Part shown: in pieces, positions 1 through 64,000 of the stretch
How positions within the stretch are numbered: position 1 is the first letter of the stretch
How the letters are laid out: each line of letters opens with the position of its first letter
Assembly (NCBI GenBank): GCA_905178155.1
Contig: CAJINV010000011.1
Coordinates: 2,035,894-2,099,893, forward strand
Source of the DNA: Amoebophrya sp. A120
Taxonomy: Eukaryota; Protista; Dinoflagellata
Direction of reading: 5' to 3'
Length of the DNA: 64,000 bases
Program-made: the position numbers and the translations under genes
The notes under the pieces: generated by a model
What the model saw: the letters and a program-made list of their open reading frames with translations, nothing else
What the model was told of the DNA's origin: nothing
Database searches by the model: none

Positions 1-3000
1 GCGTGCCGGATTCCGCCGGTGTCGGAAGGCCCGGCGGAACGTGTATCAACTGGAAAAGTGTCTGCGTCTGGAAGAATGCAACCTGTGATGCTAACTTTGG
101 ACTCTAAAAAAATCTGTATTGCATGACCAGCAGGGGGAGTCTAGTTCGTGCTACGCAAAGAGGGCATTTGTCATGCGGAGTAGGCAGGACGAACCCCCCT
201 AAAAATCTGTGATGCTAGGTCGTGCATTACAGACATCCTGGGTGGTCATGCAAACTATGCATGACAAACCCGGCAACATTCCAGACCCAGACATTTTTGC
301 AGTTCATAACGTGGAGTCCCGCGCCACGCGGAGAAAATCGTCGCTGAAGCCCCCGTATCAAATGCAAAAATGTCTGGCTCTGGAACGAAGCAACTTGTCA
401 TGCTAAATCCGAATCATGTAAACATCTGTGTTGCATGATTCCCAAAAGCTTTCCACTTTTGACCTAATCGAGAGGAGGCAGTTTCTCATGCAGGATTATA
501 GGCATGATAGAAATCTCAGAGAATCTGTCATGCTATGTCCTACATACCAGACCTCATGGCTCATGCAAAACGTGCATGACAAGTCTAGGATTCTGCCAAA
601 CCCAGACATTTTTGCATTTGATACCCCGCCTATGGTCTCCATCTGCAGCAGCTGCTGCAGATCCCGCGGGTTACTCGACCGGAAGTCGCGGCTGCGTCCG
701 CTACCCGAACTCCCGCCGCCACTGCTGGTCAAGTTCAAAATGTCACCAAGGTATCTGTATTTAAGTGTGTTGATCAAGTGAGTTTGTGTTTGATATATAA
801 TTTTAAATTTTCGATACTTCTTCTTCTGCAAGAACTCATCGACACAAGCTGCAGGAGCATGATCGTAGTTATACTTCTTCAAGATGAAAATTGCAGCTAC
901 AAACATATCATGATCCAACTGAAACATCACTCAAAAGATCAGTATACAACTCCATCAGTATGCATCCGAAAGAGTAGACGTCCGTGCGCGCGTCCCACTG
1001 GACGCCAATCATCACTTCGGGACTGCGGTACTGCCGGGTGGAGATCACCTCGCTCTTTCGGTCCACGTCCTCAAAGATAGCCCCGCCGCAGTCGATAATC
1101 TTGATGTTGGCGTACCGCGGGCGGCGGTACTCTCCGTCCTCGAAGCACCCTTGCACCAATATCAACTGCAAAAGTGCCTCCGTCTGGAAGAGTGCCAGAT
1201 GACTTGTCATGCAGGTTTTCCGTGACCGATGAGGTCTGGTATGTAGGACATAGCATGACAGATTCTACTGTGAGAATTCTATCTATCACGCCTATCCTGC
1301 ATGAGAAAGAACTGCCTCGCCTCGATTAGGTCAAAAGTGGAAAGCTTTTGGTAATCAAAATCATGCAGTACAGATTTTTACATGATTCAGATTTAGCATA
1401 ACAAGTTGCTTTGTTCCAAAGCCAGACATTTTTGCATTTGATAACCAAGACCCCCTCGCGGTTCCGACGGCTCGGGGACACGCGGCGGCCCAGGAAACTG
1501 TACCGGTACTTCCGCTTCCACCGGGTGTACTCATCGCCCCCGACTTGCTGGGCCTCGTACTCTTTCCAGCACCGTTTCGGCGGGTCTGCAGTGCGGGTTG
1601 GTGAATACTCGAACAGAATATTCTCCGGCTTCAGGTCGGTGTGCACGCATCCCAGCTGATATTTAGATCGAGAATTCTTTACAGTTCAGTGCGGCAAATT
1701 TTATTTTACCGATTTTATTATTTTTGTTTATATCCAGAATGAAGGGTCATGCAAAATTGGAAATTACGCTCCGTTGCGGCCTCTACGTTGGAGCAGACGA
1801 ACTAGTGATTAAGTATGTTGTTGGTGCAGAAATTTAATATCTTCGAGGAAAAAAGCAAAACTGTACGTAACAATAACAAAGAAACGTACGTTGTGCATGA
1901 AGGTTAAGGCATCGAACCCATCCTTCCCAATCTTCTGAATATCCCGCAAGTACATCGGGCGGTACTGGTTTCCGGTCAAGTGATCGTACCTGATTTTTCG
2001 TATATATCATTTGGGTGACTCTTTCAGTTCCATATTACTCCCCCGCACGCAATAAACTGTCCATCGGTAAAATAAATGCTCGCCATGATCTAGTACCATC
2101 TTCAGCATCAGATCATGCACTTCTACAGCATTTGATCATTGCGTCCGACTGCCAACTTCATCAGCACGTCTTGGAACACACAACCAATGCGCGTCGAAAA
2201 ACAGAAAACAATATCAGTACAAGCTGACGGAAAGTTTCTCGAAGACCATTACAAAGTGCGACTCCTGGTTGGGACCGGCGGGGTGCATGAACTGCTCCAC
2301 TAGGTGGACGATTTTGTGCTTTCCCTCGCAATATGGATTGCAAATATGTATGGGTCTGGAAGAAGGGAACTTGTGATGCGCATTTCACAACACACAGAAA
2401 TCTCTCATGCATAGGCAGCAAAAGATACCCACTTTTTGTCGCCAAAGTGGGGGATTTGTCATGCGGATTAGGCATTGCAGAACCTTCTCGAAATCTGTGA
2501 GGCTAGGGCTTCCATGCCGCACCCTCTGTGTCATGCGAAAACAGCATGACATCTTCCAGACCCAGACATATTTGCACTTGATACGCAAACGCCGTCCAGG
2601 AACCGACTGGATTCGTCCTGTAACCGCTGCAGTATGCGGAATTCGTCTTCTGCGTCGGTCCGGTACTTCTCGCCCGACCGAATCACCTTGGCCGCGTAGG
2701 ACTTTTCTTCCTTGAGCCCCCGCGCCTCTCGCTCCTCCGGGGTCCCCTCGAAGCTCACCTCGATCACGCGGCCGAACGTGCCGTCGCCCAGATGCGCCCC
2801 GATCCGCCACTTGCTGTCCGTGCCCAAAAAGTTGAGGTTTGCAAACTGGAAATGCTCGATGTCGTCATTGCTGTTGCTGTGACTCGTATCCAAGAAAAAA
2901 TCTGTGTTAGTGTAAGTCTTTTGGGAAAACAGCATCACAAGTTTGTCTGCCATGACAGGACAAACTTCTTGCTATGCGTAGATACAAAGGGAACACACAT

Positions 3001-6000
3001 AGGAAGCGAGCCAGACATGCATGTCGAGCATGACAAGTGTAACTGTTTGGCATGTTCTGCATCACAGATTTACACTTACACAGTTTTCTTCTTGCATAAC
3101 TCGCCGCCCGATCGTGGTCTTCATGCTCCTCGTCGTCGTCGTCGCGCCCGCTGCGCTATCAAATGCAAAAATGTCTGGTTCTGGAAGGAAGCAGCTTGTA
3201 ATGCTACCTTTGGATTCTACACAAAATCTGTATTGCATGAACAGCAAGAGAGTCGCAACTTTTGCTACGTGGAGAGGGCATTTCTCATGCGGTATGAGCA
3301 TCAGAAAGCCATCGCAGAATCTCTGATGCTAGAGCATGCATCACAGACCTTATGGGTCATGCAAAATCTGCATGACAAACTCCAGCATTCTTCCAGACCC
3401 AGACATTTTTGCAATTCATATGCGCCTACTGCTCCGGCTGTACCTGCTCCTGCGGTGGTGCGACCGGGACCGGCGACTATCCTCCTCGCGTTCTTCGCGA
3501 TTGTAGTTGCGGCGTCCGCGTCGTGAGTCGGCGTTGCCCCGGGCTGCAGCACCAGCGCCGCCCCTCCGCTCTGACCTCCTCCGCCGGGAATCATCGGCAT
3601 GCTCTACGCGCCGCGCTCCCAAGGATCTCGCACGGCTCGCCCGACTTCTTGGTACGCTCCGTCGCCGCCGGTCGTGCTCGACAGAGAACCGCGCAGCAGT
3701 TATCCTATGTCAAAACGTCCCCACCCCATAGTCACAAATTTGGAGTCGCAATGTAGTCCTGTTTGAGGTACTTCAGCACCATCACAGATTTAGTATATCA
3801 TGCTGATTGGCGCATTACAAAATCCAAGACACGGCTGGAAAACACTTCTCATGGGGCTCCGCATGACAAACAGTTTGAGCATGCAGATTTGCATGACAAC
3901 TCTGGGGTGCGAACGTTTTTACACAGGATAGCAGCATCACGATCTTCAGCGTCCCGCTCCCGCTCCTGTTCCCGCCACTCCAAGGAGACCGGACGCATCT
4001 CCACGTCCTCGGCTTCGCCGTGCAAGAGTCCTGCAGCTCCGTGCTGGGGTCCTGCTTCTGCATCTTCACGGCCATGTTCTACTTCCTCCCGCCCCAGAAG
4101 CTGCTCGGGCTGCTCCTGCTGCTCGTGAAGAAGATCTTCATCCTCATCCTCGTCGTCATCATCATTTCTCGGATTGATCAAAAACTCGTCCTCCTCCTCG
4201 TCGCTAATGGGGTCGTCGTCGTCGTGCTCCTGGGGGTCATCTTCCGAAATGTTCTCCCCGTCGCCGGCCTGCTCGGGCGAAAATGATAAAGCGTTCTCGC
4301 CCTGCTCCTGCTCTCCGCGAACCGCCACGGGGCTGGCGCTCAAACTCAGCGACGTGTTTCCCCGGGCACGACGATCGTTTGGTGCGATTGCTTCCTCCCC
4401 GTCGAAGATGTTCTCGATGTTCTCGTCCAGCTCCGCGTCCTCGTCCTCCATTGGCGCTGCATCATCATCATTTTTATCCTCCTGCTGTTCGTTTATTGAC
4501 AAAGACCCTCGATGATCTACTCGGGAACCACGACCGCTTGCGCTTGCGGAAAACCGTTCTAGTTGTTGTCCTTGTGCTTCTCGCCGAGGAGTGCTTCTAT
4601 CGTGGTCCTCATTAATGGTGCCTCTATTTCTCCTGTACAAGTTTCTGGTGCTCCCGTCCGCGCTGCGATTGTTGGGGCTGATCTGGAGCGAGTTGATGTT
4701 GATGTTCGCTTGAAAATTATTTTGTGCGTCTTCATCGTTATTTTTATCCTGGTCTAAGTTGTTGTGCTGCAAAAGTCCTTGTGGTCCCCTTCCGTGCGAA
4801 GAACCCCGTCGACTGCTGTTGTTCCCGCGCGGACTTTGGTTATTGGCCGCGTCGTATGCATTGCAAATATGTTTGGGTCTGGAAGAATGCAACTTGTGAT
4901 GCTGCATTTGGAAACTACAAAAATCTGTATTGCATGAACAGCATAAGAGGCCCAGTTGTTGCCACTGCGAGAGGGCATATGTCATGCGGTCTAGGCATCA
5001 GGAAGCCCTCACAAAACCTGTGATGCTAGGGCATGCATCACAGACGTCAGGAGCCATGCAAAATGTGCATGACAGACCTTGCATCCTTCCAGACCCAGAC
5101 ATTTTTGCAATGCATACGTCGCGGGACCTCGCCCGCTCGGCCTCTTCGGCGGCCGCAGCTGGCGCTGGTGGTGCTGCACGGGGACTGAGGAAGAGCTCGC
5201 CACCCGCTGCGTCGCTCGCGCGCCGGCTCTTGTTCGATGGAGTGGTGGTTTGCTTCTGCTGCTGCTGCTCTACAACTTGTCCCACGGCGCCCGGGGCTGT
5301 TTTTTCAAAGTGAAAATATTGCTTACAAAACAAAAATGGAGATGCTTTTAATTTCATAAATGAATTCAAAATCCTCGATGATGTAGTTCCTGTTTTGTTT
5401 CATCAAAAAACATTTTCAAAATACCGGCCCCTCCTGTATCGTTCTCCCGCAGCACCGGCAGTGCCGACGATGCGAGTTCTTCCGCCATTTTTCCGGTTGC
5501 AGTGTCCTTGTCTTCCACACTGCTCTTCGCGCCTCCAACCACCGCGACGACGTTCGGCGAACTCTTTCCCGATTTCAGCATTTGCAGGGCCTCCCCCACT
5601 TGCTTCGCGACCTTCGACCCGTGCAGCTGGTCGTGCACTGCTGCTGCGGCACTACTTGAGGCGGACGCGGCAGCAATATTCTGTGTAGTGCCCACAGCTG
5701 AAGAACTTCTGTGCGTCCCCGACGAGTTCCCTTGCCGAGAAAGGTTGGGCAACTGAAAAGAGCGGTTTCGCTCAGACGGCGAGGAGACCGGCGCGGCTGC
5801 ACCGATGTTGTTTTCATTCGCAGTATTTCCACGTCCTTGTTGCGGACTTTTCTTAATGTTCTCGCCGCGGCCAACTGTCGTTTTTTTGTTCGTGCTGCCG
5901 AGGTTTTGGTTTTCCTCTTCGTCTTGGCTCATGATCTCATCCGCGCCCAGGAGGTCCTCGCTGGCTTCGAAGCTTTCACTGTCAGCACCGTCAGGGTCGT

Positions 6001-7680
6001 GCTGGTCAACACCCGATTCTTGTTCTGGGGAACGATCGACGCGACTGTGTGCGTCAGTACCAGCTGGACCTTCAACCGATTTGATTTTTGGATTGGAATC
6101 TTCTTTGAAAGAACAACCAATGCGACCAATTTTCTATTTCATCTGCCAAAAAGATCTAGGAGAGCAGGTGTGTCCAGCTGTAGAACTCCGCCGCTCTATA
6201 ATTCCATAAATAAACAAAAGTTAAGTTACTTAAATTTTTACCGTCCACCCCCATTTGACCATTGTTCCCCTCTCGACGCCCTTGCACCTGCTGTTCCTGT
6301 TGTCGATCCCCCGCACCATTCTTGCCCTTCCCTTTCCGCTGCGGCTGCGCAGGAGCTCGTTGGTGGTTATTCGGACCACGGCCGTCAGTCGTGTTCCTTC
6401 TTGCATGGTTCCCAAAATAATTGCTGTTCCTCGCTCGGTTAATATCATTGTTCCCGCCCGCCCGATTCCGATTGATGTTCTGGTTATAAGTATTCGTAGT
6501 GAAGAATCCCCGATTATGTTGGTCTTCGCGACGACCATGATGATCCTGATTCCGGTCATGATGATAACTACCCGCACCTCGTCCTGGCGACCTGTCGCGC
6601 CGGCGGGGGTTATGATCATTGCGACGATTGTTGTTAATCGGGTGGTAGTCTCCTCGCCTCCGACTCGTGCGCCCGCCGCGGGGGTTGTTATCATAGCCGG
6701 CGCGAGAATAGTCGTCACGATGCTGGTGCTGCTGATCACGTCCGCCACGGCGGTGATTATCCCCGGCGCCACGACGGCGATCATGATCCTCACGGCGCCT
6801 CACCGGGATGTTGTTATTGTTCCCCGGAGGTCCACGACCTCGCTGATTCTGATTGTACCCGCCCCGAGGGCCGCCCGGGAAATTGCTGAAACGTCTGTTG
6901 TTGTTCGTGTGGTTGTTGGTGCTAAACCGCCGGTGGTTCCCTCCGAAGTTCATCCCGCCGCGGGGTCCTCCTCGGTTCGACCCGGGCCTAGCTCCCGGTC
7001 GATCCAGGTTGTTCGTGCTTGGCCGAGGTAATAAAGCGGGGTTGGTGTTGTCATTGGCGTTGGTGCCGGTGTTGCTGTCGTTGTTGTTGTTTTCCCCGCA
7101 CTGTGGATGTTGACCTCCCCCGTCTACTGGGCGGACGTTGTTATTGGTGTTGCTGTTGCTATTGGTACTATTGTTGTTATCAGCAGTCGGGTCCTTGTTT
7201 ATAATTCCGTTGTCGTTTCTATCGACATTGTTCACCGGTACAACCGGGTTCTCTTTATTCTGCGTCTGCCGGCCGTCGCGGCCCACATTGTTCTGCCGAT
7301 CGTCGCGAGTGGTGTTGTTGTTGTTCCTGTGCCGGTCGTTGTTCTGCCGAGACCGCGGGCGGTCGTTGTTGCCGCGATCCGTGTTTCGATTGTTCTGGTG
7401 GTTCTGGTTGCCTCCCTTATGGTGGTTGCCTAAATTGATTGTGGTTTGTTTTACTAAGTAAAAGAACGCTGAAATAAAATCCAATGTCTTGTGCAGGTGT
7501 AGCAAGGAGAATAGTTCCGCGCGCGCATTTTATGCATCACAAGTTCGCAGTGTTGAAACAGTTTTTTGGTACGAGACGTAAGAAGAACAAATCAATACCT
7601 CCACCACGGTGGTCACGCCGGTTAGAATGCGGCCGGTCGCGTCCTCCGCCGCGATGGTACGCGCGATCTCCGTACCCCAT
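1..7680 (-). CDS. CLK/LAMMER-family (CMGC) protein kinase with long RG/N/RS-rich N-terminus; multi-exon, 3' end outside window
   Basis: Reconstructed exons give LGDGTFGRV, YAAKVIR, HFVMVFEKLSVSLY, HTDLKPENILF, IKIIDCGGA, STRQYRSPEV, DVYSFGCIL. Putative ATG at 7680 (MGYGDRAYHRGG). Linking the low-complexity N-terminal exons to the kinase domain is inferred from frame continuity across introns. Confidence 0.85.
44..308. mobile_element. Introner/MITE-like element, family A (TIR TATCAAATGCAAAAATGTCTGGGTCTGGAA-like)
   Basis: TIRs; TSD ACGTG. Confidence 0.9.
356..623. mobile_element. Introner family A
   Basis: TIRs; TSD CCCCG. Confidence 0.9.
1160..1443. mobile_element. Introner family A (inverted relative to 356-623)
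   Basis: TSD ACCAA; removal gives EGVLV|QGCFED. Confidence 0.9.
2332..2583. mobile_element. Introner family A
   Basis: TSD CGCAA. Confidence 0.9.
2887..3098. mobile_element. Introner, singleton TIR TATCCAAGAAAAAATCTGTGTTAGTGTAA
   Basis: TSD ACTCG. Confidence 0.85.
3157..3420. mobile_element. Introner family A
   Basis: TSD TGCGC. Confidence 0.9.
3701..3930. mobile_element. Introner family B (TIR TATCCTRWGTAAAAACGT..CCCACCCC)
   Basis: TSD GCAGT/GCAGC. Confidence 0.85.
4855..5116. mobile_element. Introner family A
   Basis: TSD CGTCG. Confidence 0.9.
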
Positions 7681-9707
7681 CGTGCTGTAGTTCTTCTTGT
7701 TGCCCGCTCTTGTTTACGAAGCGATACCGACCGACGCAAAAGAATTCTTGAATTATAGTTATTTTTCTTCACGCGACCCGCTTCCAGAAGTAGAAGTTGT
7801 TGCGAAAAAATATTGAAGCGTGAAGTTCTTGATCACGCCGTGGTCGTCGAGAGAAATCTTCCAAAAATTTTCTGCCGTGGTGGAAAGGTTCGCTATCCTC
7901 GGAGGTACCGCAATGTTTGTAGTCAAGGTCAAGGTTGAGGTCGAGATCCACTCCGTTGGTACAATTCTTCTCTTGGTCGTCCCCGATGGTGCTTATTTTG
8001 GAAGCTAAGACACAACTGAAACAACTTGAACTATTATCCTTTTTACGACACTAGAGAATATCAATATTTTTGAAGAAACGTAAATCCTTGCTAGTCTCGG
8101 TCTCCTTCGATCTTCGGTTACAGGACTTTGACTCCACTACTTTTATTGTTCTAAAAATTTTATTCGCCGAATTACTAAGCCAGCACCACACACTTCGTTG
8201 TAACGAGAAAAGAACCTTCACTTTTTGTTGATTGCAGCCGCGAGACAATTTCACTACTTGGATATTTTTGTTCTTTTTTGGTCTGCGCCGCGCCGGAATC
8301 ATTTATTTTCGCACGTACAAAAAATCTCCATCATTTTTCTAGAGATTCAGCACACACCCGATTTCCGTCATTAACAGCATCAAAAAATTCGGATTTAGTG
8401 CTGTGTACGGTAATTCTAGTTCATTTTCCATCTTTACCCTTGTGCTTCCACTTGAGAAGTACACGGTCTGATTTCGTTCTTCTGCCAGATCATCTGAAGC
8501 ATAAGCATCAGCCATTAGTAGGAGAAGAATACTCATAAGTAGATCCATGTAGAAGTTGCTTCACAACGTGTGTGCTTGTTGAGACATCAGTGGGAAATAA
8601 CTATCAGTGAAAGACCACCAAGCCTCTTGTCTGCTGCTTTTCCTCTTGTTAGGATAGAGTACTTACTTTCAGAGAAACCACTTTCCACTGCTGCAATTAT
8701 CAAGAGGAGTGCGGAAGTTGTGACCACTGGCAAACACAATGTAAGACTAGCACAAGATTAGGCATATTTTTACCATGGGATAGCAGGATAGGTAAAGCCA
8801 CAGGTGCTTACAAGTAGAACCTCTCTCAAGCAATAAGAAACCAACGCACAGGTTATTTACTGAGCACTTCTGACCGGTCGCAGTTTTGAGTGAAAAGCGG
8901 TGCGGCGACACCATATCATCAAGAAGAAACATTTCGTTACCCGGATAGAAACGTGTTGAATACCCTGTAGGAACACGGATTGACTTCCTGCGACAGCCAA
9001 GTACTACTCCACCACCTAGGAGCTGCTTTCATCGTTTTCACGGATCTTTCATAGTGTGTTTCAGACTGTCTGTCGACGCGCTACTGGTTTCTAATACGAA
9101 AAAAAGCGAGAGTCAGCACAGTCGCGCAGCTTGTTCTTTCCTTGCTATGCAACGGGTTCATTTTGTGTCACCGCCCGGAAATTCATTTTACCGGTACCTA
9201 TAATGCTTGTTACCTACTATGCACAACCCGCAGTTCCAGCATCTAGATCATGTACGTCTAGCATGATATACAAAACTTCACACATCTTGAAAAAATCATA
9301 GGCCATCAGACAGCAAAAACCTATGGCATTGTGATCCAGCGCTCGCTACAAGCTAAGACAGGTAGACGATTTTATTTTCTAAATTTATGGATACACGACG
9401 AGGAGGCATGACACCGCCCTCGTAAAGAAAAATCAACCTGACACAGAAACTGTGGCATGGGCGTGATGAGCCACGTGTTCGCTTCGTTAGGAATAAAAAT
9501 TTATCGATCGGTTCATTTTTTACTGGGCCAACACTTATATATCATTTAACCGAAATCTTACACCTATTTGTTCGTTGAAAAAGTGTGAAAAAATGAGTGC
9601 AATAAGCTGCCAATCTTTTATCCTACATAGTGTCGTGCAGTTTCATTTCATATTTAAATGTCATGCTCTACCCATAGCCACCTCGGTGGACAAGCTCTAC
9701 TCATGGT

Positions 9708-12455
9708 CTAAACGAACAGTCCCTCGACGTCGGCGAGGCTGCCCTTTCGACTGCAAAAGTCCGCTACGGTCGACAGCGACTCGACCCGCTGCATAATTGG
9801 ACACGTTTTGTTCTTTTTTCCGAAACAGCTCGTCTCGCTATCCATCCCCTCGTCCAACAACTGTGGGGGCTTCTTGCGAAAGTACCCAGTACCTCCTCTT
9901 CCCGTTGATGTGCTACTGGGTTCGGTCGAGATTATCGAGGTAGACAGGCTGGCGGAGGACGTCGACGAGGACACGGATTTTTCCGAAAAGCAAGCCGGTG
10001 AGAGCGCGACTTCTTCGGATGTTATGTCGAAAATTTCCCCCGTGCTTTCGAGCTGCCGCAGCCGCTGTTGCGTCTCTTCTACCACGTCGTACCGGACGTG
10101 GGAGAGGAGCACGGAACCCGGCGAGGTCGCCATGTCGCGCGTGATTGGCAGCCAACCACCTACGTTGACGGCCGGAGAGAATTTGATGACCGCGGGCAGG
10201 GATGAGATCTAGGAGAAGTCCGTTTTATATATATTTTTTTACTATTGATTGTCCTGTGTCAAAATCATCTCAATGTCGCCGCGAAATGGGCATGACGTCA
10301 AATAAGAACTCATCAAAAGAAAAAGTTTGGAAGCTCAATATGTTCCCCGAGCGAGCCTGGTGGAAACTACTTACATCACAACCTACTGACTCCAACTCCT
10401 CTTTTCAGCTCTATATACCTGTCCATCGTGATCCAAATCTTTGGCCAAGGAGCCTTCCTTCTGTGTGTTCCGCAGGTCAAATTCCACACACCTGCGCTTC
10501 AAAACGTACCGAAAGTTCCGCTCGAGCATCTGTCGAAACAGCTTCCCCTCGTTGACGAGCACGTCTGCGAGCACCTCGTGGCAGCCCGTTCCCGTGGCCT
10601 GCTGCACGAGCCACGGCCCCGCGCCGCCCTGCAGTCGCGCGCCGACCTCGATCAGACAGGGTCCGGTCTCGGTGAGCATCACCTCCCCGTGGCTTATCCT
10701 GTGCAAAAGAATCGCACTCGTGTGTTAGTAATTGCGCCTATGCATTACAAATCTACATGCTATAGGCAAATCAGCATGACAAATTCCATTTGTGAAGATG
10801 CTGAGCTAATTTGTATTGCAATACTACGAGTACGACACTTTTGCAAAGCATATGGCTGGCGCCGAAGTGAAAGCCGAGCGCGTCCAGGCAGGCGTGCATG
10901 TAGGCGATCAGGAGATTGGCGGGGGACTCGCACTATGCATTGCAAAAGTATCGTATTCGTACAAATGCGATACAAATTTCTGCAGCATAAGTAATGCAGA
11001 TTTAGCTGTAATGCATGATTGCAACACGAGTACGATTCTTTTACACAGGATACGCACGCATCGATGACCTCGACGGACTCGTAGGTGATGGAGTTGTGTG
11101 CGGGGTCAAAGTGCTTCTTGTAGCGCAGCAGGCCCGTGACCACGTGGCGGCCCTTGAAGGACACACTGTTGACGACAAACTCCGTGCCCCGCAAAAACTC
11201 CTGGGCGAGCAGCTTCTCGTTGGTTTCGCCGTTGCAGTTTTGTTTGCTCTATCCAGCGCAAATATGTCTGGCTCTGGAAGACTGCAAGGCTTCTCATGCA
11301 GGTTTCGCATGACCCGGAAGGGATAGAGTGCGAGCCTAGCATCACAAGTTTTGAGAATCCTCCTCGGTGCCCATTCTGCACGAGAAATGTTGCTGTCTTG
11401 TAAGTGTAACCGATAAACTGGGCACCTTTGTTGGTCACACAATACAGATTTTTGTGTCGATCCAGCCCAACATGACAAACTCAAATTCTTGCAGACCCAG
11501 AGCACATATTTGCAATGCATATGTTCAGCTCTTGGTAGAACGCGTGGTCAATGTCTGCAGCGCTATGGATGTGTCAGGATTGAAATCTTCGACAAAGTTG
11601 AAATATTAACTTGTCATGCATAAAATGAATGAAAGTCGTAACCCAGTTTCCAAGTGACGCATGATAAATTTGGGTAGAGCCGAAATCCAGTTTGTCATGC
11701 TGTTTGGGTAAGGCAGAAGCCTTTTGTCATGCTACTTCAGCAGCTCAGTTTCTACCCCTTAACAGGCTTACAATCTGCCTCCCTCGCTTACTCAGCAAGA
11801 CAAGCACCTTGTGGCTTGCATTTTATGCATCACAAACTATTTCAACTTTGACGATTTCAATCCTGACACTCCCATACGTGCTGTGACACCAGTACACGCC
11901 GTCCGTGCCCCCGGAACAGGCTGGCTTCACGATGATGGGGAAGGAAATGTCGGCTGCTTCCATCCAGTACCGCACCTCTTCGGCCGTCGCGCAGTAGCTC
12001 TGCCGGATGGCGCGGAGGTTGCGGTCGCGCAGCCGGGCCTGCTGGTCGAACTTGTGTCGCCGCCAGGAGCTCGTTCCTGCGTCATTGGAAAACTTGGGGT
12101 CGCCTAAAACCGCTTGCAGTTGCTCCGCGACGACGACCCCCGGCTCGCTGCCGGCGACGACCGCGTGGATGGATGATGGTGCACAAGCTGACAGCGTGTT
12201 TGAAAGAAAATTTCGGATCTTCCGCGCGGTGTCTTCCACGGTGCTGAACTGCACCACCGCAGCGAAGTCCGCCGGCTCGAGCTGCCGCAACCAGAAGTCG
12301 GCGAGCTGCAAACTGCTCTGCACCGCGATCAGCGTCGCACCGGCCTCTTTCAGGGAGGCAACCAAACTGCGCCCGGTCGAATACGGGTCTACGACCACAA
12401 TAACGCAACCACAATAGCGCGGATCGTGGGAAGGGGCTGCAAGATTTTTTGACAT
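9708..12455 (-). CDS. ATP-grasp ligase (L-amino-acid ligase/NikS-DdaF-like), multi-exon
   Basis: Spliced motifs VVVDPYSTG, VVAGSEPGV, FPIIVKPACSGGTDGVYWC, LAQEFLRGTEFVVNSVS, GASHGEVMLTETGPCLIEVGARLQGG. Confidence 0.85.
10695..10852. mobile_element. Introner family C (TIR TATCCTGTGCAAAAGWATCGYACTCG)
   Basis: TSD TGGCT. Confidence 0.88.
10934..11052. mobile_element. Introner family C (shortest, 119 bp)
   Basis: TSD CGCAC. Confidence 0.88.
11250..11521. mobile_element. Introner family A
   Basis: TSD TGCTC/TGTTC. Confidence 0.85.
11564..11876. mobile_element. Introner family D (TIR TATGGRWGTGTCAGGATYGAAATC)
   Basis: Degenerate TSD AGCGC/CGTGC. Confidence 0.85.
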
Positions 12456-13191
12456 CTTGTTTTCTTTTTTGATGCGCAATAGCTGGCCCTGCACGTCGCG
12501 GGCGACCTCCAACCAAAGGCTGGAAGATGATTTACCAGGAAGGCTGTAGGAGATAAGTATGAGATTGATAGGAATAAAAAATCCCCACTGCAAAAAAAAA
12601 CCTGCACCCGCACTCAGTTACAGAAACGACCCTATTTACACGTATACGCGCTTTCACTCAAATACGCCGCCGGCGGAGAGAAGAAAATTTGAAAGGGGTT
12701 AGGTTCTTGCGCACCAGCACTCTGCCTCGGTTCGGCTGTACTAAGTATACGCCGGAAGAAGAAAAACTCTCAGTCTGAACAACAAAAGTAGTTGCATCAA
12801 GACTACTTGAACACTCGAGCTGCAGACCGAAAGCCCCTCAAACACCAAGTAGGCTGGCCGGCGAGGAGTAAATACATCAATATGAAATCGGCTTATTGCT
12901 CTAGTACTACTCTGTGGTTTTTACAGGCAGTGCCGTCTTCACCCAAAGTTGCAGTCCCCGTCAGCGTTCATCGTTCTCGCCTGCGCTTCAAGATGATATT
13001 GACAACTCTGTATATTGACAGCGGAAGCAAAAGTAGCATACCAGCGGATCCGGATGATACAGATTAAAATAAAAGGACCATCAAAGTAGTGGCCATCACA
13101 GATGGACGAGCCAATTATCCCTACCCTAACCTACGAATCACAACTCAACGGCGCAGGAGTTCTTAGTTCCGCTGGAAAGGCAAACGCCGCG

Positions 13192-16100
13192 TCAGAGATC
13201 GTCCAGGTAGGGCTTGGAAATATTGTGGATATGTTCCAAAAATTCTGCGTCGGATTTGGTTTCGGCGGCTCCATATTTTTTCGTGATCAGGTAGTCGGTC
13301 ATCTGGACGAGCTTCCCAACGCTCTCCGCCGTTATCTCCAACAGCTCGTCGGTGAGAATGTTGTAGAGCAGGTAGCGGAACTGCACTTCCCGCTCTTCCG
13401 CGCGCCAAAAGAACTCCTCGCGGTTCCCCCCCGTGAGAAACCGGTCCACAAACGTCTCCGTCTTCTTGCGCAGCTCCGGCTCGGTATGACTGTGCACAAC
13501 TTCCCCTTCCCCTCACTTGTCCTGCATGAACAGCAATACAAACGCCGGCACACTTGGAGCGATCGCATGACAAGTTCATGCGCTGATTGTAGCTACTGGT
13601 ACTGTTTGGCGGCTTGCAGAATTTGTAATGCAAACATTGCCAACAGGCAGCAACTCGATTTGGGATTTTGCATGACAAATGAGGGAAACTACAAGGGGGA
13701 CGGGGAGTTGCGTACTCTCATAATCGGTGCTCAAAATTTTCGCCAACAACTTGCTGTCGAAAACACAATTGCTGACAATCATGGATGAAGTAGATGCTCC
13801 AGATCCAGATCCGCTCTTTCCTGCCGTCGCACTGTTATCGCACATTTCCGGGAATAGATGGGCCGCAGACCTCTGAATCAAGTTTGCTTGCTCGCTTAAA
13901 GTTGTAGAACTACACACTTGATCTTCTTCTTGTTGTTGTACTCCTGAACCTCTAGCGGCAGGAATAGCGGCCGGAGAAGTATCTCGTCTCCCCGCCCGTC
14001 GTGTTTGTTGATGCCCGTCACGGGGGCACGCTCGGTCTCGTACACTTTTGCAGCCTTGGTGAAGAAGTAGAAGATTTTTCTTGCGCAAGCCTTCAACCCC
14101 AGTAGTTTTCGTGGTACCACTACCGCCGCCGGCTTGTCGCCTCCCGCCGTCCGATATGTTAGTGAACATAGCTCCCCCTCGTTCTCATTTCTCATGCAAA
14201 ATCCACAATTCCAGTTGCTCCCCTGCGTCACTATTATGCATGACAAATGTCGAAAGCCCAAACAGTACTACAGCAGGTACATAAATTTGTCATGCACAGG
14301 CTCCAGGGTCGCTGGCGTTTGTCTTGCTGCTCATGCAATACAAATGAGGGGGAGGGGGAGTTGTGCACTGGCATATCCAAACTCTTTTCGTCTTCCTCTT
14401 CCGCACCGCCCACCCCGCTTCCTACCCCGTAAAGAAGCGCGTGCTCATCCTCATCTTCGTCGTCGTTTTCTTCGTCGTTGTCAACCTGCGAGTCGCCTTT
14501 TTTAGCACGACCGTGTAGTAGTAGTTTTTTCCCGACAGAAGCATCCTCATCCTCCCTGATGTCGTCCTCCTCCTCGCGCTTTACCCTCTTTCTTTTCGGA
14601 GAACCTGACGACGGTGTCGGTGGCCGGGAACAAAATTCCTCGTCCGGAACCGACGAAACCGGGGTTGCAGGCCGAGAATTCGAACAAGAAGACGGTGTGT
14701 CTGGGATGACGATAACTTCTTCCGTCTTAGCTTTATCGTAGTTTATTTTCTCGTCCTCGCGCCGGCCCTGACAACTCCTCGGCCTCTTCTTTTCCCGCCC
14801 TGGCGGGGCGACGGGCGCGGGCCTGCTACAACTTGATGACGCAGGTAAAGAAGACGAGGAAGCTGCATCAGCTGTGCCAGCTTGTTGATTCCCTACGGGC
14901 CGCGGTGGTCGTACAACGACTGGCACTGCCGCAGCGGCAGCAACTTCCAAACACTCCGTCAGAGCGGCTTCCAAACTGTCGTTGTGTTTCGCGAGAATCC
15001 GCTCTACCACTGCCGGCCCGAGTTGCGGACACATCTCTACTAGATGCGCGACATTTTGATTTGTCGCAGCGCTGGTTCTTGTGTCGCGGTGCGCCGCGGG
15101 AGCTTGTTGAAACGAGAAGTCTACCTCCGGCCGCTTCGGCGAGTCGTCTTCATCATTTCCACAGGGATTATTTGAGGGTGTGCTGGAAAACTCGGAGATC
15201 TCTTCATCGTGAATGAACTTTGCGCGCAACGCCTGAACAGTTGGAAAGCAAATCAATCCAGTTTGAAGTCGTGGTATATCATCCTACTAGTCCCGAATCG
15301 CCATAGCCTGTCATTGCGTTGTTGCCACACCAGGAGATCTGCAGGAGAAGAACTTTTTATCACAAAGGGAATGGAGAAAAAAACAGGGGAGAAAAAAAAC
15401 CTTTTCAAACATTTACGAACGAACCCTGGGAATGAAATCGCACTTACCATGTTCGCGGAAATCCCCAGAGTTTGGCCATTTACCAGAAGGGGAGATGAGC
15501 GCGACCAGTATCTGTATCTGTAGAAGCGGGAGTTTGGCCATTCACCAGAAGGGGAGGGTCGGGAGTTCTACCATTCACCAGAAAGGGAAGGGCGGGAGTT
15601 TGGCCATTCACCAGAGGGGGAAGGCCGGGAGTTTGGCCATTCACCAGAAGGGGAAGGCCGGGAGTTTGACCATTCACCAGAAGGGAAAGGTCGGGAGTTT
15701 GACCAGTCACCAGAAGGGGAAGGTCGGGAGTTTGACCAGTCACCAGAAGGGGAAGGCCGGGGGCTTGACCATTCACCAGAAGGGGAAGGGCGGGAGTTTG
15801 GCCATTCACCAGAAGGGGAAGGGCGGGAGTTTGACCATTCACCAGAAGGGGAAGGGCGGGAGTTTGACCATTCACCGCGCAAGCAGAGTGGAAAGGCCAG
15901 GAGCTGGACCATTCACCGCGCAAAAAGGCTGGAAAGGTCAGGGGCTTGACCATTCACCACGCAAACAGAGTGGAAAGGTCGGGAGTTTGGCCATTCACCA
16001 GAAGGGAAAGGGCGGGGGTTTGGCCATTCACCGCGCAAACAGAGAGGAAGCGCCGGGATTTGCGAAAGCGCAAAGGCCAAAGCGCAAAGGCGAAAGCGCA

Positions 16101-19100
16101 AAGGCGAAAGCGCAAAGGCGAAAGCGCAAAGGCGGAAGCGCAAAGGCGAAAGCGCAAAGGCGGAGGCGCGGACTCCGTTTCCCTTTTTTCGTTTTCTGTT
16201 CTCTGCAAAACCTCACAACTCGCCCCGCTCAATGCTAGGAGCTATATCATCCTGCTACTACTACTAGGCCCGAATTGCCAAAGCCTGCCATTGCGTTGCC
16301 ACACGAGCAGATCTGCATGCTCATCCTAGAGCAATCTTCTTATCACAAATGGAGAAAAAAACAGGAGAGAAAATAAATGTCATTCAACATTTACGTCGAA
16401 CGAACCCTGTGCAAGAAATTAAGCTTACCATGTTCGCGGAAATCTTCAGCCTTGCGCACAAACTCTCGGGTCGTGGTCCCTCGTCCCCCCCGGAAATCCC
16501 CACCAAACTCGATGAAAACAGATCCCGCAACTCCGCTCGGGCTTTTTTCTGCTCTTCCTCGATCACGGCCAGCTCGTTCAAATAGGCGTACAGCGCCAGC
16601 TATGCATTGCAAATATGTCCTCTATGTCTGGAAACTTGTGATGCAAGGAAGGGAATTATAGTGAGCTCACAGTAAAAATGCGCTCCCAAGCACGACAAGT
16701 CTTTTTCATGCTTCTGAGTTGCGTGTTCCGCATCACAAACTGCGTTTTTGCACCATGACAGGGAGGAAGAGCTCTTCGCGGCCACGCAATACAAAGGTCA
16801 GAGAGAGTAATGCCAGACTAGCATGACAAATCTCGCGATCTCCCAGACCCAGACATTTTTGCATTTGATACCAGCTGGATCTCGTGCACCACTTCCAACT
16901 TCTGCACGCACTTGAATTCAAACACGCACTTTACTTATGGAGAGAAAAAAGTTGGTCACAGTCACTAAGTTGCAGGTTTTGCATTACAAATTTTTTGAGC
17001 ATCACAACTTCTCCTTGTATTGCAGAAACACTAAGGAAATCCCTGAAAAAGTGTGGCTGTGATGCATTTTTACGCATGACAGACAATTTTGTATTGCAAA
17101 AATGCCCATGAGTGATCGTGACGAACTTTTTTCTTTTGATATTACTTCTTTCGACTTCACAAACAAGTCCAGATACCCCTCCAGCCGCCGGTCCTTCAGC
17201 TATCAAAATGAAAAATCACCCCTCCCCATATTAAAACGGACATTTGTGTAGCAGGATTTGCGATCACAAGTCAGTTTGTCATGCTAGAAGGCAAATAAAG
17301 ATGCGAACTGTAGAGCTGTCTGGTATGGGAAAGCCTTGCAGCTTCAGCATGACAGAAGGCAACTGAAAGTGGAATACAGCATGACAAATCGCCTGCAATT
17401 GAGTCCGCCACTGCGTCTCTTGGCCTTCTACCAATACAAGTCGATTTGTGTATGCAAATCCAGCATCACAACTGTTCTTTTCTATACGAACAGGGGGAAT
17501 TTTTCTTCACAATATCAGCTCTCTCCTTCCTTCGCGGACCAGCTTTTTCTCAAACACCGCGGAGTGTTTATCATTCATAAAAACGTCCCCATCTTGCAAA
17601 TCTTCATGCATAAATTGTTTCTCATGCGGAGCCCCATGCGAAGAAGTTTCTAGTGGCGTTGTGAGATTTGTCATGCTCAAATCAGCGCGGCATGCTAGGT
17701 CTCTGATGCTGCTGCACTAGCTAAACGCGACTACACTACGAGGCCAAACTTGTCATGCGCAACAGCCTAAGCTGGTCGATTTGTCTAGCAGATTTCCCAA
17801 CTTGATGACTCTGGAGTGGGGAGGTCTTCACGCAAGATAGTGTTCGGTAATGGCGATCTTCGCTGCTCTGTCCTCGTCCCTCTTGCCCTTCTCGTCGTGT
17901 GGTTGGTGGGCCGGCGAGGTACAGGTACCCGCCCCTTCCCGCATGTAATATGACCCGCTCAGGTGTTACAATCTCAAATCGGTTACCATAGAATATAGAA
18001 ATCCACCAAATCTGTGATGCAAGAGCTGCAGTATCTAGCTAACTCTCATGGGATTGCGCATGACACGTTCTGGAGTCCCAAACCGCACTAGAATGATCTG
18101 GCGAAATTTGTATTGCAGAAAGGGGAATGCTGTCCGAGTCTGTCATGCTCATCATGCAACACAAAATCCAGATGCAATTGTAACGTTTTAGATTGTAACG
18201 TTTGAGCAGGTCATATGTAAGCATCGAAGCTTTTGGTTTCCCCGAACACGGCCTGTTCCTCCTTGAAGAATTCTCGATTATGCATTGCAGAAGTATAAAA
18301 AGCATCTAGTATAAACAGCATTACAAAGTTGCTCAGCATTAGAAACATAATTTGTATTGCGCAATTACTTTGAGAAGTAGATTTGTAATGCATGACTGCG
18401 ATGGTTACCACGACCACGAGCACAATACTTTTGCAGTGCATATCGATTCAGGGAAAACAACCGCTCCGAGCACCGCTCCAGCTGCTGCTGCGGCAGCCAG
18501 GAAAAGTCGGTGATTTGGCTCAGCTTGTGCACAAAACCGGAGGTCACGGCCACGTATTTGGTCGCAATCTGCAGCAACTCCTTGGACGCAAGCGTCGCTT
18601 TGACCGGGAGCTCCTGCACGTCGCGCCTCCTTGCACTCGCATTTTCTCCGGTAAGAAGTACGACCGGACTGTCCACGTCGGGGGAGCCCGAGCCGCCGCT
18701 AGTACAGTAACTTCCGTCCCCCGCCTTGTCTTCCCCAACGCTGCCCGCGGACAGGGAGCTGCCCCGAGGCTGGTCGCGGGAGTTGTAATGGTGTTCCTGT
18801 TGTTCCTGCGAAGTTGTAGCAGTGGTTCTTACGTTTTTTCCGCCACCAACGTCCTCTTTCATCTGCTGCTTTCGCAGCAGCAATTCTTTCCCGACGTTCC
18901 CGAGCAGCATTCCCTTGCTTGCCGTCTTCTTGTTGTCCTTTTTCTTTTTCTTCCCGAAACCAGCAGCCTTGTTTACGTTTTCTCTTTCCTCCAGCTTCCG
19001 CCTCCTGGTTTCGGCCCGGTCTTGCTGTATAACCCGCTCAGGTGTTACAATCTCAAACGTTACAATAGAGTCTGGAATGCGCAACATCTGGCCTACTGCC

Positions 19101-22100
19101 ACAGGAGCGCACATGACAAGTTTCGGGGTTCCCAACCCCATGAGAATCTGGCGAAATCTGTAGTATTGCGAAAAGCCCAAGTCTCTGTATGGTACGTCTC
19201 ATACTGTTCATGCAAGACAAATTTCAGCTTCTATTGTAACGCTTGAGATTGTAACATCTGAGCAAGCCATATGCTGCTCCTGCACCTTCTGTGCGATATC
19301 CGCCAGGCAGTAGGAGTCGCGCACGATTTGCACCAGGCTCTGGTCGGGATGCCGAGCCTCCGCGCTGAACAGCGCCCATCCTGTGTAAAAACGCCCCCAC
19401 CCCAGAGCTGTCATGCTAATCTGCATGCTGAGAATGTTTCTCATGCGGAGCCCTATGAGAAGTGTTTTCCAGTCGTGTTTTGGAATTTGTCATGCTCCAA
19501 TCAGCGTGATATACTAGATCTGTGACGCTGCTGAGCTAGCTCGGACAGCACTACAATACGAGTCCAAATTTGTCATGCAAAACAGCCAAAACTTGTGGAT
19601 TTGTCTAGCCGAGTCCTCATCTTGACTATGGGGTGGGAACGTTTTTACATAGGATAGCGCCTGCAGGATCGCCAGACTGCGGCCCTTGGTCAGCTGAAAC
19701 TCGAAGTAGGCGGGAATCGCGGTGCCCGTGATTTCGGACACCGTCTCGTGCGTCTCGTGCTGTTTCGTCTTTCCCGAAATGCTGATCGGCTCCTTCGGCA
19801 GGCGGATCTGCTTCGTTTCGAAGTATTTCTTCGTGCGCTCTAGCACCAGATCCGGCAGGTGCTTGCACAGCACCGTCACCGGCGTCTCGAAGACCTTTTT
19901 CCTGTTCACCCGGCCGGCGGCGATGTCCAGCACGATCTCATCCCAGGGCTTGTCGATGTCGAAATCGTCGTCCGACCCGTCGTCTTTCTCTCTCAATTTG
20001 ATATGAGAGTGCTCAACTCCCCCTCCCCCTGATTTGTCATGCCAGTTACCAAATCCACGCCAAGTCTTCGACCTCTGTTTGCATGACAACTTATTCTGGC
20101 AGATTAAACTAGCACTACATGATGACTACTGTGCAGATTTGTCATGCGAAACCTGCATTTTTGCTGACACTTGTATTGCTGTTCATGCTATACAAAAGAG
20201 GGGAAGCAGGGGGAGTTGTGCACTCTCATATTTGATCTCCGCATCCTTGACGACCATCGCGTGCGCGTCCAGCGCTTCCTTATTCAGGAAGGGCAAGTAG
20301 TCGTTGTTGCAGTGGTGCAAGAACGTGACCCGTTCCAGCGACCGCGTGGCTGCAACATACAGTTCGTTCGGACACAAGTTTGGGTTCTTATCCTTCTTGT
20401 AAAACTCAAAGTAGGAATTGTCAAACCCATACACGATCACCACCTTCCGCTCCAAACCCTTCGCCTGGTGGAAGGTACTGAAGACCAGCTTCTTTTTCAT
20501 CACGTCGCTGTCCAGCTTCTCCTCATCGTGCGACGGTACGAACACGTTCACGCCGCGGGTCTCGGTCCGGCTCTTCAGCATGTTCTCCAGCTTGCGCACG
20601 GGCGTTTTTTCGCTGCGAATGGAGGGCGCGAGAATAAAGATGTCCTCGGGCTGGTAGCGAAACGCGGTCAGATACATTACCACCTCCTCGAAAGCCTTCC
20701 CCGGCCCGCGGCCGTCGTGCGCATAGTCGTTGCCGAAAGATATCCATAGTAAAATCAAAATTCCCGCACACGTACAAATGCCGTTTCTACATAATAAAGC
20801 TTTTTCCCTTCAATCCTATTTAGCATGACAGGTGGTGTCTGCTCATCTCAGTTGGCGAAGTTTGTGATGCTGACTGTACTTACATGTAGGGGAAATTTGT
20901 ATTGCATAAAACAGTTGCAAATCACGTAACGCGGCAGAAAGTTGGACTTCTTCTTCGAGACCAATCGAATGTTCGCATGCAATGCAAATACGTCTGAGTG
21001 TGCTGCAAGCCTGTGATGCAAGTCAGGGAAAATCAATGCGCACACTTTAATGCGCTGTCAAGCATGACAAGTTTTTCCGTGGTTCTGAGTTGCGTGCTTA
21101 TTGTTCCGCATGAGAAACTTCGTTTTTGCATGACAGGCAAGAGGAGCTTTTTACTCTTGCAGCCACGCAATACAAAGCTCAGAGTCATGCCAGAGTACTA
21201 GCATGACAAACCTCGTCGAAATATTCCAGTTGACCCAGACATCATACGTATTTGCATTTGATAGTTCGCTTGGTTGTGCAGCAGCACCTCGTTGACAAAG
21301 TCGGCCACCTCGATCGGACACCGGAAGGTTTCCGAGAGCTGCAACCGGACCCAGTTTTGATGTCGGAACATCAAAGGGTTGTCACGAGTTTGCGGCCCAC
21401 GGCCGTCGTCGCCGACGATCTCGATTTCCTTTCCTTCGCGGGTAAACGTTTTCCGCGGCTTGTTGAACTTGAACAGCTCCGGGGCAAAAACGATGAACCG
21501 CTCATCCGCCAGGTTAAACTGGTAAATGGACTGGTGGCGGTCCCCCATCACGATCAGCTTTGGCATGAAACCAAATTTGTAAATATCCTGAGTAAAAACG
21601 TACCCACACCAGAGTCAGGATGGGGATTTTGCAGCACAAACCTAGGAGTTTTGTGAGTCACGCATGACATAAACAGACTGTGCTACTGCGGGCGAGACAT
21701 TGTGTATCAGGTGAATTGATCAACCCGAAGACGCCGCCTCCCCGGGCCCTACGGACCTGGCACTCCCAACTATACTCCCCACACGAAACGCCACCAATAC
21801 AACTGTAGGACATTGCCAACCACCCCGTGAGTCACGCATGACAGGTTGCACTCTGCAGTGTAGTGCAGGTTAGCAAGTGCAGCCGCATCACAGATTCATC
21901 TGCTCATCCTGTTCACAGCATCACAAATTCCAAAACGCGATTGGAAATGGCTCTCATGGTCATGCAGATGCGCGTTACAAGTCTTTTTGTCTTTGCAAAT
22001 CTGCATTACAACTCTGGCGTGGGTACGTTTTTACTCAGGATAGTAAAAGTGGTCGCGGCGAATTTTGCACACGAGCTCGTAGTACAGTTCCGTCAGATCC

Positions 22101-23637
22101 TGCGACTCGTCGAGGATCATCAGATCCCATCTCGGTAGCGGCTGTTTCGTTTTCGTGTCCTCTATGGATTGCAAAAATGTCTGGGTCTGGAAGATTCTTA
22201 CATGTGTCATGCATGGCTGACATGACTCGAGATGAATCTGTGATGCATGGGCACGAAAAGGCTCTCCTATCTGTCATGTAAAAAACGTTGTTTCTACTCT
22301 CTCATGCGGAATACGCAACACATAGCAGCTCAAAAATTTGTCATGCCTGGCTGCGTATTGCAGTCCAGCTATCAATCATCCACTTTTAGCATTACAAGTT
22401 TCCAGACCCAGACATTTTTGCGGTTGATATCCTCCGGTTGGCAACGATACAAACTCGGCTGCGCCGAAGACGCAAACTGACTACTTGTCGTGACCCGCGT
22501 GGCTTGCGACCCGCTGGCAGCAGGGATTGTTCCATTCTCCCCAACTCCGAAAGGTGGGTTCGAAGAGGTTCCGAAAAAAACGTCTTTTTTGCCAAAACCT
22601 TGTACTTGTGTGTGAGTTCTTTGATTGGGATTTCCATGTTGTACTAGCCCAGAAGGCGTCCTCGTGGTGGTGCCAGTAGCAAAAGGTTGATTATTCGTTC
22701 CGAAGGACGATCCAAATGTCGCTGCGAATGAGCCAGGCGTTGCGGAGGTAAAACCGGCAGCTGTGCCGAAAGCCGGGGCCGCGTCGGTTCCAAAACTGGT
22801 AGCCCCTGGTTGTGCGGTACTACCGAAACCCGCGGACGCAGCCGGAAACGCGGGCGTCGCGCCGAAAGCGGGTGTGGCACCGAAACCCGACGGGGTGCCG
22901 CTGAAAAACGAAGTTTGCGAGCTACCTGCATTTGGCTGCGTGAAAGAACTGCCGAAACCTGCCGTCCCGAAGCTGGAAGTGGAAGATGCAGCGGAAAAAC
23001 TCCCAAAACTGGAGCCAAAATGAAAATCCGCGTTCGTACTACTATTATTCCCGCCAAAGGAGCCACCAAATATTGAATCAGAGGACGGCGCAGTTAAAAA
23101 TGCGGACGAGGACGTCGACCCAGGAACCGATTCTTGCTGACCGACCTTATTTTTTGGCCGCTTAGTTTCCAGCATTCTTCGCAGCTGATCGTCCCGAAAG
23201 GCCTTGTCCTCGTAGTACTTCACAGCGAAGGAATGGTAGGTGTGGCACTCCACCGTTTTGCCCAGCCCCATCTTGTCGATCTTCGTGCGCGTTTCCACTT
23301 TCAACTTTGCGTTGTAGGTCAGCAGGAGAATCTTCTTGTTCAACTTCACAAACTGCGTGGCCAAGAACAGGTTGCAGGTGGTTTTCCCCGATCCGGCGAC
23401 AGAATCCACGACGACATTCGCGTTTTGTTCCAGCACAGCGAGCCCCACCTGCTGCTGCTCCGCGCTGGGTGGCGGGAGATCATACAACGCAGCGTCGCGC
23501 ACGGCGGAGTTGCCCGTGACTTCTTGTTTACTGGGGACACGGTTGTCCCGCGCAGGTGCTGCTGCCCTCGGACCGCGACGGGCGTCTCGCGAAGAGCGAC
23601 CCTGAAATCTTGCCGACCAGGAGGAGGCGCCTGACAT
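13192..23637 (-). CDS. UvrD-like SF1 helicase fused to a PD-(D/E)xK nuclease, with FG-repeat insert and CUE-like domain; about 17 exons
   Basis: Helicase: VDSVAGSGKTT, LLLTYN, HTYHSF, MILDESQD, VMGDRHQSIYQF, LSETFRC, STFHQAKGLE, LYVAATRS. Nuclease: EGYLDLF...VFEFKCV...HEIQLALYAYL. C-terminal YLLYNILTDELLEI. Joining 13192-15283 to the rest relies on an inferred GT-AG intron at 15284-16428. Confidence 0.8.
13485..13722. mobile_element. Introner family E (TIR TATGAGAGTGCACAACTCCCC)
   Basis: TSD CTCGG/ATCGG. Confidence 0.85.
14155..14375. mobile_element. Introner family E
   Basis: TSD TCCGA/TCCAA. Confidence 0.85.
15275..15463. repeat. Imperfect ~190-bp direct repeat, copy 1 (copy 2 at 16243-16444)
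   Basis: Both copies run TATATCATCCT...CTTACCATGTTCGCGGAAATC. Confidence 0.9.
15464..16040. repeat. 30-bp minisatellite (GGGAGTTTGRCCATTCACCAGAAGGGGAAGG-like), degenerate at the edges
   Basis: More than 12 tandem copies visible directly. Confidence 0.95.
16062..16165. repeat. 14-bp tandem repeat (AAAGCGCAAAGGCG), about 7 copies
   Basis: Visible directly. Confidence 0.95.
16243..16444. repeat. Imperfect ~200-bp direct repeat, copy 2
   Basis: Aligns by eye to 15275-15463. Confidence 0.9.
16601..16870. mobile_element. Introner family A
   Basis: TSD CCAGC. Confidence 0.9.
16936..17141. mobile_element. Introner, singleton TIR TATGGAGAGAAAAAAGTTGGTCAC
   Basis: TSD TTACT. Confidence 0.85.
17201..17514. 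mobile_element. Introner family F (TIR TATCAAAATGAAAAATCCCCCCTCCCC / TATTGTGAGGAAAAATCCCCC)
   Basis: TSD TCAGC. Confidence 0.88.
17569..17839. mobile_element. Introner family B (degenerate)
   Basis: TSD GTGTT. Confidence 0.82.
17949..18215. mobile_element. Introner family H (TIR TATGACCCGCTCAGGTGTTACAATCT)
   Basis: TSD TGTAA. Confidence 0.88.
18279..18442. mobile_element. Introner family C
   Basis: TSD TCGAT. Confidence 0.85.
19028..19271. mobile_element. Introner family H
   Basis: TSD TGCTG. Confidence 0.88.
19377..19656. mobile_element. Introner family B
   Basis: TSD GCGCC; left end CAT instead of TAT. Confidence 0.88.
20002..20230. mobile_element. Introner family E
   Basis: TSD TTTGA. 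Confidence 0.88.
20741..20908. mobile_element. Introner, degenerate singleton
   Basis: TAT...ATA ends; TSD AAAGA/AAACA; internal GCATGACA motifs. Confidence 0.7.
20976..21263. mobile_element. Introner family A (degenerate)
   Basis: TSD GTTCG. Confidence 0.82.
21584..22042. mobile_element. Introner family B carrying a 157-bp secondary insertion
   Basis: TSD GTAAA; 17-bp internal direct repeat. Confidence 0.9.
22163..22429. mobile_element. Introner family A
   Basis: TSD TCCTC. Confidence 0.9.
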
Positions 23638-24709
23638 TGTCCGACCGTTCTTATTCTAGTGGCATGTTGTGAAAAGAATGATGGTCATATAGGATTCATA
23701 TAGGATTCTACTGTTCTTTTTCAACTACATACAATGAAAGAAAATGTTTATAACCACACGACGCAGACGGCAGTGGACTTCACTTTATTTCTACGACCGA
23801 GATACAATAATTTCTGAAAGAAATGCGATTCGATTTATGTTGTACTTATATATCCACATGATCACGAACCAGCGAGTGCTGATTTACTTCTCCATCTAGT
23901 TGTTTCTTAAGTGCACATGCACCTCCACTGAAGTCTACACTTAACGACCAATGAGCTGGAGCAAAGTTTGCGATCGATTTGAATTCGGATTTTGTTCACC
24001 CGCACAAGTAAAGTAATGAGCTCCGCAGCTCGGAAGAGTCGGTTCCTTTATCACGACCAAAGCAGCTTGCTTCCAGCATCAAGAAGCACAAAACGATTCA
24101 ACCATAGCCAAATAAATTCGGCATGAGCGCGAGGGCAGTCGGGAGTTCGAAACAAACTCCCCCAAAAAGAAGCAAACAACACGACCATTGCCGTTTTTCA
24201 GAAGTCGCGTTTGCTTTTCCTTCTGCTTGCGGCCGCACAGGACGTTTGCCGCTCAACTGTTTTCCGCGGTGTTCTACAATCATTCGTTCACGACCAGACT
24301 AAAAACGTCCACTCAGCACATTGAAGTATGTCAACGTGGTTTTATTGTCATCCATCTTCACCAGTGCGAAGCAGGATCAAGGCCATCTTCCCTACGTGCG
24401 TTCGTTCTTCAGTTTCTTAGAGCTGATGTGTAAAACCCATTCTTGATCTTTCCTTCAAAGTGCCCAATCCTCGTCGAATCGAGACGGTAACAGTCAAGAG
24501 TCAACAGCTGCCTCAGCATAGCCAAAATGTCACCATCTGTACAACTACCGGCTAGTTGCACTGCTACTTGTTACGATGGGAGAGGACAATGCGAGGATCA
24601 AACTCAAGCAGACGGTCGGTAAAGCGCATTTATTTTGTCCCGCCGTGTAGCCAAGAACGCTTCTTGCTAGTGATGTTATTTTCCTCGTACATTTATGCTT
24701 CTCCTTCTT

Positions 24710-26260
24710 CTACGACGTTTCCAATCCCATCACTTCGGCGAAAAATGCAGTGGAAGTGCCAGGATCGAAATCGTCAAAGTTGAAATAGTTTGTCATGCAT
24801 CAAATGCGACGCAGAAATTGTCTCTATTTCAGAGGACGCAAGAGAGGCAGACTGTAAGCCTGTTGAGGGGTAAAAATAAGGCTGCTCAAGTAGCATGACA
24901 AAAGGCGTCGTCCTTACCCAAGCAGCTGCATGACAAACTGGATTTAGATTCCAACCAAATTTGTCATGCTCCACTTGGAAACTGGGTTTCTAGGCAAATT
25001 ATTTCAACTTTGTCGATTTCGATCCTGACAGTTCCATAAACGCAGGCAGACCCGTAGCGAGCCGCTTCCCCGGGCCGACCGGCTTCACCGGCACACCGCA
25101 GACTGCCATGATGTCCACTTGGTGGCTATCAAATGTAAAAATGTCTGGGTCTGGAAGAATGCAAGTTTGTCATGCTTGTCTGGCATGACTCTTAAATCTG
25201 TCATGCACATTACCAAAGAGCCCCACTTTTCTGTCATGCAGAAACGTAGTTTGTCATGCAGAATAGGCAACACCTAGAAGCTCAGAAACTTGTCATGCTG
25301 AGCCAGCAATTGTCGCCTCCTCATGATACGCCACACAGCATCACAAGTTTCCAGACCCAGACATTTTTACATTTGATAGTGGCTCATGTGTTGCTTGGCG
25401 GCGGCGCCACTGTCCCAAAACAGCGTAGCCCCGTACTCAATGGAGACGTAATTGTGTTTTGTTCTCGGATGAGTTGTCCTTGGACGATAGACCTCATTGT
25501 TGCGGCATTCCATCCTAAATTCGCGCGCATTCCTCATCCTTTCCCGCACCTCTTGCTGCTCCAGATCGAGATTCAAGAACGTGCCCCCAATCCGGCCGAA
25601 AAGATGGAGTTGCGAACAAGCGGAACCCGGCTCCGGGTCGCGTGGCTCGGAGAGAGTCAGCTTGAACTTGGGCCGGGGGTCCGCCGGGTCGGTAGAGGGC
25701 AACAAGCGCACGGTATCGGTCAAATTTGTCAGCACGGAAAGCTCGCAACGACGACCAGGCGCATCGATCAGGGCAACAGAGAAAGCCAGCGAGCTCACAT
25801 GTACTCCGAACGGAGAATAATTGTCAAACACGTTCTCGAGGCTGGCATATCCGATCGCCATTTTGCACCTCCGTTCGTCGGAGAGTGCTACCTTCACCAA
25901 TTTTGGCGGCGGAAACCGGGCCGAAGTCGTGATTCTGAAATCTTCCAAAACAAATTGCTCTCCGCTCACTCCGACACGCGCGAGCTCAAGCTGCTGCAAA
26001 ATTCGGGTCAGCGGCGATGAAATCTCTTCCGCAGAGGTAGAGGACCTAGCCGGCTCGCACTGCAGAAAGGTCCATATCTTGCGCCCGACTTCTTGGGGCA
26101 AATAACAGAAAACCGCAGGATTTTTGCTCTTCAACCGCAGCTGCTGCTTCTCGAAGCACAAAAGTGCGGTTTTCACCAAGATAGCGTTCACCCGGCCCCA
26201 GGATCTCTTGCTCGTGTTCTGCAGCTCAGCTGCTTCGATCTGGTGGTATAACTGCTCCAT
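24710..26260 (-). CDS. Hypothetical protein with F-box-like motif; start uncertain (ORF open to 26404)
   Basis: 345-aa ORF containing YLPQEVGRKIWTFL; frame continues through two introners to TAG at 24710. Confidence 0.55.
24749..25038. mobile_element. Introner family D (left end degenerate)
   Basis: TSD AATGC/AACGC. Confidence 0.82.
25127..25378. mobile_element. Introner family A
   Basis: TSD GTGGC; very similar to 40993-41244. Confidence 0.9.
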
Positions 26261-27428
26261 CGAGAAGTCTTCAGGGGTGCCGTGAAAAACGTCGCAGGGT
26301 TCATTCTTGGCGATTCCGGTTGCAATGTGCAGAAAATTAGCCACAGAAGTCAGTGTTCTATGCCGAGTACGACAATATTCCACGTTGCATTTTGCTGCAA
26401 CCAAACAAATCGCTACTTATGTCGTCCAAAAGAAAAAAGTGTGTATAAACCAGCGAGTCATCAGCTACAAACATACACAAAGCCTGCAAAGCATAGCAGC
26501 AACGTATTTCTCACTGAAACTGAAAAGATATGACTAGATTCACCTGTGAAGCCGTAAACAAGCGCTTAGCTTACTGCTTGTTCACAAAAGAAGTAGAAAA
26601 TCAACACTACTACTTTGACACTCCTACAGCCTGCGAATCCTTGTCCGTGATCGTGAAAGAACCGCGACACTGCTATCAAACGGGTGGCAGACGCAAAACT
26701 GCACCGCACGCCCTCTGCACACCGTGAGATGGAACGAGTAGACATCAATCGCATCGCGGATAATCTTCAGTCTCAGCAAATTACAGAAGGATCTGTTGTC
26801 TGTGCGGCTCTTCAGGAAACAAACCTTTTGCAGCTTTCTGAAAGCTAATAGGCTCCGTGGAATATTCGTATGCAACTAGATTGATCTTCCGCAGCCAGAA
26901 GCGACAGAAACATGATGGAACATGTGGCGACTCCTGAATTACTCAGTCTCTTCCCTCGTGTGGCACAACTCCGGCCGCACCTATCGCACCGCCGGCGCAC
27001 ACCCGCAACAGAGAGTTTTTTCATTTACACTGTCTTCGCAGATCATCGCTGTCGTCTGTCAATAGACTGGAGTGACAAGATTACGCATCATACAATCGGC
27101 CTCGGCGATGAACTGAAGAAGAAGAAGTCCTTTGCATTTACTATTCCTTTATTTCCATTGGCAGACAATCAAAGTGAAACACGAGATCGAAACTTCGATC
27201 GCTACTTGCATGGTATTCAATTTCAAAATTACGTCAACTCCAGAAACAATCGCGTTAAAAATACTCATCCCCATTGAGAAGGTTTAAAGGTACAGATCAT
27301 GCAGTGTCGACATGGATTAAGTATCGGAATCATATTAACCGCATCTGGCTGCTGCTGATCTTGCCGCTTCACGCAAAGCAGAACCACAACCCTGTGGAAC
27401 CGACAAAAATTCCCTCCGCCCCCTCCCT

Positions 27429-29240
27429 TCAAGAAGAACTCGCTGCTTCACTTGCGGCGTCCTCCTCCCCGGTTTTGTCCGCAGAAGCCGGTGCTGGAGC
27501 AGGGACGAGCGCCGTTTGTTCTTCTTCTTGCAGCGGAGGTTTCTTCATCCATTCGGCAAACCCTTCCTTGTCGTACTCGTAGAAAAGTTTGTGCGGGTCG
27601 TCTCTGAGATTGAGCATGACGGCGCCATTCTCGTACGGCTTCGGAGGACGAGTAGTACTAGCATGATCATGAACATGATCTACTCCAGCAGGACGAATAG
27701 TACTAGCAAATAGCATGTAGCACTCGGCGAGCCAAGCCATGGGCCCCACCGCATCCGCTTGCCGCATCTCCTCGACCCCGGCTCGGGCGTGAAAGTCCTG
27801 GTACGACCACGCGGCAGCAAACCCGTGCAGTTTCAGACTGGCTTCGCCCTTCCCGAACTGGTAATTGATCGCGGCATTCTTATTTCGCGCGATGCCCTTG
27901 TGCTCCGTCTCTTTCTGGGGGCGGATCTGCACAGACATCGAAATCACTATTTTCGCCTGCATCCCCTGCTCCGCCCAGCTCGTCTCCTTGTTGCCCGGGT
28001 GGTAGTAGTACTCAAACACGTTCAACGCACCAGCGAGTGACTTTTGGCCGTGGTTGAAGTACAATCGCGCGACTTCGTGCAGCGTCTGCAATTGAAGGCT
28101 GCGGTTGCGGATGTTGTATGAGACGGAAATCAAATGAATCCCCCCTCCCGTGAGATTTGCATACCGAGTAGAAGAAGAAGTCCCAGGAGGTTCATCGCGT
28201 AGAATACACGACAAAAAATCATTTCTATGCCATTGCATCCAGGCAGCTTGTTGGGCAGATGGTGTATAGTAAGCTTGTGTCGCCATTAGATAGAAGTCTG
28301 CTTACAGCTGTTGGGCAGGGCAGACAAACCCTCCATCGAGTATAGACACATGGCGGGGGATTTTCGCTGTCGATACCTCTTCCCCAAAATCCTCCACGGA
28401 AATAGCGTAGGCGACGTAGTAGGGCCCGGCTTCCACCCCGGACGCCAGCTTCTCGCTTGCCCGCCACCACACCGCCCCCGGGATGCGCAACAGGCGGTGG
28501 CATCCCACCACGTCCTGGAAGGTTCCGTCGGGTCCGCCACAGCCCGGCTGGCCCGCCCAAGCCCCGGTCCGGAATGCCGCGCCCCCGTTGACGTGCACCC
28601 ACAGAAGCTCCGTCACCCAGACCAGGGGTGCGCCCGTCGGGTCGACCGCCAGGCGCCAGATGGGCAGCAGACTTTTGTTCTTGATGTCTCCAGTAGTACT
28701 AGACGCCTCGCTTTGCTGCTGCATCGAGTCCGGACAGGGCGTGCGCGCACTGTAGGCGACAATAGACGGAACCGTCTTCGCAGAGGCCCCGGCTTCCGGG
28801 TGAGGGTCCACCAGGTCGTCTTCTTCGTACCAGTCCCAGGCATGGAACCAGAAACTCTGCCCATCCTATCAAATGCAAATAGCGATCTGGGTCTGCATGA
28901 CTAAAAACCGCGTTTTTATTGCATCTCATGAAAGGGGAGGACCTTGCACTTGCTTTGCGTGGACGAGCATCACAAACCTGTGAAAATCATCATACAAGAC
29001 CCACATCATGACAGATCTTGCACCGGTCCAGTCAGACCCAGCAATTACATTCACAATTCCTAGATCCGTCGCCGTTCCGAAGCGGATGATGTCATTGCCG
29101 TTCTTGTACTTTTTCTTTTCCTCGACCAGCTCGTGGCCCTGCTCCAGGAAGGCAAACTGCTGCAAGGCCCGCGCATGGTCGCAGTGCAGCAAAGAGCTGC
29201 AGCCGGTGGACAGAAGTATTAAAACCGCCTGCTTGTTCAT
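27429..29240 (-). CDS. Hypothetical, probably secreted protein (could be two genes)
   Basis: Signal-like N-terminus MNKQAVLILLSTGCSSLL; removing element 28867-29062 joins it in frame to ORF 28302-28811; link to ORF 27429-28286 inferred. Confidence 0.55.
28867..29062. mobile_element. Introner family A (degenerate)
   Basis: TSD CATCC/GATCC. Confidence 0.78.
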
Positions 29241-31009
29241 TGCCACCGCGTGCGGCAGGCCGAAGCCACGTGGCTCTCGGAACTCCAGCGTCTAGTACCT
29301 CTGCGACATCTGTTTATTGCCTCGTCTGGAACTACGTTGCAGTTTAATGGATTTCAATTTCTTTTCTCCCTGTTTTTTCAGATCAAATCTCGTGCTATTT
29401 TTGCGGTTCTTTCCGAATAAACCGAATATGATGTAGTTGCGTGGTGCTCGGGCAAGTTTTTTAATTACACACAATAAATTATTTACGTTGAGTTGCGCAC
29501 CGTGTCGAGGAAAGTAGAGAAAGTCCAGTAAAAAGTACCGGACTATGTGTTGTGTGCCGCAAGATTTTTCCCAAGAGGGATCTTGGAGGTGTCACCTTCT
29601 AGCCGATACTGTGGGAAGTCCACCTTGTTACACCTGTGAGTGTAACAACAAAACCGCATCAGGAGCAATTCGGCAGGTTGTTCTTTGGCAAGATCACGTG
29701 AAAAAGCGGAGGTCCGCGCATATTGCAACTACAGAGAAGCACATCCATGAGAGCTGCGGACAACGAGAACGACAACGACTTCCAATTTTCCTGCAAAAAT
29801 AAAACCGATCCCGATTTTAAAAAACAGTAGCGTAGTAACTACCTCCCGCAACCGACGGGAAGCGGTAGTAGAAACCTTCAACCGACACGCTTCAAACCAC
29901 AAGCTCGTAGACAAGATTCACACAAAGATGCGTACACAAATTACTTCCACGATGGGTTCTGCTGCGGGAACAATGAATCAATAGCCCAGGACTGGAATTG
30001 TATTCGGTTCTTCAACAGTAATCACCATTCAACCGTGCTATACTGCGCTGGAAAGCTTTATTATCTTTACGCACAGATCACATTAAGTCGTCATGTCGTC
30101 TTGTCGCTGGCAATGGGGATCGCGGCCTGAAACCAGGGGCGCTCTGAAGATTGTCTTCAAGTTCAAACTTGCTCGTCAGTAGCGCTACATTACAGTCGTC
30201 AAAAGCGAAACCAAATGAGTTTGAAACATTCATACCCGACTCGAAGATATAATCCTATTCGTACTTTACAAAATATAGCCGCCGGGGCGGGGGTAGTGAG
30301 GTCGTGGGCGTTTTTTTGCCGACCGCAGCCTTGGCCGCGGCTTTGCTTTTTATGGGCTCGCCATACCACCGTGAGTAACGTTATGCCGCACGGTATGGCG
30401 GCCACTTGGGAAACGTCGCAAATTTTGGCACATTTCCAAAATTCCTTTCCGAAAGCCAGCCCCGATGCTATGGGGCCGATCCGGGTGCCACGGGGGGCGC
30501 CCAAAAAGCGAAGAAAAACCGGGCCCATAGCATGCGGATTGGCTTTGCGCGTCTGGCGCGCTTTTTATTTTTCGCGTTTTTATTTTTCACGCCGGCGCTT
30601 TTTGCAAAGCTTCCCAGGCTCTAAAACCGGCGAAAAGGCGGCCGCTTTCGCGGCCACCCAAAATACTCCGAAATCGCGGCCGTGCCAGGCTGTTTCGCTG
30701 TTCTGATTTTGGGCGCGTTTTTTGCGCGCCCCTTTTTGGGCGCCCCAAATCGCCAGAAACGAAGGCGGCGGGCGCCTCAGAAGGGCGCCCCTTTTACCGG
30801 CTCCCCTGCGTCGTTTTATCAAGTGCGAATCGATAGTTTTCGACCTGGCTTGTTTGCCGCAAACGCCCCGGCCGCTTGATAAGTGAAAACTTTTTATGCT
30901 CAAAAACACTTCCGACCGCTTGAAAACTGCCGGTCGTTTTTCAGGGTATATGGCAAAAAAACTCCCTGGTTAGAACCGTTCGGTGACCTCACTACATATA
31001 AACGGTGTC

Positions 31010-33744
31010 TCAACCCCGCGAAAATCGCGCTCCGCCCTTTCGGAGCAAAAACCTCCGCTCCGCGCTCGCGATCGCCGCGACTGCATCCGGATTTAGGTCG
31101 TTTCCGAGCAATTCTGCCTGTTTTTTCCCGATCGCTAGCAGCCGGCCAAACTTGGAAAAGTTGCACATCGCGCTCATTTGCAGCAGGGATTCCAGCAAGT
31201 CCGGGTCTACTAGAGGATATTCTTCTATATTTCTACAGGATTCTCCTTCTCGCTCGCCCTCTTGGTAGCAGTGGTTGTCTTGGAGGTTCTGGCTCTCTCC
31301 ACCACGTCGCGATGTTGTCGCACCAGCAGAGTCACTAGTGCATCCTTGTAGGTCCTGTACGCGAGGACTACAATCATCAGCACGAGCACCCAAGCTCTGT
31401 CTGTTGTTTCCGCTAACAGAAGGGGCAGAGCCTCGAAGAGGTGCGCTGTCTTCTGGTGCAGCGGCTGTTGCACCAGCACTTCCCTTGTTGTTCCCGCTCG
31501 GTGCTGGTGACAAAGACGAGCACAAGAGGACCTCACAGTCATTCCCCTGCTTTTCCCCCTGGTGGTTGTATTCTGCAACCTCCCGGAGCAGGGCCTGCTG
31601 CTCCGCCACGAGAAAGTCGAACAATCTGTCCAGCGAAAACGCGTTGAGCCAGTTGTATGGGAGTGTCACAATCGAAATTGACAAAATCGAAATGATTTGT
31701 CATGCATAAAATGGATTCCAGTTCGAACCCAGTTTCTAAGTTGCGCATCACAAATTCTGGCTGTGTCTAAATCCAGTTTGTAATGCTGTTTAGGCAAAGA
31801 AGACTGATTCTCTCATGCTGCTTTAGCAGCTCGAACTATAACCCCAAACAGGCTTACAATCGGCCTCAATTGCCTGCTCTGCAACTACACACGTGTTTCG
31901 CGTCATGCATTTTATGCATCACAAATTTTTCGACTTTGTCAATTTCGATCCTGACAGTTCCATAAGTTGTGGTTGATCGAAACCGCGTCGGTGATGTTTA
32001 CCACGTCGTGCACCCAGCAGGCAGGAACGAAGAATAATTCCCCCGGGTTTTGCACGACCCGGTAGACTTGAGGATGGTGTCGTTGTTGTTTCCCTGATAT
32101 TTCTTCTACCTGGTCGCAGTCGTTTGTCCTGACTTGACAACTACCGTCTTGATGTTCCCCATGATCTCCTGCAAATGACTCAGGGCCGCGATAATCGATC
32201 ACATTCCTCTTCTCGTCCACCAAGCTCCCGAAGTCCGCACAGCTGAACAGCCGCCAAAACTTCCGCCCGCAAATGTTCGCCGACCAGCTGTAGCTGCAGA
32301 GCACGTCAAAATGCGGCGCCGTCGCCGTTCCCTTTCTCCCGGCGTAGCAGAACCGGTAGTCCTCCCCGAGCCCCACCGGCGGCGGGTGGTTCAGCCAGTC
32401 GAATTGAAAACTTTTCCCGAGAAAGTCGGGGAGCTTCTCTTGGTAGTCACACATCAGCTGCTGGACGGTCGTCGTTGTTCTCGAAGCACGGGACGACTTG
32501 GTCGCTGGGCGGGGTGGCTGTGGAACATCATCTCCCGTCGTGCAGCTGGGGTCGTCGCGGACAGCACCTGTGTTTGTTCTCTCTGTTTCAGCTTTGTTGC
32601 CCGTCATGGCTCCCGGGCGACCTCCATCCGCAGGAACTTCAAAACCACGACGGCCTGAAATAGTAGTAAGGTCGCGGCAGTAGAATAACGGTGCAGCAGC
32701 TTTCCTTTCCGGATGTTGATCACGGTCGTCGTCTTCCTCGGAGCTGGGCGACCTTGTCGTGCTGGGAGATGTTGATGAGACCGAAAGAGAACTTGTCGAC
32801 CGCAGAGTGCGATCTGTGGAAGTAAGAGGGCACGACGTCGACGTTGCGGCCAACTCTATGTCCTCTCGTGGTTCACCTCGTGGCTCGCCCCGGATGGTTT
32901 GTTGTATCCTGATGTTTTGTTCCTCTATTTCTCTCTGTTCTTGTTGCCCACAACTTTCAACATCTTCAACCTCCACTTGGTCGAATTCTAGCCTTCCCTC
33001 CTCGCACAGCTGCTGCAGGTGCCAGTCTTTCAGGTAGGACGGCTGGGAAATAAATCGCGGGGTTGGTACACAACCAGGTAGACAAGAACTCGCTGGCACC
33101 GGCACTTGTTCCTTATCATCGCGAGATGAACTCGAACTTCTGGTGGTCTCCAAAAATTCCCGTACCGTGGTCCTTGGTTTGTTCTGGTTCAGCTCCTTCT
33201 TCGCAACTCCACAAGCTTCACCCGCTGCGATAATCTCCTCGGGCAGGATCACACTGCCGCACGACGCGAGGAACTTGTCGAAGCTGCGCCAGTGTTGGAA
33301 AACCTCCCATTTTATCGATTGCAAATATGTCTGGGTCTGGAAGAGTAGAACTTGTAATGCCGTCTGCGGATTCCAAAAATGTCTATGTTGCATGAGCGGC
33401 AAGAGGAGTCAGCTCTTGGCACGCAGAGAGGGTATTTCTCATGCGTAATTAGCATCAAGAAGCTTTCAAAAAATCTGTGATGCTAGAACCAGCATCACAG
33501 ACCTCACGGATCATGCAAAATGTGCATGACAAGCCCCGACCCAGACATTCTTGCAGTTGATACATTTTTCCACGACCCCGGTGATTATCACAGGCTTGTT
33601 GGGGCGAAGAAACTCCGCACAGAACCGCTCGGTCGTCAAGTGGTCGATGGAAATTCGGGGGATCTTGTGGTCGTCGACATAGAGCCGAGAAGATTCGTCG
33701 CTGCCGGACTTGCTGTTCTTGCCGCCTCCATTGTTCTCTCCCAT
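31010..33744 (-). CDS. JMJD4: JmjC-domain 2-oxoglutarate/Fe oxygenase, JMJD4-like
   Basis: FLRPNKPVIITG, YLKDWHL, YRFCYAGRKGTATAPHFDVLCSYSWSANICGRKFW, QNPGELFFVPACWVHDVVN, SINHNWLN (rejoined across an introner). Confidence 0.85.
31656..31964. mobile_element. Introner family D
   Basis: TSD AGTTG. Confidence 0.9.
33313..33562. mobile_element. Introner family A
   Basis: TSD CATTT; similar to 40599-40861. Confidence 0.9.
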
Positions 33745-34543
33745 TTCGGCGTGGTCTGTGTGGTCTTGTGTAGGCGCAGCTTGCGGGCTGCGGCTGTGCT
33801 GTTAGGGAAGTAGAACTACGTCGGCCATGACTTCTTATTTCCTACATGCGATATTAACTTGGCTACTTAGTTTGATCGGATGTTGAGCGAAGCCTGCTGT
33901 GCCGATCAGAACCTCCAAAACTTCTTTGTACTTACACACTCTCGAGATCATCGTGCTGTTCATTGAGATCGCTTTAGTACTCCTGTTCGCGATTTCGGCG
34001 TTGATATGATCGCAAGCAGCTGTTGAAGGGAAAAGTGAGACAGATGTCGAAGGCCCGGTGCTTCTTATTCGTCGAGAAAAAGATTGATGATGATGTCAGG
34101 CGACTTGTATTAATCCTTTCACCAAAAACGACCTCCAGCGGCCGCACTCACTCTCGCGCATCGGTGGGAGCAAGTAGGGCAGGTGAAAACGTGATCTCTG
34201 AGCATAAAAACAACATTTTTTAGATACTTAAGTACTTATTTCCTTGGACGAGCAAAATTTGGAGGACCAATGATGATCTGTGTCACCTTTCAAACAAGAA
34301 CCGGATTAAGCTACAACCTTCCTCTTTCCCGCGATTTTCTTTTTCATTTGGTCGGCGGGGACGGAGGAAAAAAGAGCAAAAAGACATTTGATGCCACGAA
34401 TCGCATGGGCATGATTCTTGCACCCACGTCTAACGCGAGCCGATGACAATAGCTATCACCATTTCTGCTTTGCCTCTGTCGTTCTGTGATTTTTGCCAAG
34501 ACGTTGGAAAAAAAACGCCACAACAACGGAAGATACAAATCTT

Positions 34544-36962
34544 CTACGCAGTCAGTAAAACCGAAAGGGCAGCTTCCTGGACTCGTCCAAGGCACGGATC
34601 CATTGCTTTTTCCAGGTTATCGTCCCGGGCAAATCGATATGCGCTGCAAATGTGTTTGGGTCTGGACGAGTCCGAGTTTGTCATGCTAGGACTGGGTGAC
34701 GCAAAGGTTTGTCTTCCTGAGCAGCAGCAAAGGCCACCCACTCTCGGGCGCCCGAATAAAATGGCATTTCTCATGCAGCATAGGCATTCCGGAACCACCT
34801 TCCTGAAACTTACGATGCTCCACCTCGCATTCCAAACCTTCAGGGCCATACGAATTCTGCATGACAGATCTTGCAACCTTTCAGACCCAGACATATTTGC
34901 AGTTGGTAGTCGGTGTACTTGCGACTGTAGCGCCAATCCGGGATCAACAGCGCCATCGTCGCTTTGCGCAGCGGCACCAACCGCTCCTGTAGTGTTTTTG
35001 TGTTTAGTACTGTTTTAGCATGTCCCACCCTGACCACTCCTAAGTACTTTAACTTTACATTGAGAGAAACAACGTGTGTTGCGCATCCAGCTCTATAGAT
35101 ACGTGCAATTCCTCCAGCTCCTGCTCATTTTTCTCGATCGTGGCTCGCCAGGCCTGCTTGCTGACGCTCTATCCCCCAGAAAAAAGCCGGCAGGTCATAT
35201 TTGTAATGCAAAAATAAATAGACAAAAAAATCTGTATTTCATGCCCTAAGCAGCATGCTATGGCCTCGCCCATGACAGATTTTCCTGTGTATTTATTTGT
35301 GCATTACAAATATGACCTGCCTGCTTTTTTTAGTGGGTTACGCTTTCGTCGTTGCCCATCCGCTTGATCTTCGCCTCCAGCAGCTTCTGCTCCTCCTCCA
35401 AGTGGAACCGGCGCGTTTCCAGCTGCTCCCGCACCACCTGATTGCCGCGGATCTCCTTCGCACGCAACGCCTGTTCGTGGATCTCCCGCCGGGATAACAC
35501 GGTGAGAATCCGTATCAAATGCAAATATGTTGTCTGGGTCTGGAAGAATGCAACGCTTGCGTTTGTCATGCACGTTTGGCACCTTGAAATCCCCTACGTT
35601 TGTCATGCACGTTTGGCATGACCCATGACGTCTGTGATGCATGCCCTAGCATCATAGATTATGCGAGGGCTTTCTGATCCCTAGTCTGCATGAGAAATTT
35701 TCTCTCCACGTAGCACAAACCGGACGTCTCATCTTGCTGGACGTGCAAAAATACAGGTCTTTTTAGAATCCAAAGTAGGCAGCATCACAAGTTGTTGCAA
35801 CAGTCTAGACCCAGACGCACTCCAATTTGGTAATCCGCTTCATGGTGAGTTTCACTTTCTTCAACCGTCCGTGGTTCCTCCACATGTTCGGCGTGTTCGA
35901 GGCTTGGCGGACGAATTGGCGCTCGCCAAGAAGGAAATTCTTTTCCTTCAAGCAAACATACCAGAGCTTGTGCAAATCCTCAAACGACTATGAGAGTGCA
36001 CAGCCCCCCCCCCGTCCCCTCACTTGTAATGCAAAACTCCAACTCGAGCTCTTGCCCTGAAGCGCTGCCTTGCATAACAACCTGGAGCACTCAGACAGTA
36101 CTACACTCCGCGCCTGGACTTGTGATGCAAACGCTACATCGGTGCCCCTGTCTCTATTGCTGCTCATGCCATACCAAGGAGAGCGAGGGGGGGTTGTGCA
36201 ATGTCATAACGACTTCAGCCGCAGCAAACACGCGGGCCAAGGGTCGCCGGACTCCGACATTTCCGCCTTCTGATTGAAGTCGGTCTCCGGGTCCCCAAGT
36301 ATCCTGTGCAAAAGTATCGTACTCGACGTCTTGCAATCATGCATTACAAATCTTGTTCTGAAGGTAAATCAGCATTACAAATTTCATTTTTGCTGAGGAG
36401 ATTTGCAATGCATTTATACGAGTACGATACTTTTGCAGCTCATACCAAGCCCGCCGCGCCAAAACTCCTCCACACTGAAGAAACGTTTTTGTCGCCACGT
36501 GCTGCTCAGGTTTAAAGGAAAAGTAGTTTCCCGAGATGCATGTCGACCGACGGTGGACGCGGATGCTGCAGAAGCTGTAGATGGCGAAAATAAAGCACAG
36601 CCGCTTCCTGGTGCTGTCGCGGTCAAGAGCGGTTTCTTGAAAAAAATCATCGCCCGCGCCGTCGCTGTTGAGGAAGAGCTCGTGGAAGTACAATCACCAG
36701 TTCTTACCTCCGCTGCTGCCGCCCGGTGATAACTCATTATCCCGGATGTAGTGGTACTACTGCAGGAGTAAGAACGGCTGCTAGTGCTACGAGAACCCAA
36801 GGTGTGTGTTTCTGCAGCCCTAGAGCTGGTCGACAACAGACGAGGTGGCGGTCCGGGAACCGGAGCGCAAGACCAAGAGCTGGAGGACGAGCAGCTTTTT
36901 ATCATACTAGTGGCACTAGGAACCGCCACGGTGCGGCGCAACGGAGGTTGCACACCGGCCAT
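34544..36962 (-). CDS. MRPL47: Mitochondrial ribosomal protein uL29m (L47)
   Basis: Spliced [34 protein letters not shown]...RLKKVKLTMKRILTVLSRR, with an N-terminal transit-like extension. Confidence 0.85.
34638..34908. mobile_element. Introner family A
   Basis: Degenerate TSD ATCGA/GTCGG. Confidence 0.82.
35170..35340. mobile_element. Introner family G (TIR TATCCCMCAGAAAAAAGCYGGCAGGKCATATTTGTAATGC)
   Basis: TSD CGCTC/CGCTT. Confidence 0.88.
35513..35832. mobile_element. Introner family A
   Basis: TSD ATCCG. Confidence 0.85.
35989..36208. mobile_element. Introner family E
   Basis: TSD ACGAC. Confidence 0.88.
36300..36444. mobile_element. Introner family C
   Basis: TSD CCAAG. Confidence 0.88.
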
Positions 36963-38303
36963 CTTGAGCAGAAGCTGGCACAGCTGATATAGGAAGACAA
37001 CAGCTCGGAAAAACTGGGATGTAGTAACCGGCAAAAATGCGTATTAAACAACAGCTTTTTCATCATCAGCAGCTCTTTCCGACGTATTGAACAGGTGGCG
37101 TTTTTGAAATGGATTTTGAGTAGAAAAATTACAAATGAAGAACGAGGAATGTTGACGCAAAAAAAAGGAAACCAAATTAGTGCACCACGACAGGTCAAAA
37201 CCGGGCTGCCACAAAATCATCAAAACACCAGGTTCACGATACACAATTTCAAAAACGAGTGAAAGTGCTGATCAGTTGATTCCGCAAAAGTGAGAACACA
37301 CATTTGAAAACAACAATAAGGTTGGAAATCCTTTGTAAAACCGAGGCGCCTCCGGGCTTTCACCCGCGCCACTGCGGTTGAGGTTGGTTTTGAATTTAAT
37401 GATCCCCCAATAAATCTGGCCCACTCAGCATTCTTTGACTATCCGGAACAGTCCCGTGCTCACGGCGAGACAGAGAATGAAAAAGCAGATCCTCAAACTA
37501 CAACTACCCAACATACAAAACAAATCAATGCGACACATCATCTAGTATGTCGCGGTAAATATTAAACTGCAAGTATTTATATTTGAATGATCGAGTCCCT
37601 TGACAGGGGCTTCCAAAAAATTGTCGTCCTTGTGTAGTTTTTCCGAGTCGCTCGTGCGAAGTAGTCTGATTAGTATTACAGTTGCGGAGGTGGAGGTGCA
37701 AAAATCAAGCATAGTTGCCGAACGGCAGGAGCTGGGTCGGGTAAAAAATAGTAAAAAAAAGGGCGGATCTGTATATATCTTCGCAGGGAGGAGCTGTGCT
37801 TGTCGCTAGTTCGCTCGCTAAAGTAGCGGCAGCACGTGTACGGAAGTTATTTCTTGGTGAGTAGCATGTTCAACCTATGCCTCCACCTCGCGATTTTAAT
37901 TTTTTTACAGATGCAGTTCCTGTTTTCACGCGGAGCTATGCTAGGAAATAGCTACCACGTCTAAGTTTTTTTGGTCGTGAATCAAAAGTAGAATACAGTC
38001 GCTCATATTGTTTTTGGCTTCCTTCCTCTTTATCATTCCAAGCGATCACGCAGCAAAGGCTTCAGTTTTGCTTTTGCTGACGCAGCCTTGTGCGTAAGTA
38101 CGCAATCAAAACAAGCATATGTTCTGGATACAACTACTACCACGGCTGCTAGAACTGGTATTTAAATTTATTTCTACCTGAAACGTAGAGCGATCAGACG
38201 CTTGTTTATTTCAAAACCTGATAGCACGAAGATCCCACGACCGGTAGCAGTCGTGGTCCTCCAGAACTCGTCGTGCCTCCGTATTTTTTCTTGTACCGGT
38301 TAC

Positions 38304-41300
38304 TCAGTCCCATTTTTCGAGTAATTCCCAAATATTTTTTGACGGCTTCTTTTCGAGCTCCTCGTCCTCGACCTCCTCCAGAACCTCGCCCTCCTCGGTT
38401 TCGGTATGCATTGCAAATATGTCTGGGTCTGGAAAGTTGTCATGCTAATGTTGGAATGATACGCAAACTGTGTTGCGAAGCTGTGCATGACAAGTTTCTG
38501 AGCGGCTATGTCTAGCGCTAAGCGCATGACAAATGACCTCTTTGCATGACAAACAAGCGACGTAGTTGTAGCGCAACAAGCATCACAGGCTTTTCTGTAT
38601 TACCGGCCAAGCATGACAAACTTGTATTCTTCCAGACCCAGACATTTTTGCATTTGATATTCGGTCGTTTGCTTCGATTTTTCTTTTCGGTTTTTCGCCA
38701 ACAACATGCTCGCGTCCAGCGATCCCGGGTTCTGGCGAATCGACACCGCTTCGGCCAGCGCCTCGTCCGCGAGCCAGTCCCCCAGCGTCTGCGCGAACGT
38801 TTCCACATATCCCACAGAAAAAAGCTGGCAGGGCATATTTGTAATGCAAAAATGAATACACATAGAAATCTGTCATGGGCGGCCTCATAGCATGCTATTT
38901 AGGGTATGCAATACAAATTTTTCTGTCTATTTATTTTTGCATTACAAATATGACCTGCCAGTTTTTTTCTGTGTGATACCACAGACCGGTCGGAGGAGTT
39001 GCTGGGTAGGTGTTCGTTCCGCAGCCACCTGCGCGCCACCTCGTTAGCCGCGTTGTCCTGTAACGCGATCTTCTGGCCCCGGGGGCACTGGCTCAGAAAT
39101 TTGCTGCCGAGAGTATGCACTTGCAAAAGAAGTAGACAAGGAAGTGTCGAGATAAAGCCAAACAGCATTTTTCTACCTTGACAGCGAAATAGAATGACAA
39201 TTGCTGCAGAAGTTAGTGGAGGTGGAACGCGAAAAACTAAAGTGTACTTGCATCTGCATGCAGAGAAACATCATGGTGAAAATATTCATAACGCGTTCCT
39301 ATCTTATTTCACCCTCTGTCGATGTCACTCATCGGAGAACGCCTTGCACTTGCACTGTATCAAAAAAATGAAGGAACGAAGCCCCCAGACACTCCATGAT
39401 CTACTTTTCATCTTGCAGTCCATACGTGTACTTTTTCAGCAAGTCCAGCAGCGGAACGAGTTCGGGCTTTGTGTTTTGCTTCTGCTTCTCCCCCTCATCG
39501 TCCTTGGTGCGGCAAATCATGGTTTTCTGGATTGCCTCGCCGCTCGGAATGTCGCTGGTGCTCCGTCGGGACCGCGACTTCGACGCTTTGCTCTTACTAC
39601 TTTCCACCACCTGCAGGTGCTGGGATGATGAACTAGTGTTCGCCAGAGCAGCAGAACCAGAGCTACCATTTCCGCTTGCACCGCCGGCGAGGGGATTGTT
39701 GGCTCCGGAGGTGTTGCTGCTGGTTCGACTGTTTTGCTGCAGCGCACCAGCAGCGCCGTTGGAGGTTGTACTCGAACTATTATTCAGCGGCGGGGGGCCG
39801 GGAACGGGCTGCTGCAGGGGCGTCGTCAAATTCACCGGCTGCGCGACGACGGGCACCATAGGCGACGCGAGCGGGGGCGGGGGCGGAGCGGCCAGCGTGG
39901 GCTGCAGGATGGGCACCGGGAGCAGCAGGCCGTTCGCGCCGTACACCCAGAGCACGGCCGGCTGGGCGGTCGGCAGGGGCGCCGGCGGAAACGCGGATGC
40001 ATTGCAAATATCGATCTGGGTGTAGAAATAAATTGGAGCTTGTGTTGCATGTCTTGCATTTATTTCAAATCTGTATCTTTGCACAGCCAGCAAGTAAGGC
40101 GTTTACTTTTTTGCCATGTAAAAACGCAGTTTCTCTTGCATGCTACGCATCAGACATGGCGTCAAGTACTAAACTTGTCATGCTTGGCTGCACTTGAGAT
40201 GACCGGCGCCAGACAACTTATCCATACTTTAGCATCACAAGTTTCGTCCAGACCCAGACACATTTGCAATATCCATAACGCGGGGTTGTAGCCCATCATC
40301 GGAGTGTGCCCCATCGAAGCGCTCGTCGGCGTCGCGCTCGTATTGTTCAGCGTCTGTTGCTGCTGCTGCTGCACCACATGTTGATGCTGCGCCGGACCTG
40401 CGGAGGCTGGCGGCGGGCCCTGTACCGATGGCCCGCCGGCGACCGTGGGGGTCTCGAGCGGCAGCTCCAGGTTGTTGTTCGCGGTGGCGCGCGAGCTCGG
40501 ACTGGGCGTACCCGTGATGTCGTGAAACATGGAATTTACGTAGTGGCCACCCCGCATCGACGACAACGCGTTGCACACAATGGCGCTGTCCGCACACATA
40601 TGGATTGCAAAAATGTCTGGGTCTGGAAGTTTGCAACTTGTAATGCTGTCTGCGGATTCGAAAAATATCTGTGTTGCATGAGGAGCAAGAGGAGTCAGTT
40701 TCTCTTGGCACGCGAAGAGGGCACTTTTCATGCGTACTGAGCATCAAGAAGCTCTCAAAAAATCTGTGATGCTAGCACCAGCATCACAGACCTCACGGGT
40801 CATGCAAAATGTGCATGACAAGCCCCGACTCTTCCAGACCCAGACATATTTGCAATGCATAGCACATGATGATGGACTTCTTCTCCAGCCCGAGGTCGCG
40901 GCAGACCCGGAGGGCCGCGATCGCCGCCAGCAGGCTCGCCATGGACCCCGACGCGGTCGGCTGCTCCGCGGCAAAAAGCCGGCCCTGCTTGCTATCAACT
41001 GTAAAAATGTCTGGGTCTGGAACAATTCATGTTTGTCATGCTTGTCTGGCATGACTCTTGAATCTGTCATGCACGTTACCCAAGAGCTCCGCTTTTCTGT
41101 GATGCAGAAGCGCAGTTTGTCATGCAGAATTGGCAACACCTAGGAGCTCAGAAAGTAGTCATGCTGAGCCAGCATCTGTAGCCTCATCATGAGACGCCAC
41201 CCAGCATCACAAGTTTCCAGACCCAGACATTTTTACTTTTGATACTTGCTCCGGCGCGCCAACTGCTGTTCGTCGGGCGGGTGAAGATGCTGTTGCCCGT

Positions 41301-44300
41301 ATTGTGAGGAAAAATCCCCCCTCCCCATATCGAAAAGGTACGTCGCAGAAAATTTGCATTGCTGACTGCGGCCACAAATCATCTCTGTCTTGCAAGAAGG
41401 CAACTCCCCAGGCTCCGCCGCATTATGCAGGCGGTTTGTGATGCTGTTGGGCCTACAGAGCAGACGTTTCTCATGCTAAGAGCCTAGTCCAAAACCTCTC
41501 GGCTGAGGCTCGGTTTGGGCCTGCAGTCCTATCCAGCAAGACAAATCCGATTTGTGTACGCAAATCCAGCATCACAAACTTCGTTTTGATGTGGGGAGGG
41601 GGGATTTTTCATTTTGATAGCCCGCCACCCGGGGCGAGCGGTAAGCCGGTCATCGGACAGGAGACGACCGGGGTGTTGTCCACCGTCTTCTGGTCCTGCG
41701 CCTGGTTTGTGGTAATAACGACCTGGCCGCCTTTCAGCGCGGCCTGCATCGCCGCGTGCTCATCCGCAATCTTCCGCAAGAGGAGATTACTGCTAGAGGG
41801 GGCTCTGGACGACGAACCAGTCGCCGTCGCGGTAGTGATGTACTGCAGACTGCTGGATGGCGCGACCAGCGCAGGTCTTGTTTTCCTGTTATTTACCGGA
41901 GACGCCAGAAGATCGTGCTCCTGCAGGGCCGCGGCAGCTGCCGTTCGCTTCTTCTTCGGCGACGCGGACCGCCTAGTGCTCAGCGTCCACCGAAGACCGC
42001 CCTCCCAGATCTTCTGCACGCGGGGCGGCAGCACCGGCGCCGGCGGCTGCTTGTCCTTGTTTTTGCCCTTGGTCTTCTGTGGCGTCGCGGACGTCGCCGG
42101 CGCCGCCACCGGCTGCTGCTGCCCGACCGCAAAAATGCAGATCCCGATGGCCACCGCGTTGCCCACAATCCCCGAGGCGTTGATCAGCACGCGCTCGCCC
42201 CACTCCGGCCACGCCACACGGGGGTACACTGCGGGCCGCCGCCACCGCCACGTCGCCGCTGTGTGTGAAAATTGGTTCTCGTGCAGCGGTTGATGATTTT
42301 TTTTTCAACGAAAAAATGCAAAAAACAAAGATTAAAAACGTAGTTTTCATCTCTACAGCTGCAACGCGTGGCAAGAAAACTTTTCGCGGGCGACAGTGGG
42401 GTAGTTGTTGAGCCCCCGGCACAACGGACACATACGTAAATAAATCTTTGATATCAAAAAAAAAAACCTATAAGTAAGTACTTCCTTTGCTGTGTGCCTG
42501 CCAGGTGCCGTGCATGGAGCAGGCGTCTTCTTGCGTCATGCGCCACACGTTGTCGGTCCCGAACTCGGCAAAAAACACGCCCTCTTCGCCGCCGAAGGAG
42601 ATCCGGCCGAGCAGCAAGTTGCTGGTACCGCGGTACACGCCCAACACGTGGGTGCCGTTGTTCAGTGCTGCATTCGGCACCTCCCAGACGGTCAGCACGT
42701 TCTCGGAGTCTTGTTCCATCCAGTAGCCCCTTAAAATGTCCCCCATGGCCGCGGGGTTGCTCAGCGGGCTACCACGACCACCGGCGCTGGTAGTATCATC
42801 AGCATTTTGATGATGCAAGTCGGCGGCGGATGTTGGCAAGTTGAGACCACTACTCGCCGTCGTGCCGCTCATGTTCAGCGGGTTGTTGGGCGTGCCAGAT
42901 CCGCTGTAGGACGACACGTGGCTGCCGTTGTAGTTCTGGAGATTTGGCGTGCTCGGGAACTGTTGCAAATTGATCCTGCCCGCCACCCCTGATGGTCCAC
43001 CGCTAGTATTCCCAGCTGCACTCGCCGCCGCGCCGAGTGCCAGCGCGCTACTGCTGCTGTACCCGGTGTACAGACCACCGTTATCGCTGCCAAGAGCGTG
43101 GTGGTCCTTGCGCCGGCCGCCGGCCCCGCTGCCGCCCTGCGTGCGGTACTTTCGCTTGCTCTTGCGCTCCGGCAGCGACGGCAGGAACCGGGAGGGCAGG
43201 CAGATCCGCGCCACCTGCACCAGGGGGTTCACGTTCAGCTGCATAGAAGATGAACAACCACCCCCACCAGCGCCTCCTCGGGACTGCTGCTGCACGACGT
43301 TGACCACCGGCGCAAAGTTCACCCGTGCCATCGCCAGCCAGTCCAGTTTTTGGAAGCCCACGCTTTGCTGCCGCACGATGCACCGCTCGGGGTCGTGTGC
43401 CCGCATCTCCACTACAAACAACCCCACGGGAATCTTCACTGCGCGAGGAGGAGAACTGCTGCAACTGCTCGTCGAACTACTGGGGTAGTTGTTCGTCCCG
43501 TCGCGCCCGGATGCAGCTCCTAAAACTTCCACTGTAGTACAACAACTGCTTGAGGTCTTACTTGTAGAAGCGCCACCTAGTACTCCAGCTTCCTTGTCTG
43601 CTGTTCCTGCTGCTGATTTTAGTACTGCAATTCCTGTAGTTGTACTGGTCTGTTGCTCCGTTGCTGTTCTTGTTGTCGTCGTCCCGTTGCAGTCGTCGGC
43701 GGCTGAATTTTCGGGGTGCAGCTTCGACGCAGGAGCCGCAACCGCACCAGCACCTGTGGTGCCCCCGCCGGCCGTCGAAGAACTGGAGGAAGTGCTTCCT
43801 GTTCGCTTCATACTGTTTAATACCCCACCTTCGTCGCTGAGCGGCGACCTGTCCTCGCCCCGTGGGCGGGCGATGGACTTCGAAAGCTTGTTCAGGGCGG
43901 ACTGCGGCGAGCCGGGGCTGACCGTGGTGTCGCCCGAGCGGTGGGTCGCGTCCCCGGTGTGGTCTTTCGGCGAGCTTGTGCTGGTTCCAAGATGAACTGC
44001 GACTGCGTTATCTTCCTGTGCTTGTTGTTCTGACGTGGTGGTGGTGACCACCGCGCCGGTTTTGGAGACGGTCATCTGGGCACTCTCGGTGCGCTCCTAT
44101 CAAATGCAATATATGTTTGGGTCTGGAAACCTGTAATGCTGGGTCGTGAATAGTGAATTCTCTGTAATGCACAGCCAAGCATGAGAAATATTTGCGCGGC
44201 TTAGTGTTGCGCTTTCCGCATGACAAGGTGCGTTTTGCATGACAAGCAAAAGGGTCTCTTTTTGGACACGCATCACAAACTCTTTAGTCATGCCAAACAA

Positions 44301-47300
44301 GCATGACAAACCTAACTTTGCATCCTTCCAGACCCAGACATATTTGCAATGCATAGCTCCTTTGTCTTCGCGATCTTTCCCGTCTCGTTGACCACCTTGG
44401 CTATCCTGAGTAAAAACGTACCCACCCCAGAGTTGTCATGCAGATTTGCCATGACAGGAACATTTGTGATGCGCAACCTCATGACAGGCATTTTCCATCG
44501 TGTTTGGGAACTTGTAATGCTGTAAACAGGATCAGAAGGTCGATTTGTGATGCGGCTTTCCTTGCTAACTTGCACTACCTTACGGACTGAAACTTGTCAT
44601 GCGTGACTCACAAAACTCCTAGGTTGGTGTTGCAAAATCCCCATCCTGACTCTGGTGTGGGTACGTTTTTACTCAGGATATTGGCCACGGTGCTGCTACC
44701 TCCGGTCGCCGTCCCGCTGGTCGGCTCCAGGCTGTGTTCGTCCAGCTGCATGGTGGAATAGGGGAGGCCGACCGACCTCCCGTGCACCAGCAGAATATCG
44801 TCCCACCGCACGTCGCCCTCCTGCAGCTCCGAGGTGGCGGTGCGTTTCCACAACTTGCGCACGGCGAGGAAGTCGCGCCCGTGCTTCTGCAGGTACGCGA
44901 CGGTGGCCAGGCGGATCATCACCAACTCCTGCTCCGTCACCCACAGGTCCTGGAACACGAACGTCATGTGGAGGCGGTCCGCAAGCACGCGGAAGGGTGC
45001 GGTGGCGGTGGTGGCAGCGAAAGAGCTGGTCGTCGCGGGTGGCGGCGGGGGCGCCAGACTTCTACTTGTCGTCGCTGCTCCTGCTCCTGCTCTATGCATT
45101 GCAAATATGTCTGGGTCTGGGAAGTTGTATTGCTGGCCGTGCATTCCTGTGAAATCTGTATTGCATGACCAACAAAAGTGGCAGCCTCTCTTGTCATACA
45201 AGAAGAACGCAGTTTCTCATGCGGAGTTCGTATGAGAAAGCGTTCCGCAAACTTGTCATGCTTTAATGGATAAGAAAACGTTTCCATCATGCTCATTTTA
45301 GCATCACAAATTTCCGGACCCAGACATATTTGCATTTGATATGCTCCTCCTGCTGCGCCGGGCGGGAGTTGTTCCGCGGGGGAAAAGGGCGAGGCGGCGA
45401 ACCCCGCCGGACCGGCGCCCAGTAAGCCGGGCGACGACCGTATCAACTGCAAAAATGTCTGGGTCTGGAAGAGTCATGCTGTTTTTGCATGACACAGAAG
45501 GTCTGCCATGGAAGCTCTAGCGTCACGGGTTTCCAGAAGCTTCCGCAATGCCGAATCCGAATCACAAATCCCCCATTTTGGTGACAGAAAGTAGGCACCT
45601 TTTGCTGCCTATGCATGGGAGATTTTTCTGCGTTCTAAAATGCGCATCACAGGTTTGTATTCTTCCAGACCCAGAAATGTTTGCAATTGATAGACCGCAG
45701 CGTTGTCGCGGACGGCGGGGTGGGCAGCCCCGCGGCGGCCGGAAGATGACTGGGCGGCGGAAACAACGACCCGCCGGGTCGGTCGGTCAGCGGAGGCGGC
45801 CCGAGGGCGGGCGGGAGTGGCGGCGGGAGCGGGGGCGAGGAGGGCGACGTCGAGCTGAAGGCCGGAGACGCGCCGCTCTTCGGCTTCACCGCGGTCCAGG
45901 ACGGCCGGCTCTGCCCGGTCGGGACGGCTGGGGCCATGGCGGGGGGCAGTTGGGGCGGGAGCTGGCTCGGGAGTTGCGGTGGGGGCTTGTGAAGACCGGC
46001 CGTGGTCGTGGTGGAGGGGGCCGCTGATGTAGTACTACAACTTGTTGGCGCGGCAGCAGGAGGGGGAGGACCTACGTGCGACAACACGCCACTCCGGCGG
46101 GCCGGCGGGTCGAATTGACTGACCGAGTTGTTCGACGCAGGAGTATTGGTGCCAACAAGGCCCGAAGAAGAGGATGCTGTAGCGGCTGTGGCCTCGCAAC
46201 GTGACTTCTTTCTCCTGGCTTTCTTGATTTTTCCCCCGTCGGACGTACTTTTCATTCTAGCAGAATCTTTTCCAGTTCTACTTCCGTCTTCCGCTGCAGC
46301 TGCTGCCCCCGCGCGCCGGCTCGACGCGGCTAAAATGCTACGCATCACCTCGCCCCGCAGTCGGACCCCGCGAAAGCGGTGCGCCGCGGGCTCTTCCAAA
46401 CTGGCCGGGACCTCCGCTGCCGCACTCCGCGACGTGGATGAAGAAGAACTGCTGGTGCTTATTGTGAGGAAACACTCCCTGCTCTCCCAATACTCAGAGT
46501 GCGAATCTGTCATGCGGATTTGTGGCCACAAATAATCAGCTTTGTGTTGCAAGACTAGGCACGCGCAGGAGAGGTGTGCGCCGCATAAGTACGCAGTATG
46601 CTGGGACTACAGCGGTGGAGTTCTTTGTCATGCTGAAAAACTAGACCCCGCGAATGGCCTAAACGGGCCGAGGCTCTACTGCCTGCTGTGGTCCCTTACT
46701 GCAACATAGAGCTCAACATTTGTGTACGCAGATCCAGCATCAGATGATTTTTTTTTGAATATGGGGAGGCGGGATCTTTCATTTTGATAGTGCTGGCCTT
46801 CGTACTGCTCTTCGACGCACCTCCACTGGTCGTCCCGCCAGCGGGGGCCGAGGCTGCAACAGATGCCGACGACGTCGACGTCGCTCGGCTACTGCTCGAC
46901 ACCGCAGTCGCCCCTCGACCAGACGCGCTGTTGGACGTCGTCGTCGTGCCTCCACTAGTACTACTACCTCCTCCAAGATGGTCACCAGCAGCACTTCCCG
47001 CCGCGTAGAAGTCCGCCGCGTCCCGCGTGGTTGTGCCCCGCGCCGCGTAGACCGCGACACTGGTGCGCTCCGTGTGCTGCTCCGTGGCCAGCGCGTCCGC
47101 CGGGGACCGCCAGATCACCGCGAGCACGGCGGCCTGCACGCGCAAGTTATAAAAGTGCACATTTCCCCCTGCCCCTCATTTGCATAGCATGAACGGCAAT
47201 AAAAGCATCAGCAAGAATACCGGTTTTGCATGACAAATTTGCACTGGAGCGTAGTGCTGTTTGGGCTTCCAGGATTTGTCATGCAAACAGTGCTACAAAG

Positions 47301-49088
47301 CAGCAGCTGGATTTGGGATTTTGCATTACAAATGAGGGAGAGGGGGAGTTGTGTACTTTCTTACAAGTACACTTCCATCCACAGCGTCTCCATCTGCTTC
47401 TTGTCTTCTAACTGGCGGCGTTTGTCCCGGGTCGGCTTTTCAGGGAGCAGCGGAATCACCACCTCCTGGTGAAACCGAAACAGCGGTCGTGCCTGCCCTG
47501 GTCCCGCGCCGGCGGCTCCCGCGTGGTTGATGTTGGCGCCGGGAGGTCCAGCTGCACCCATCATCCCGTAGTTGTGCGGGGCGCCACTGCCAGGATGCTC
47601 GACCAGGGGTCCGGATGATCCCCAGCCGCCGGCGCCGTGGTAGGGGGAGGAGGACAGGTCGTTCGGTGGAAACCCGAATTGATGACCTCCATGTTGCATG
47701 TTAACCGTGCTCGCGCCGGTGACCGAGGTCCAGGAACTGGCGCCGAACATCCCCGTGTACTGCTCTGTCATCGGAGATGCCGAGGGCCCGCCCGGTCCTC
47801 CTGCGCCGCCCGCGCTGGGTCCGCCTGGACCCACGCCGGCGCTGCCGCCGGGCGCGAACGGTGCCTCGCCGGGAGCGGCGGACAGCAGCGGGATCACCTC
47901 CGCCACGCCGGCCAACGGCTTGCCCGCGTCGTAGAAGTGCGCCACCGCCGCAAACAGCAGGTTCCGCTCCGCCACGGATCCGGGTCGAAACCGCAGCTGT
48001 TTCGGCAGCCGGGGGTCGGACCCGCGGTGCGTGCTGTGTCCGAGGCGGCCGCTGATCACCGTTAGCTGGTGCTGCGCACTGGAGGACGAAGACGACGCCT
48101 TTATTTGACCGCCGAAGGGCTGCTGCGGGTGGTGCCCCAGCGGGTGTGGAGGTAGTTGTTGCACTTGGATCATCCCCAGAACCGGCGCCCCGGGGTGGCC
48201 GGGCGGAAACGGGTGCGGGGCGGAACCTGGCGGGGGTGGTGGCACGCCGCTCTGCGGTGTCTGCCCCCACGGTGGAGGGGGCGGACCTCCTCCGGGTGTC
48301 CCCACGGTGGTGCCGTCGTACATCTTCCCGTAGGGCAGTAGATTTGGGTTGTTCGTTTGCTGCTGCTGGTTGTAGCTGTTTAATATCGCACGAAAAAATC
48401 ATATTTCACTGTATCTATAGTATGGCTGTGCGGAAGATGAATTTCTCGCATGAAAATTTCATACGTTCCACCTCCTGAGGGAACATGAAAATTTCATCCG
48501 TCTTTGCAACATCTCCGGCGACACATCGACTCTTTCTCCTGTGTAGAAGTTCATCCTGCATAAATTCCCTGTTATTGGTCGTCGTGCGTCACTAGTTTAA
48601 TGCAACCGGTTGCCTACCGTACAACAGTGAAACCGATTTATTTTTCATGCGATACTGTTGTACATCAACGCACTACCCTGTGTGTGTTGCTGCTGCTGCC
48701 CATTCGGTCCAAACCTAGGATCCATGTTGTAGCCGCCCGGCATCTGGTGCTCGGGCGCCAGCATGTTGTTGCCACCCCGCATAGAAGTTGTAGCACTGTG
48801 CGCACCAGCACCAGCTGCACCAGTCTTGGGCAGGTAGGGGGTTCCCGAGGAGGACGCCGGTGTGGCACCAGCGCTGGGGTGGAGGTGCTGTGCGGCTGCA
48901 GTAGTCTTCGCCGGGAGGAGGTCCCCATGTTGCTGTAGATAGTGCTGGAAGGCCCGCTGGTGCATGGCCCGGCATAGCGCAACGCCCCGGCACGGCGGCT
49001 TCTGGTGCACCTTTTGCACGACCACTTGCTGGTCGGCCGACGGACCCGCCGCAGGCAGGAGATCGCTTGGCAGCGGTGGAGGCGCCAT
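38304..49088 (-). CDS. Very large low-complexity (P/S/G/Q-rich) protein with a C-terminal degenerate RNase H-like fold; may be more than one gene
   Basis: Long ORFs rejoin in frame at the junctions checked after element removal; RNase HI-like segments VLINASG, MASLLAAIAAL, IIMCADSAIVCNAL, LGDWLADEA; stop TGA at 38304. Confidence 0.55.
38405..38659. mobile_element. Introner family A
   Basis: TSD TTCGG. Confidence 0.9.
38808..38978. mobile_element. Introner family G
   Basis: TSD CCACA. Confidence 0.9.
39996..40277. mobile_element. Introner family A
   Basis: TSD ACGCG; left end GAT. Confidence 0.85.
40599..40861. mobile_element. Introner family A
   Basis: TSD ACACA/GCACA. Confidence 0.88.
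40993..41244. mobile_element. Introner family A
   Basis: TSD CTTGC. Confidence 0.9.
41300..41619. mobile_element. Introner family F
   Basis: TSD GCCCG. Confidence 0.9.
44098..44355. mobile_element. Introner family A
   Basis: TSD GCTCC; similar to 52081-52346. Confidence 0.9.
44402..44680. mobile_element. Introner family B
   Basis: TSD TTGGC; uninterrupted, inverted relative of 21584-22042. Confidence 0.9.
45093..45341. mobile_element. Introner family A
   Basis: TSD TGCTC. Confidence 0.9.
45441..45692. mobile_element. Introner family A
   Basis: TSD GACCG; inverted relative of 2332-2583. Confidence 0.9.
46460..46789. mobile_element. Introner family F
   Basis: TSD GTGCT. Confidence 0.88.
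47148..47363. mobile_element. Introner family E
   Basis: TSD CAAGT. Confidence 0.85.
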
Positions 49089-49108
49089 CTTCAAAATGGA
49101 TGCAGCGA

Positions 49109-49370
49109 TATCAAGTGCAAAAATGTCTGGGTCTGGAAGGTTAGAACTTGTCATGCTAAATCTGAACGATGCAAAGATCTGCGTTGCGTGAGTACCGAAA
49201 GCTGTCCACTTTTGACCAAGTTGAGAGGGAGTTTCTCATGCAGGAAAGGCATGATAGAGACCTCAAAAAATCTCTCATGCTGGGTCTCGCATTCCAGACC
49301 TCATGGGTCATGGAAAACCTGCATCACAAAACTTGCATTCTTCCAGACCCAGACATTTTTACATTTGATA
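49109..49370. mobile_element. Introner family A (probably in the 5' UTR)
   Basis: TSD AGCGA. Confidence 0.88.
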
Positions 49371-50937
49371 AGCGAAGAGTGTCTGTTGTTCGGAGGAGAG
49401 AGTAGAGACGATGCTGCTACTGCGCGTCGTCGGAAACAAGATCCGACTACTTACTTATTTCACGGCTGGCTGTGGCTGCTCACAGTTTTTCTTTGAATAA
49501 TTACGCCGCTGTGTCCTCCACCTCGACGCCTGCTTCGCAACAAGCTCGATCCGCTCCCAGATCGCGCCTGCAGTTCTGGGAAATTTTTGGAATGCCTGCT
49601 TCTCTAGGGAGATGAACAAGTAGACCACCACGTCCTCTTCAAAATTATACCGCGCCTTTTCTCATCGGTCGATTGTTCCTGGAAAATAGTAGAGGTTGCT
49701 TTGATCTTCGTCGTCGTGTGTGTCATACTTGTTGTATATGTATATTTCGGCTCTTCATAATTGCTGTTCAGCGCCACGAGGACAACTAAAGAAGAGTCTA
49801 CTGATGTCATGCAACAACACTCGTGCCAAAATCTTCTTTTGTTTTTGCAGACAGAAACCTACACTTTCTCCCGTGAATTTCTAAAGTATTTCAAAAACGT
49901 CCTGCTCGTGGCCCTCGCTGAGGCGGTGTTAGGCGTAAGAAGAGTCATTCTGCTGTCTCGTGCTGGGTCGGCACGAGCTCCAAACGTTATTTGCATGGCA
50001 GAATAGATAGCGCACAAAGGAAAACGCGATCAATCGCACCCAAATCGTAAAAATTAAAATTCATGGTGCACCAATTATTGCTCTACCGTATGCTACCACC
50101 CAAAATTCACACATTAACGCTGCTGTATTCTACTTTGTACTATTTCGCTGTGGCGTTCGCCTCGTTCACATTTTCACCAAAAATTACACCGTTTTCATAC
50201 TAAACTGTCAGCACAGAAAGGAAGTACTCTAGGGGTGTCGAGGCGATTGCACCACGACAGGATCGCACGTAATATGCTATGTTGTCTTCCGCACCAGCAG
50301 TTGGCTTGTATCTCAAGGCGGCTAATTGTTTATCATCAACCTAGTACAAGATGGCGCTACTAATCTGTTCAAATAAAACGTCGGATATGCTGCGTCTAAC
50401 ACTTCAGATGACGCTTACGCTCGCATGATCAATATCCACCTCTAGCAGTCGTGCCATAATACGTGATCCTCACTGACGTGCTCCACTACTAGCTAGAACT
50501 GTCACTGCAAGCCTTTATTTCATGTAGCAACCTACTGTATATTCATTCTGCCATCGCAACGGCTGGTACCAAGCCAGGTGGGAAGATTTATGCTCATTCT
50601 TGTACGGAACACAGTCGTCGTGCACAAAGTTCCTATTCTGCCTCGCCCCACTGTCTCAGAGCTGAGCCGGCGAAGGTTCAATAAAAATAATCCAGAATCT
50701 TCATGCGATCCAAGGCGGAAGTAGGTACTTCTTATTCGTCGAGTCAAACACTCTGCTTCACTTCTTGTAGAAAATTCTAAGCACAAGGCTTCTGCTCTTC
50801 CTCCGTTGATGTCTTCTATTTCATCATCCCACAATCTTCACTAAATGCACTTATGTTGACTAGTTCTTGTCCAGAGAAGTGAAACTGATCGATTTTCCAG
50901 TAAGATGGGGTACCTAATAGGAAAAACGATCAGAAGC

Positions 50938-52472
50938 TCAGCACGTGCGATCCTTGCTGGCTGCTGCACTGGAAGGTGAGTTCCTGCCGCTTTTGTACTT
51001 CTGGCAATGTCGACAGCTTTCCATCAGCGTCTTCGCCCATTCGATGCCGCTGTTCTCCCCGCCGTCGAGACCGCTTCGCTCCTTTACCTATCCAGATGAA
51101 AATTCTTCCCCCCTCCCAGTATACCTAAACGAAACTCAGAATGGCAGATGCCTAGCCTGTCGGCCGCCCAACAGGATCTCCACAAATCGCCTGCATAGTG
51201 CGGCGGCGGATTTGTGGTGACAAATCATCAGGTTCACAAACATAATCAATCTTTCCGAAACTCATACCTGATTTTGCAACGGGGAGTAGGGGGGATTTAG
51301 ATTTCCCTTTATGATATCGCTTGTCGTGTGTTCAGCACCGTGAGCACGCCGTAAATGACCGGTTTTTGACTGTCCAGGTTGAGCCGCATGACGCCCTGCG
51401 TGGCCGTATCCTAAGCAAAATACGCGTCCCCACGACCCCAGAGTCAAGTTCAGGACCTATAGCAATACAAAGACAAATCCAGCGGCTACTTGAGGAGTCA
51501 GAGTCACGCATAACAAGATCTAAATTGTATAATTGTCGTGCATTTCAGAAAGGACAGCCGTGAATCTTCACAAAGCCATCTCCTCGTCCTGTTTACAGCA
51601 TTACAAATGCCAAAACAGGCTTGGGAATGACTTTCATGGATATCGTGCGCATTTTTACAAGTGTTCCTGTAGATATGCAAATGTGCACGACAGCTCTGGG
51701 GTGGGGACGTTTTTGCTCAGGATAGACCGCCTCCGCGATGTACTCGAAGTGCATCGTTTCGCCCTTGACCAGACACCCGATCACCAGCACGCCGTCAAAC
51801 TATCACAGCAAAAAGTGTTAACGTTAATGGAAAAATTTGTGAAGCAGTAATGCACCACTAAACGCGCCATCAAATTTTGTCATGCATAATAAAGCATGCA
51901 TAATAAGCTCAGTGTCCATTTGTGATGCATGACTGCAATCGGTGAACACCGTTAGCGTTACCACTTTTTCTTGTGATACAAACTGGGGGAGCATCACGCT
52001 CGCGGCCAGTGGCAGCTCGTACGCGCCCGCCACCCGCTCGACCGTGACCTGGGCGCCCGCACTTTGCAGCGTCGTGACCGTATGCATTGCAAATATGTCT
52101 GGGTCTGGAAATTTGTAATGCCGGATTGTAAGTAGTGAATGCTCTGCAATGCACAGCCAAGCACGAGAAATTGTATTTGCGTGGCTTGGTGTTACGCTTT
52201 CCGCATGACGAACTGCGTCTTTGCGTGACAAGCAAAACAAAGGGTCTCTTCTTGGACGCGCATCATCACAAACTCTTTAGTCATGCCAGACAAGCATGAC
52301 AAACCTTGCATCCTTGTTGCAGACCCAGACATATTTGCATTTGATAGACCGCGCCGTCGAGCAACGAACCACAAATTTCCGGATTCCACCGCGCGCAGAC
52401 GATGCCGACCTTGATGCCCGTTCCGTCAAAGTCCTGCTCGGGCAGGCCACGCAGCGGATCCTTCGAGGCCAT
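50938..52472 (-). CDS. ribH: 6,7-dimethyl-8-ribityllumazine synthase (5 exons)
   Basis: KVGIVCARWNPEIC, VAGAYELPLAA, FDGVLVIGCLVKGETMHFEYIAE, PVIYGVLTV, NSGIEWAKT. Confidence 0.93.
51407..51724. mobile_element. Introner family B
   Basis: TSD GGCCG/GACCG. Confidence 0.85.
51801..51978. mobile_element. Introner, singleton TIR TATCACAGCAAAAAGTG
   Basis: TSD CAAAC; removal gives MLPQF|DGVLVIG. Confidence 0.88.
52081..52346. mobile_element. Introner family A
   Basis: TSD GACCG; removal gives DGAV|TTLQ. Confidence 0.9.
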
Positions 52473-53180
52473 TTCGACGCTCCGAAGTACTTAAGTATTC
52501 TACTTCAAATTAGAACTACTCCTTTTGTTCAAAGTCCTTTATGAAAGAAAAAGGAGAGGCTCTTCAAATCAAATTGAAAACAACTGTTCGTGCTGTCGAG
52601 AAAAAAAAGCCACAAACCACGACCACTGTGACCGCCCTTGATGCAGTAAAGATCTATTTATGTAAAGAAAATTATACCATCGGCTCTGACGTAAATCTTC
52701 AATCATTCTTTATTCGAAAAAACTTTGAACCGCGATGAAGATGTCTTTTCCTGTAGCTATCGATCTTCCACCTCTGGCGCTTGTGATGAGCTCTTCTTGA
52801 GACCGAAAGGACACCTGCACGGTGAGGCAGCTAAAACGTCGTCAACAGAACACTTTTGACTTCAATTTTCGTCGAATGATAACAGCAAGAATGCCTGCTA
52901 GTTGTTGTTCGGCATTCTTATTCTTTTCCGTTCCATGACCCCTTCATCTTGGCTCAAGGTCAAGCTTCACTGTATTTTCGTCCAACGTGCGGGAAATTTG
53001 CTTGCCCTGCTTCATCATTGGAGGTCGGATAATAGTACTCATCCTGTAGTTCGTCGACGTGCTGTTCTTGGTCACTATTAATGTAATGAATCACTCACCC
53101 TCGTTCTTTTCTTGTTCTGGCCTTCTAGAAAAAACCGTTTAGCCCTGCATCCTCACTACCACTTTCACACCCGCTACACG

Positions 53181-56100
53181 TCACGTCCCCGACAAGCCGT
53201 AAGCCAGAAGCTCCGCAGCGAGCTGGTCGGCTGCCGTGAAGTCGTATCCCAGAGAAAAAAGCAGGCTGGGCATAAGCATATCTGTGATGCAAAAAGAAAA
53301 TAACATCTGTCATGGGTGGCCCCATATGGCACGCTGCTTAGGACAGGCAACACAGATTTTTTTACCTATTTACCTTTGGTGCATTACAGATATGGCCTGC
53401 CAGTTTTTTTCTGGGAGATAAGTCGCCCGGTTTGCCCAGGAGCTCCACACACCCTATCACCTTCTTGTTCTTTTCCTCCTTACCTTGGTCTTCGTCTTCC
53501 TCAAGAGCAGGTTTGTCTTTGTTCCCGATAAAGAATTCTCCATTAGTCTTCTTTCCGGCAGTAGTTACGGGAGTCGGAGTTGTTGTACTTGATGAAAATA
53601 AATTCTCACTCGTCGAAGTGCCATCTTCCCCCTCGTGTACCATCGTGCCCCCATTCTCGAAAACCGGCACCGCCAGGACGCTCTCGCCCGGAGCCCAGAT
53701 TTTGTCCACGGAGCCGGACAGCCGTACTGTCGTCCCGCTATGCATTGCAAATATGTGGTCTGGGAGATCTGGAAGAGTCTGAGTTTATATATCATGCTAG
53801 TCTGGCATGACTCTGAGGTCTGTATCTCTCTCGTCTGCCATTCATTTCATTTCACTGAGACGGGCCCCCTGTGGTCGTCCTCGCGGTGTCATCCTGGCCC
53901 TCGGCTATTTTGCACAAATGTTGGCTGTGCCCAGCAAGATGACGGCTCTGCATAGGCAAATCTTGGCAATGTCCAGCAAGAACGGAGTTTCTCAAGCGGA
54001 ATACGCAAGACAGAACCACAAAAAAACTTGTCATGCTTGGCGGCGCATTACGGTAGTTGTGATGTGCAGTATTTGTATTACTCATTAACTTGCATCACAA
54101 CTTTATTCCAGACCTAGATCGATATTTGCAGTTTATACCCGCCCGTGCGAAACACTTCTTCCGCCGCCGAGGCCTTGGCGGAAAACCGCGCGTCCCAGTT
54201 GCCCGTATTAGTTGCAAATATGTCTGGGTCTGGAAGGATGCGAACTTGTCATGCTGGGCTCGCAGTTTTCCTGTGAAATCTGTACTTTTGCATGACCAAC
54301 AAAAGTCCTCGCAGCGTCTTTTGTCATACCAAAATGGAGCTCTTTCTCATGCAGACTGCGTATGAAAGTAAAGCGTTCTGCAAAATTGTCATGCGTGGCT
54401 GCATTTAGAAGTGTTTCCATCATCATCCATAGTTTATGTATAGCATCACAAGTTTCCCTTTCCAGACGTCCCGGGATATTTGCATTTGATAGCCGGTGGC
54501 AGCCCTCGCTACCAGCTCGCCCTCCGCCACTACCGCGAGGAAAAATCCCCCCTCCCCATATTGAAACGGCACGCACCTGAAAACTTTCGATACTGATTTG
54601 TTGTGGGCGCAAGTCGTGTCTTTCTTGCAAGAGGGCAAATAAAGAAAGTCCGCCAAATTACGCGAAAGGTTTGTGATGCTGTTAGACTTACCGAGAGGAC
54701 GTCTGTAATGCTGAGCGCCTACCCCAGAACACCCCTGCCCAGGGTCCGCATCTGTCCGCAGTCCTGTACTGCAGGACAAAGCTGATTTGTGTACTCAAAT
54801 CCCGCATCGAAGATATGGGGAGGGGGGATTTTTAATTTTGATAGCCGCGTCGTAGATGTACAGGATCGCCTGGAAAGTCAGCGTGGGTCGGTTGTAAACA
54901 TTTTCCAATCATTTTTATCTTTTGTAGTGATCGAACAATTTCATCCTCAGGCGCGAATCAATTTTTATCGCCAAGCAGTGTTTCTTTTCACACGTGTGCA
55001 CGAGAGCAAAAAAAATCTGGAACGACAAAGCGAAAGCACACCAATAAAACTGCCCGGCATATGAAATAATGTAGAAGACGCGTCAAACATTGTCGATTTT
55101 CAACAATCTGAATCAACTTCCTTAATACCCGCTTCGCGCCGAGCACGGTTGCGAGCATGCGGAGCCACTGGGCCACGAAGATGCAATCAGTACTGTCGGC
55201 ACGATTGCTGCGGCCCTGCTCCACCACGTTCTGCGTAACGAAGAACAAAGCGATTGCCTCGAGCATGATCTTCCCGCAGCGCTGCGCGAACCGCAGCGCC
55301 AGGGGCTCGCCCAACAAGCACTCCAGCACATCGGTGTGCTCCGCCCGCTGCAGCTGCACCGCCACCTATCGCACGAAAAACAAACTGTTTCACTGTAACA
55401 AAGAACTTGTGATGTTGCATAGAGATAGAATGGAACACAGAAGCTGCGTTTGTCTTACTTACTTACACATGCAAGAGCAAGACGATAAATTTCTAGGCGT
55501 GCTGTCTATTCCCCCTAGGAGTAGGAACAATATCCTCGCATGGAAAAACACTATAAAGTTTTCTTTCTCATTTGTAGCGACCTTGTGATGCAGAACTCGC
55601 AAAATCTTTACAGTGAAACACTTATCAAATGTAAAAATGTCTGGGTCTGGAAGAACGCAACTGGTGATGCTGCATTTGGATTCCAGAAGAATCTGTATTG
55701 CATGAGTACCAAGAGGAATGCAATTTTTGCTATGCGGAGAGGGCATTTGTCATGCGGAATAGGCATCAAGAAGCTCTCAAAAAATCTGTGATGCTAGGGC
55801 ATGCATCACAGACATCAGGGCTCATGCAAAACGTGCATGACAAGTGTCAGAATCTTCCAGACCCAGACATATTTGCATTTGATAACACTTTTTTCGCAGG
55901 ATACCACCAGTGCGGTAAACAGCGGCCCGTACTCGAACACGAACGGCGCGTGGAGTAGCGACGAGTATGGAAGCGTCAGGTTTGAAATCGACAAAGTTGA
56001 AATGATTTGCCATGCATAAAATGCAAGGCATGAAGTGCCTGTCTTGCCGGGATGACAAGTGAGGCCGACTGTCAGCCTGTTTAGGGTTTGCAGTAGAGCT

Positions 56101-58543
56101 GTTAAAGTAGCAAGACAAAAGCAATCTTCTGTGCCCAAACAGCGTGACAAATTGGATTCCGGTGCTCGGAAGATTTGCCATGCACTGCTTGGAAATTGGG
56201 CTTCCAACTGGTATCAATTTTAAGCATTACAAGTTATTTCAACTTTGTCGATTTCAATCCTGACACATCCATAACGAGGGTCGTTCTCGTTGTAGTACCG
56301 AGGTGAAACATTACAATTGAGTAACTTACAACCACAGCATGCGCAAAAGATCACGACCTGGAGGGAGTTTCATACATCCGGGGGGAGGTTTATTAATATA
56401 GCCTTCTCCCCGCACAGAACTGCCGCATCTCCCCGCGCGATGCTCCGACGGGATAACGAGATTTACTCCCTCAAGCTGGCGGTGTGCAGCAGTTCTGAGT
56501 ACAATAAAAGTACTATTTTCACATGACAGAGCGAATCGCGCACGCATCACATCTCCCAGGTAGTTCACAGTGTATTTTCCCTGCTGTAAGCAGCACATTT
56601 CATTTCGAGTTTGAGGAAGTAACAGTCAGTACTGCAATCATTCTTGTTCACTTCGATAGCAGAGGAAGAAATTGAATCTGACCCGTCCTGCAAAGATCCC
56701 CGAAAGATGTTCTTCCCCTGCGGATCCTCATTTGCTGCTGCCAAGCCACCGCTCCGCCTTTCCTCTCCGTCGCTGGACTCCAGTAAAGTTTTCATCTTCG
56801 CGCGCGAAGATCGCGCAGATGTTGATGACGCAGACTGATTTACGTCGCTGTTGCTGCCTCTTTGATGTTCTTCGGCGGAGAATATCAACTGCAAAAATGT
56901 CTGGGTCTGGAAGATTGCAACTTGTCATACTGTTTTTGGATTCCAAAAAAATTTGTATTGCATGACCAGCCCGAGGAATACATTTTGTGCTACACGACCA
57001 GGCCACTTCTCATGCGGAAGGTGCATCAGGAAGCCCTCTAAAAGTCTGCGATGCTAGGTCATGCATTACAGGCATCATGGGTCATGAGAAATATGCATGA
57101 CAAGTCTTGCATTCTTCCAGACCCAGACATTTTTGCATTTGATAGAGAACACGGGCGTGCGCGTTTTGCGCACGAACCTGCCGTATCAAATGTAAAAAGG
57201 TCTGGGTCTGGAAGAATGCAACTTGTCATGCTGTTTTTGGACTTTAAAGAAATTTGTATTGCATGACCAGCAAGAGGGGTGTAGTTTGTGGCACACGGAC
57301 AGGGCATTTCTCATGCGGAGAGTGCATCCGGAAGGGTTCTAAAAATCTGTAATGCTAGGGCATACATCACAGACTATCATGGGTCATGAGAAGTATGCAT
57401 GACAAATCTCGCATTCTTCCAGACCCAGACAGATTTGCATTCCATATCCCGCTCCGCCGTCCCGAGCGCGACTCCTGTTGTACTTCTTCCTCCGTCCTCC
57501 CGTCGCTGGACGCGGGACGCGCTCGTCCTGGCGGAGCAAGTAGAAATGGGTGTGCACTCTCTTTTCGGTCTACCGGCGAAGAAGCTCCCACGCGCCCGTC
57601 ATTTTTACCACCGGAGGACTGGTTGTGGTACAGCGGCTTTGAAGATGTTGTTGACCGCGGGGGTGAAGTAGGCGAGCAAGTTTTTGCAACTTTATGATCT
57701 CTGCTGCTGTCCAGCGGCGCGGTGTTTTTAGAGCCGGAGGAAGTAGTCGCGCCTTTGATATTTCTACCACAGTAAGAACCCGGCCGGGTGGTAGAAGAAG
57801 TCGAACTTGAACTGGTAGACGGCAGCAAACGCCAAGCAGGCGGCAGCTCCCCCTGCGGTCCCGGACGCGTGCCCCGCTTGTTGCTGGCGACGAAAGAGGG
57901 CAATAAATGATCGCCAGCGGCGGGGTTCGCAGCCTTCGTCCGGAAAAAACTTCTGCAGGGCCGTGGGAAGATTCCTTCATGTTTTTGCTGAATCGGAGAA
58001 GTTGAACCCATGCAACGACCCTGAAGAAGCCGCGCCCGCGGACATCACAACCTACTACAGCGATCTTCATATCTCGTCGTCACAACTTGAACCTATGCGA
58101 GCAAAAGAGGTACTCAAATATCAAACTCTACCTTCCTCGTCTCTCCCCTCCGCCACTTCACGATGAAGGTAGCCGTCCCGCTCCGGTGAAGCCATACTCT
58201 GCTCGCTTGGGGGATCGAATGCAGTCCGCTCATCCTCCTGTAGTTCCTGCCCACTGCACTCCGAGTTGTGTCCCTCCTCGCGCACGCGGTGCCGCAAGGC
58301 GTGGGTCAGTTCCTTCAGCTTTCCCACCTGCAGCTCCAAGCACTGGATGGTGCGAACGTGCGCGTTAATGGTGTCGTCCTTCTGGCGCAACCGCTTCTCC
58401 CAATGGGAGGGGGAGTAGACAGGCGCAACGCCTGGGACGAGCGGGAGGTCGTCTTTCCACGGGAAGGCATGACCGTCGCCGGGACTGGCCGTGCGGCCTC
58501 TGCTGGTGCCGGCGGCGTCAGACGGGTCGGTGGCGCTTTCCAT
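53181..58543 (-). CDS. Coiled-coil and GAF-domain-like protein, multi-exon
   Basis: N-terminal heptad-like WEKRLRQKDDTINAHVRTIQCLELQVGKLKE; C-terminal GAF signature SVLAVPVF...VIGCVELLGKPGDFTAADQLAAELLA. Confidence 0.6.
53245..53420. mobile_element. Introner family G
   Basis: TSD AGTCG. Confidence 0.9.
53739..54137. mobile_element. Introner family A, enlarged and degenerate
   Basis: TSD CCCGC. Confidence 0.82.
54206..54491. mobile_element. Introner family A
   Basis: TSD GCCCG/GCCGG. Confidence 0.85.
54531..54843. mobile_element. Introner family F
   Basis: TSD GCCAC/GCCGC. Confidence 0.85.
55367..55903. mobile_element. Outer introner (TIR TATCSYRCGAAAAA..TGTTTCACTGTAA) containing a nested element
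   Basis: TSD CCACC. Confidence 0.85.
55623..55884. mobile_element. Introner family A nested within the outer element's TIR
   Basis: TSD ACACT. Confidence 0.9.
55966..56273. mobile_element. Introner family D
   Basis: TSD ACGAG. Confidence 0.9.
56883..57144. mobile_element. Introner family A
   Basis: TSD GAGAA. Confidence 0.9.
57184..57446. mobile_element. Introner family A
   Basis: TSD TGCCG/TCCCG. Confidence 0.88.
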
Positions 58544-59449
58544 GAAGGTGAAGCGTGTCAGCCAGAAGAGGCTGCAAACTCACCAAGAATCATTTTTTTT
58601 TTCTTTGGAAAAACCTAGTTAACGCAACACGGACACATCACAACAAACAACCATTCCGGGACGAAACAAACAGGCACAACGCACGGATATTACGGGACTC
58701 GTCGTGAACGGCACTCTAGAAATAAAACACGGGCACATACAAGACCTGGCGCAGGATTTTTCCGTTTTAACCAGCAGAACATCAAAGAGACCGACTTTCA
58801 ACTGATTTCGCAACGAACACGTCTCTCCGGAGCAACAAGAAAAGGTCACCAGACAGTGCCCCTTACAGCAAACAAGCAAGTTGGTATGTTCTAATAGTAC
58901 TCGGGTGTATACGGAAACACTGCCTCTGATTTCGGTTCGACTCTAACTCGCACAAAGATCCGCTAGTATTTTCTTATGCCAAAACCTGGAATGCCGTAGC
59001 TACACCGATGGATTTGGATTCTTGATTCTTGTGCAGTCGGTACTACAATGTAAATGCTTTGAAGGACAAAAAAGGAGTACATGATGAGCAAGGAGGTAGA
59101 TTAGAGTCCGGATGAGGCTACAGAGACGAACGATGCAGTGAGTACAAAAAAACAACCTTTTCTCGGGACAATAGACAATAGAGATGAAGATGATCCGAGC
59201 ATAGTTAATACACTGCGACAAGAACCTAAGGATCATCGCGATTTTCGCAGGGAGAGCACGTCAAATTGGAAGGTCGAAGGCTTTGACAAAAAAAAACCCG
59301 CTATCATCTGAGGAAATAGACAGTACTTCCTCTTTATGTTCAACGGCTCACAAAGATACGATGCTAGAAATTCTACTGCTTACGGACTTTTGACATCGCC
59401 TTTATTCCCCTCCATCAACTAACACCGTTCAACATGATCCGTCTTTCCT

Positions 59450-62400
59450 TCACAAGTGTTCCTTCATGGTCTGAAGGTACCCGTAGGCCAGCTTCAGCGC
59501 GCCCTGGCTGGTGGGGTGAATGTGCGTGACGTCCGGGGCGGAACCCACCAGGCCGAACAGCTCGTGCACCGCAATGGGCACCACCTTCGTTTCCGGCCAC
59601 TCTTTCTGCAAGCTATTACAGTGAAAAGTGCCCCCCATCCCTGAAATTGCAAAAATTTATGATGCGAAGTTTCCAAATGAAAACTTTTTGTCATGCATGA
59701 AAGGAGTATGAATCTTTCTGATGCAGAGTATAGGCGTGTATCGCATCGCTTGCATGACAAGCGCCGCACTTGCTGGGGTCTTTTGCAATACAAATTTTTG
59801 CTATTCACGATCGGAAACCTGTGATGCTGATTGATGCAAGAGGGTGAATGTTTCATTTGGAAAGGTTTGCAATACAAATGCTCGCAAGTTCGGGTGTGGG
59901 GGCATTTTTCATTGTAATACAAGCGTGCGGCGAGCCGCTGGTGCGCCAGGTGGATGCGGCTCAATGTCGTTTCTATTGAGAGGAAAAATTCCCCCTCCCC
60001 AGATTGAAAACGCATTCGTCCGAAAATTTGCGATGCAGATTTGAGGTCACAAATCCTGTCTGTCTTGCAAGAAGGCAAAGCCTGAGAGTCCGCCGCATTA
60101 TGCCGGCGGTTTGTGATGCTGTTGGGCTTACAGAGCCGACATCTGTCATGCTGGTCCCCTACGTCAAAACCTCTCGACCCAGGCTGGACATATGCCTGCA
60201 GTCCTCTCCAGCAAGACAGGCCTGACTTGTGTACGCAAATCCAGCATCAGAAACTTCGTTTCGATATGGGGAGGGGGGATTTTTCATTTTGATAGTTTCC
60301 AGAAACGCGTTCCCGCTCCCCATACCCAACTTCTGCGAGAGCCCGAACAGAAACCTGGTTTGTTGGAAGTGGAAGAAAATACAGATTCACTTTGCGGCAA
60401 GACTAAGATCATAAACAGCAGCACACTTTCAATATACTGGTTCTTTAATTTGAATACGATAAAAGACAAAACGATACGCAGAAAGCTTGAGGCTGGACTC
60501 CGGGTGGAAGTAGCTGGGCAGCAGGATGAGGCGGGGCGCGTTCTGCTTGTCGGGGCATAGCAGGTGGAGGTACTCCCACTTTTCCTGCTCGAACAATCGG
60601 TCGATCAGCTCCAGGTACAGCTCCTCGGAGGATTTCTTTGCCTCCGCGCCCTCGGCATTAAAGACCTCCGCGAACAGGCGTCGCCCCTGCAGCAGGTCGT
60701 TGCCGCCGAGCGACACGACCAGCACGTCGTTCTTCCGGATGTTGTATGACATGCAATTATGTCTGGGTCTGGAAGAACGAAAACTTGTCATGCAAAATTT
60801 CCGTGCCCAATGAGGTCTGGAATGCAGGGCCTAGCATGACAGAATTTGTGAGGTCTCTATGATGCCTATCCTGCATGAGAAACTCCCTCTCATGTTGGTG
60901 AAAAAAGTGCAACTTTTGGTGATCACGCAAGACAAATTTTTGCATGCTCCAAACTTAGGCATGACAAGTTGGAACTTTTCCAGACCCAGACATATTTGCG
61001 ATGCATATGTTGCTGCGAAGAAACTCGTCGTGGGACTTCAGCCGCTCCTGCACGTAATCCGTGGCGAAACCCTGCTTCTGCACCAGAAGTCGCTCCTATG
61101 AGAGTAAACAACTCACCCTAGTCCCGCTTATTTGTATCATGGCATGAACAGCAACACAACCACCAGCACACGTCGTGGAGCCTGTACATGACAAATTTTT
61201 GATGCGCCGAGCTCTGTTGTACTGTTTAGCAGGCTCCCGGAATCATTTCTCATGCAAACATTGCCACAGAGAAGCAACTGGAGTTGTAATTTTCCATGAG
61301 AACAAATGAGGGGGAGAAAGGGTTGCGCACTCTCATAGCTCCCCCAGCTCGCTGCCCGCGATCGCGCCGTTGACAATATGAAAGCCTCAGGTTGGAAATT
61401 CTCAAAGTGAAAATAATTTGTAATGCAAAAAAACGACTCCAGTTGAAGCACCATTCCTAGTCGGCGCATGACAAATCTCCCGGGCACTCAAAACGTGTCT
61501 GTCATGCTAGTTAGGCAATGGGGTGCCCTTGTGTCGTGCTAATCAGCAGCCCAATTCTGAACCCGTAGAAGCACAATGGTCGGCCTCCATTGCGAGCTCA
61601 GCAATACAGGGCTTTTTGCGTCGCATTTCATGCATCACATCGGAGGTCTACGGGCAGTTCGTCCCTTGTGGCATCAGGCTCTACTAAAACCAATAAATTT
61701 ATTCATTCACTCATTCACTCACTACCCTCGTGATTCGATGCACTTCTGATGGCACATGTGGAAACACGATTGGCACCAACGCACTTCTGGTGGTGCGTGC
61801 ATTTACTTAGTCATAAAGTAGAAAGTATAACACGATGAGCATAGACAAACTTAAGCGCGAACTTTACGAAGTGCAACGTACGAGATGTGACGAGAGACGT
61901 CCTAGGACAGTGAAGCAAGGACGGCTACTGCCACACGGGGTCCCGCAGAGACCGAGCACAGGGCACCTGACCGTGGTACATCAAAGGCCTGGAGGTCTAA
62001 GCGGGTGCTCGCACAGATCGAGTCCAGGTCAACGAGTAGTACACCGTGGGTGCATGCTCACTACTACTCGAGGCCTCGATCTGTCGACAGCCCAAGCAAC
62101 ACAGGGGCGCGGCAAAAAGCGCACGACTGTCTACATACCGTGATGGTATGTACACTGTCGTCGCCAGCAACTGGCGATAAAAAAGCCTACAGACGATGGT
62201 ACGAAACTACGAGCACGAGCACAGACGTACGAACCGATTTTTGTTTTTCGTTTACGAAGTCATACCGATTTTTTACATGACGATGCAATACCGAAAAGGA
62301 TTTTGCACGAAGTGCCGTCGTGTAGCGATAAGAAACATTTTAGCAGCTGTTGCTTGGACGTATGAATCATCAAATGCTGCTTGTGGACGAACGAGCTACA

Positions 62401-63460
62401 AAACAACTACATGCATCACAAATTAATTCCACTTTGAGGATTTCCATTCTGAGGCTTTCATAGACCACCGCGAATCCGGAGTACCGGTGGCACCTGTCCG
62501 GGAAAATAATCCCCCCACCCCATACTGAAAGCGGAAACTTGTGATGCTGATCTGCGCCCACAAATCAGCTTTGTCTTGCAACATATGGGGCAAGAACAGG
62601 GAGCCGTTTCAAAACGCATTCCACGGCGCTAATCTGTGCAGCTGAGCTCTTGCCTACTGCAAAGCTGTCTGCCACGCCGAGCTGCTAGCCTTTTGCACAA
62701 CTAGTAATCTTCAGGCTTTGATGAATATATATGCCTTCCAAGCGCTTGCTGCAATACAGCGCAAATTTGTGTACAGAAATCCAGCAACAGAAATCTCCTT
62801 TGTTGCATCTATAGGGTGGGGGCTTTTTTCAACACTTTTATAACTTTCATCCGCGGGGGAAGTTTTTGACGCCACCGCCGTGCTGCTCTTCTCCCCCGGT
62901 CCCATCACACGGAAGTCTTTCACATCGTACAGCAGCTGCATCATCCAGTAGGTGACGTCCCTTATGCATTGCAAATATGTCTGGGTCTGAAAAAGTTCAA
63001 AATTTGCGATGCTACCTCTCGAGCGGACAAAAATTTCTCTTGCATGAGTGCCAACGGTAGTTGCTAGCTCTTCTTGCGCGTGGCACGCAAAAAGCGAGCT
63101 TCTTATGTGGGAAAGCGCATGACCAAGCCTACTTCGCCAAACCTGTAATGCTTCGCAGACCATGTGTCCGCCCCAGAAGATGCATGGCAAACATTAACAC
63201 TTGCACTCTTTCACACCCAAAAAACATTTGCGATTGATATCGCGCAGCACCTTTTGAATCTGCAGCGAGGGCAGAGCCTGCTCGTAGCCGTTCACCGGTT
63301 CAGCCCACGGCGACAGCGGGTAGTCGGGACCCATCATCACAAAGGCCTTGTTGTCCAGCGCCGAGTCGCCGCTGAGAAAGACAATGTCCCGCCCGTCCGC
63401 GCGAAAGGAGTCCGTCAGTGCCTGCAGATGCGGCACGTGCTGCCCCAGCTCGCTGAAGTG
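59450..63460 (-). CDS. SGNH/GDSL hydrolase; start not resolved
   Basis: Blocks VFLSGDSALDN (I), VNGAIAGS (II), VVSLGGNDL (III), DVTHIHPTSQG (V) after element removal. Confidence 0.8.
59614..59919. mobile_element. Introner, TIR TATTACARTGAAAARTGCCCCC (F-related)
   Basis: TSD CAAGC. Confidence 0.88.
59974..60294. mobile_element. Introner family F
   Basis: TSD GTTTC. Confidence 0.9.
60745..61007. mobile_element. Introner family A
   Basis: TSD TGTTG. Confidence 0.9.
61097..61337. mobile_element. Introner family E
   Basis: TSD GCTCC. Confidence 0.88.
61377..62462. mobile_element. Introner (D-related TIR TATGAAAGCCTCAG..TGGAAAT.CTCAAAGTG) with a 770-bp secondary insertion
   Basis: TSD GACAA/GACCA; 11-bp internal direct repeat. 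Confidence 0.88.
62495..62842. mobile_element. Degenerate family F-like introner; ends uncertain
   Basis: CCCCCCACCCCATA / TATAGGGTGGGG subterminal inverted repeat; no clean TSD. Confidence 0.6.
62963..63239. mobile_element. Introner family A (degenerate)
   Basis: TSD TCCCT/TCGCG. Confidence 0.8.
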
Positions 63461-63796
63461 CTGTTTAGTTTTTTTACGGGGAGGACAGTGGACGCATAGT
63501 GGAGGTGGGTCGCCGCTTGTTGATAGTCAAGATTTAATACCAAGGATTAATAAATGTACATTTGGCACCACGGGGCGAAAAACTGTATGATGTAGCAGTT
63601 GCTTGTTCTGAAGACTACTAAATTCTAGAGGCTTTTGCTCGTTGCGGGAATATTACACGTAGTGACATCGTATCCATTATTGCCCCTTTTCCTTTGCACG
63701 TCCACAGCGACACAAATCGCATCTGCCTGCTGACGTCAAATGAAAGTCGTGAGGCGCGCTCGTAGTGGCTGCAATAAAGCGGGTTCAATTATTTAT

Positions 63797-63899
63797 TTAT
63801 TTACTGCGGAAAGTAAGTAGGTAGAATACGTGGATTTTTTCGTCTCGGTAGTAGGCTTCGTCCAGCCAGGCCCGGGTGACGTCCTCGGGCCACACGAAG
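63797..63899 (-). CDS. Last exon of a gene continuing beyond the window
   Basis: FVWPEDVTRAWLDEAYYRDEKIHVFYLLTFRSK* next to an introner; frame inferred. Confidence 0.4.
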
Positions 63900-64000
63900 T
63901 ATCGCAAGGAAAAATCCCCCCTCCCCATATTGAAGAGGTAGGTTTTCGAAAATTTGTGTTGCTGATTTGAGGTCACAAATCCTGTCTGTCTTGCAAGAAG
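63900..64000. mobile_element. Introner family F, cut by the window end
   Basis: TATCGCAAGGAAAAATCCCCCCTCCCCATATTGAA. Confidence 0.8.

Follow-up and report, generated by a model that had tools for sequence, protein, structure and literature searches.

We have found that the introner elements of Amoebophrya sp. A120 are absent from spliced transcripts whatever their orientation relative to the host gene, a result supported by RNA contigs and annotated proteins, and that the borders of the removed segment follow the direction of the transcript: in transcript sense, the intron reads N-TAT...ATA-NNNN, with one cut located 1 nt before TAT and the other located 4 nt after ATA (the -1/+4 rule). The elements themselves are the known introners of this genome, and the feature, which is real, belongs to a system already described; removal very probably takes place on RNA, with a cut that is polar with respect to the transcript. 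Our analysis concerns a stretch of 64,000 nt (contig CAJINV010000011.1, positions 2,035,894 to 2,099,893), which we refer to as the window and which contains exons that are 100% identical to two annotated Amoebophrya sp. A120 proteins, as well as a sample of loci from a second assembly.

The element set

The elements of the window were collected with a finder that searches for TAT...ATA inverted ends next to a 5-bp direct repeat; it returned 50 matches in the window and none in each of five shuffles, it gave identical results on reversed loci and is thus strand-symmetric, while the TAT...ATA end pattern had no match in viral contigs. The final window set of 73 elements consists of the 50 finder matches, minus the sub-hit 44110, plus 24 degenerate copies that were added by hand; a perfect 5-bp target duplication is present at 51 of the 73. 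Comparison of the window with itself revealed dozens of related repeats of 120-460 nt, in both directions, and the traits of a MITE-like DNA transposon are present, i.e. terminal inverted repeats, a target duplication of fixed length and insertion in both orientations.

The sample of the second assembly comprises at least 142 loci (L001-L142), with the 80 rows listed carrying one common assembly prefix. The loci listed hold 256 elements, 205 of them with a perfect 5-bp target duplication; 16 were set aside as nested or near the end of a locus, leaving 240. The host strand in this sample is a codon-model call with no RNA behind it, obtained for 172 of the 240 elements, with 68 (including four with odd ends) left uncalled; the same procedure was right for 60 of 61 elements in the window and self-consistent at 41 of 41 multi-element loci. 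Among the loci listed, the second assembly shares the element families of the window, its copies being up to 96% identical to those in the window, and 42 of the 172 strand-called elements are without a family assignment.

An internal motif, TGT(C/G/A)ATGC, occurs in 198 copies within the 20 kb of elements versus 5 copies in the 44 kb outside them; it is found in 67 of the 73 elements, equally on both strands and pointing inwards near the ends, and may be regarded, from its distribution, as a candidate binding site of one protein common to all families. The stretch 61377-62462 (1086 nt) belongs to the 11564 family and has an unrelated interior of about 700 nt; its ORFs are all at most 124 aa long. 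The element 55367-55903 holds a second, complete nested element (55623-55884), and the whole 542 nt are skipped by RNA-type contigs in three of four runs. At 48384-48654, the direct repeat is located 3 nt off the left end of the element instead of being adjacent to it, and the frame is still open after removal of the element and 5 nt.

Two further stretches of the window have an unusual structure: an intron-like stretch at 15284-16444, where a purine-rich minisatellite lies between two copies of a segment of about 180 nt (15284-15463 and 16261-16444), and an intergenic, element-free stretch at 29300-31200 with a low-complexity GC/poly-A-T pattern, for which no Rfam family passed the gathering threshold. 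The Rfam search gave no match anywhere in the window.

Host genes and annotated proteins

All genes of the window are located on a single strand. The first of them (1..7680, minus strand, running past the window start) encodes a 1566-aa protein with a C-terminal protein kinase domain, 100% identical to the annotated protein P0038; within the window, this gene contains eight elements and six canonical introns. The removal of each element together with 5 nt predicts specific exon junctions, and P0038 carries them at 8 of 8 elements. The predicted junction peptides are likewise present in P0001 at 4 of 4 elements, and in P0041 at 9 of 15 tested, these nine being all that fall inside the span of the protein.

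Two long minus-strand frames are opened by the same removal: one of 1259 codons, which is open through 13 elements (including 21584-22042), and one of 1609 codons, which is open once eight elements are removed. For the gene that contains 21584-22042, and also for a helicase-like gene, no annotated protein of its own was among those returned. On the shorter side, open stretches have a median of 28.5 codons with the elements retained versus 124.5 codons after their removal, and one frame-restored gene aligns to its homologues across all four junctions.

Opposite-orientation relatives

The initial annotation had described three pairs of reverse-complement relatives within minus-strand genes, and all three pairs were recovered, with all six elements located in minus-strand reading frames and flanked by perfect 5-bp target duplications. 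The elements 356-623 and 1160-1443 are opposite-orientation relatives within the same minus-strand kinase gene: they are 83.3% identical when one is reverse-complemented versus 60.3% in forward comparison, and the difference persists in their interiors without the inverted ends (82.6% reverse vs 52.2% forward; BLAST E 3e-77, minus strand). The 23-nt cores of the two motifs quoted for this pair occur once each, at positions 442 and 1329, the second motif lying within 1321-1351.

The second pair consists of 2332-2583, an element of the kinase gene that is placed by sequence comparison and by its P0038 junction, and 45441-45692, which lies in opposite orientation in the 1609-codon frame, beyond P0041 (this protein starts at 44919), and is placed by the frame; they are 84.2% identical as reverse complements, and their interiors 83.2% reverse versus 50.0% forward. 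The third pair, 21584-22042 in the 1259-codon frame and 44402-44680, whose junction is present in P0041, gives two minus-strand matches (97.7% over 88 nt and 79.4% over 228 nt), and the matching pieces flank a secondary insertion of about 170 nt in 21584-22042. A direct repeat, about 17 nt long, flanks this insertion (21654-21843), which has no Rfam match. The elements 10695 and 10934 were also considered as an orientation pair and were dropped, their interiors being direction-blind, with 44.9% identity both ways.

The claim that removing either of the two kinase elements restores the frame calls for two corrections. The frame is restored by the removal of both together and not by the removal of either alone, since there is an in-frame stop in each and both must go; moreover, the removed unit is not the bare element, but the element plus one 5-nt duplication, i.e. 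273 nt for 356 and 289 nt for 1160. Both elements belong to family A, the first in orientation + and the second opposite to it. The element 356-623 has its duplication at 351-355 and 624-628, and because this duplication is perfect, the cut is not placeable there directly; under the -1/+4 rule, 352-624 would be removed. In the same way, for 1160-1443, with its duplication at 1155-1159 and 1444-1448, the rule predicts the removal of 1156-1444.

Absence of the elements from spliced transcripts

The RNA evidence consists of assembled contigs from one study with two samples, where the RNA type of the contigs is a guess; GT-AG introns are indeed lacking in them. Between positions 50900 and 58100, such contigs skip all 13 top-level elements, each together with 5 nt. 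In the region 1-15200, the gaps between the displayed pieces of RNA contigs are equal to the predicted exon sums (577/577, 180/180 and 0/0 nt). For one gene, the length of the joined model, 1841 nt, is the length of the X4 contig, and its minus frame extends over 528 codons versus at most 180 codons on the plus strand. The elements 356 and 1160 have no RNA joint among the 15 joints listed of 15 + 522, their support coming from P0038 and from the frame.

Both orientations are represented among the skipped elements of one and the same family. In family A, the skipped elements 4855, 53739, 54206, 56883 and 57184 are in orientation +, while 11250 and 52081 are in orientation -; further skipped pairs of opposite orientation are 11564 and 55966, as well as 54531 and 51089.

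When the orientation of the elements is tabulated against the host strand, as the initial annotation had proposed, no overall depletion is seen: family A splits 19:10 in the window (p=0.14), and among the loci listed from the second assembly, with model-called strands, the split is 43:53 (p=0.36). In one subfamily, a ratio of 9:2 in the window stands against 8:19 among the loci listed from the second assembly (p=0.052), and we claim no orientation bias of a subfamily, because the lean of the window is reversed there. Nor does each orientation supply canonical sites of its own: a GT/GC-AG placement that gives the same mRNA exists in 1 of the 73 window elements and in 11 of the 172 strand-called elements among the loci listed from the second assembly. 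The proposal of orientation-independent removal is therefore supported by the RNA contigs, the annotated proteins and the even split, with neither a systematic retention of one orientation nor a supply of canonical signals by each orientation having been found.

Retained forms are seen at two elements. At 54531-54843, the retained form has a depth of 12.8 versus 19-38 for the spliced form (X3), and at 51089-51316, it has a depth of 9.8 versus 46-49 (X6), contig depth being a poor measure in both cases.

Position of the cut

Where the two copies of the duplication are no longer identical, they reveal the copy from which each base of the mRNA derives; we denote by k the number of duplication bases that are kept from the upstream copy. 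The value k=4 is the sole one that is compatible with all 12 informative elements. The RNA joints allow k=4 only at 56296, k of 4-5 at 51089, 51407 and 57184, and k of at least 2 at 54206 and 54531; the ends of contig pieces, as read from the piece table, give k of 3-4 at 11564, at most 4 at 13485, at least 2 at 14155 and at least 1 at 3701; and the annotated proteins give k of at least 3 at 11250 and 4-5 at 39114.

The decisive intron is located at 56292..56659 on the minus strand, around an old element (56296-56658) with a fully decayed duplication, where an exact RNA skip occurs in three of four runs and fits k=4 only; in transcript sense, it consists of 1 nt, TAT...GTA and 4 nt. The reading of 56292-56659 as a plus-strand GT..AG intron was rejected, since that contig also contains a GT-AG intron on the minus strand, together with the minus frame of 528 codons.

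The same cut in transcript sense is observed for both orientations of one family. The element 51089-51316 has a decayed duplication and is cut after base 4 or 5, in a gene that a motif marks as putatively lumazine-synthase-like; 54531-54843, which belongs to this family as well and points the other way, is cut after base 2 or later, with a retaining contig also present; here, both observations come from RNA. In family A, the element 57184-57446 (orientation +) is cut after base 4 or 5 according to RNA, while the element 11250-11521 (orientation -) is skipped in an RNA contig and the annotated protein requires that at least three bases of the upstream copy be kept. If the cut site belonged to the element, k would switch to 1 or less in the opposite orientation, which is excluded by 51089 versus 54531 and by 57184 versus 11250. 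In another gene, 13485-13722 and 14155-14375 are opposite-orientation relatives, the RNA contig skipping the first and losing its fit at the duplication of the second.

In Table S4 of Farhat et al., all nine top types of non-canonical borders in A120 start with N-T (PMC7789003), in agreement with the -1/+4 rule; the table may, however, owe its form in part to aligner placement.

Sequence constraint at the element ends

The dinucleotide TA at the transcript-5' end of the element, i.e. at intron positions +2 and +3, is present in 245 of 245 elements (73 from the window and 172 among the loci listed from the second assembly), whereas the mirror bases at the transcript-3' end deviate in 12 of these 245 (0 vs 12, p=5e-4); the loci listed from the second assembly alone give 0 vs 8 (p=0.008). 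On the same loci, ATG accounts for seven of the 12 deviating ends, a possibly tolerated U-G wobble, and without those the comparison becomes 0 vs 5 (p=0.06). Deviations at element position +4 are C or A in six of seven cases, with the second assembly represented by the loci listed.

The canonical donors that were recovered are all GTA (9 of 9: five GTAT, three GTAC and one GTAA); given this and the invariant TA, each element end is equivalent to a local donor minus its G. The remaining positions of a canonical intron are free: intron position +1 in the 73 window elements is C in 22, G in 19, A in 18 and T in 14, the last dinucleotide is free as well, so that GT/GC...AG borders are absent as a rule, and the first base of the next exon (base 5 of the duplication) is unbiased.

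No invariant A exists near the 3' end: the A at position -7 is changed in 3 of the 245 elements (second assembly as loci listed), two of which are spliced in RNA, and 54531 has a G at this position. There is no bias that favours a branch-type motif at -7, near the 3' end, or a G at +5 (35 vs 46, p=0.27, second assembly as loci listed), and a CTRAY-like motif inside the elements is found 49 times in sense versus 33 times in antisense.

Mechanism of removal

The initial annotation had proposed that recognition depends on symmetric features of the element or occurs on double-stranded DNA. The signals of the element are symmetric indeed; the processing is polar with respect to the transcript, and both the fixed -1/+4 cut and the TA, whose invariance is confined to the transcript-5' end, speak against recognition on double-stranded DNA and for a step on RNA.

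Excision from DNA before transcription, either programmed or driven by a transposase, as the earlier interpretation allowed, is in our view very improbable. The elements are symmetric and have the anatomy of a DNA transposon; transcript polarity could be imitated by a staggered symmetric cut read off the template strand, provided that neither repair nor replication ever followed; and the joint table of the DNA runs is filled by cross-copy joints, which would mask any excision joints. Excision at this level is nevertheless disfavoured, because DNA-like contigs cross the element-exon borders at a depth of 43-49, equal to that of unique sequence (contigs drop rare variants), the sequence constraint follows transcription in being asymmetric relative to the transcript, and the RNA-type runs contain retained as well as skipped forms; furthermore, one contig that retains 54531 appears, judging from record lengths, to enter a spliced canonical junction. 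A hairpin combined with a direct repeat is also the usual recipe for template-switch artefacts, and all of the RNA evidence consists of contigs derived from cDNA, so that the skips might have been produced by a reverse transcriptase switching template across the hairpin and the short direct repeats, with no removal in the cell. We consider this scarcely credible: it fails because exact skips occur where no direct repeat remains (56296 and 51089, at the same offsets as elsewhere), while retention would break the frames, including that of the gene that aligns to homologues across four junctions, and a TA constraint restricted to the 5' end implies that selection acts in vivo.

With removal placed on RNA, we lean on balance towards an altered U2-type spliceosome as the most likely agent. 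The element would insert as DNA in either direction, presumably through a transposase. In the pre-mRNA, its 5' end, N|UAU, would act as the local canonical donor GUAU with a relaxed +1 position, N|UA being what is recognised; since both ends of the element begin with TAT when read inwards, N|UAU is always found at the 5' end in the pre-mRNA. The 3' site would be measured by its distance from the second arm, with no need of AG, and the arms would pair, or a protein would bind the shared end and subterminal motifs, probably before the 3' site is set. The two cuts together take exactly the length of one duplication, and the mRNA is scarless. Beyond +2U and +3A, no hallmark of the spliceosome was found, which counts against this reading, and U1 snRNA is, according to the text of PMC7789003, not detected in the genus Amoebophrya.

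The latter point speaks for the main alternative, possible though rather doubtful, namely a spliceosome-independent RNA system of the kind put forward for Euglena, where the terminal hairpin would be recognised, the cuts would be made 1 nt from its base on the 5' side and 4 nt from it on the 3' side, and the exons would be ligated. A geometry of fixed offsets with neither a +1 G nor AG agrees with such a system; the ends are paired in the predicted folds of all five elements that were folded, and elements with decayed duplications keep their paired ends and are still removed; in Euglena itself, with N3-CDG...CHG-N5-6, the length of the spacer matters (PMC12501133). Against it, arm positions 4, 5 and 7 are paired in only 43, 41 and 29 of the 73 elements, and G-U pairs on the transcribed strand are in no excess over A-C pairs (74 vs 81 and 149 vs 168), so that selection for an RNA hairpin as such is unsupported; the duplex energy does not differ either between sense and antisense (p=0.50). 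In addition, with the second assembly taken as loci listed, the 3' end accommodates changes outside the wobble, while the change at the 5' end that a wobble would permit never occurs; the invariant bases are also those of the local GTA donor.

Regardless of whether the catalyst is a rewired spliceosome without U1 or a new hairpin-guided enzyme, it seems fairly probable that these transcripts obey a second general code, N|UA...AUA-N4|, which lacks the +1 G, the AG and a fixed branch motif, and by which any such insert would be removed scarlessly, whatever its position in an exon and whichever way it points, rendering the transposons nearly harmless and explaining the intron invasion.

Implications

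More than 60% of Amoebophrya introns are without GT-AG, and published work has left their border unplaced; the -1/+4 cut offers one rule for the re-annotation of tens of thousands of introns and, together with the invariant +2U and +3A, makes the mechanism of removal directly testable. If the rule holds genome-wide, it accounts for the low cost at which transposons insert anywhere in exons and in both directions, and forms a parallel to the separately evolved code of Euglena. The independence of orientation and the fixed -1/+4 rule appear to be unreported for Amoebophrya: no statement on the orientation of the elements or on a fixed cut was found in the text of PMC7789003, PMC12130899, PMC9860276, PMC11282704, PMC11453091, PMC12787238 or PMC12621601, nor in a wider literature search, although the figures of PMC7789003, the datasets of PMC12130899, bioRxiv supplements and subscription papers may hold one. 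One sentence of Farhat et al. on the position of the direct repeat may partly anticipate k=4 (PMC7789003).

Comparison with known systems

The introner elements of A120 have been described by Farhat et al. in 2021 with an inverted-repeat motif of "TAT + seven bases + AAA", 5-bp direct repeats (legend of Fig. S19), lengths near 240 nt, a hairpin and non-canonical borders (PMC7789003), and the elements of the window match this description in end motif, direct repeat, length, hairpin and borders. Their terminal inverted repeats consist of TAT, seven looser bases and at least three A, a repeat of 3-5 nt is located at the border, and repeated families with non-canonical borders are absent from spliced RNA. 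The repeats of strain A25 begin with TTA instead. The passages on "orientation" in the text of Farhat et al. concern genes and not elements (PMC7789003).

Introner-like elements that work in both orientations have been reported for Polarella glacialis and Aureococcus (10.1101/2020.10.14.339549). As described there, GT/GC/GA and AG sites are provided by the element or by the duplication and an orientation bias exists, whereas in A120, neither position +1 nor the 3' dinucleotide is constrained, and no overall orientation bias is seen.

The nonconventional introns of Euglena resemble those of A120 in having paired terminal triplets, fixed and unequal cut distances, no GT-AG and a proposed origin from MITEs (PMC12501133). 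They differ in the triplets (CDG/CHG vs TAT/ATA), in the spacers (3 and 5-6 nt vs 1 and 4 nt) and in the purine at the start of the exon, so that the Euglena-type signature, N3-CDG...CHG-N5-6 followed by a purine, does not describe the ends found here, N-TAT...ATA-N4; moreover, excised circles are reported for Euglena (PMC12501133). In Fritillaria borealis, finally, introns are likewise derived from transposons and are processed by a changed U2 spliceosome (10.1101/2025.08.15.670264; PMC11282704); their borders, as given in PMC11282704, are mostly AG-AC and AG-AT, in contrast to the conserved +2U and +3A and the free 3' end of the A120 elements.

Follow-up and report, generated by a model that had tools for sequence, protein, structure and literature searches.

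The closest described relatives of the elements analysed here are the introners of Amoebophrya sp. A120 (Farhat et al. 2021, PMC7789003). In the available parts of that paper, they carry the same TAT + 7 nt + AAA inverted-repeat motif and the same 3–5-nt direct repeats, measure about 240–260 nt, fall into many families and show the same RNA-supported non-canonical splicing under the same host label. The host is a marine parasite of algae, and removal of elements without GT-AG is a known oddity there. The accounts of Amoebophrya elements, in the portions available, leave the splicing machinery unresolved, as an initial annotation of this locus had stated. A 2025 study (PMC12130899, in part) describes an A120 TIR element with the same TA...TA ends and 5-bp TSD; row fam38 of its dataset ties these features to a Ginger/integrase-like element in A120, a comparison that rests on 40 of the 58 A120 rows in supplement file 8. 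Three integrase-type DDE groups, as excerpted from PMC10045372, resemble our elements in ends or TSD: IS3EU/GingerRoot has TA..TA ends, IS481EU has TNT..AYA ends and Ginger2 has a 4–5-bp TSD. None of the three, in those excerpts, has TAT ends together with the strict 5-bp TSD seen here. The initial annotation found no fit of ends and TSD to Tc1/mariner, PIF/CACTA, hAT, Mutator or Transib; the fam38 link and the existence of integrase-type families whose ends are TA or TNT qualify that view.

Two further systems are relevant to removal. Introns of Fritillaria borealis (excerpts of PMC11282704 and PMC13326754) are likewise MITE-derived, with TIR and TSD and without GT-AG, and we count their removal by an altered U2 spliceosome as a further likeness; by the account in the review PMC11282704, in the part available, they are an earlier case of TIR-derived introns that lack GT-AG and are removed by the spliceosome. 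They differ in preferring the end dinucleotides AG-AC and AG-AT and in a duplicated U2AF, whereas our elements leave +1 and the final four bases unconstrained. Euglenid nonconventional introns (same review) share a TIR stem joining the ends, TSD-like repeats and the lack of GT-AG. They have pyrimidine/purine junctions and yield circular excised RNA; we found no such junction bias among our oriented elements.

Curation of the 64-kb stretch analysed (the window) yielded 66 TAT...ATA elements, each bounded by inverted ends and flanked by a 5-bp direct repeat; together they occupy 28.7% of the stretch. Three degenerate copies (28867–29062, 51089–51316 and approximately 62496–62840) and a partial copy truncated at the window edge (63900..64000, with no strand assigned) bring the total to the roughly 70 initially claimed. 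A relaxed scan gave 57 candidates, compared with 1–4 in shuffled sequence; two of these (38625–40030 and 50126–50387) were discarded as false and 11 elements were recovered by homology. Median element length is 264 (range 119–1086) and median inverted-end length 34 nt (10–90 percentile 14–55); the direct repeats are exact in 51 elements, with one mismatch in 12 and two in 3. When repeat lengths of 2–8 were scanned, TAT ends paired only with the 5-bp repeat (39/40 matches), and TAT was among the commonest starts at no other length; a related 16-nt test on three shuffles returned 0 matches. All three intron phases occur (20/15/18), as do both element orientations (16 versus 9, with 5 ambiguous). 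One exon matches, at 100% identity, a protein with the label Amoebophrya sp. A120. Because the elements agree with the published introners of that strain, we identify them, on sequence grounds, with those introners, as the initial annotation had proposed, and the class is therefore already known.

All remaining elements are placed on the minus strand, with repeats quoted in sense orientation. Single-TSD elements in the first part of the window lie at 44..308 (CACGT), 356..623 (CGGGG), 1160..1443 (TTGGT, in a protein kinase gene), 2332..2583 (TTGCG), 2887..3098 (CGAGT), 3157..3420 (GCGCA), 4855..5116 (CGACG), 16601..16870 (GCTGG, in a helicase-nuclease gene), 16936..17141 (AGTAA), 17201..17514 (GCTGA), 17569..17839 (AACAC), 17949..18215 (TTACA), 18279..18442 (ATCGA), 19028..19271 (CAGCA), 20002..20230 (TCAAA), 21584..22042 (TTTAC), 22163..22429 (GAGGA) and 25127..25378 (GCCAC). 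They continue with 31656..31964 (CAACT) and 33313..33562 (AAATG) in a JmjC gene, 38405..38659 (CCGAA), 38808..38978 (TGTGG), 40993..41244 (GCAAG), 41300..41619 (CGGGC), 44098..44355 (GGAGC), 44402..44680 (GCCAA), 45093..45341 (GAGCA), 45441..45692 (CGGTC), 53739..54137 (GCGGG), 55966..56273 (CTCGT), 56883..57144 (TTCTC), 59614..59919 (GCTTG), 59974..60294 (GAAAC), 60745..61007 (CAACA) and 61097..61337 (GGAGC). Unequal repeats flank 3701..3930 (GCTGC/ACTGC), 40599..40861 (TGTGC/TGTGT), 54206..54491 (CCGGC/CGGGC) and 62963..63239 (CGCGA/AGGGA). Variant sense 3' ends are found at 19377..19656 (TSD GGCGC, end ATG), 20976..21263 (CGAAC, ATG), 24749..25038 (GCGTT/GCATT, ACT) and 39996..40277 (CGCGT, ATC), and variant sense 5' ends at 34638..34908 (CCGAC/TCGAT, TAC), 47148..47363 (ACTTG, TAA) and the degenerate 28867..29062 (GGATC/GGATG, TAG), whose removal leaves the frame open. 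One element (55623..55884, AGTGT) is nested in the sense-5' inverted repeat of another (55367..55903, GGTGG).

These features support the transposon-like origin first suggested for the elements, which are short, non-coding and likely inserted by an integrase-type transposase. No transposase or other mobiliser was found, and five inner ORFs tested from the longest element (61377..62462, 1086 bp, TGGTC/TTGTC) gave no Pfam match.

Removal restores coding sequence. Across 65 elements, open frames were longest when the element plus 5 nt was deleted, with a median of 290 nt compared with 182–194 nt for five other offsets (Wilcoxon p <= 3e-7). The six TSDs and four rejoined junctions quoted initially are all present. 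With its four elements removed (35170..35340, AAGCG/GAGCG, sense 5' end TAA; 35513..35832, CGGAT, sense 5' end TAC; 35989..36208, GTCGT; 36300..36444, CTTGG), the uL29m (MRP-L47) frame at 35058..37043 is 100% identical over 328 aa to P0001. In ribH (lumazine synthase, 50980..52490), also on the minus strand, four exons match PF00885 collinearly at positions 2–22, 26–56, 61–82 and 84–108, around elements 51089..51316, 51407..51724 (CGGTC/CGGCC), 51801..51978 (GTTTG) and 52081..52346 (CGGTC).

Transcript-like contigs skip all six elements tested in region 9000–15450, each by its length plus 5 nt: 10695..10852 (AGCCA, 163 nt) and 10934..11052 (GTGCG, 124 nt), both in X3 and X5; 11250..11521 (GAACA/GAGCA, 277 nt); 11564..11876 (GCACG/GCGCT, 318 nt); and 13485..13722 (CCGAT/CCGAG, 243 nt) and 14155..14375 (TTGGA/TCGGA, 226 nt), both in four runs. 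Together with the frame analysis, these skips bear out the proposed precise removal of the element plus one repeat. The X3–X6 runs come from a single sample whose RNA nature is flagged only as probable, and minor forms are lost from contigs. Four of the six skips occur in one contig that also skips a canonical GT-AG intron (10209..10418, minus strand, donor GTATAT), our control. In ribH, 51089..51316 is skipped even though just 2/5 of its repeat bases still agree (AGCGA/GGTAA; X3 piece end 51083), and X3 pieces also end at the edges of 49109..49370 (TCGCT) and 53245..53420 (CGACT). Contigs of the DNA-like run X1 pass through elements with 0 other letters and span, for example, 46460..46789 (AGCAC) and 53245..53420.

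Because transcript-like contigs skip the elements and the DNA-like run keeps them, DNA excision is unlikely, contrary to one of the two routes suggested initially. We give very little credence to IES-like excision or to reverse-transcriptase template switching at the hairpin and direct repeat. TA does stand at both element ends, a hairpin plus repeat is a known template-switch artefact substrate, and the X1 result holds among the joints listed, leaving room for rare element-free DNA. Against this, the same contigs skip a GT-AG intron, the conserved bases track the transcribed strand, a repeat reduced to two of five bases did not prevent one element from being skipped, and removal is required by genes that include uL29m and ribH.

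Where repeat copies differ, the cut register can be read as k, the number of nucleotides of the upstream repeat that are kept. Six junctions are informative: 11250..11521 (k 3–5), 11564..11876 (3–4), 13485..13722 (<=4), 14155..14375 (2–5), 51089..51316 (4–5) and 57184..57446 (CGGGA/CGGCA; X3 piece begins at 57447; 4–5). Only k=4 is common to all six, with two junctions excluding higher and two lower values; both k>=4 calls depend on where pieces of single contigs end, within one run. What is new here is the single register these junctions appear to share, in which the intron would read N-TAT...ATA-NNNN. RNA-level removal with a register differing among introns seems improbable to us, although each junction alone leaves more than one k possible, so that none pins k=4 and a varying register fits as well. 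The Fig. 3 legend of PMC7789003 describes variable sites with an unknown border, and PMC12130899, in the part available, says that the mechanism differs from family to family; perfect repeats, however, make aligner output ambiguous by construction. The available text of PMC7789003 sees no splice signature, yet foreshadows the register inferred here in a four-nucleotides-upstream remark and in Table S4, where each of the nine predominant non-canonical motifs of A120, and each of the nine of A25, has T second.

Strand-specific conservation emerges once the register is fixed. In 392 oriented elements (326 from other loci and 66 from the window), the 5' T at intron position +2 is invariant, while its 3' partner, end position 1, deviates 19 times; 17 of these 19 belong to genes whose given strand is minus, the deviations are concentrated in 12 loci and the window, and 2 or more seem to be mis-called ends. 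Position 3 deviates 14 times at the sense-5' end versus 3 at the 3' end (p=0.013), whereas position 2, with 2 deviations at the 5' end versus 6 at the 3' end, shows no significant difference, nor do inner positions 4–20 at the other loci show strand bias (1773 versus 1801). The A at −7 is retained in 389/392; its sole absence in the window is 54531..54843 (GCGGC/GTGGC, 3' end GTA). By contrast, +1 is unconstrained (G 121, A 102, C 92, T 77) and the 3' end is AG in 31/392. G[T/C/A]...AG fits any of six registers in only 4/66 window elements. The absence of GT-AG asserted initially is therefore upheld, but not the absence of any splice signal, given an invariant U+2 and a nearly invariant A+3.

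The N-TATC start of many elements resembles the U12 donor consensus RTATCCTT, which raises the idea of a minor (U12-like) snRNP system or another distinct one. Positions +2 to +4 agree and +5 is C in ~60% of elements; +6 to +8 are not CTT, and U11, U12, U4atac and U6atac are reported absent in the available text of PMC7789003, making this route highly improbable. A non-spliceosomal, structure-guided cut-and-ligate enzyme measuring from the hairpin, of the kind proposed for euglenid introns in the accessible part of PMC11282704, is a more serious alternative, though still rather unlikely. It would act on the same elements in the same register. The terminal stem is predicted to be stable (pairing probability 0.75–0.94 at positions 8–25 and 0.45–0.69 at 1–7), neither G+1 nor AG is used, and euglenid TIR introns exit as circles, not lariats (same review). 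Pairing does not explain why the 5' U and the −7 A are kept while their partners are free or freer, and the conserved bases coincide with spliceosomal +2 U, +3 A and +4 U and with the organism's GTAT donors. Both canonical donors with contig support read GTAT (n=2); a wider consensus over 16 canonical sites was no better than controls.

We consider it somewhat probable that these A120-type introners, likely integrase-inserted, are cut in a fixed register by a predicted U2-type spliceosome that tolerates any base at +1 and dispenses with the AG, its 3' cut being set by the hairpin. Against this reading, the two splicing steps normally require G+1 and the 3' AG. The terminal TAT would provide donor +2 U, +3 A and +4 U, as in the GTAT donors, leaving +1 free. 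In the sections available, PMC7789003 finds the Amoebophrya spliceosome proteins nearly complete with U1 and snRNP27 not detected, the U1 result also suiting a cut-and-ligate enzyme, and PMC10581693 ties SNRNP27K loss to +4 U donors. More tentatively, the inverted-repeat stem might stand in for U1/U2AF recognition by joining the two ends. The −7 A might be a candidate branch point, even though it falls inside the predicted stem with no conserved U2-pairing context upstream, and the 3' cut might be measured from this A or the stem rather than read as AG. Judged from the six junctions, the inverted repeat would begin 1 nt after the 5' cut and finish 4 nt short of the 3' cut. Since TAT is read inward from each end, an element would work in either orientation, and because 1 + 4 nt is one repeat's worth, removal would restore the pre-insertion sequence at any site.

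TAT ends accompany direct repeats of 5 bp only when repeat lengths from 2 to 8 bp are compared (39 of 40 hits), and three shuffled sequences gave none. A relaxed scan listed 57 elements (1–4 in shuffled sequence), from which two were removed and to which homology added 11, yielding 66 curated elements. With three degenerate copies and one truncated at the window end, this agrees with the approximately 70 elements with terminal inverted repeats (TIRs) and 5-bp target-site duplications (TSDs) claimed in the initial annotation. The 66 elements occupy 28.7% of the window and have a median length of 264 bp and inverted ends of 34 nt (median). Their 5-bp direct repeat is exact in 51 elements and carries one mismatch in 12 and two in 3; the sense-5′ end reads TAT in 62/66, and positions 11, 12 and 13 are A in 49, 56 and 58, respectively. 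Fifty-five elements sort into clusters of 25, 5, 5, 4, 3, 2, 2 and 2 plus seven singletons. A pattern scan identified 151 further loci, and the 147 analyzed (605 kb, none overlapping the window) contain 400 further distinct copies. One element is nested within the sense-5′ inverted repeat of its host at 55367–55903, has its own 5-bp TSD and may need to be spliced before its host, in a twintron-like manner. At another locus, L066, a short family (3529–3684 and 9628–9778) contains an inner ACTAG-TAT...-like motif imitating an element end, which may be an older nested insertion.

The open reading frame is longest when an element and 5 nt are deleted (median of 290 nt versus 182–194 nt at other offsets, p ≤ 3e-7), and this deletion leaves ribH and uL29m intact, as expected from the earlier proposal that removing the element with one TSD rejoins the frame. 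In total, 53/65 elements fall within 15 long minus-strand frames. After removal of its four elements, uL29m (MRP-L47; 35058–37043, minus strand) is 100% identical over 328 amino acids to P0001, a protein labeled Amoebophrya sp. A120, and 79% identical, without gaps, to a protein of a second strain, A25; one exon shows 100% and 90% identity to these proteins, respectively. The ribH (lumazine synthase) gene of this parasitic alveolate (50980–52490, minus strand) is also split by four elements, and its exons match successive Pfam positions in order. Here, a parse with a perfect repeat (51081–51316) was rejected because it shifts the ribH frame, which 51089–51316 preserves. Canonical G[T/C/A]...AG borders are compatible with any register in just 4/66 elements, so the contention that canonical splice sites cannot explain removal stands. 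Twelve elements break up the gene for a UvrD-like helicase whose C-terminal part resembles a nuclease (16387–23655), and tandem arrays of 33, 41 and 14 bp lie between genes at 15526–16162. All interrupted genes in the window are on the minus strand, and mixed orientation occurs in 0 of 124 loci examined, a uniformity that agrees with reported unidirectional clusters.

Contigs from sequencing runs X3–X6, which represent one sample flagged as probable RNA, skip 6/6 elements in 9000–15450, each by its own length plus 5 nt; the retention in mRNAs named in the initial annotation as counter-evidence was not seen in this interval. Four of these six elements are missing from one contig, which lacks a GT-AG intron as well, and the contigs therefore behave as spliced transcripts. 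A further candidate at 9267–9393 was rejected as a skipped element because contigs continue straight across it. By contrast, contigs from X1, a DNA-like run that is possibly the source of the window itself, traverse elements without any differing letters among the joints listed. Ciliate-type internal eliminated sequences (IESs) are absent from somatic DNA, whereas this one DNA-like run keeps the elements at those joints and the transcript contigs lose them together with the GT-AG intron. The IES-like DNA excision previously considered is thus unlikely. X1 depth reaches ~100,000 over elements versus ~30 between them, a contrast that cannot be read as a copy count but is consistent with a family of very large size. 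Element 51089–51316 is skipped even though its repeat copies agree at only 2/5 bases, which makes template switching unlikely and indicates that the direct repeat is a by-product of insertion rather than a guide for splicing. From the raw-read runs X9 and X10, 17 and 6 reads, respectively, align to the window; a few match element sequence only, with differences (49140–49195 and 62410–62454), suggesting related elements in another isolate.

The searched text of PMC7789003 describes A120 introners as inverted repeats of TAT, seven variable bases and AAA with 3–5-nt direct repeats, and gives a mean non-canonical intron length of 240 nt and 29,850 repeated introns. The window elements share the TIR motif, 5-bp direct repeat, family structure, non-GT-AG splicing and Amoebophrya host. 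Because they fit this description on every point, they are A120 introners, a class already known in this organism. The initial suspicion that the class was probably not new was correct, and with the class published, the finding as first noted is not new. The same text reports U1 as undetected and no transposase found in A120, and leaves the intron borders unknown.

A perfect repeat conceals the cut site, whereas unequal copies reveal it. We define k as the number of upstream direct-repeat bases kept after splicing. Four contig joints allow k of 3–5, 3–4, ≤4 and 2–5, and two X3 contig piece ends, whose lower bounds come from single contigs, each allow 4–5. No junction fixes k = 4 singly, but this value alone fits all six, from which we infer an intron of the form N-TAT...ATA-NNNN. 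We found no statement of a fixed register in the literature searched; the register and the spliceosome-like bases described below are foreshadowed by Table S4 of PMC7789003.

To compare bases by strand, a codon model oriented 202 elements of the other loci directly and 326 by locus (74 of 400 were omitted); on the window, it called 55 minus and 0 plus at the threshold used. Together with the 66 window elements, this gave 392 oriented elements. At k = 4, +2 is U in 392/392, +3 is A in 390, +4 is U in 378 and −7, counted from the intron 3′ end, is A in 389, whereas +1 and the last four intron bases are free; TAT...ATA ends were a search requirement for 55 of the window elements. The terminal T shows 0 deviations at the sense-5′ end versus 19 at the mirror 3′ position, and the bias is reversed at end position 3 (14 versus 3) and not significant at position 2 (2 versus 6); most end deviations belong to genes that lie on the given minus strand (plus-strand loci contribute 2 versus 0), the deviations are clustered by locus, and two or more could reflect wrongly called ends. 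Inner inverted-repeat positions have no strand bias. Pairing alone cannot yield such a strand-specific pattern, and a DNA-level enzyme is not expected to track transcription as end conservation does.

Tentatively, and with slightly less than even confidence, we propose that a spliceosome dispensing with G+1 and the 3′ AG reads only an N-UAU donor and the A seven bases before the intron end, and makes its 3′ cut at a measured distance of four bases beyond the hairpin. The machinery would be U2-type, with relaxed requirements at +1 and at the AG, the hairpin stem would draw both intron ends together, and the 3′ cut could be measured from the stem or from the candidate branch A at −7. Predicted pairing of the ends is firm at positions 8–25 and loose at 1–7. 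Short, constant branch-to-end spacing exists in some protists and yeasts. Both contig-supported canonical donors are GTAT; an ab initio canonical donor logo from a wider survey gave no usable consensus. In its searched text, PMC7789003 reports T second in all nine predominant non-canonical motifs of each strain (A120 and A25) and snRNP27 as undetected in A120, and PMC10581693 ties snRNP27 loss to +4 U donors. The sole window copy with G for the −7 A (54531–54843) appears unspliced in an X3 contig (depth of 12.8) that holds too little exon for bridging; this is a weak hint that the −7 A matters.

The main rival is non-spliceosomal cut-and-ligate removal. G+1 and the 3′ AG are normally essential for splicing, which counts against a relaxed spliceosome: of the U2-type features, the elements have U+2 in every case, but G is at +1 in 121/392, a 3′ AG in 31 and both in 8. 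The sequence upstream of the −7 A is variable, and no U2-pairing context is conserved there among the 392 elements, which may also count against the spliceosome. Euglenid nonconventional introns have a pyrimidine|purine junction consensus that the elements lack (exon −1 pyrimidine, 173/392; intron +1 purine, 223/392). An Rfam search returned 0 matches. A U12-type donor has the consensus RTATCCTT, and +5 to +8 are not conserved as CCTT. Minor (U12-type) snRNAs are absent according to the searched text of PMC7789003.

TSD sequence is free (171 distinct among 202), and insertions occur in both orientations without phase bias; with the TIRs and the nested copy bearing its own TSD, these features point to DNA transposition. 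No autonomous copy or integrase-type DDE transposase was found in the 64-kb window and 605 kb of other loci, and the inverted-repeat pattern had 0 matches in viral contigs. A 6.2-kb 'long element' in L066 proved to be an artifact that arises from palindromes inside two short copies. Two 1.1-kb elements, 61377–62462 and 505–1608 of locus L018, have ends and ~230 bp in common and unrelated interiors, as if one family had captured interior DNA; five inner ORFs of 61377–62462 have no Pfam match. The element ends would place the mobilizer near integrase-type families. Ginger2/TDD termini, TGT..ACA, differ from TAT..ATA. Its 4–5-bp TSD agrees with the 5 bp seen here, according to the searched text of PMC10045372, in which IS3EU/GingerRoot shares TA..TA termini but has a 6-bp TSD and IS481EU has fitting TNT..AYA termini but a TSD of ~4, 15 or 25 bp. 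In the window elements, a sixth base matches in 15/66 on one side and 23/66 on the other. Each of the three families mismatches the elements at one feature. In the part of the PMC12130899 dataset searched, one A120 family is already classed as Ginger-like and is given a 5-bp TSD and TA/TA termini.

The literature searched gives no settled account of how these tens of thousands of introns are spliced. A fixed register replaces 'no splice signature' with a short rule, N-UAU ... AUA-NNNN, that is checkable with existing RNA-seq, predicts the branch position and would correct exon borders in many gene models. On the spliceosomal reading, the 1 + 4 geometry would equal the 5-bp target duplication, so that the mRNA would lose every exon insertion of this transposon family, whatever its orientation or phase. 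Such a register would illustrate how transposon and splicing machinery can suit each other to the point that insertions into exons carry no cost.

Follow-up and report, generated by a model that had tools for sequence, protein, structure and literature searches.

Amoebophrya A120 carries about 30,000 introners, grouped into nearly 2,000 families, for which neither a transposase nor a splicing mechanism has been identified (PMC7789003). As far as the accessible text of this and a second study goes (PMC7789003, PMC12130899), they end in an inverted repeat of TAT, seven variable bases, and AAA, are flanked by short direct repeats, and are spliced at noncanonical ends whose second base is T. The 72 elements that we delineated in a 64,000-nt stretch of one A120 contig (the window) have such ends, and family lengths of about 106, 149, 209, 252 to 260, 278, and 305 to 322 bp recur in both sets. 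By termini and lengths, they appear to match the published introners. The accessible portions of those papers deal only with the termini and take the families to be unrelated, or their superfamily to be unknown; an internal motif and a spacing rule, which the elements studied here share, and a common binding site, which they probably share, go unmentioned. The literature that we searched did not yield the motif in Amoebophrya, and figures 4c, S19, and S25 of PMC7789003 may show it.

The closest parallels to such an internal word come from DNA transposons. Transposases bind the subterminal repeats of miniature inverted-repeat elements (MITEs) and related elements with terminal inverted repeats (TIRs) (Emigrant/Lemi1, PMC1636448, and hAT, CACTA, and Tc1/mariner as cited there), which likewise consist of short words repeated in both orientations in nonautonomous elements. 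As in those repeats, the word studied here lies near both ends and is conserved above its spacers. Cooperative transposase binding has been proposed or shown there, and binding by a transposase is predicted here; however, those repeats are family specific and often partial copies of the TIR, unlike the single word found here, which is common to 13 families with different inner TIRs, occurs throughout the element, and looks like the TIR in about four. In the IS607 family (IS1535), transposases bind helically phased 9-bp repeats 20 to 60 bp from the end, and direct repeats of 8 to 9 bp in helical phase that begin in this range are a point of likeness (PMC6188088), but these are bacterial elements with a serine recombinase and without TIRs or target duplications, and their repeat unit is one helical turn as opposed to three here.

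Among integrase-type transposons, Ginger2/TDD elements share TIRs and, in TDD-4/5, a 5-bp duplication (4 to 5 bp in the group), but have TGTNR rather than TAT termini (PMC2836005), and IS3EU/GingerRoot elements share TIRs and TA..TA termini but have a duplication of 6 rather than 5 bp (PMC10045372); the accessible parts of both sources mention no phased internal sites. The nonconventional introns of Euglena resemble the elements in their non-GT-AG, paired ends and slidable borders, and their code has been shown genetically to consist of paired CAG/CTG at fixed distances of 3 and 5 nt from the borders (PMC12501133). Here, in contrast, the word lies at least 33 bp inside and varies in orientation; the counterpart of that code would be the terminal TAT.

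The elements and their internal word

The 72 elements have TAT...ATA ends and 5-bp target duplications (Table 1). The duplication is exact in 51 and matches at four or more of five positions in 65; other lengths do not fit (an exact 6-bp duplication in 0/71), and no sequence preference is seen. Lengths run from 109 to 480 bp across 467 elements, and 13 families have 3 to 194 copies. Short, bounded by TIRs and target duplications, without coding capacity, and forming multicopy families, the elements share these attributes with MITEs. A previous sequence-only reading held that the TIRs differ between families, and from about position 14 inward they do, but TAT-N7-AAA ends and the 5-bp duplication are nearly universal; in the terminal logo of 402 elements, A stands at 0.89 to 0.95 at positions 11 to 13, from which families C, D, and H depart. 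The DNA of the window is 51% GC, and its genes are co-oriented.

The window contains 202 strict copies of the word TGTNATGC (102 plus, 100 minus), with T at the N position in just 3, and 25 copies of TGTATTGC. In 200 dinucleotide shuffles, the mean was 6 copies and the maximum 15. The contention that the word is rich in elements and sparse elsewhere is borne out both by this background and by location: 198 of the 202 copies lie inside elements and 4 outside, a density of 10.0 versus 0.09 per kb, or 110-fold enrichment. Several copies per interior had also been claimed; 61 of the 72 elements have at least two strict copies and 68 at least one, but 7 have exactly one and 4 have none. A caller blind to the motif, although demanding the terminal TAT, found 402 additional elements in related contigs, of which 392 contain the motif, and it occurs in all 13 families with at least three members. 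Position 3 of the TIR scores positive for the motif in about 4 of 13 families; a likeness in those alone gives little support to the idea that the TIR is a degenerate motif copy.

Table 1. Features of the window. Family letters are our own, not matched to the letters A to H of the sequence-only reading; some counts use n = 71, taking the family E pair within 10695-11052 as one element. "Skipped" means skipped in transcript-type contigs.
Feature	Positions	Strand	Remarks
Family A	44..308		Sites 84+, 115+ (variant), 169+, 208+, 224-, 259-; skipped with 5 nt
Family A	356..623		Orientation opposite to 1160-1443; skipped
Family A	1160..1443		Skipped
Family A	2332..2583		Skipped
Family J	2887..3098		3 minus sites; 31-bp pair 3028/3059; skipped
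Family A	3157..3420		Skipped
Family B	3701..3930		Sites all on one strand; skipped
Family A type example	4855..5116		4895+/4926+ (31 bp), 4980+, 5019+/5035- (16-bp palindrome), 5035-/5067- (32 bp); skipped
Canonical GT-AG intron	7430..7598	-	Contains 1 of 4 out-of-element motif copies (7534)
Family E	10695..10852		Outward-pointing sites; skipped (contig X4 record 13)
Family E, 119 bp	10934..11052		One strict site; skipped (X4 record 13)
Family A	11250..11521		One strict site; skipped; following 38-nt exon inferred from record coordinates
Family D	11564..11876		Imperfect duplication puts 5' cut 1-2 nt outside terminal TAT
Family C	13485..13722		Skipped
Family C	14155..14375		Orientation opposite to 13485; skipped
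Host reading frame	16387..23655	-	1259 codons after excising 13 elements plus 5 nt each; UvrD-type helicase domains
Family A	16601..16870
Family K	16936..17141		Palindrome; without 31-33 pair
Family G	17201..17514
Family B	17569..17839
Family H	17949..18215
Family E	18279..18442
Family H	19028..19271		0 strict, 3 relaxed sites; within 1259-codon frame
Family B	19377..19656
Family C	20002..20230
Family L, older	20741..20908
Family A	20976..21263
Family B, 459 bp	21584..22042		Internal insert
Family A	22163..22429
Family D	24749..25038		One terminal TAT altered
Family A	25127..25378		6 strict sites
Family A, decayed	28867..29062
Family D	31656..31964
Family A	33313..33562		Palindrome at 33476
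Family A, older	34638..34908
Family F	35170..35340
Family A	35513..35832
Family C	35989..36208
Family E	36300..36444		31-bp pair 36341/36372
Family A	38405..38659
Family F	38808..38978		First site 33 bp in from either end
Family A	39996..40277
Family A	40599..40861		Palindromes at 40765 (exact) and 40799 (imperfect)
Family A	40993..41244
Family G	41300..41619
Family A	44098..44355
Family B	44402..44680		5 strict, all plus (44434, 44465, 44513, 44546, 44595); orientation opposite to 3701
Family A	45093..45341
Family A	45441..45692
Family G	46460..46789
Family C	47148..47363
Family I	48384..48654		0 strict sites; within 1609-codon frame
Family A	49109..49370
Family G, decayed	51089..51316		0 strict, 0 relaxed sites
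Family B	51407..51724
Family M	51801..51978
Family A	52081..52346
Family F	53245..53420
Family A, 399 bp	53739..54137		Carries insert
Family A	54206..54491
Family G	54531..54843
Family I	55367..55903		Harbors nested family A element
Family A, nested in family I element	55623..55884		Palindrome at 55787
Family D	55966..56273
Family N	56296..56658		Duplication unmatched
Family A	56883..57144
Family A	57184..57446
Family O	59614..59919
Family G	59974..60294
Family A	60745..61007
Family C	61097..61337		0 strict sites
Family D, 1086 bp	61377..62462		~770 bp unrelated insert, motif-free
Family G, decayed	62495..62842		Uncertain ends
Family A, older	62963..63239
Family G-like	63900..64000		Truncated by window end

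Spacing and conservation of the sites

Same-strand pairs 31 to 33 bp apart contain 47 of the 202 strict sites in the window. With one mismatch allowed, such a pair is found in 12 of 13 families and, when one random member per family is taken, in 8.65 of 13, versus 1.27 for random placement and a mean of 3.9 (maximum 7 in 400 runs) under a best-window null; the strict motif alone gives a weaker result (3.7 versus 0.5, P = 0.01). Masked spacers from different families show no similarity. The sequence-only reading had stressed spaced palindromes, and those at 5019, 55787, and 40765 are exact; a fourth, at 40799, has an imperfect left arm (GGTCATGC), and while such palindromes do occur, "often" is too strong a word for inverted pairs with 7- to 8-bp spacers that hold just 14 of the 202 strict sites.

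The spacing periodicity that the same reading had wished to see measured is best fitted by 10.4 to 10.5 bp over all pair classes taken together, with inverted pairs offset by a half-turn, though a rival lattice of 16.4 bp scores about equally (0.415 versus 0.423 for 10.4 bp). The 10.4- to 10.5-bp period persists after pairs at 30 to 34 bp are dropped (P = 0.02, free scan). The first site typically stands 33, 43, or 54 bp in from the end; across 14 end types, the first inward sites cluster at 33 to 34, 41 to 44, and 53 to 61 bp (R = 0.75, P = 0.0008). Element lengths carry no helical period (R = 0.08). A phase of 10.5 bp is characteristic of the DNA double helix.

Along copying lineages the cores stay conserved, but once inserted they decay at nearly the spacer rate. 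The expectation that the motif outlasts its spacers within families held in 19 of 19 subfamilies (0.937 versus 0.818). The ratio of core to spacer change is 0.22 on internal branches, where cores are conserved four- to fivefold over spacers, and rises to 0.47 on terminal ones; the N position follows the spacers. Against a postinsertion clock given by duplication mismatches in 621 copies, the slope is 0.026 for cores and 0.029 for spacers (ratio, 0.90; 0.56 to 1.36), and private changes in conserved columns number 177/12318 in cores and 455/27245 in spacers. With saturation corrected by our own arithmetic, the clock ratio is about 0.7, which, together with the twofold depletion on terminal branches, makes some postinsertion selection possible. 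Among elements decayed past recognition, 6 of 9 residual same-strand pairs keep a 29- to 35-bp spacing.

Candidate readers of the word

Given that the motif is found in all 13 families, that masked spacers are unrelated, that the cores are conserved, and that the spacings are fixed, these sequence patterns argue for a common trans-acting factor, as the sequence-only reading had surmised. With moderate confidence, we favor the view that the 72 elements are small noncoding TIR transposons acting as introns and that the word is a likely double-stranded DNA site, helically phased, for one transposase that would mobilize all families. Protein subunits would load on the tandem sites along one face of the helix and be held by the site array in register with the TAT-N7-AAA ends that the families share; cut-and-paste transposition with a stagger of 5 bp would follow. 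A retroviral-integrase type of enzyme (Ginger2/IS3EU-like) is probable.

Six-frame translation of about 780 kb revealed no integrase signature, nor did the short frames of long elements at the loci searched, and a Pfam scan covering 80 of the 158 long frames, those with the lowest GC, gave no transposase. An autonomous partner with the same ends was not found in about 0.84 Mb (<1% of a genome), and viral contigs gave 0 matches in that search. Nine long elements were rejected as autonomous partners, being family members with inserts, as was a 6.2-kb "element" in locus L046, where the interiors of two family E elements had been paired by chance. Farhat et al. likewise report none in A120 (PMC7789003). 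The published family 38 is a candidate autonomous partner, and rve hits are listed under published family 3.

The lack of a transposase in these searches is one consideration in favor of a host DNA-binding or chromatin protein co-opted as an accessory that would bend the DNA, pair the ends, or steer the elements to coding DNA, and which in the strong form of the idea would stay bound and mark the intron for the spliceosome during transcription. Such a protein would work in either orientation, as observed, and could account for the depletion of core changes on terminal branches and for the pairs that persist in decayed copies. TGCAT/TGCATGCA words are recognized by AP2 domains in Apicomplexa (PMC4117751), a loose likeness only, and no U1 snRNA has been detected in A120 (PMC7789003). 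We nevertheless consider this possibility unlikely. Outside elements, the motif is near background, at the window density given above and at 0.19 in related contigs versus 0.05 to 0.14 for control words, which would be odd for a general host factor; further, decay after insertion runs near the spacer rate, and a strict site is missing from 15 of the 391 in-frame copies. Doubtful to a greater degree is a combination of the two ideas, in which one protein reading a phased TGTNATGC lattice common to tens of thousands of introners moves them and also stays chromatin bound, marking them for removal during transcription through a DNA-level intron definition that replaces U1.

Splicing itself can be followed in transcript-type contigs of presumed RNA origin, where 14 elements from 6 families are skipped exactly, together with 5 nt, at non-GT-AG borders; contigs of run X1 read through three of these. 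That the word is an RNA signal (one that serves as a branch point, enhances splicing, or defines the intron) replacing or aiding the absent splice-site consensus we judge improbable. A UNAC-like core does lie inside GCATNACA; 155 of 260 transcript-oriented copies have a relaxed match to it no more than 60 nt from the 3' end; and sites are better preserved where the transcript reads TGTNATGC (overall ratio, 0.81; P about 0.002), the more so at inward sites (0.70; spacers, 0.99). However, 105 of the 260 are without such a branch-like copy and 51 without a strict GCATNACA on the transcript strand, for which reason a spliceosomal branch point was rejected. The asymmetry does not recur in private changes (83/6372 versus 94/5946, p = 0.20) or in the comparison by site (29 versus 24), the sites of families E, K, and L point outward and yet E is spliced, five of six canonical introns seen in putative RNA are without the word, and the phase is that of duplex DNA.

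Elements in genes occur in both orientations with no consistent bias, and family B, whose six sites lie on one strand, is oriented 17:18. Because of this indifference to orientation and the near-spacer decay after insertion, a required RNA splice code is not supported, nor is the proposal of a recognition code that replaces the splice-site consensus, also in view of the in-frame copies without a strict site, those without a 3' branch-like copy, and the absence of covariation between paired N positions. A Euglena-type paired code does not fit, since orientation and distance vary and covariation is absent. The weak strand asymmetry of the motif makes a minor host role possible. A comparison of intronic with noncoding copies yielded only four candidates, too few to be of use. 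The signal that we found to be strand specific is the initial T of the TAT at the 5' terminus. Under the shared-transposase explanation, splicing would read the termini and not the inner word: N-TAT is similar to GTAY, the donor of native introns, and pairing of the long TIRs in RNA is likely.

Descent from a single ancestor with an internal 32-bp repeat fits the shared ends and spacings and is likely true, but it leaves core conservation unexplained. It is thus refuted as the sole explanation, and that the word is a functionless relic is very improbable, with cores conserved so far above spacers on internal branches while the N position is spacer-like and with spacing kept although spacers between families are unrelated. 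Scarcely credible is the idea that inverted motif pairs matter as RNA or single-stranded DNA hairpins, which draws on predicted motif-to-motif helices in 38 of 66 minimum-energy folds of transcript-strand elements but which the absence of covariation refutes for the most part (N complementary in 112 of 220 close inverted pairs versus 114 when permuted), such helices being absent in three subfamilies and the commonest arrangement being a direct pair.

Meaning of the lattice for the introner invasion

Two signals are separated by this analysis, an inner lattice kept mainly during copying and a 5' terminal T kept after insertion. If it is true that the host keeps using the lattice, this would be a new mode of intron definition. 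One conserved word and one spacing rule across families suggest that a single protein lies behind the whole invasion, and the word offers a defined probe for it.

Introner elements and their shared internal word

The window is eukaryotic DNA of 51% GC with its genes on the minus strand. In it lie 72 elements with TAT…ATA ends, and one more is cut by the window end. A 5-bp target duplication is exact in 51 of the 72 and agrees at at least four of five positions in 65; in an element set called blind to the motif, the duplication showed no sequence preference. Removal of each element with 5 nt reopens long reading frames, for example one of 1259 codons that spans 13 elements and one of 1609 codons that spans 8. 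Contigs from runs that we guess to be RNA skip exactly the element plus 5 nt at eight elements in the first gene and at six further ones at 10.7-14.4 kb, spanning six families; the contigs of one run, X1, read through three of these elements. In these features, the elements agree with the Amoebophrya A120 introners described in the available text of PMC7789003. The elements themselves are thus known, and neither the motif nor its spacing rule turned up in the text of openly accessible papers on Amoebophrya introners and related elements, and the available portions of PMC12005148 and PMC11282704 add no internal motif.

A sequence-only reading had proposed that one short internal word is common to all terminal inverted repeat (TIR) families and sparse elsewhere, and both parts are borne out. 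The word TGTNATGC, which has one free N position, occurs in 202 strict (exact) copies, 198 inside elements and 4 outside (10.0 versus 0.09 per kb); the mean over 200 shuffles is 6. Its longer form is aaRYY-TGTVATGC-W. The wider sample consists of 139 related loci (L001-L139; 779 kb, partly overlapping) fetched by the terminal pattern of family A, in which members of these families recur with roughly 75-87% identity, whereas the genes of the window have no long match there. There, a motif-blind element caller yielded 402 distinct elements, 392 of which carry the motif. Because the search pattern over-samples family A, statistics are given per family, with 467 elements (up to 480 bp) forming 13 families of at least three members (447 elements) and 20 singles.

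The coding frame holds nearly every element, among all 72 in the window as well as in the loci, and flanks below 45% GC adjoin only 18 of 478 elements in the loci versus 25% of background windows, so that coding DNA is strongly favored at insertion or by retention. Other features are collected in the table. Helicases of the UvrD/SF1 type, one region of which lies in the window, occur in giant viruses.

Sequence features of the window and of individual related loci (L numbers)
Feature	Position	Strand	Description
UvrD/SF1 helicase region	20231-20740, 22372-23655	minus	Nearest relatives unnamed proteins, mostly metagenomic, 50-64% identity
Intergenic array	15480-16170		About 30-bp GC-rich repeats, then short GCGCAAAG-type repeats; motif-free
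Intergenic stretch	30280-31180		Rich in GC blocks and alternating A/T runs, in contrast to the DNA around it; perhaps a further repeat or a structural element
Nested pair	Family A, 55623-55884, inside family I, 55367-55903		Separate, exact 5-bp duplications flank the two elements
Unrelated motif-free DNA (350-800 bp) carried by family members	Window 61377-62462; L014 505-1608; L018 632-1465; L034 3862-4492; L051 11016-11987		L014 insert contains short internal repeats and recurs in L063 (72-87% identity)
Decayed introns	L017 3315-3493; L018 about 5850-6060		TIR pairing nearly gone, two TTCTGCATGACAA 32 bp apart kept; removal of the L017 stretch gives a 199-codon frame
Motif stretch in canonical GT-AG intron	7515-7545 (motif at 7534)		18 bases round the motif match inner end of family D (11817-11834); may be an element remnant
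ACTAAC/TACTAAC	Family J, 2902-2915; family E, 10722-10736	minus	About 20-40 nt from the element end that lies 3' in transcript direction

Spacing and conservation of the word

The main arrangement of the motif is a helically spaced direct pair rather than a palindrome. The spaced palindromes previously described as frequent are present but form a minority, taking in 14 of the 202 window sites, whereas 47 belong to same-strand pairs with a spacing of 31-33 bp. With one mismatch allowed and the flank RYY required, 12 of the 13 families have such a pair, and within them 43-100% of members carry it. With one random member drawn per family, 8.65 of 13 have it versus 1.27 for random placement, the 31-33 window being a post hoc choice for which the null for the best 3-bp window averages 3.9 (maximum, 7 in 400); the strict motif alone gives 3.7 versus 0.5 (P = 0.01). 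Facing pairs lie at 15-16, 37, 45-49, 58, 68, 89, 99-102, and 109 bp and back-to-back pairs at 17, 34-35, 48-50, 59, 66-69, and 77 bp. The best-fitting model has a period of 10.4-10.5 bp with a half-turn offset for inverted pairs (score, 0.423), nearly equaled by a 16.4-bp lattice (0.415); the former period still exceeds the null after pairs at 30-34 bp are dropped (P = 0.02). Across 14 end types, the first inward sites lie at 33, 33, 33, 34, 34, 34, 41, 43, 43, 44, 44, 53, 56, and 61 bp (R = 0.75, P = 0.0008, two values above 65 excluded). No comparable helical period was found in element length. Masked spacers show no relation between families, indicating that the spacing persists longer than the sequence.

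That the motif stays intact while the spacers diverge is confirmed: all 19 subfamilies examined show higher conservation in cores than in spacers (0.937 versus 0.818), and the free N position is spacer-like (0.80). In trees built for 12 subfamilies, the ratio of core to spacer changes is 0.22 (0.16-0.28) on internal branches and 0.47 (0.42-0.52) on terminal ones, the latter value being ambiguous because terminal branches also hold unsampled copying lineages. Mismatches between the two duplication copies are a cleaner clock since they can arise only after insertion. Of 688 full-length copies, 621 have intact ends and 0-2 mismatches; in these, each mismatch is accompanied by 0.026 additional differences in cores and 0.029 in spacers, a ratio of 0.90 (0.56-1.36) that by our arithmetic drops to about 0.7 when spacer saturation is allowed for. 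In conserved columns, the rate of private changes per site is 0.0144 for cores and 0.0167 for spacers. Most of the constraint on the cores therefore acts on lineages still copying; weak selection may continue after insertion.

A putative site for a common mobilizing enzyme

On balance, the phased word array is probably a duplex-DNA site for one integrase-like enzyme that would move all of the families. A protein would bind the tandem sites, which follow each other at three helical turns, from one side of the duplex, with the array phased relative to the element ends. Since the families have in common both TAT-N7-AAA at the outside and the word at the inside, a single enzyme would serve every family, and the 5-bp duplication, the TA termini, and published family 38, as presented in the available part of PMC12130899, suggest that it is integrase-like. 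Against this reading, no transposase gene came to light in about 0.8 Mb of sequence: neither a six-frame scan of about 780 kb for an integrase signature nor a Pfam scan of 80 of 158 long frames gave one.

Masking of the known families leaves 99 motif copies in 533 kb (0.19 per kb versus 0.05-0.14 for control words), among them 12 clusters; of nine same-strand pairs, six are spaced at 29-35 bp. These look like old decayed introns with the pair retained, and we count them against the enzyme reading as well. Occupancy of the sites by a host DNA-binding factor is unlikely, and it is more doubtful still that one bound protein also defines introns on the DNA.

Intron definition and precedents

The behavior of the motif is that of a DNA site retained for copying and not that of a required splice signal, and the proposal that it is a recognition code replacing the splice-site consensus is unsupported on several counts. 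Where a gene strand could be inferred (391 copies), orientation is mixed (187 versus 204); two subfamilies lean (9:26 and 17:33), with no pattern tied to motif strand. Family B has six sites all on one strand and orientations of 17:18, one orientation shown to be spliced and the other inferred from frames; the sites of family E point outward, yet it is spliced. The strict site is absent from 15 of the 391 copies, 105 of 260 have not even a relaxed GCATNACA in the 60 nt next to the 3' end, and covariation of paired N positions was not seen (112/220 versus 114). A motif acting as an RNA splice signal, an improbable reading, would accord with a result that counts against the enzyme reading, the better retention of sites reading TGTNATGC on the transcript (ratio, 0.81 overall, P about 0.002; 0.70 at inward and 0.92 at outward sites; spacers, 0.99), but this bias is reproduced neither by private changes (P = 0.20) nor by the per-site count (29 versus 24) and may have its source in mutational strand bias. 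The textbook branch-like word ACTAAC/TACTAAC also occurs in some elements; ACTAAC is seen 7 times in sense versus 3 in antisense among 260 copies.

The clear strand-specific signal lies instead at the element ends. In the window and related loci, none of the 391 copies has an altered first T in the 5' terminal TAT, whereas 11 have one in the 3' terminal TAT (P = 0.0009). Changes of the third T, mostly to C, are more frequent at the 5' end (16 versus 4). Canonical donors in the window are GTAY in five of six, an imperfect duplication at 11564-11876 sets the 5' cut outside the TAT by 1-2 nt, and A120 donors are mostly NT in the table within the available text of PMC7789003. These observations together suggest that N-TAT likely stands in for G-TAY. 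The 5' terminus is a candidate donor signal in which the first base is free. The commoner 5' change of TAT to TAC is in line with the native GTAT/GTAC donors.

As far as the available parts of the sources describe these groups, the elements fall outside strict Ginger2 by their termini (PMC2836005) and outside IS3EU/GingerRoot by duplication length (PMC10045372). According to similarly partial texts, the Euglena splice code sits at intron borders and requires pairing (PMC12501133), and AP2 domains bind TGCAT words (PMC4117751), whose likeness to the motif might offer a loose lead. Subterminal repeats to which a transposase binds occur in MITEs (PMC1636448, in part), and IS607 elements have end repeats in helical phase (PMC6188088, in part); here, by contrast, a single word and a single spacing rule span many families with differing inner TIRs, and the elements double as introns. 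The likeliest function of the motif has precedents, and the motif provides a direct probe for the mobilizer behind a very large intron invasion.

Follow-up and report, generated by a model that had tools for sequence, protein, structure and literature searches.

In a 64,000-nt stretch of the Amoebophrya sp. A120 genome (the window), a family A element lies nested inside the inverted repeat of another introner, and RNA-like contigs support the absence of the whole 542-nt unit from the mature mRNA. The locus is a real, well-spliced nested introner of known kinds. The simplest reading, which we consider likely and to which we assign a probability of about 0.68, is that a single excision at the outer ends removes the 542 nt, the inner element travelling as a passenger.

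Both elements are bounded by exact 5-bp direct repeats (TSDs), CCACC for the outer and ACACT for the inner one, and in both of them each end shows a terminal inverted repeat (TIR) opening with TAT, 7 nt and AAA (Table 1). The inner element, whose 33-nt inverted arms are 94% complementary, interrupts the right inverted repeat of the outer element 14 nt from the end of the latter. Eleven of these 14 outermost positions match the left end, for which the rough chance is 9e-5, to be multiplied by 1e-3 for the exact outer TSD; beyond the insert the deeper arm resumes over 16 nt (55383-55398 with 55608-55623, 94%). The left TIR exceeds the restored right arm by 3 nt, near the point where the right arm was hit. 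The inner element bears MITE-like hallmarks, being short, with TIRs, a TSD of fixed length and many copies (the window has 25 further family A copies, the best 81% identical), and no second copy of the outer element was found within the 64-kb window (best global identity 0.59). We infer that the inner element came later and inserted, as DNA and with duplication of 5 bp, into an older element already serving as an intron.

Table 1. Features of the nested locus and of its host gene, in window positions
Feature	Position	Strand	Remarks
Outer element, TAT...ATA	55367..55903	.	270 nt without the inner element and one inner TSD
Outer TSD, left copy	55362..55366	.	
Outer TSD, right copy	55904..55908	.	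Source of the GT donor on the minus strand
Outer left TIR, intact	55367..55398	.	
Outer right TIR, deep part	55608..55622	.	Ends in the inner left TSD, 55618-55622
Inner family A element	55623..55884	.	262 nt, own TIRs of ~33 nt
Outer right arm, terminal 19 nt	55885..55903	.	Inner TSD copy 55885-55889 plus outermost 14 nt
542-nt intron, GT...AG register	55366..55907	-	Phase 0, between Leu and Val codons
Host gene	53181..58543	-	664 aa (P0001), Amoebophrya sp. A120
Upstream exon	55908..55965	-	X1 joint; match to P0001
Downstream exon	55129..55365	-	X1, X2 and X3 pieces

Family A being highly repeated, the nesting might reflect an assembly in which such repeats were collapsed and unrelated flanks joined, or the gene might be dead, and among the DNA pieces listed the right border between inner and outer element is absent. 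We nevertheless hold this to be very improbable, since the two pairs of TSDs match exactly and the TIR resumes beyond the insert, since a single contig of the DNA-like run X5 (possibly the assembly's own source) covers 54812-55647 with zero differences and crosses the left outer/inner border, and since RNA-like contigs link both flanking exons in a frame that, once spliced, equals the annotated 664-aa protein.

The removal was read from three runs (X1 to X3), whose RNA nature is a guess, although plain GT-AG introns are skipped in them; all three come under a single sample label and a single study and, with an annotation that perhaps stems from related data, amount to one line of evidence. In X1, a 1841-nt contig joins 55361 to 55904 and skips 542 nt with the ends CT..AC (GT..AG on the minus strand), the same contig omitting also the plain intron 54870-55128, and depth in this run is 0 in four bins over 55371-55614. 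A single X2 contig carries the exon pieces 58131-58468, 57447-57973, 56660-56877 and 55128-55361, the last of which is present in all three runs; in this contig 75 nt separate the pieces at 56660 and 55361, the distance demanded by the exon model. Mean depth in bin 55110-55520 is 3.93 in X2 and 10.8 in X3, values that the exon piece alone accounts for (234/411 of 6.9 and 19), and the outer interior is therefore uncovered in these two runs. Both are able to reveal retention, as they carry the neighbouring element 54531-54843 unspliced. The raw-read runs X8, X9 and X10 gave 94, 9 and 1 matching reads, all partial fits to repeats with zero exon cover. It is the whole unit that is seen to be removed: the joint expected from inner-only excision (55622 to 55890) is absent from the complete three-row joint table of X1, with the qualification that contigs lose rare forms and a short-lived inner-first intermediate would not show. 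For X2 and X3, compared over 12 kb, the piece and depth tables were used, the joints there being dominated by repeats and leaving room for an inner-only joint.

The host gene model comprises 11 introns, 9 of the element type and 2 plain GT-AG. A search of 81 candidates with a 77-aa exon gave one protein, P0001 of Amoebophrya sp. A120 (664 aa, 99% identical), and the full exon model agrees with it at 663 of 664 residues, the mismatch falling at the 54531-54843 junction, where the two repeats differ; it follows that the deposited annotation already handles the nested unit as one intron. The joined exons have a stop-free frame on the minus strand only. Taking out the 542 nt restores the open minus-strand frame that the first-pass annotation of this DNA had quoted, with the residues of P0001. 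That annotation had also given the coordinates and TSDs of both elements exactly as they stand in the sequence, and the placement of a family A element inside the TIR of another introner was recovered by an automatic remove-and-rescan scan; the partial retention, silence or pseudogene status that it had listed as contrary outcomes did not occur, in view of the RNA-like contigs and the annotated protein. At its C terminus P0001 shows a weak GAF match, under the Pfam cut-off (E about 0.01), while a Pfam search with four single exons gave 0 families and a PDB sequence search nothing meaningful (E 0.88).

Owing to its 5-bp repeat, the outer element has six equivalent splice registers, and one of them, 55907-55366 on the minus strand, reads GT...AG, the mRNA sequence being the same whichever of the six is cut. 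This register, which the first-pass annotation had overlooked, takes its GT from the repeat and its AG from the element's last base plus the repeat's first base, and it has the same G/GT and AG/G context as the two plain introns of the gene. The donor is intact, the insert starting at intron nt 24, that is 23 nt from the GT, and the acceptor is uninterrupted, the insert ending 257 nt before it. The inner element has no GT-AG in any of its 6 registers, and no clear branch motif shared by three 3' ends was found by eye. Under a strict definition of non-canonical splice sites the outer unit, given its GT-AG register, falls outside the class, and the inner element alone would be non-canonical. Because of this register, the outer unit groups with the canonical introns bearing inverted and direct repeats described by Farhat et al. 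(2021, PMC7789003), excerpts of which attribute such an organisation to 15% of A120 canonical introns and list U1 snRNA as undetected in the genus Amoebophrya, a point that counts against the one-step reading. Among the 63 elements of the window with usable ends (66 minus 3 with uncertain borders), a minus-strand GT-AG register occurs in one only, namely the nested outer element, the random-site expectation being 3.7%; on the plus strand it occurs only in 56296-56658, antisense to the gene. That the sole TIR-split element is also the sole canonical one has a chance of about 1 in 27 to 1 in 63, a suggestive coincidence for a single case spotted after the fact.

The predicted folding of the nested intron bears directly on how it may be removed. 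On the minus strand the intron folds to -182.5 kcal/mol (z -6.2, 0/100 shuffles as low), in a predicted three-way junction made of the outer terminal helix, the inner hairpin and the deep outer helix. With the inner element present, terminal pairs have probabilities of 0.61-0.98, with one C-C mismatch, and 12 of the 13 deep pairs reach 0.74-1.0; the probabilities of the 14 terminal and 13 deep pairs are nearly unchanged without the inner element, both at 37 and at 20 C. At -11.1 kcal/mol, the terminal duplex is within the range of five non-GT-AG neighbours in the gene (-9.2 to -13.7). When other real elements of at most 330 nt from the automatic scan catalogue were swapped in as the inner one, at least 8 end pairs were kept in 49/49 cases (10.0-11.8), while dinucleotide shuffles of the inner element kept the outer stem in only 5/30 trials and plain shuffles in 3/20. 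These are equilibrium predictions, sensitive to the flanks: the spliced neighbour 56296-56658 gives 0.6 end pairs with 40-nt flanks, yet its stem appears with short ones. The folds thus predict that the inner element closes its own hairpin, so that the outer stem remains paired in both its halves, and that prior excision of the inner element would not be needed for this stem; they also predict that, with an unstructured insert of 262 nt between them, the ends would not be kept joined by the last 19 nt alone. As the nested outer element pairs at 13 of 14 positions on the minus strand and 11 on the plus strand, a bias of G-U wobble pairs towards the transcribed strand was considered, and was rejected on the 63 elements (33 vs 42, p=0.36).

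The first-pass annotation had proposed that either the inner element is removed first in an ordered two-step excision, or the last ~19 bp of the TIR are sufficient. This choice proves too narrow, because a canonical GT-AG intron may need no stem and because both halves of the outer stem are predicted to pair with the inner element in place; for the second branch, the 5/30 shuffled-insert folds that keep the stem argue against sufficiency, at least in the model. Nor does the locus offer the natural test of mechanism that had been suggested, being confounded in that all routes give an identical mRNA.

An obligate twintron, in which the inner element is excised first and non-canonically to rebuild the outer stem or clear the donor region, would be in keeping with an insert as close as 14 nt to the element's end and 23 nt to the GT donor, with an inner hairpin that is transcribed first, and with the exonic family A copies 56883-57144 and 57184-57446, which by the accounting of the record are removed without GT-AG. 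A shift-tolerant count of end pairs, 16.7 for the restored and 11.8 for the nested form, points the same way and counts against one-step removal. We consider this route unlikely, however, as X1 has no inner-only joint and the outer interior is uncovered in X1 to X3, as the donor and acceptor dinucleotides are uninterrupted, and as the predicted folds contain the outer stem even while the inner element is present. Similarly unlikely is a hybrid nuclear twintron, in which non-canonical machinery would remove the inner element first and the spliceosome then the outer one at GT-AG; if true, two splicing routes would act in order on one intron.

Alternatively, the outermost ~10-19 nt (TAT-N7-AAA with short pairing) may be what is recognised, probably with the aid of a protein and irrespective of the deeper TIR and of how the insert folds. 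The excerpts of PMC7789003 describe A120 inverted repeats of 8-20 nt with TAT, 7 nt and AAA, a core that is intact here; in Euglena, synthetic introns with the motif and 12 paired bases are spliced (PMC12501133, in excerpt); and element 18279-18442, with an 18-nt TIR, lies inside a long restored frame, as far as the DNA goes. The neighbour 54531-54843, which combines a perfect 20-bp deep stem with 8/14 terminal matches and is retained in X2 and X3, fits as well, although its retained form is not seen in X1. We find this explanation doubtful here, in that thermodynamics alone lends it no support (a shuffled, non-hairpin insert leaves a terminal stem in only 5/30 and 3/20 predicted folds) and that the locus is uninformative on sufficiency, since GT-AG and a deep stem are also available.

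The neighbour just cited deserves description in its own right, as at least one element, among those listed, is retained. Element 54531-54843 starts with TAC, has mismatched TSDs and carries its 20-bp stem in the deeper part of the TIR; it is retained without differences in X2 (54499-54870, depth 8.37) and X3 (54537-54870, depth 12.8), is uncovered at 54700-54760 in X1, and is absent from P0001, its retention introducing stop codons. The element hints at a greater importance of the outermost ~10 nt relative to the deep TIR. With its outermost pairs damaged and its retention in two of three RNA-like runs, this element, ~500 nt away, offers a cleaner single-locus test than the nested unit.

For the preferred one-step removal, the course of events would be as follows. 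After a family A element had inserted into the older intron-element 14 nt from its end, duplicating 5 bp, its hairpin would branch off the outer stem in the pre-mRNA, and the outermost 14 bp and deeper 13 bp would still form. The outer ends would thereby keep two usable signals, a GT-AG pair that the spliceosome could read and a terminal stem open to a non-canonical route, the latter presumably being the one that handles the other 62 elements; between the two we see about even odds, leaning to GT-AG. Inner-first removal would be a possible but unrequired side route, given that the inner hairpin is finished by intron nt 285 of 542 and that exonic family A copies are removed in the absence of GT-AG, and it could be the common one if the non-canonical machinery accepts any family A hairpin. 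A milder corollary of the hybrid twintron reading is that TIR insertions may survive mainly where the outer element has GT-AG ends; if TIR-splitting insertions proved enriched for such ends genome-wide, this would be indirect proof that non-canonical splicing needs the stem where they are missing. The nesting of one TIR element within another is predicted to be structurally neutral, so that introns could accumulate while genes stay intact.

Across the window, short elements with a TAT start, an ATA end, ~30-nt imperfect inverted ends and 5-bp direct repeats are abundant. An unsupervised remove-and-rescan scan found 44 + 1 + 8 = 53 of them, with only one nested case, and 13 others, picked out manually after a BLAST of the catalogue, bring the total to ~66, which occupy ~18.4 kb (29%) of the window; a handful of incomplete elements or elements at an edge, near 28867, 51100-51300 and 62500-63240 and at the end of the window, were excluded, and all element counts refer to the 64-kb window only. 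The sequence of their TSDs varies. Within the TIR, pairing occurs in 58-63 of 63 elements at positions 1-3 and 11-13, and in only 23-37 at positions 4, 5 and 7. Minus-strand coding-like frames (GC 0.57) hold 62 of 65 elements, by a coding proxy that is partly circular, and at 57 of 65 sites it is the minus frame that comes out longer once the element is removed, while ~11.9 kb of AT-richer non-coding DNA has almost no elements. Under uniform insertion about 10.5 nested cases would be expected among 66 elements, against the one TIR-in-TIR case seen (P 0.0002). We discarded this rarity as proof of selection, for target preference explains it equally well: 62/65 elements lie in coding frames, and the GC of the elements (0.445) is close to that of the avoided non-coding DNA (0.447). 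A GC-rich bias is reported in excerpts of PMC9860276.

The elements belong with the A120 introner elements of Farhat et al. (2021, PMC7789003), which the excerpts describe as short, repeated introns bounded by inverted repeats of 8-20 nt, flanked by direct repeats of 3-5 nt, opening with TAT, 7 nt and AAA and without transposase, putative transposases being given there for A25 only. The same excerpts state that >60% of Amoebophrya introns are without GT-AG ends. In the present case, by contrast, one element splits the extended TIR of another, and TIR pairing in the window reaches about 30 nt against the 8-20 nt quoted. In term searches, "nested" had 0 occurrences in the main and supplement text of PMC7789003 and 0 in PMC12130899, PMC9860276 and PMC11282704; our literature search, made on text passages, found no description of nested introners in Amoebophrya and, in the literature searched, no functional test of end pairing in this genus.

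Nesting as such is known elsewhere. In Micromonas CCMP1545, introners lie inside other introners and older introns (Verhelst et al. 2013, PMC3879977, in excerpt), an arrangement for which those authors invoke reverse splicing, whereas TIRs and 5-bp TSDs mark both elements here, of which the inner lacks canonical ends. With fungal stwintrons (Fekete et al. 2021, PMC8469720, in excerpt) and, from partial sources, organellar twintrons, the locus shares an intron-like unit within an intron, near the outer donor. In stwintrons, according to the same excerpt, an internal U2 intron interrupts the donor, branch point or acceptor, and the intermediate is seen, 31/36 cases being confirmed; here, in contrast, both ends are uninterrupted, the inner element is not GT-AG and no intermediate is seen in contigs, which drop rare forms. 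The locus had been called twintron-like, a term that holds for its geometry and not for an interrupted splicing signal, as donor and acceptor are intact and the stem is predicted to survive; the features that define stwintrons are absent or unsupported at the locus. Closer in build are the nonconventional and "intermediate" introns of euglenids (PMC3935182, PMC4770533, PMC12501133, all in excerpt), with which the locus shares paired ends and borders made slidable by direct repeats, for which a MITE origin has been proposed, and which include rare hybrids with canonical borders and a stem, like the outer unit. Short terminal pairing is necessary for splicing in Euglena (PMC12501133, in excerpt). 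The euglenid introns differ in lineage and in motif (CAG/CTG vs TAT/ATA here).

Two further elements of the window are interrupted by another kind of insert, with direct repeats longer than at the nested locus, and neither has a GT-AG register. At 61377-62462, a non-TIR insert of ~780 nt breaks a 305-nt element, up to 69% like the 31656/55966-type copies, about 50 nt before the right end of the latter; this insert is flanked by 11-nt direct repeats, carries a short repetitive tail and appears retroelement-like; a loose end of X3 at 62410 fits the insert-free form, probably from another copy. At 21584-22042, 17-nt direct repeats (about 21654-21670 and 21827-21843) enclose a ~157-nt insert inside an element of the 44402-44680 family.

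Within the host gene, a 13-nt micro-exon (56279-56291) separates elements 55966-56273 and 56296-56658. The latter has degenerate TSDs, and only the skip 56292-56659, which has CT...AC on the transcribed strand and reads GT...AG on the antisense strand, yields P0001. A short minus-strand gene at 51300-52480 contains three elements, and its N-terminus resembles a lumazine synthase by motif.
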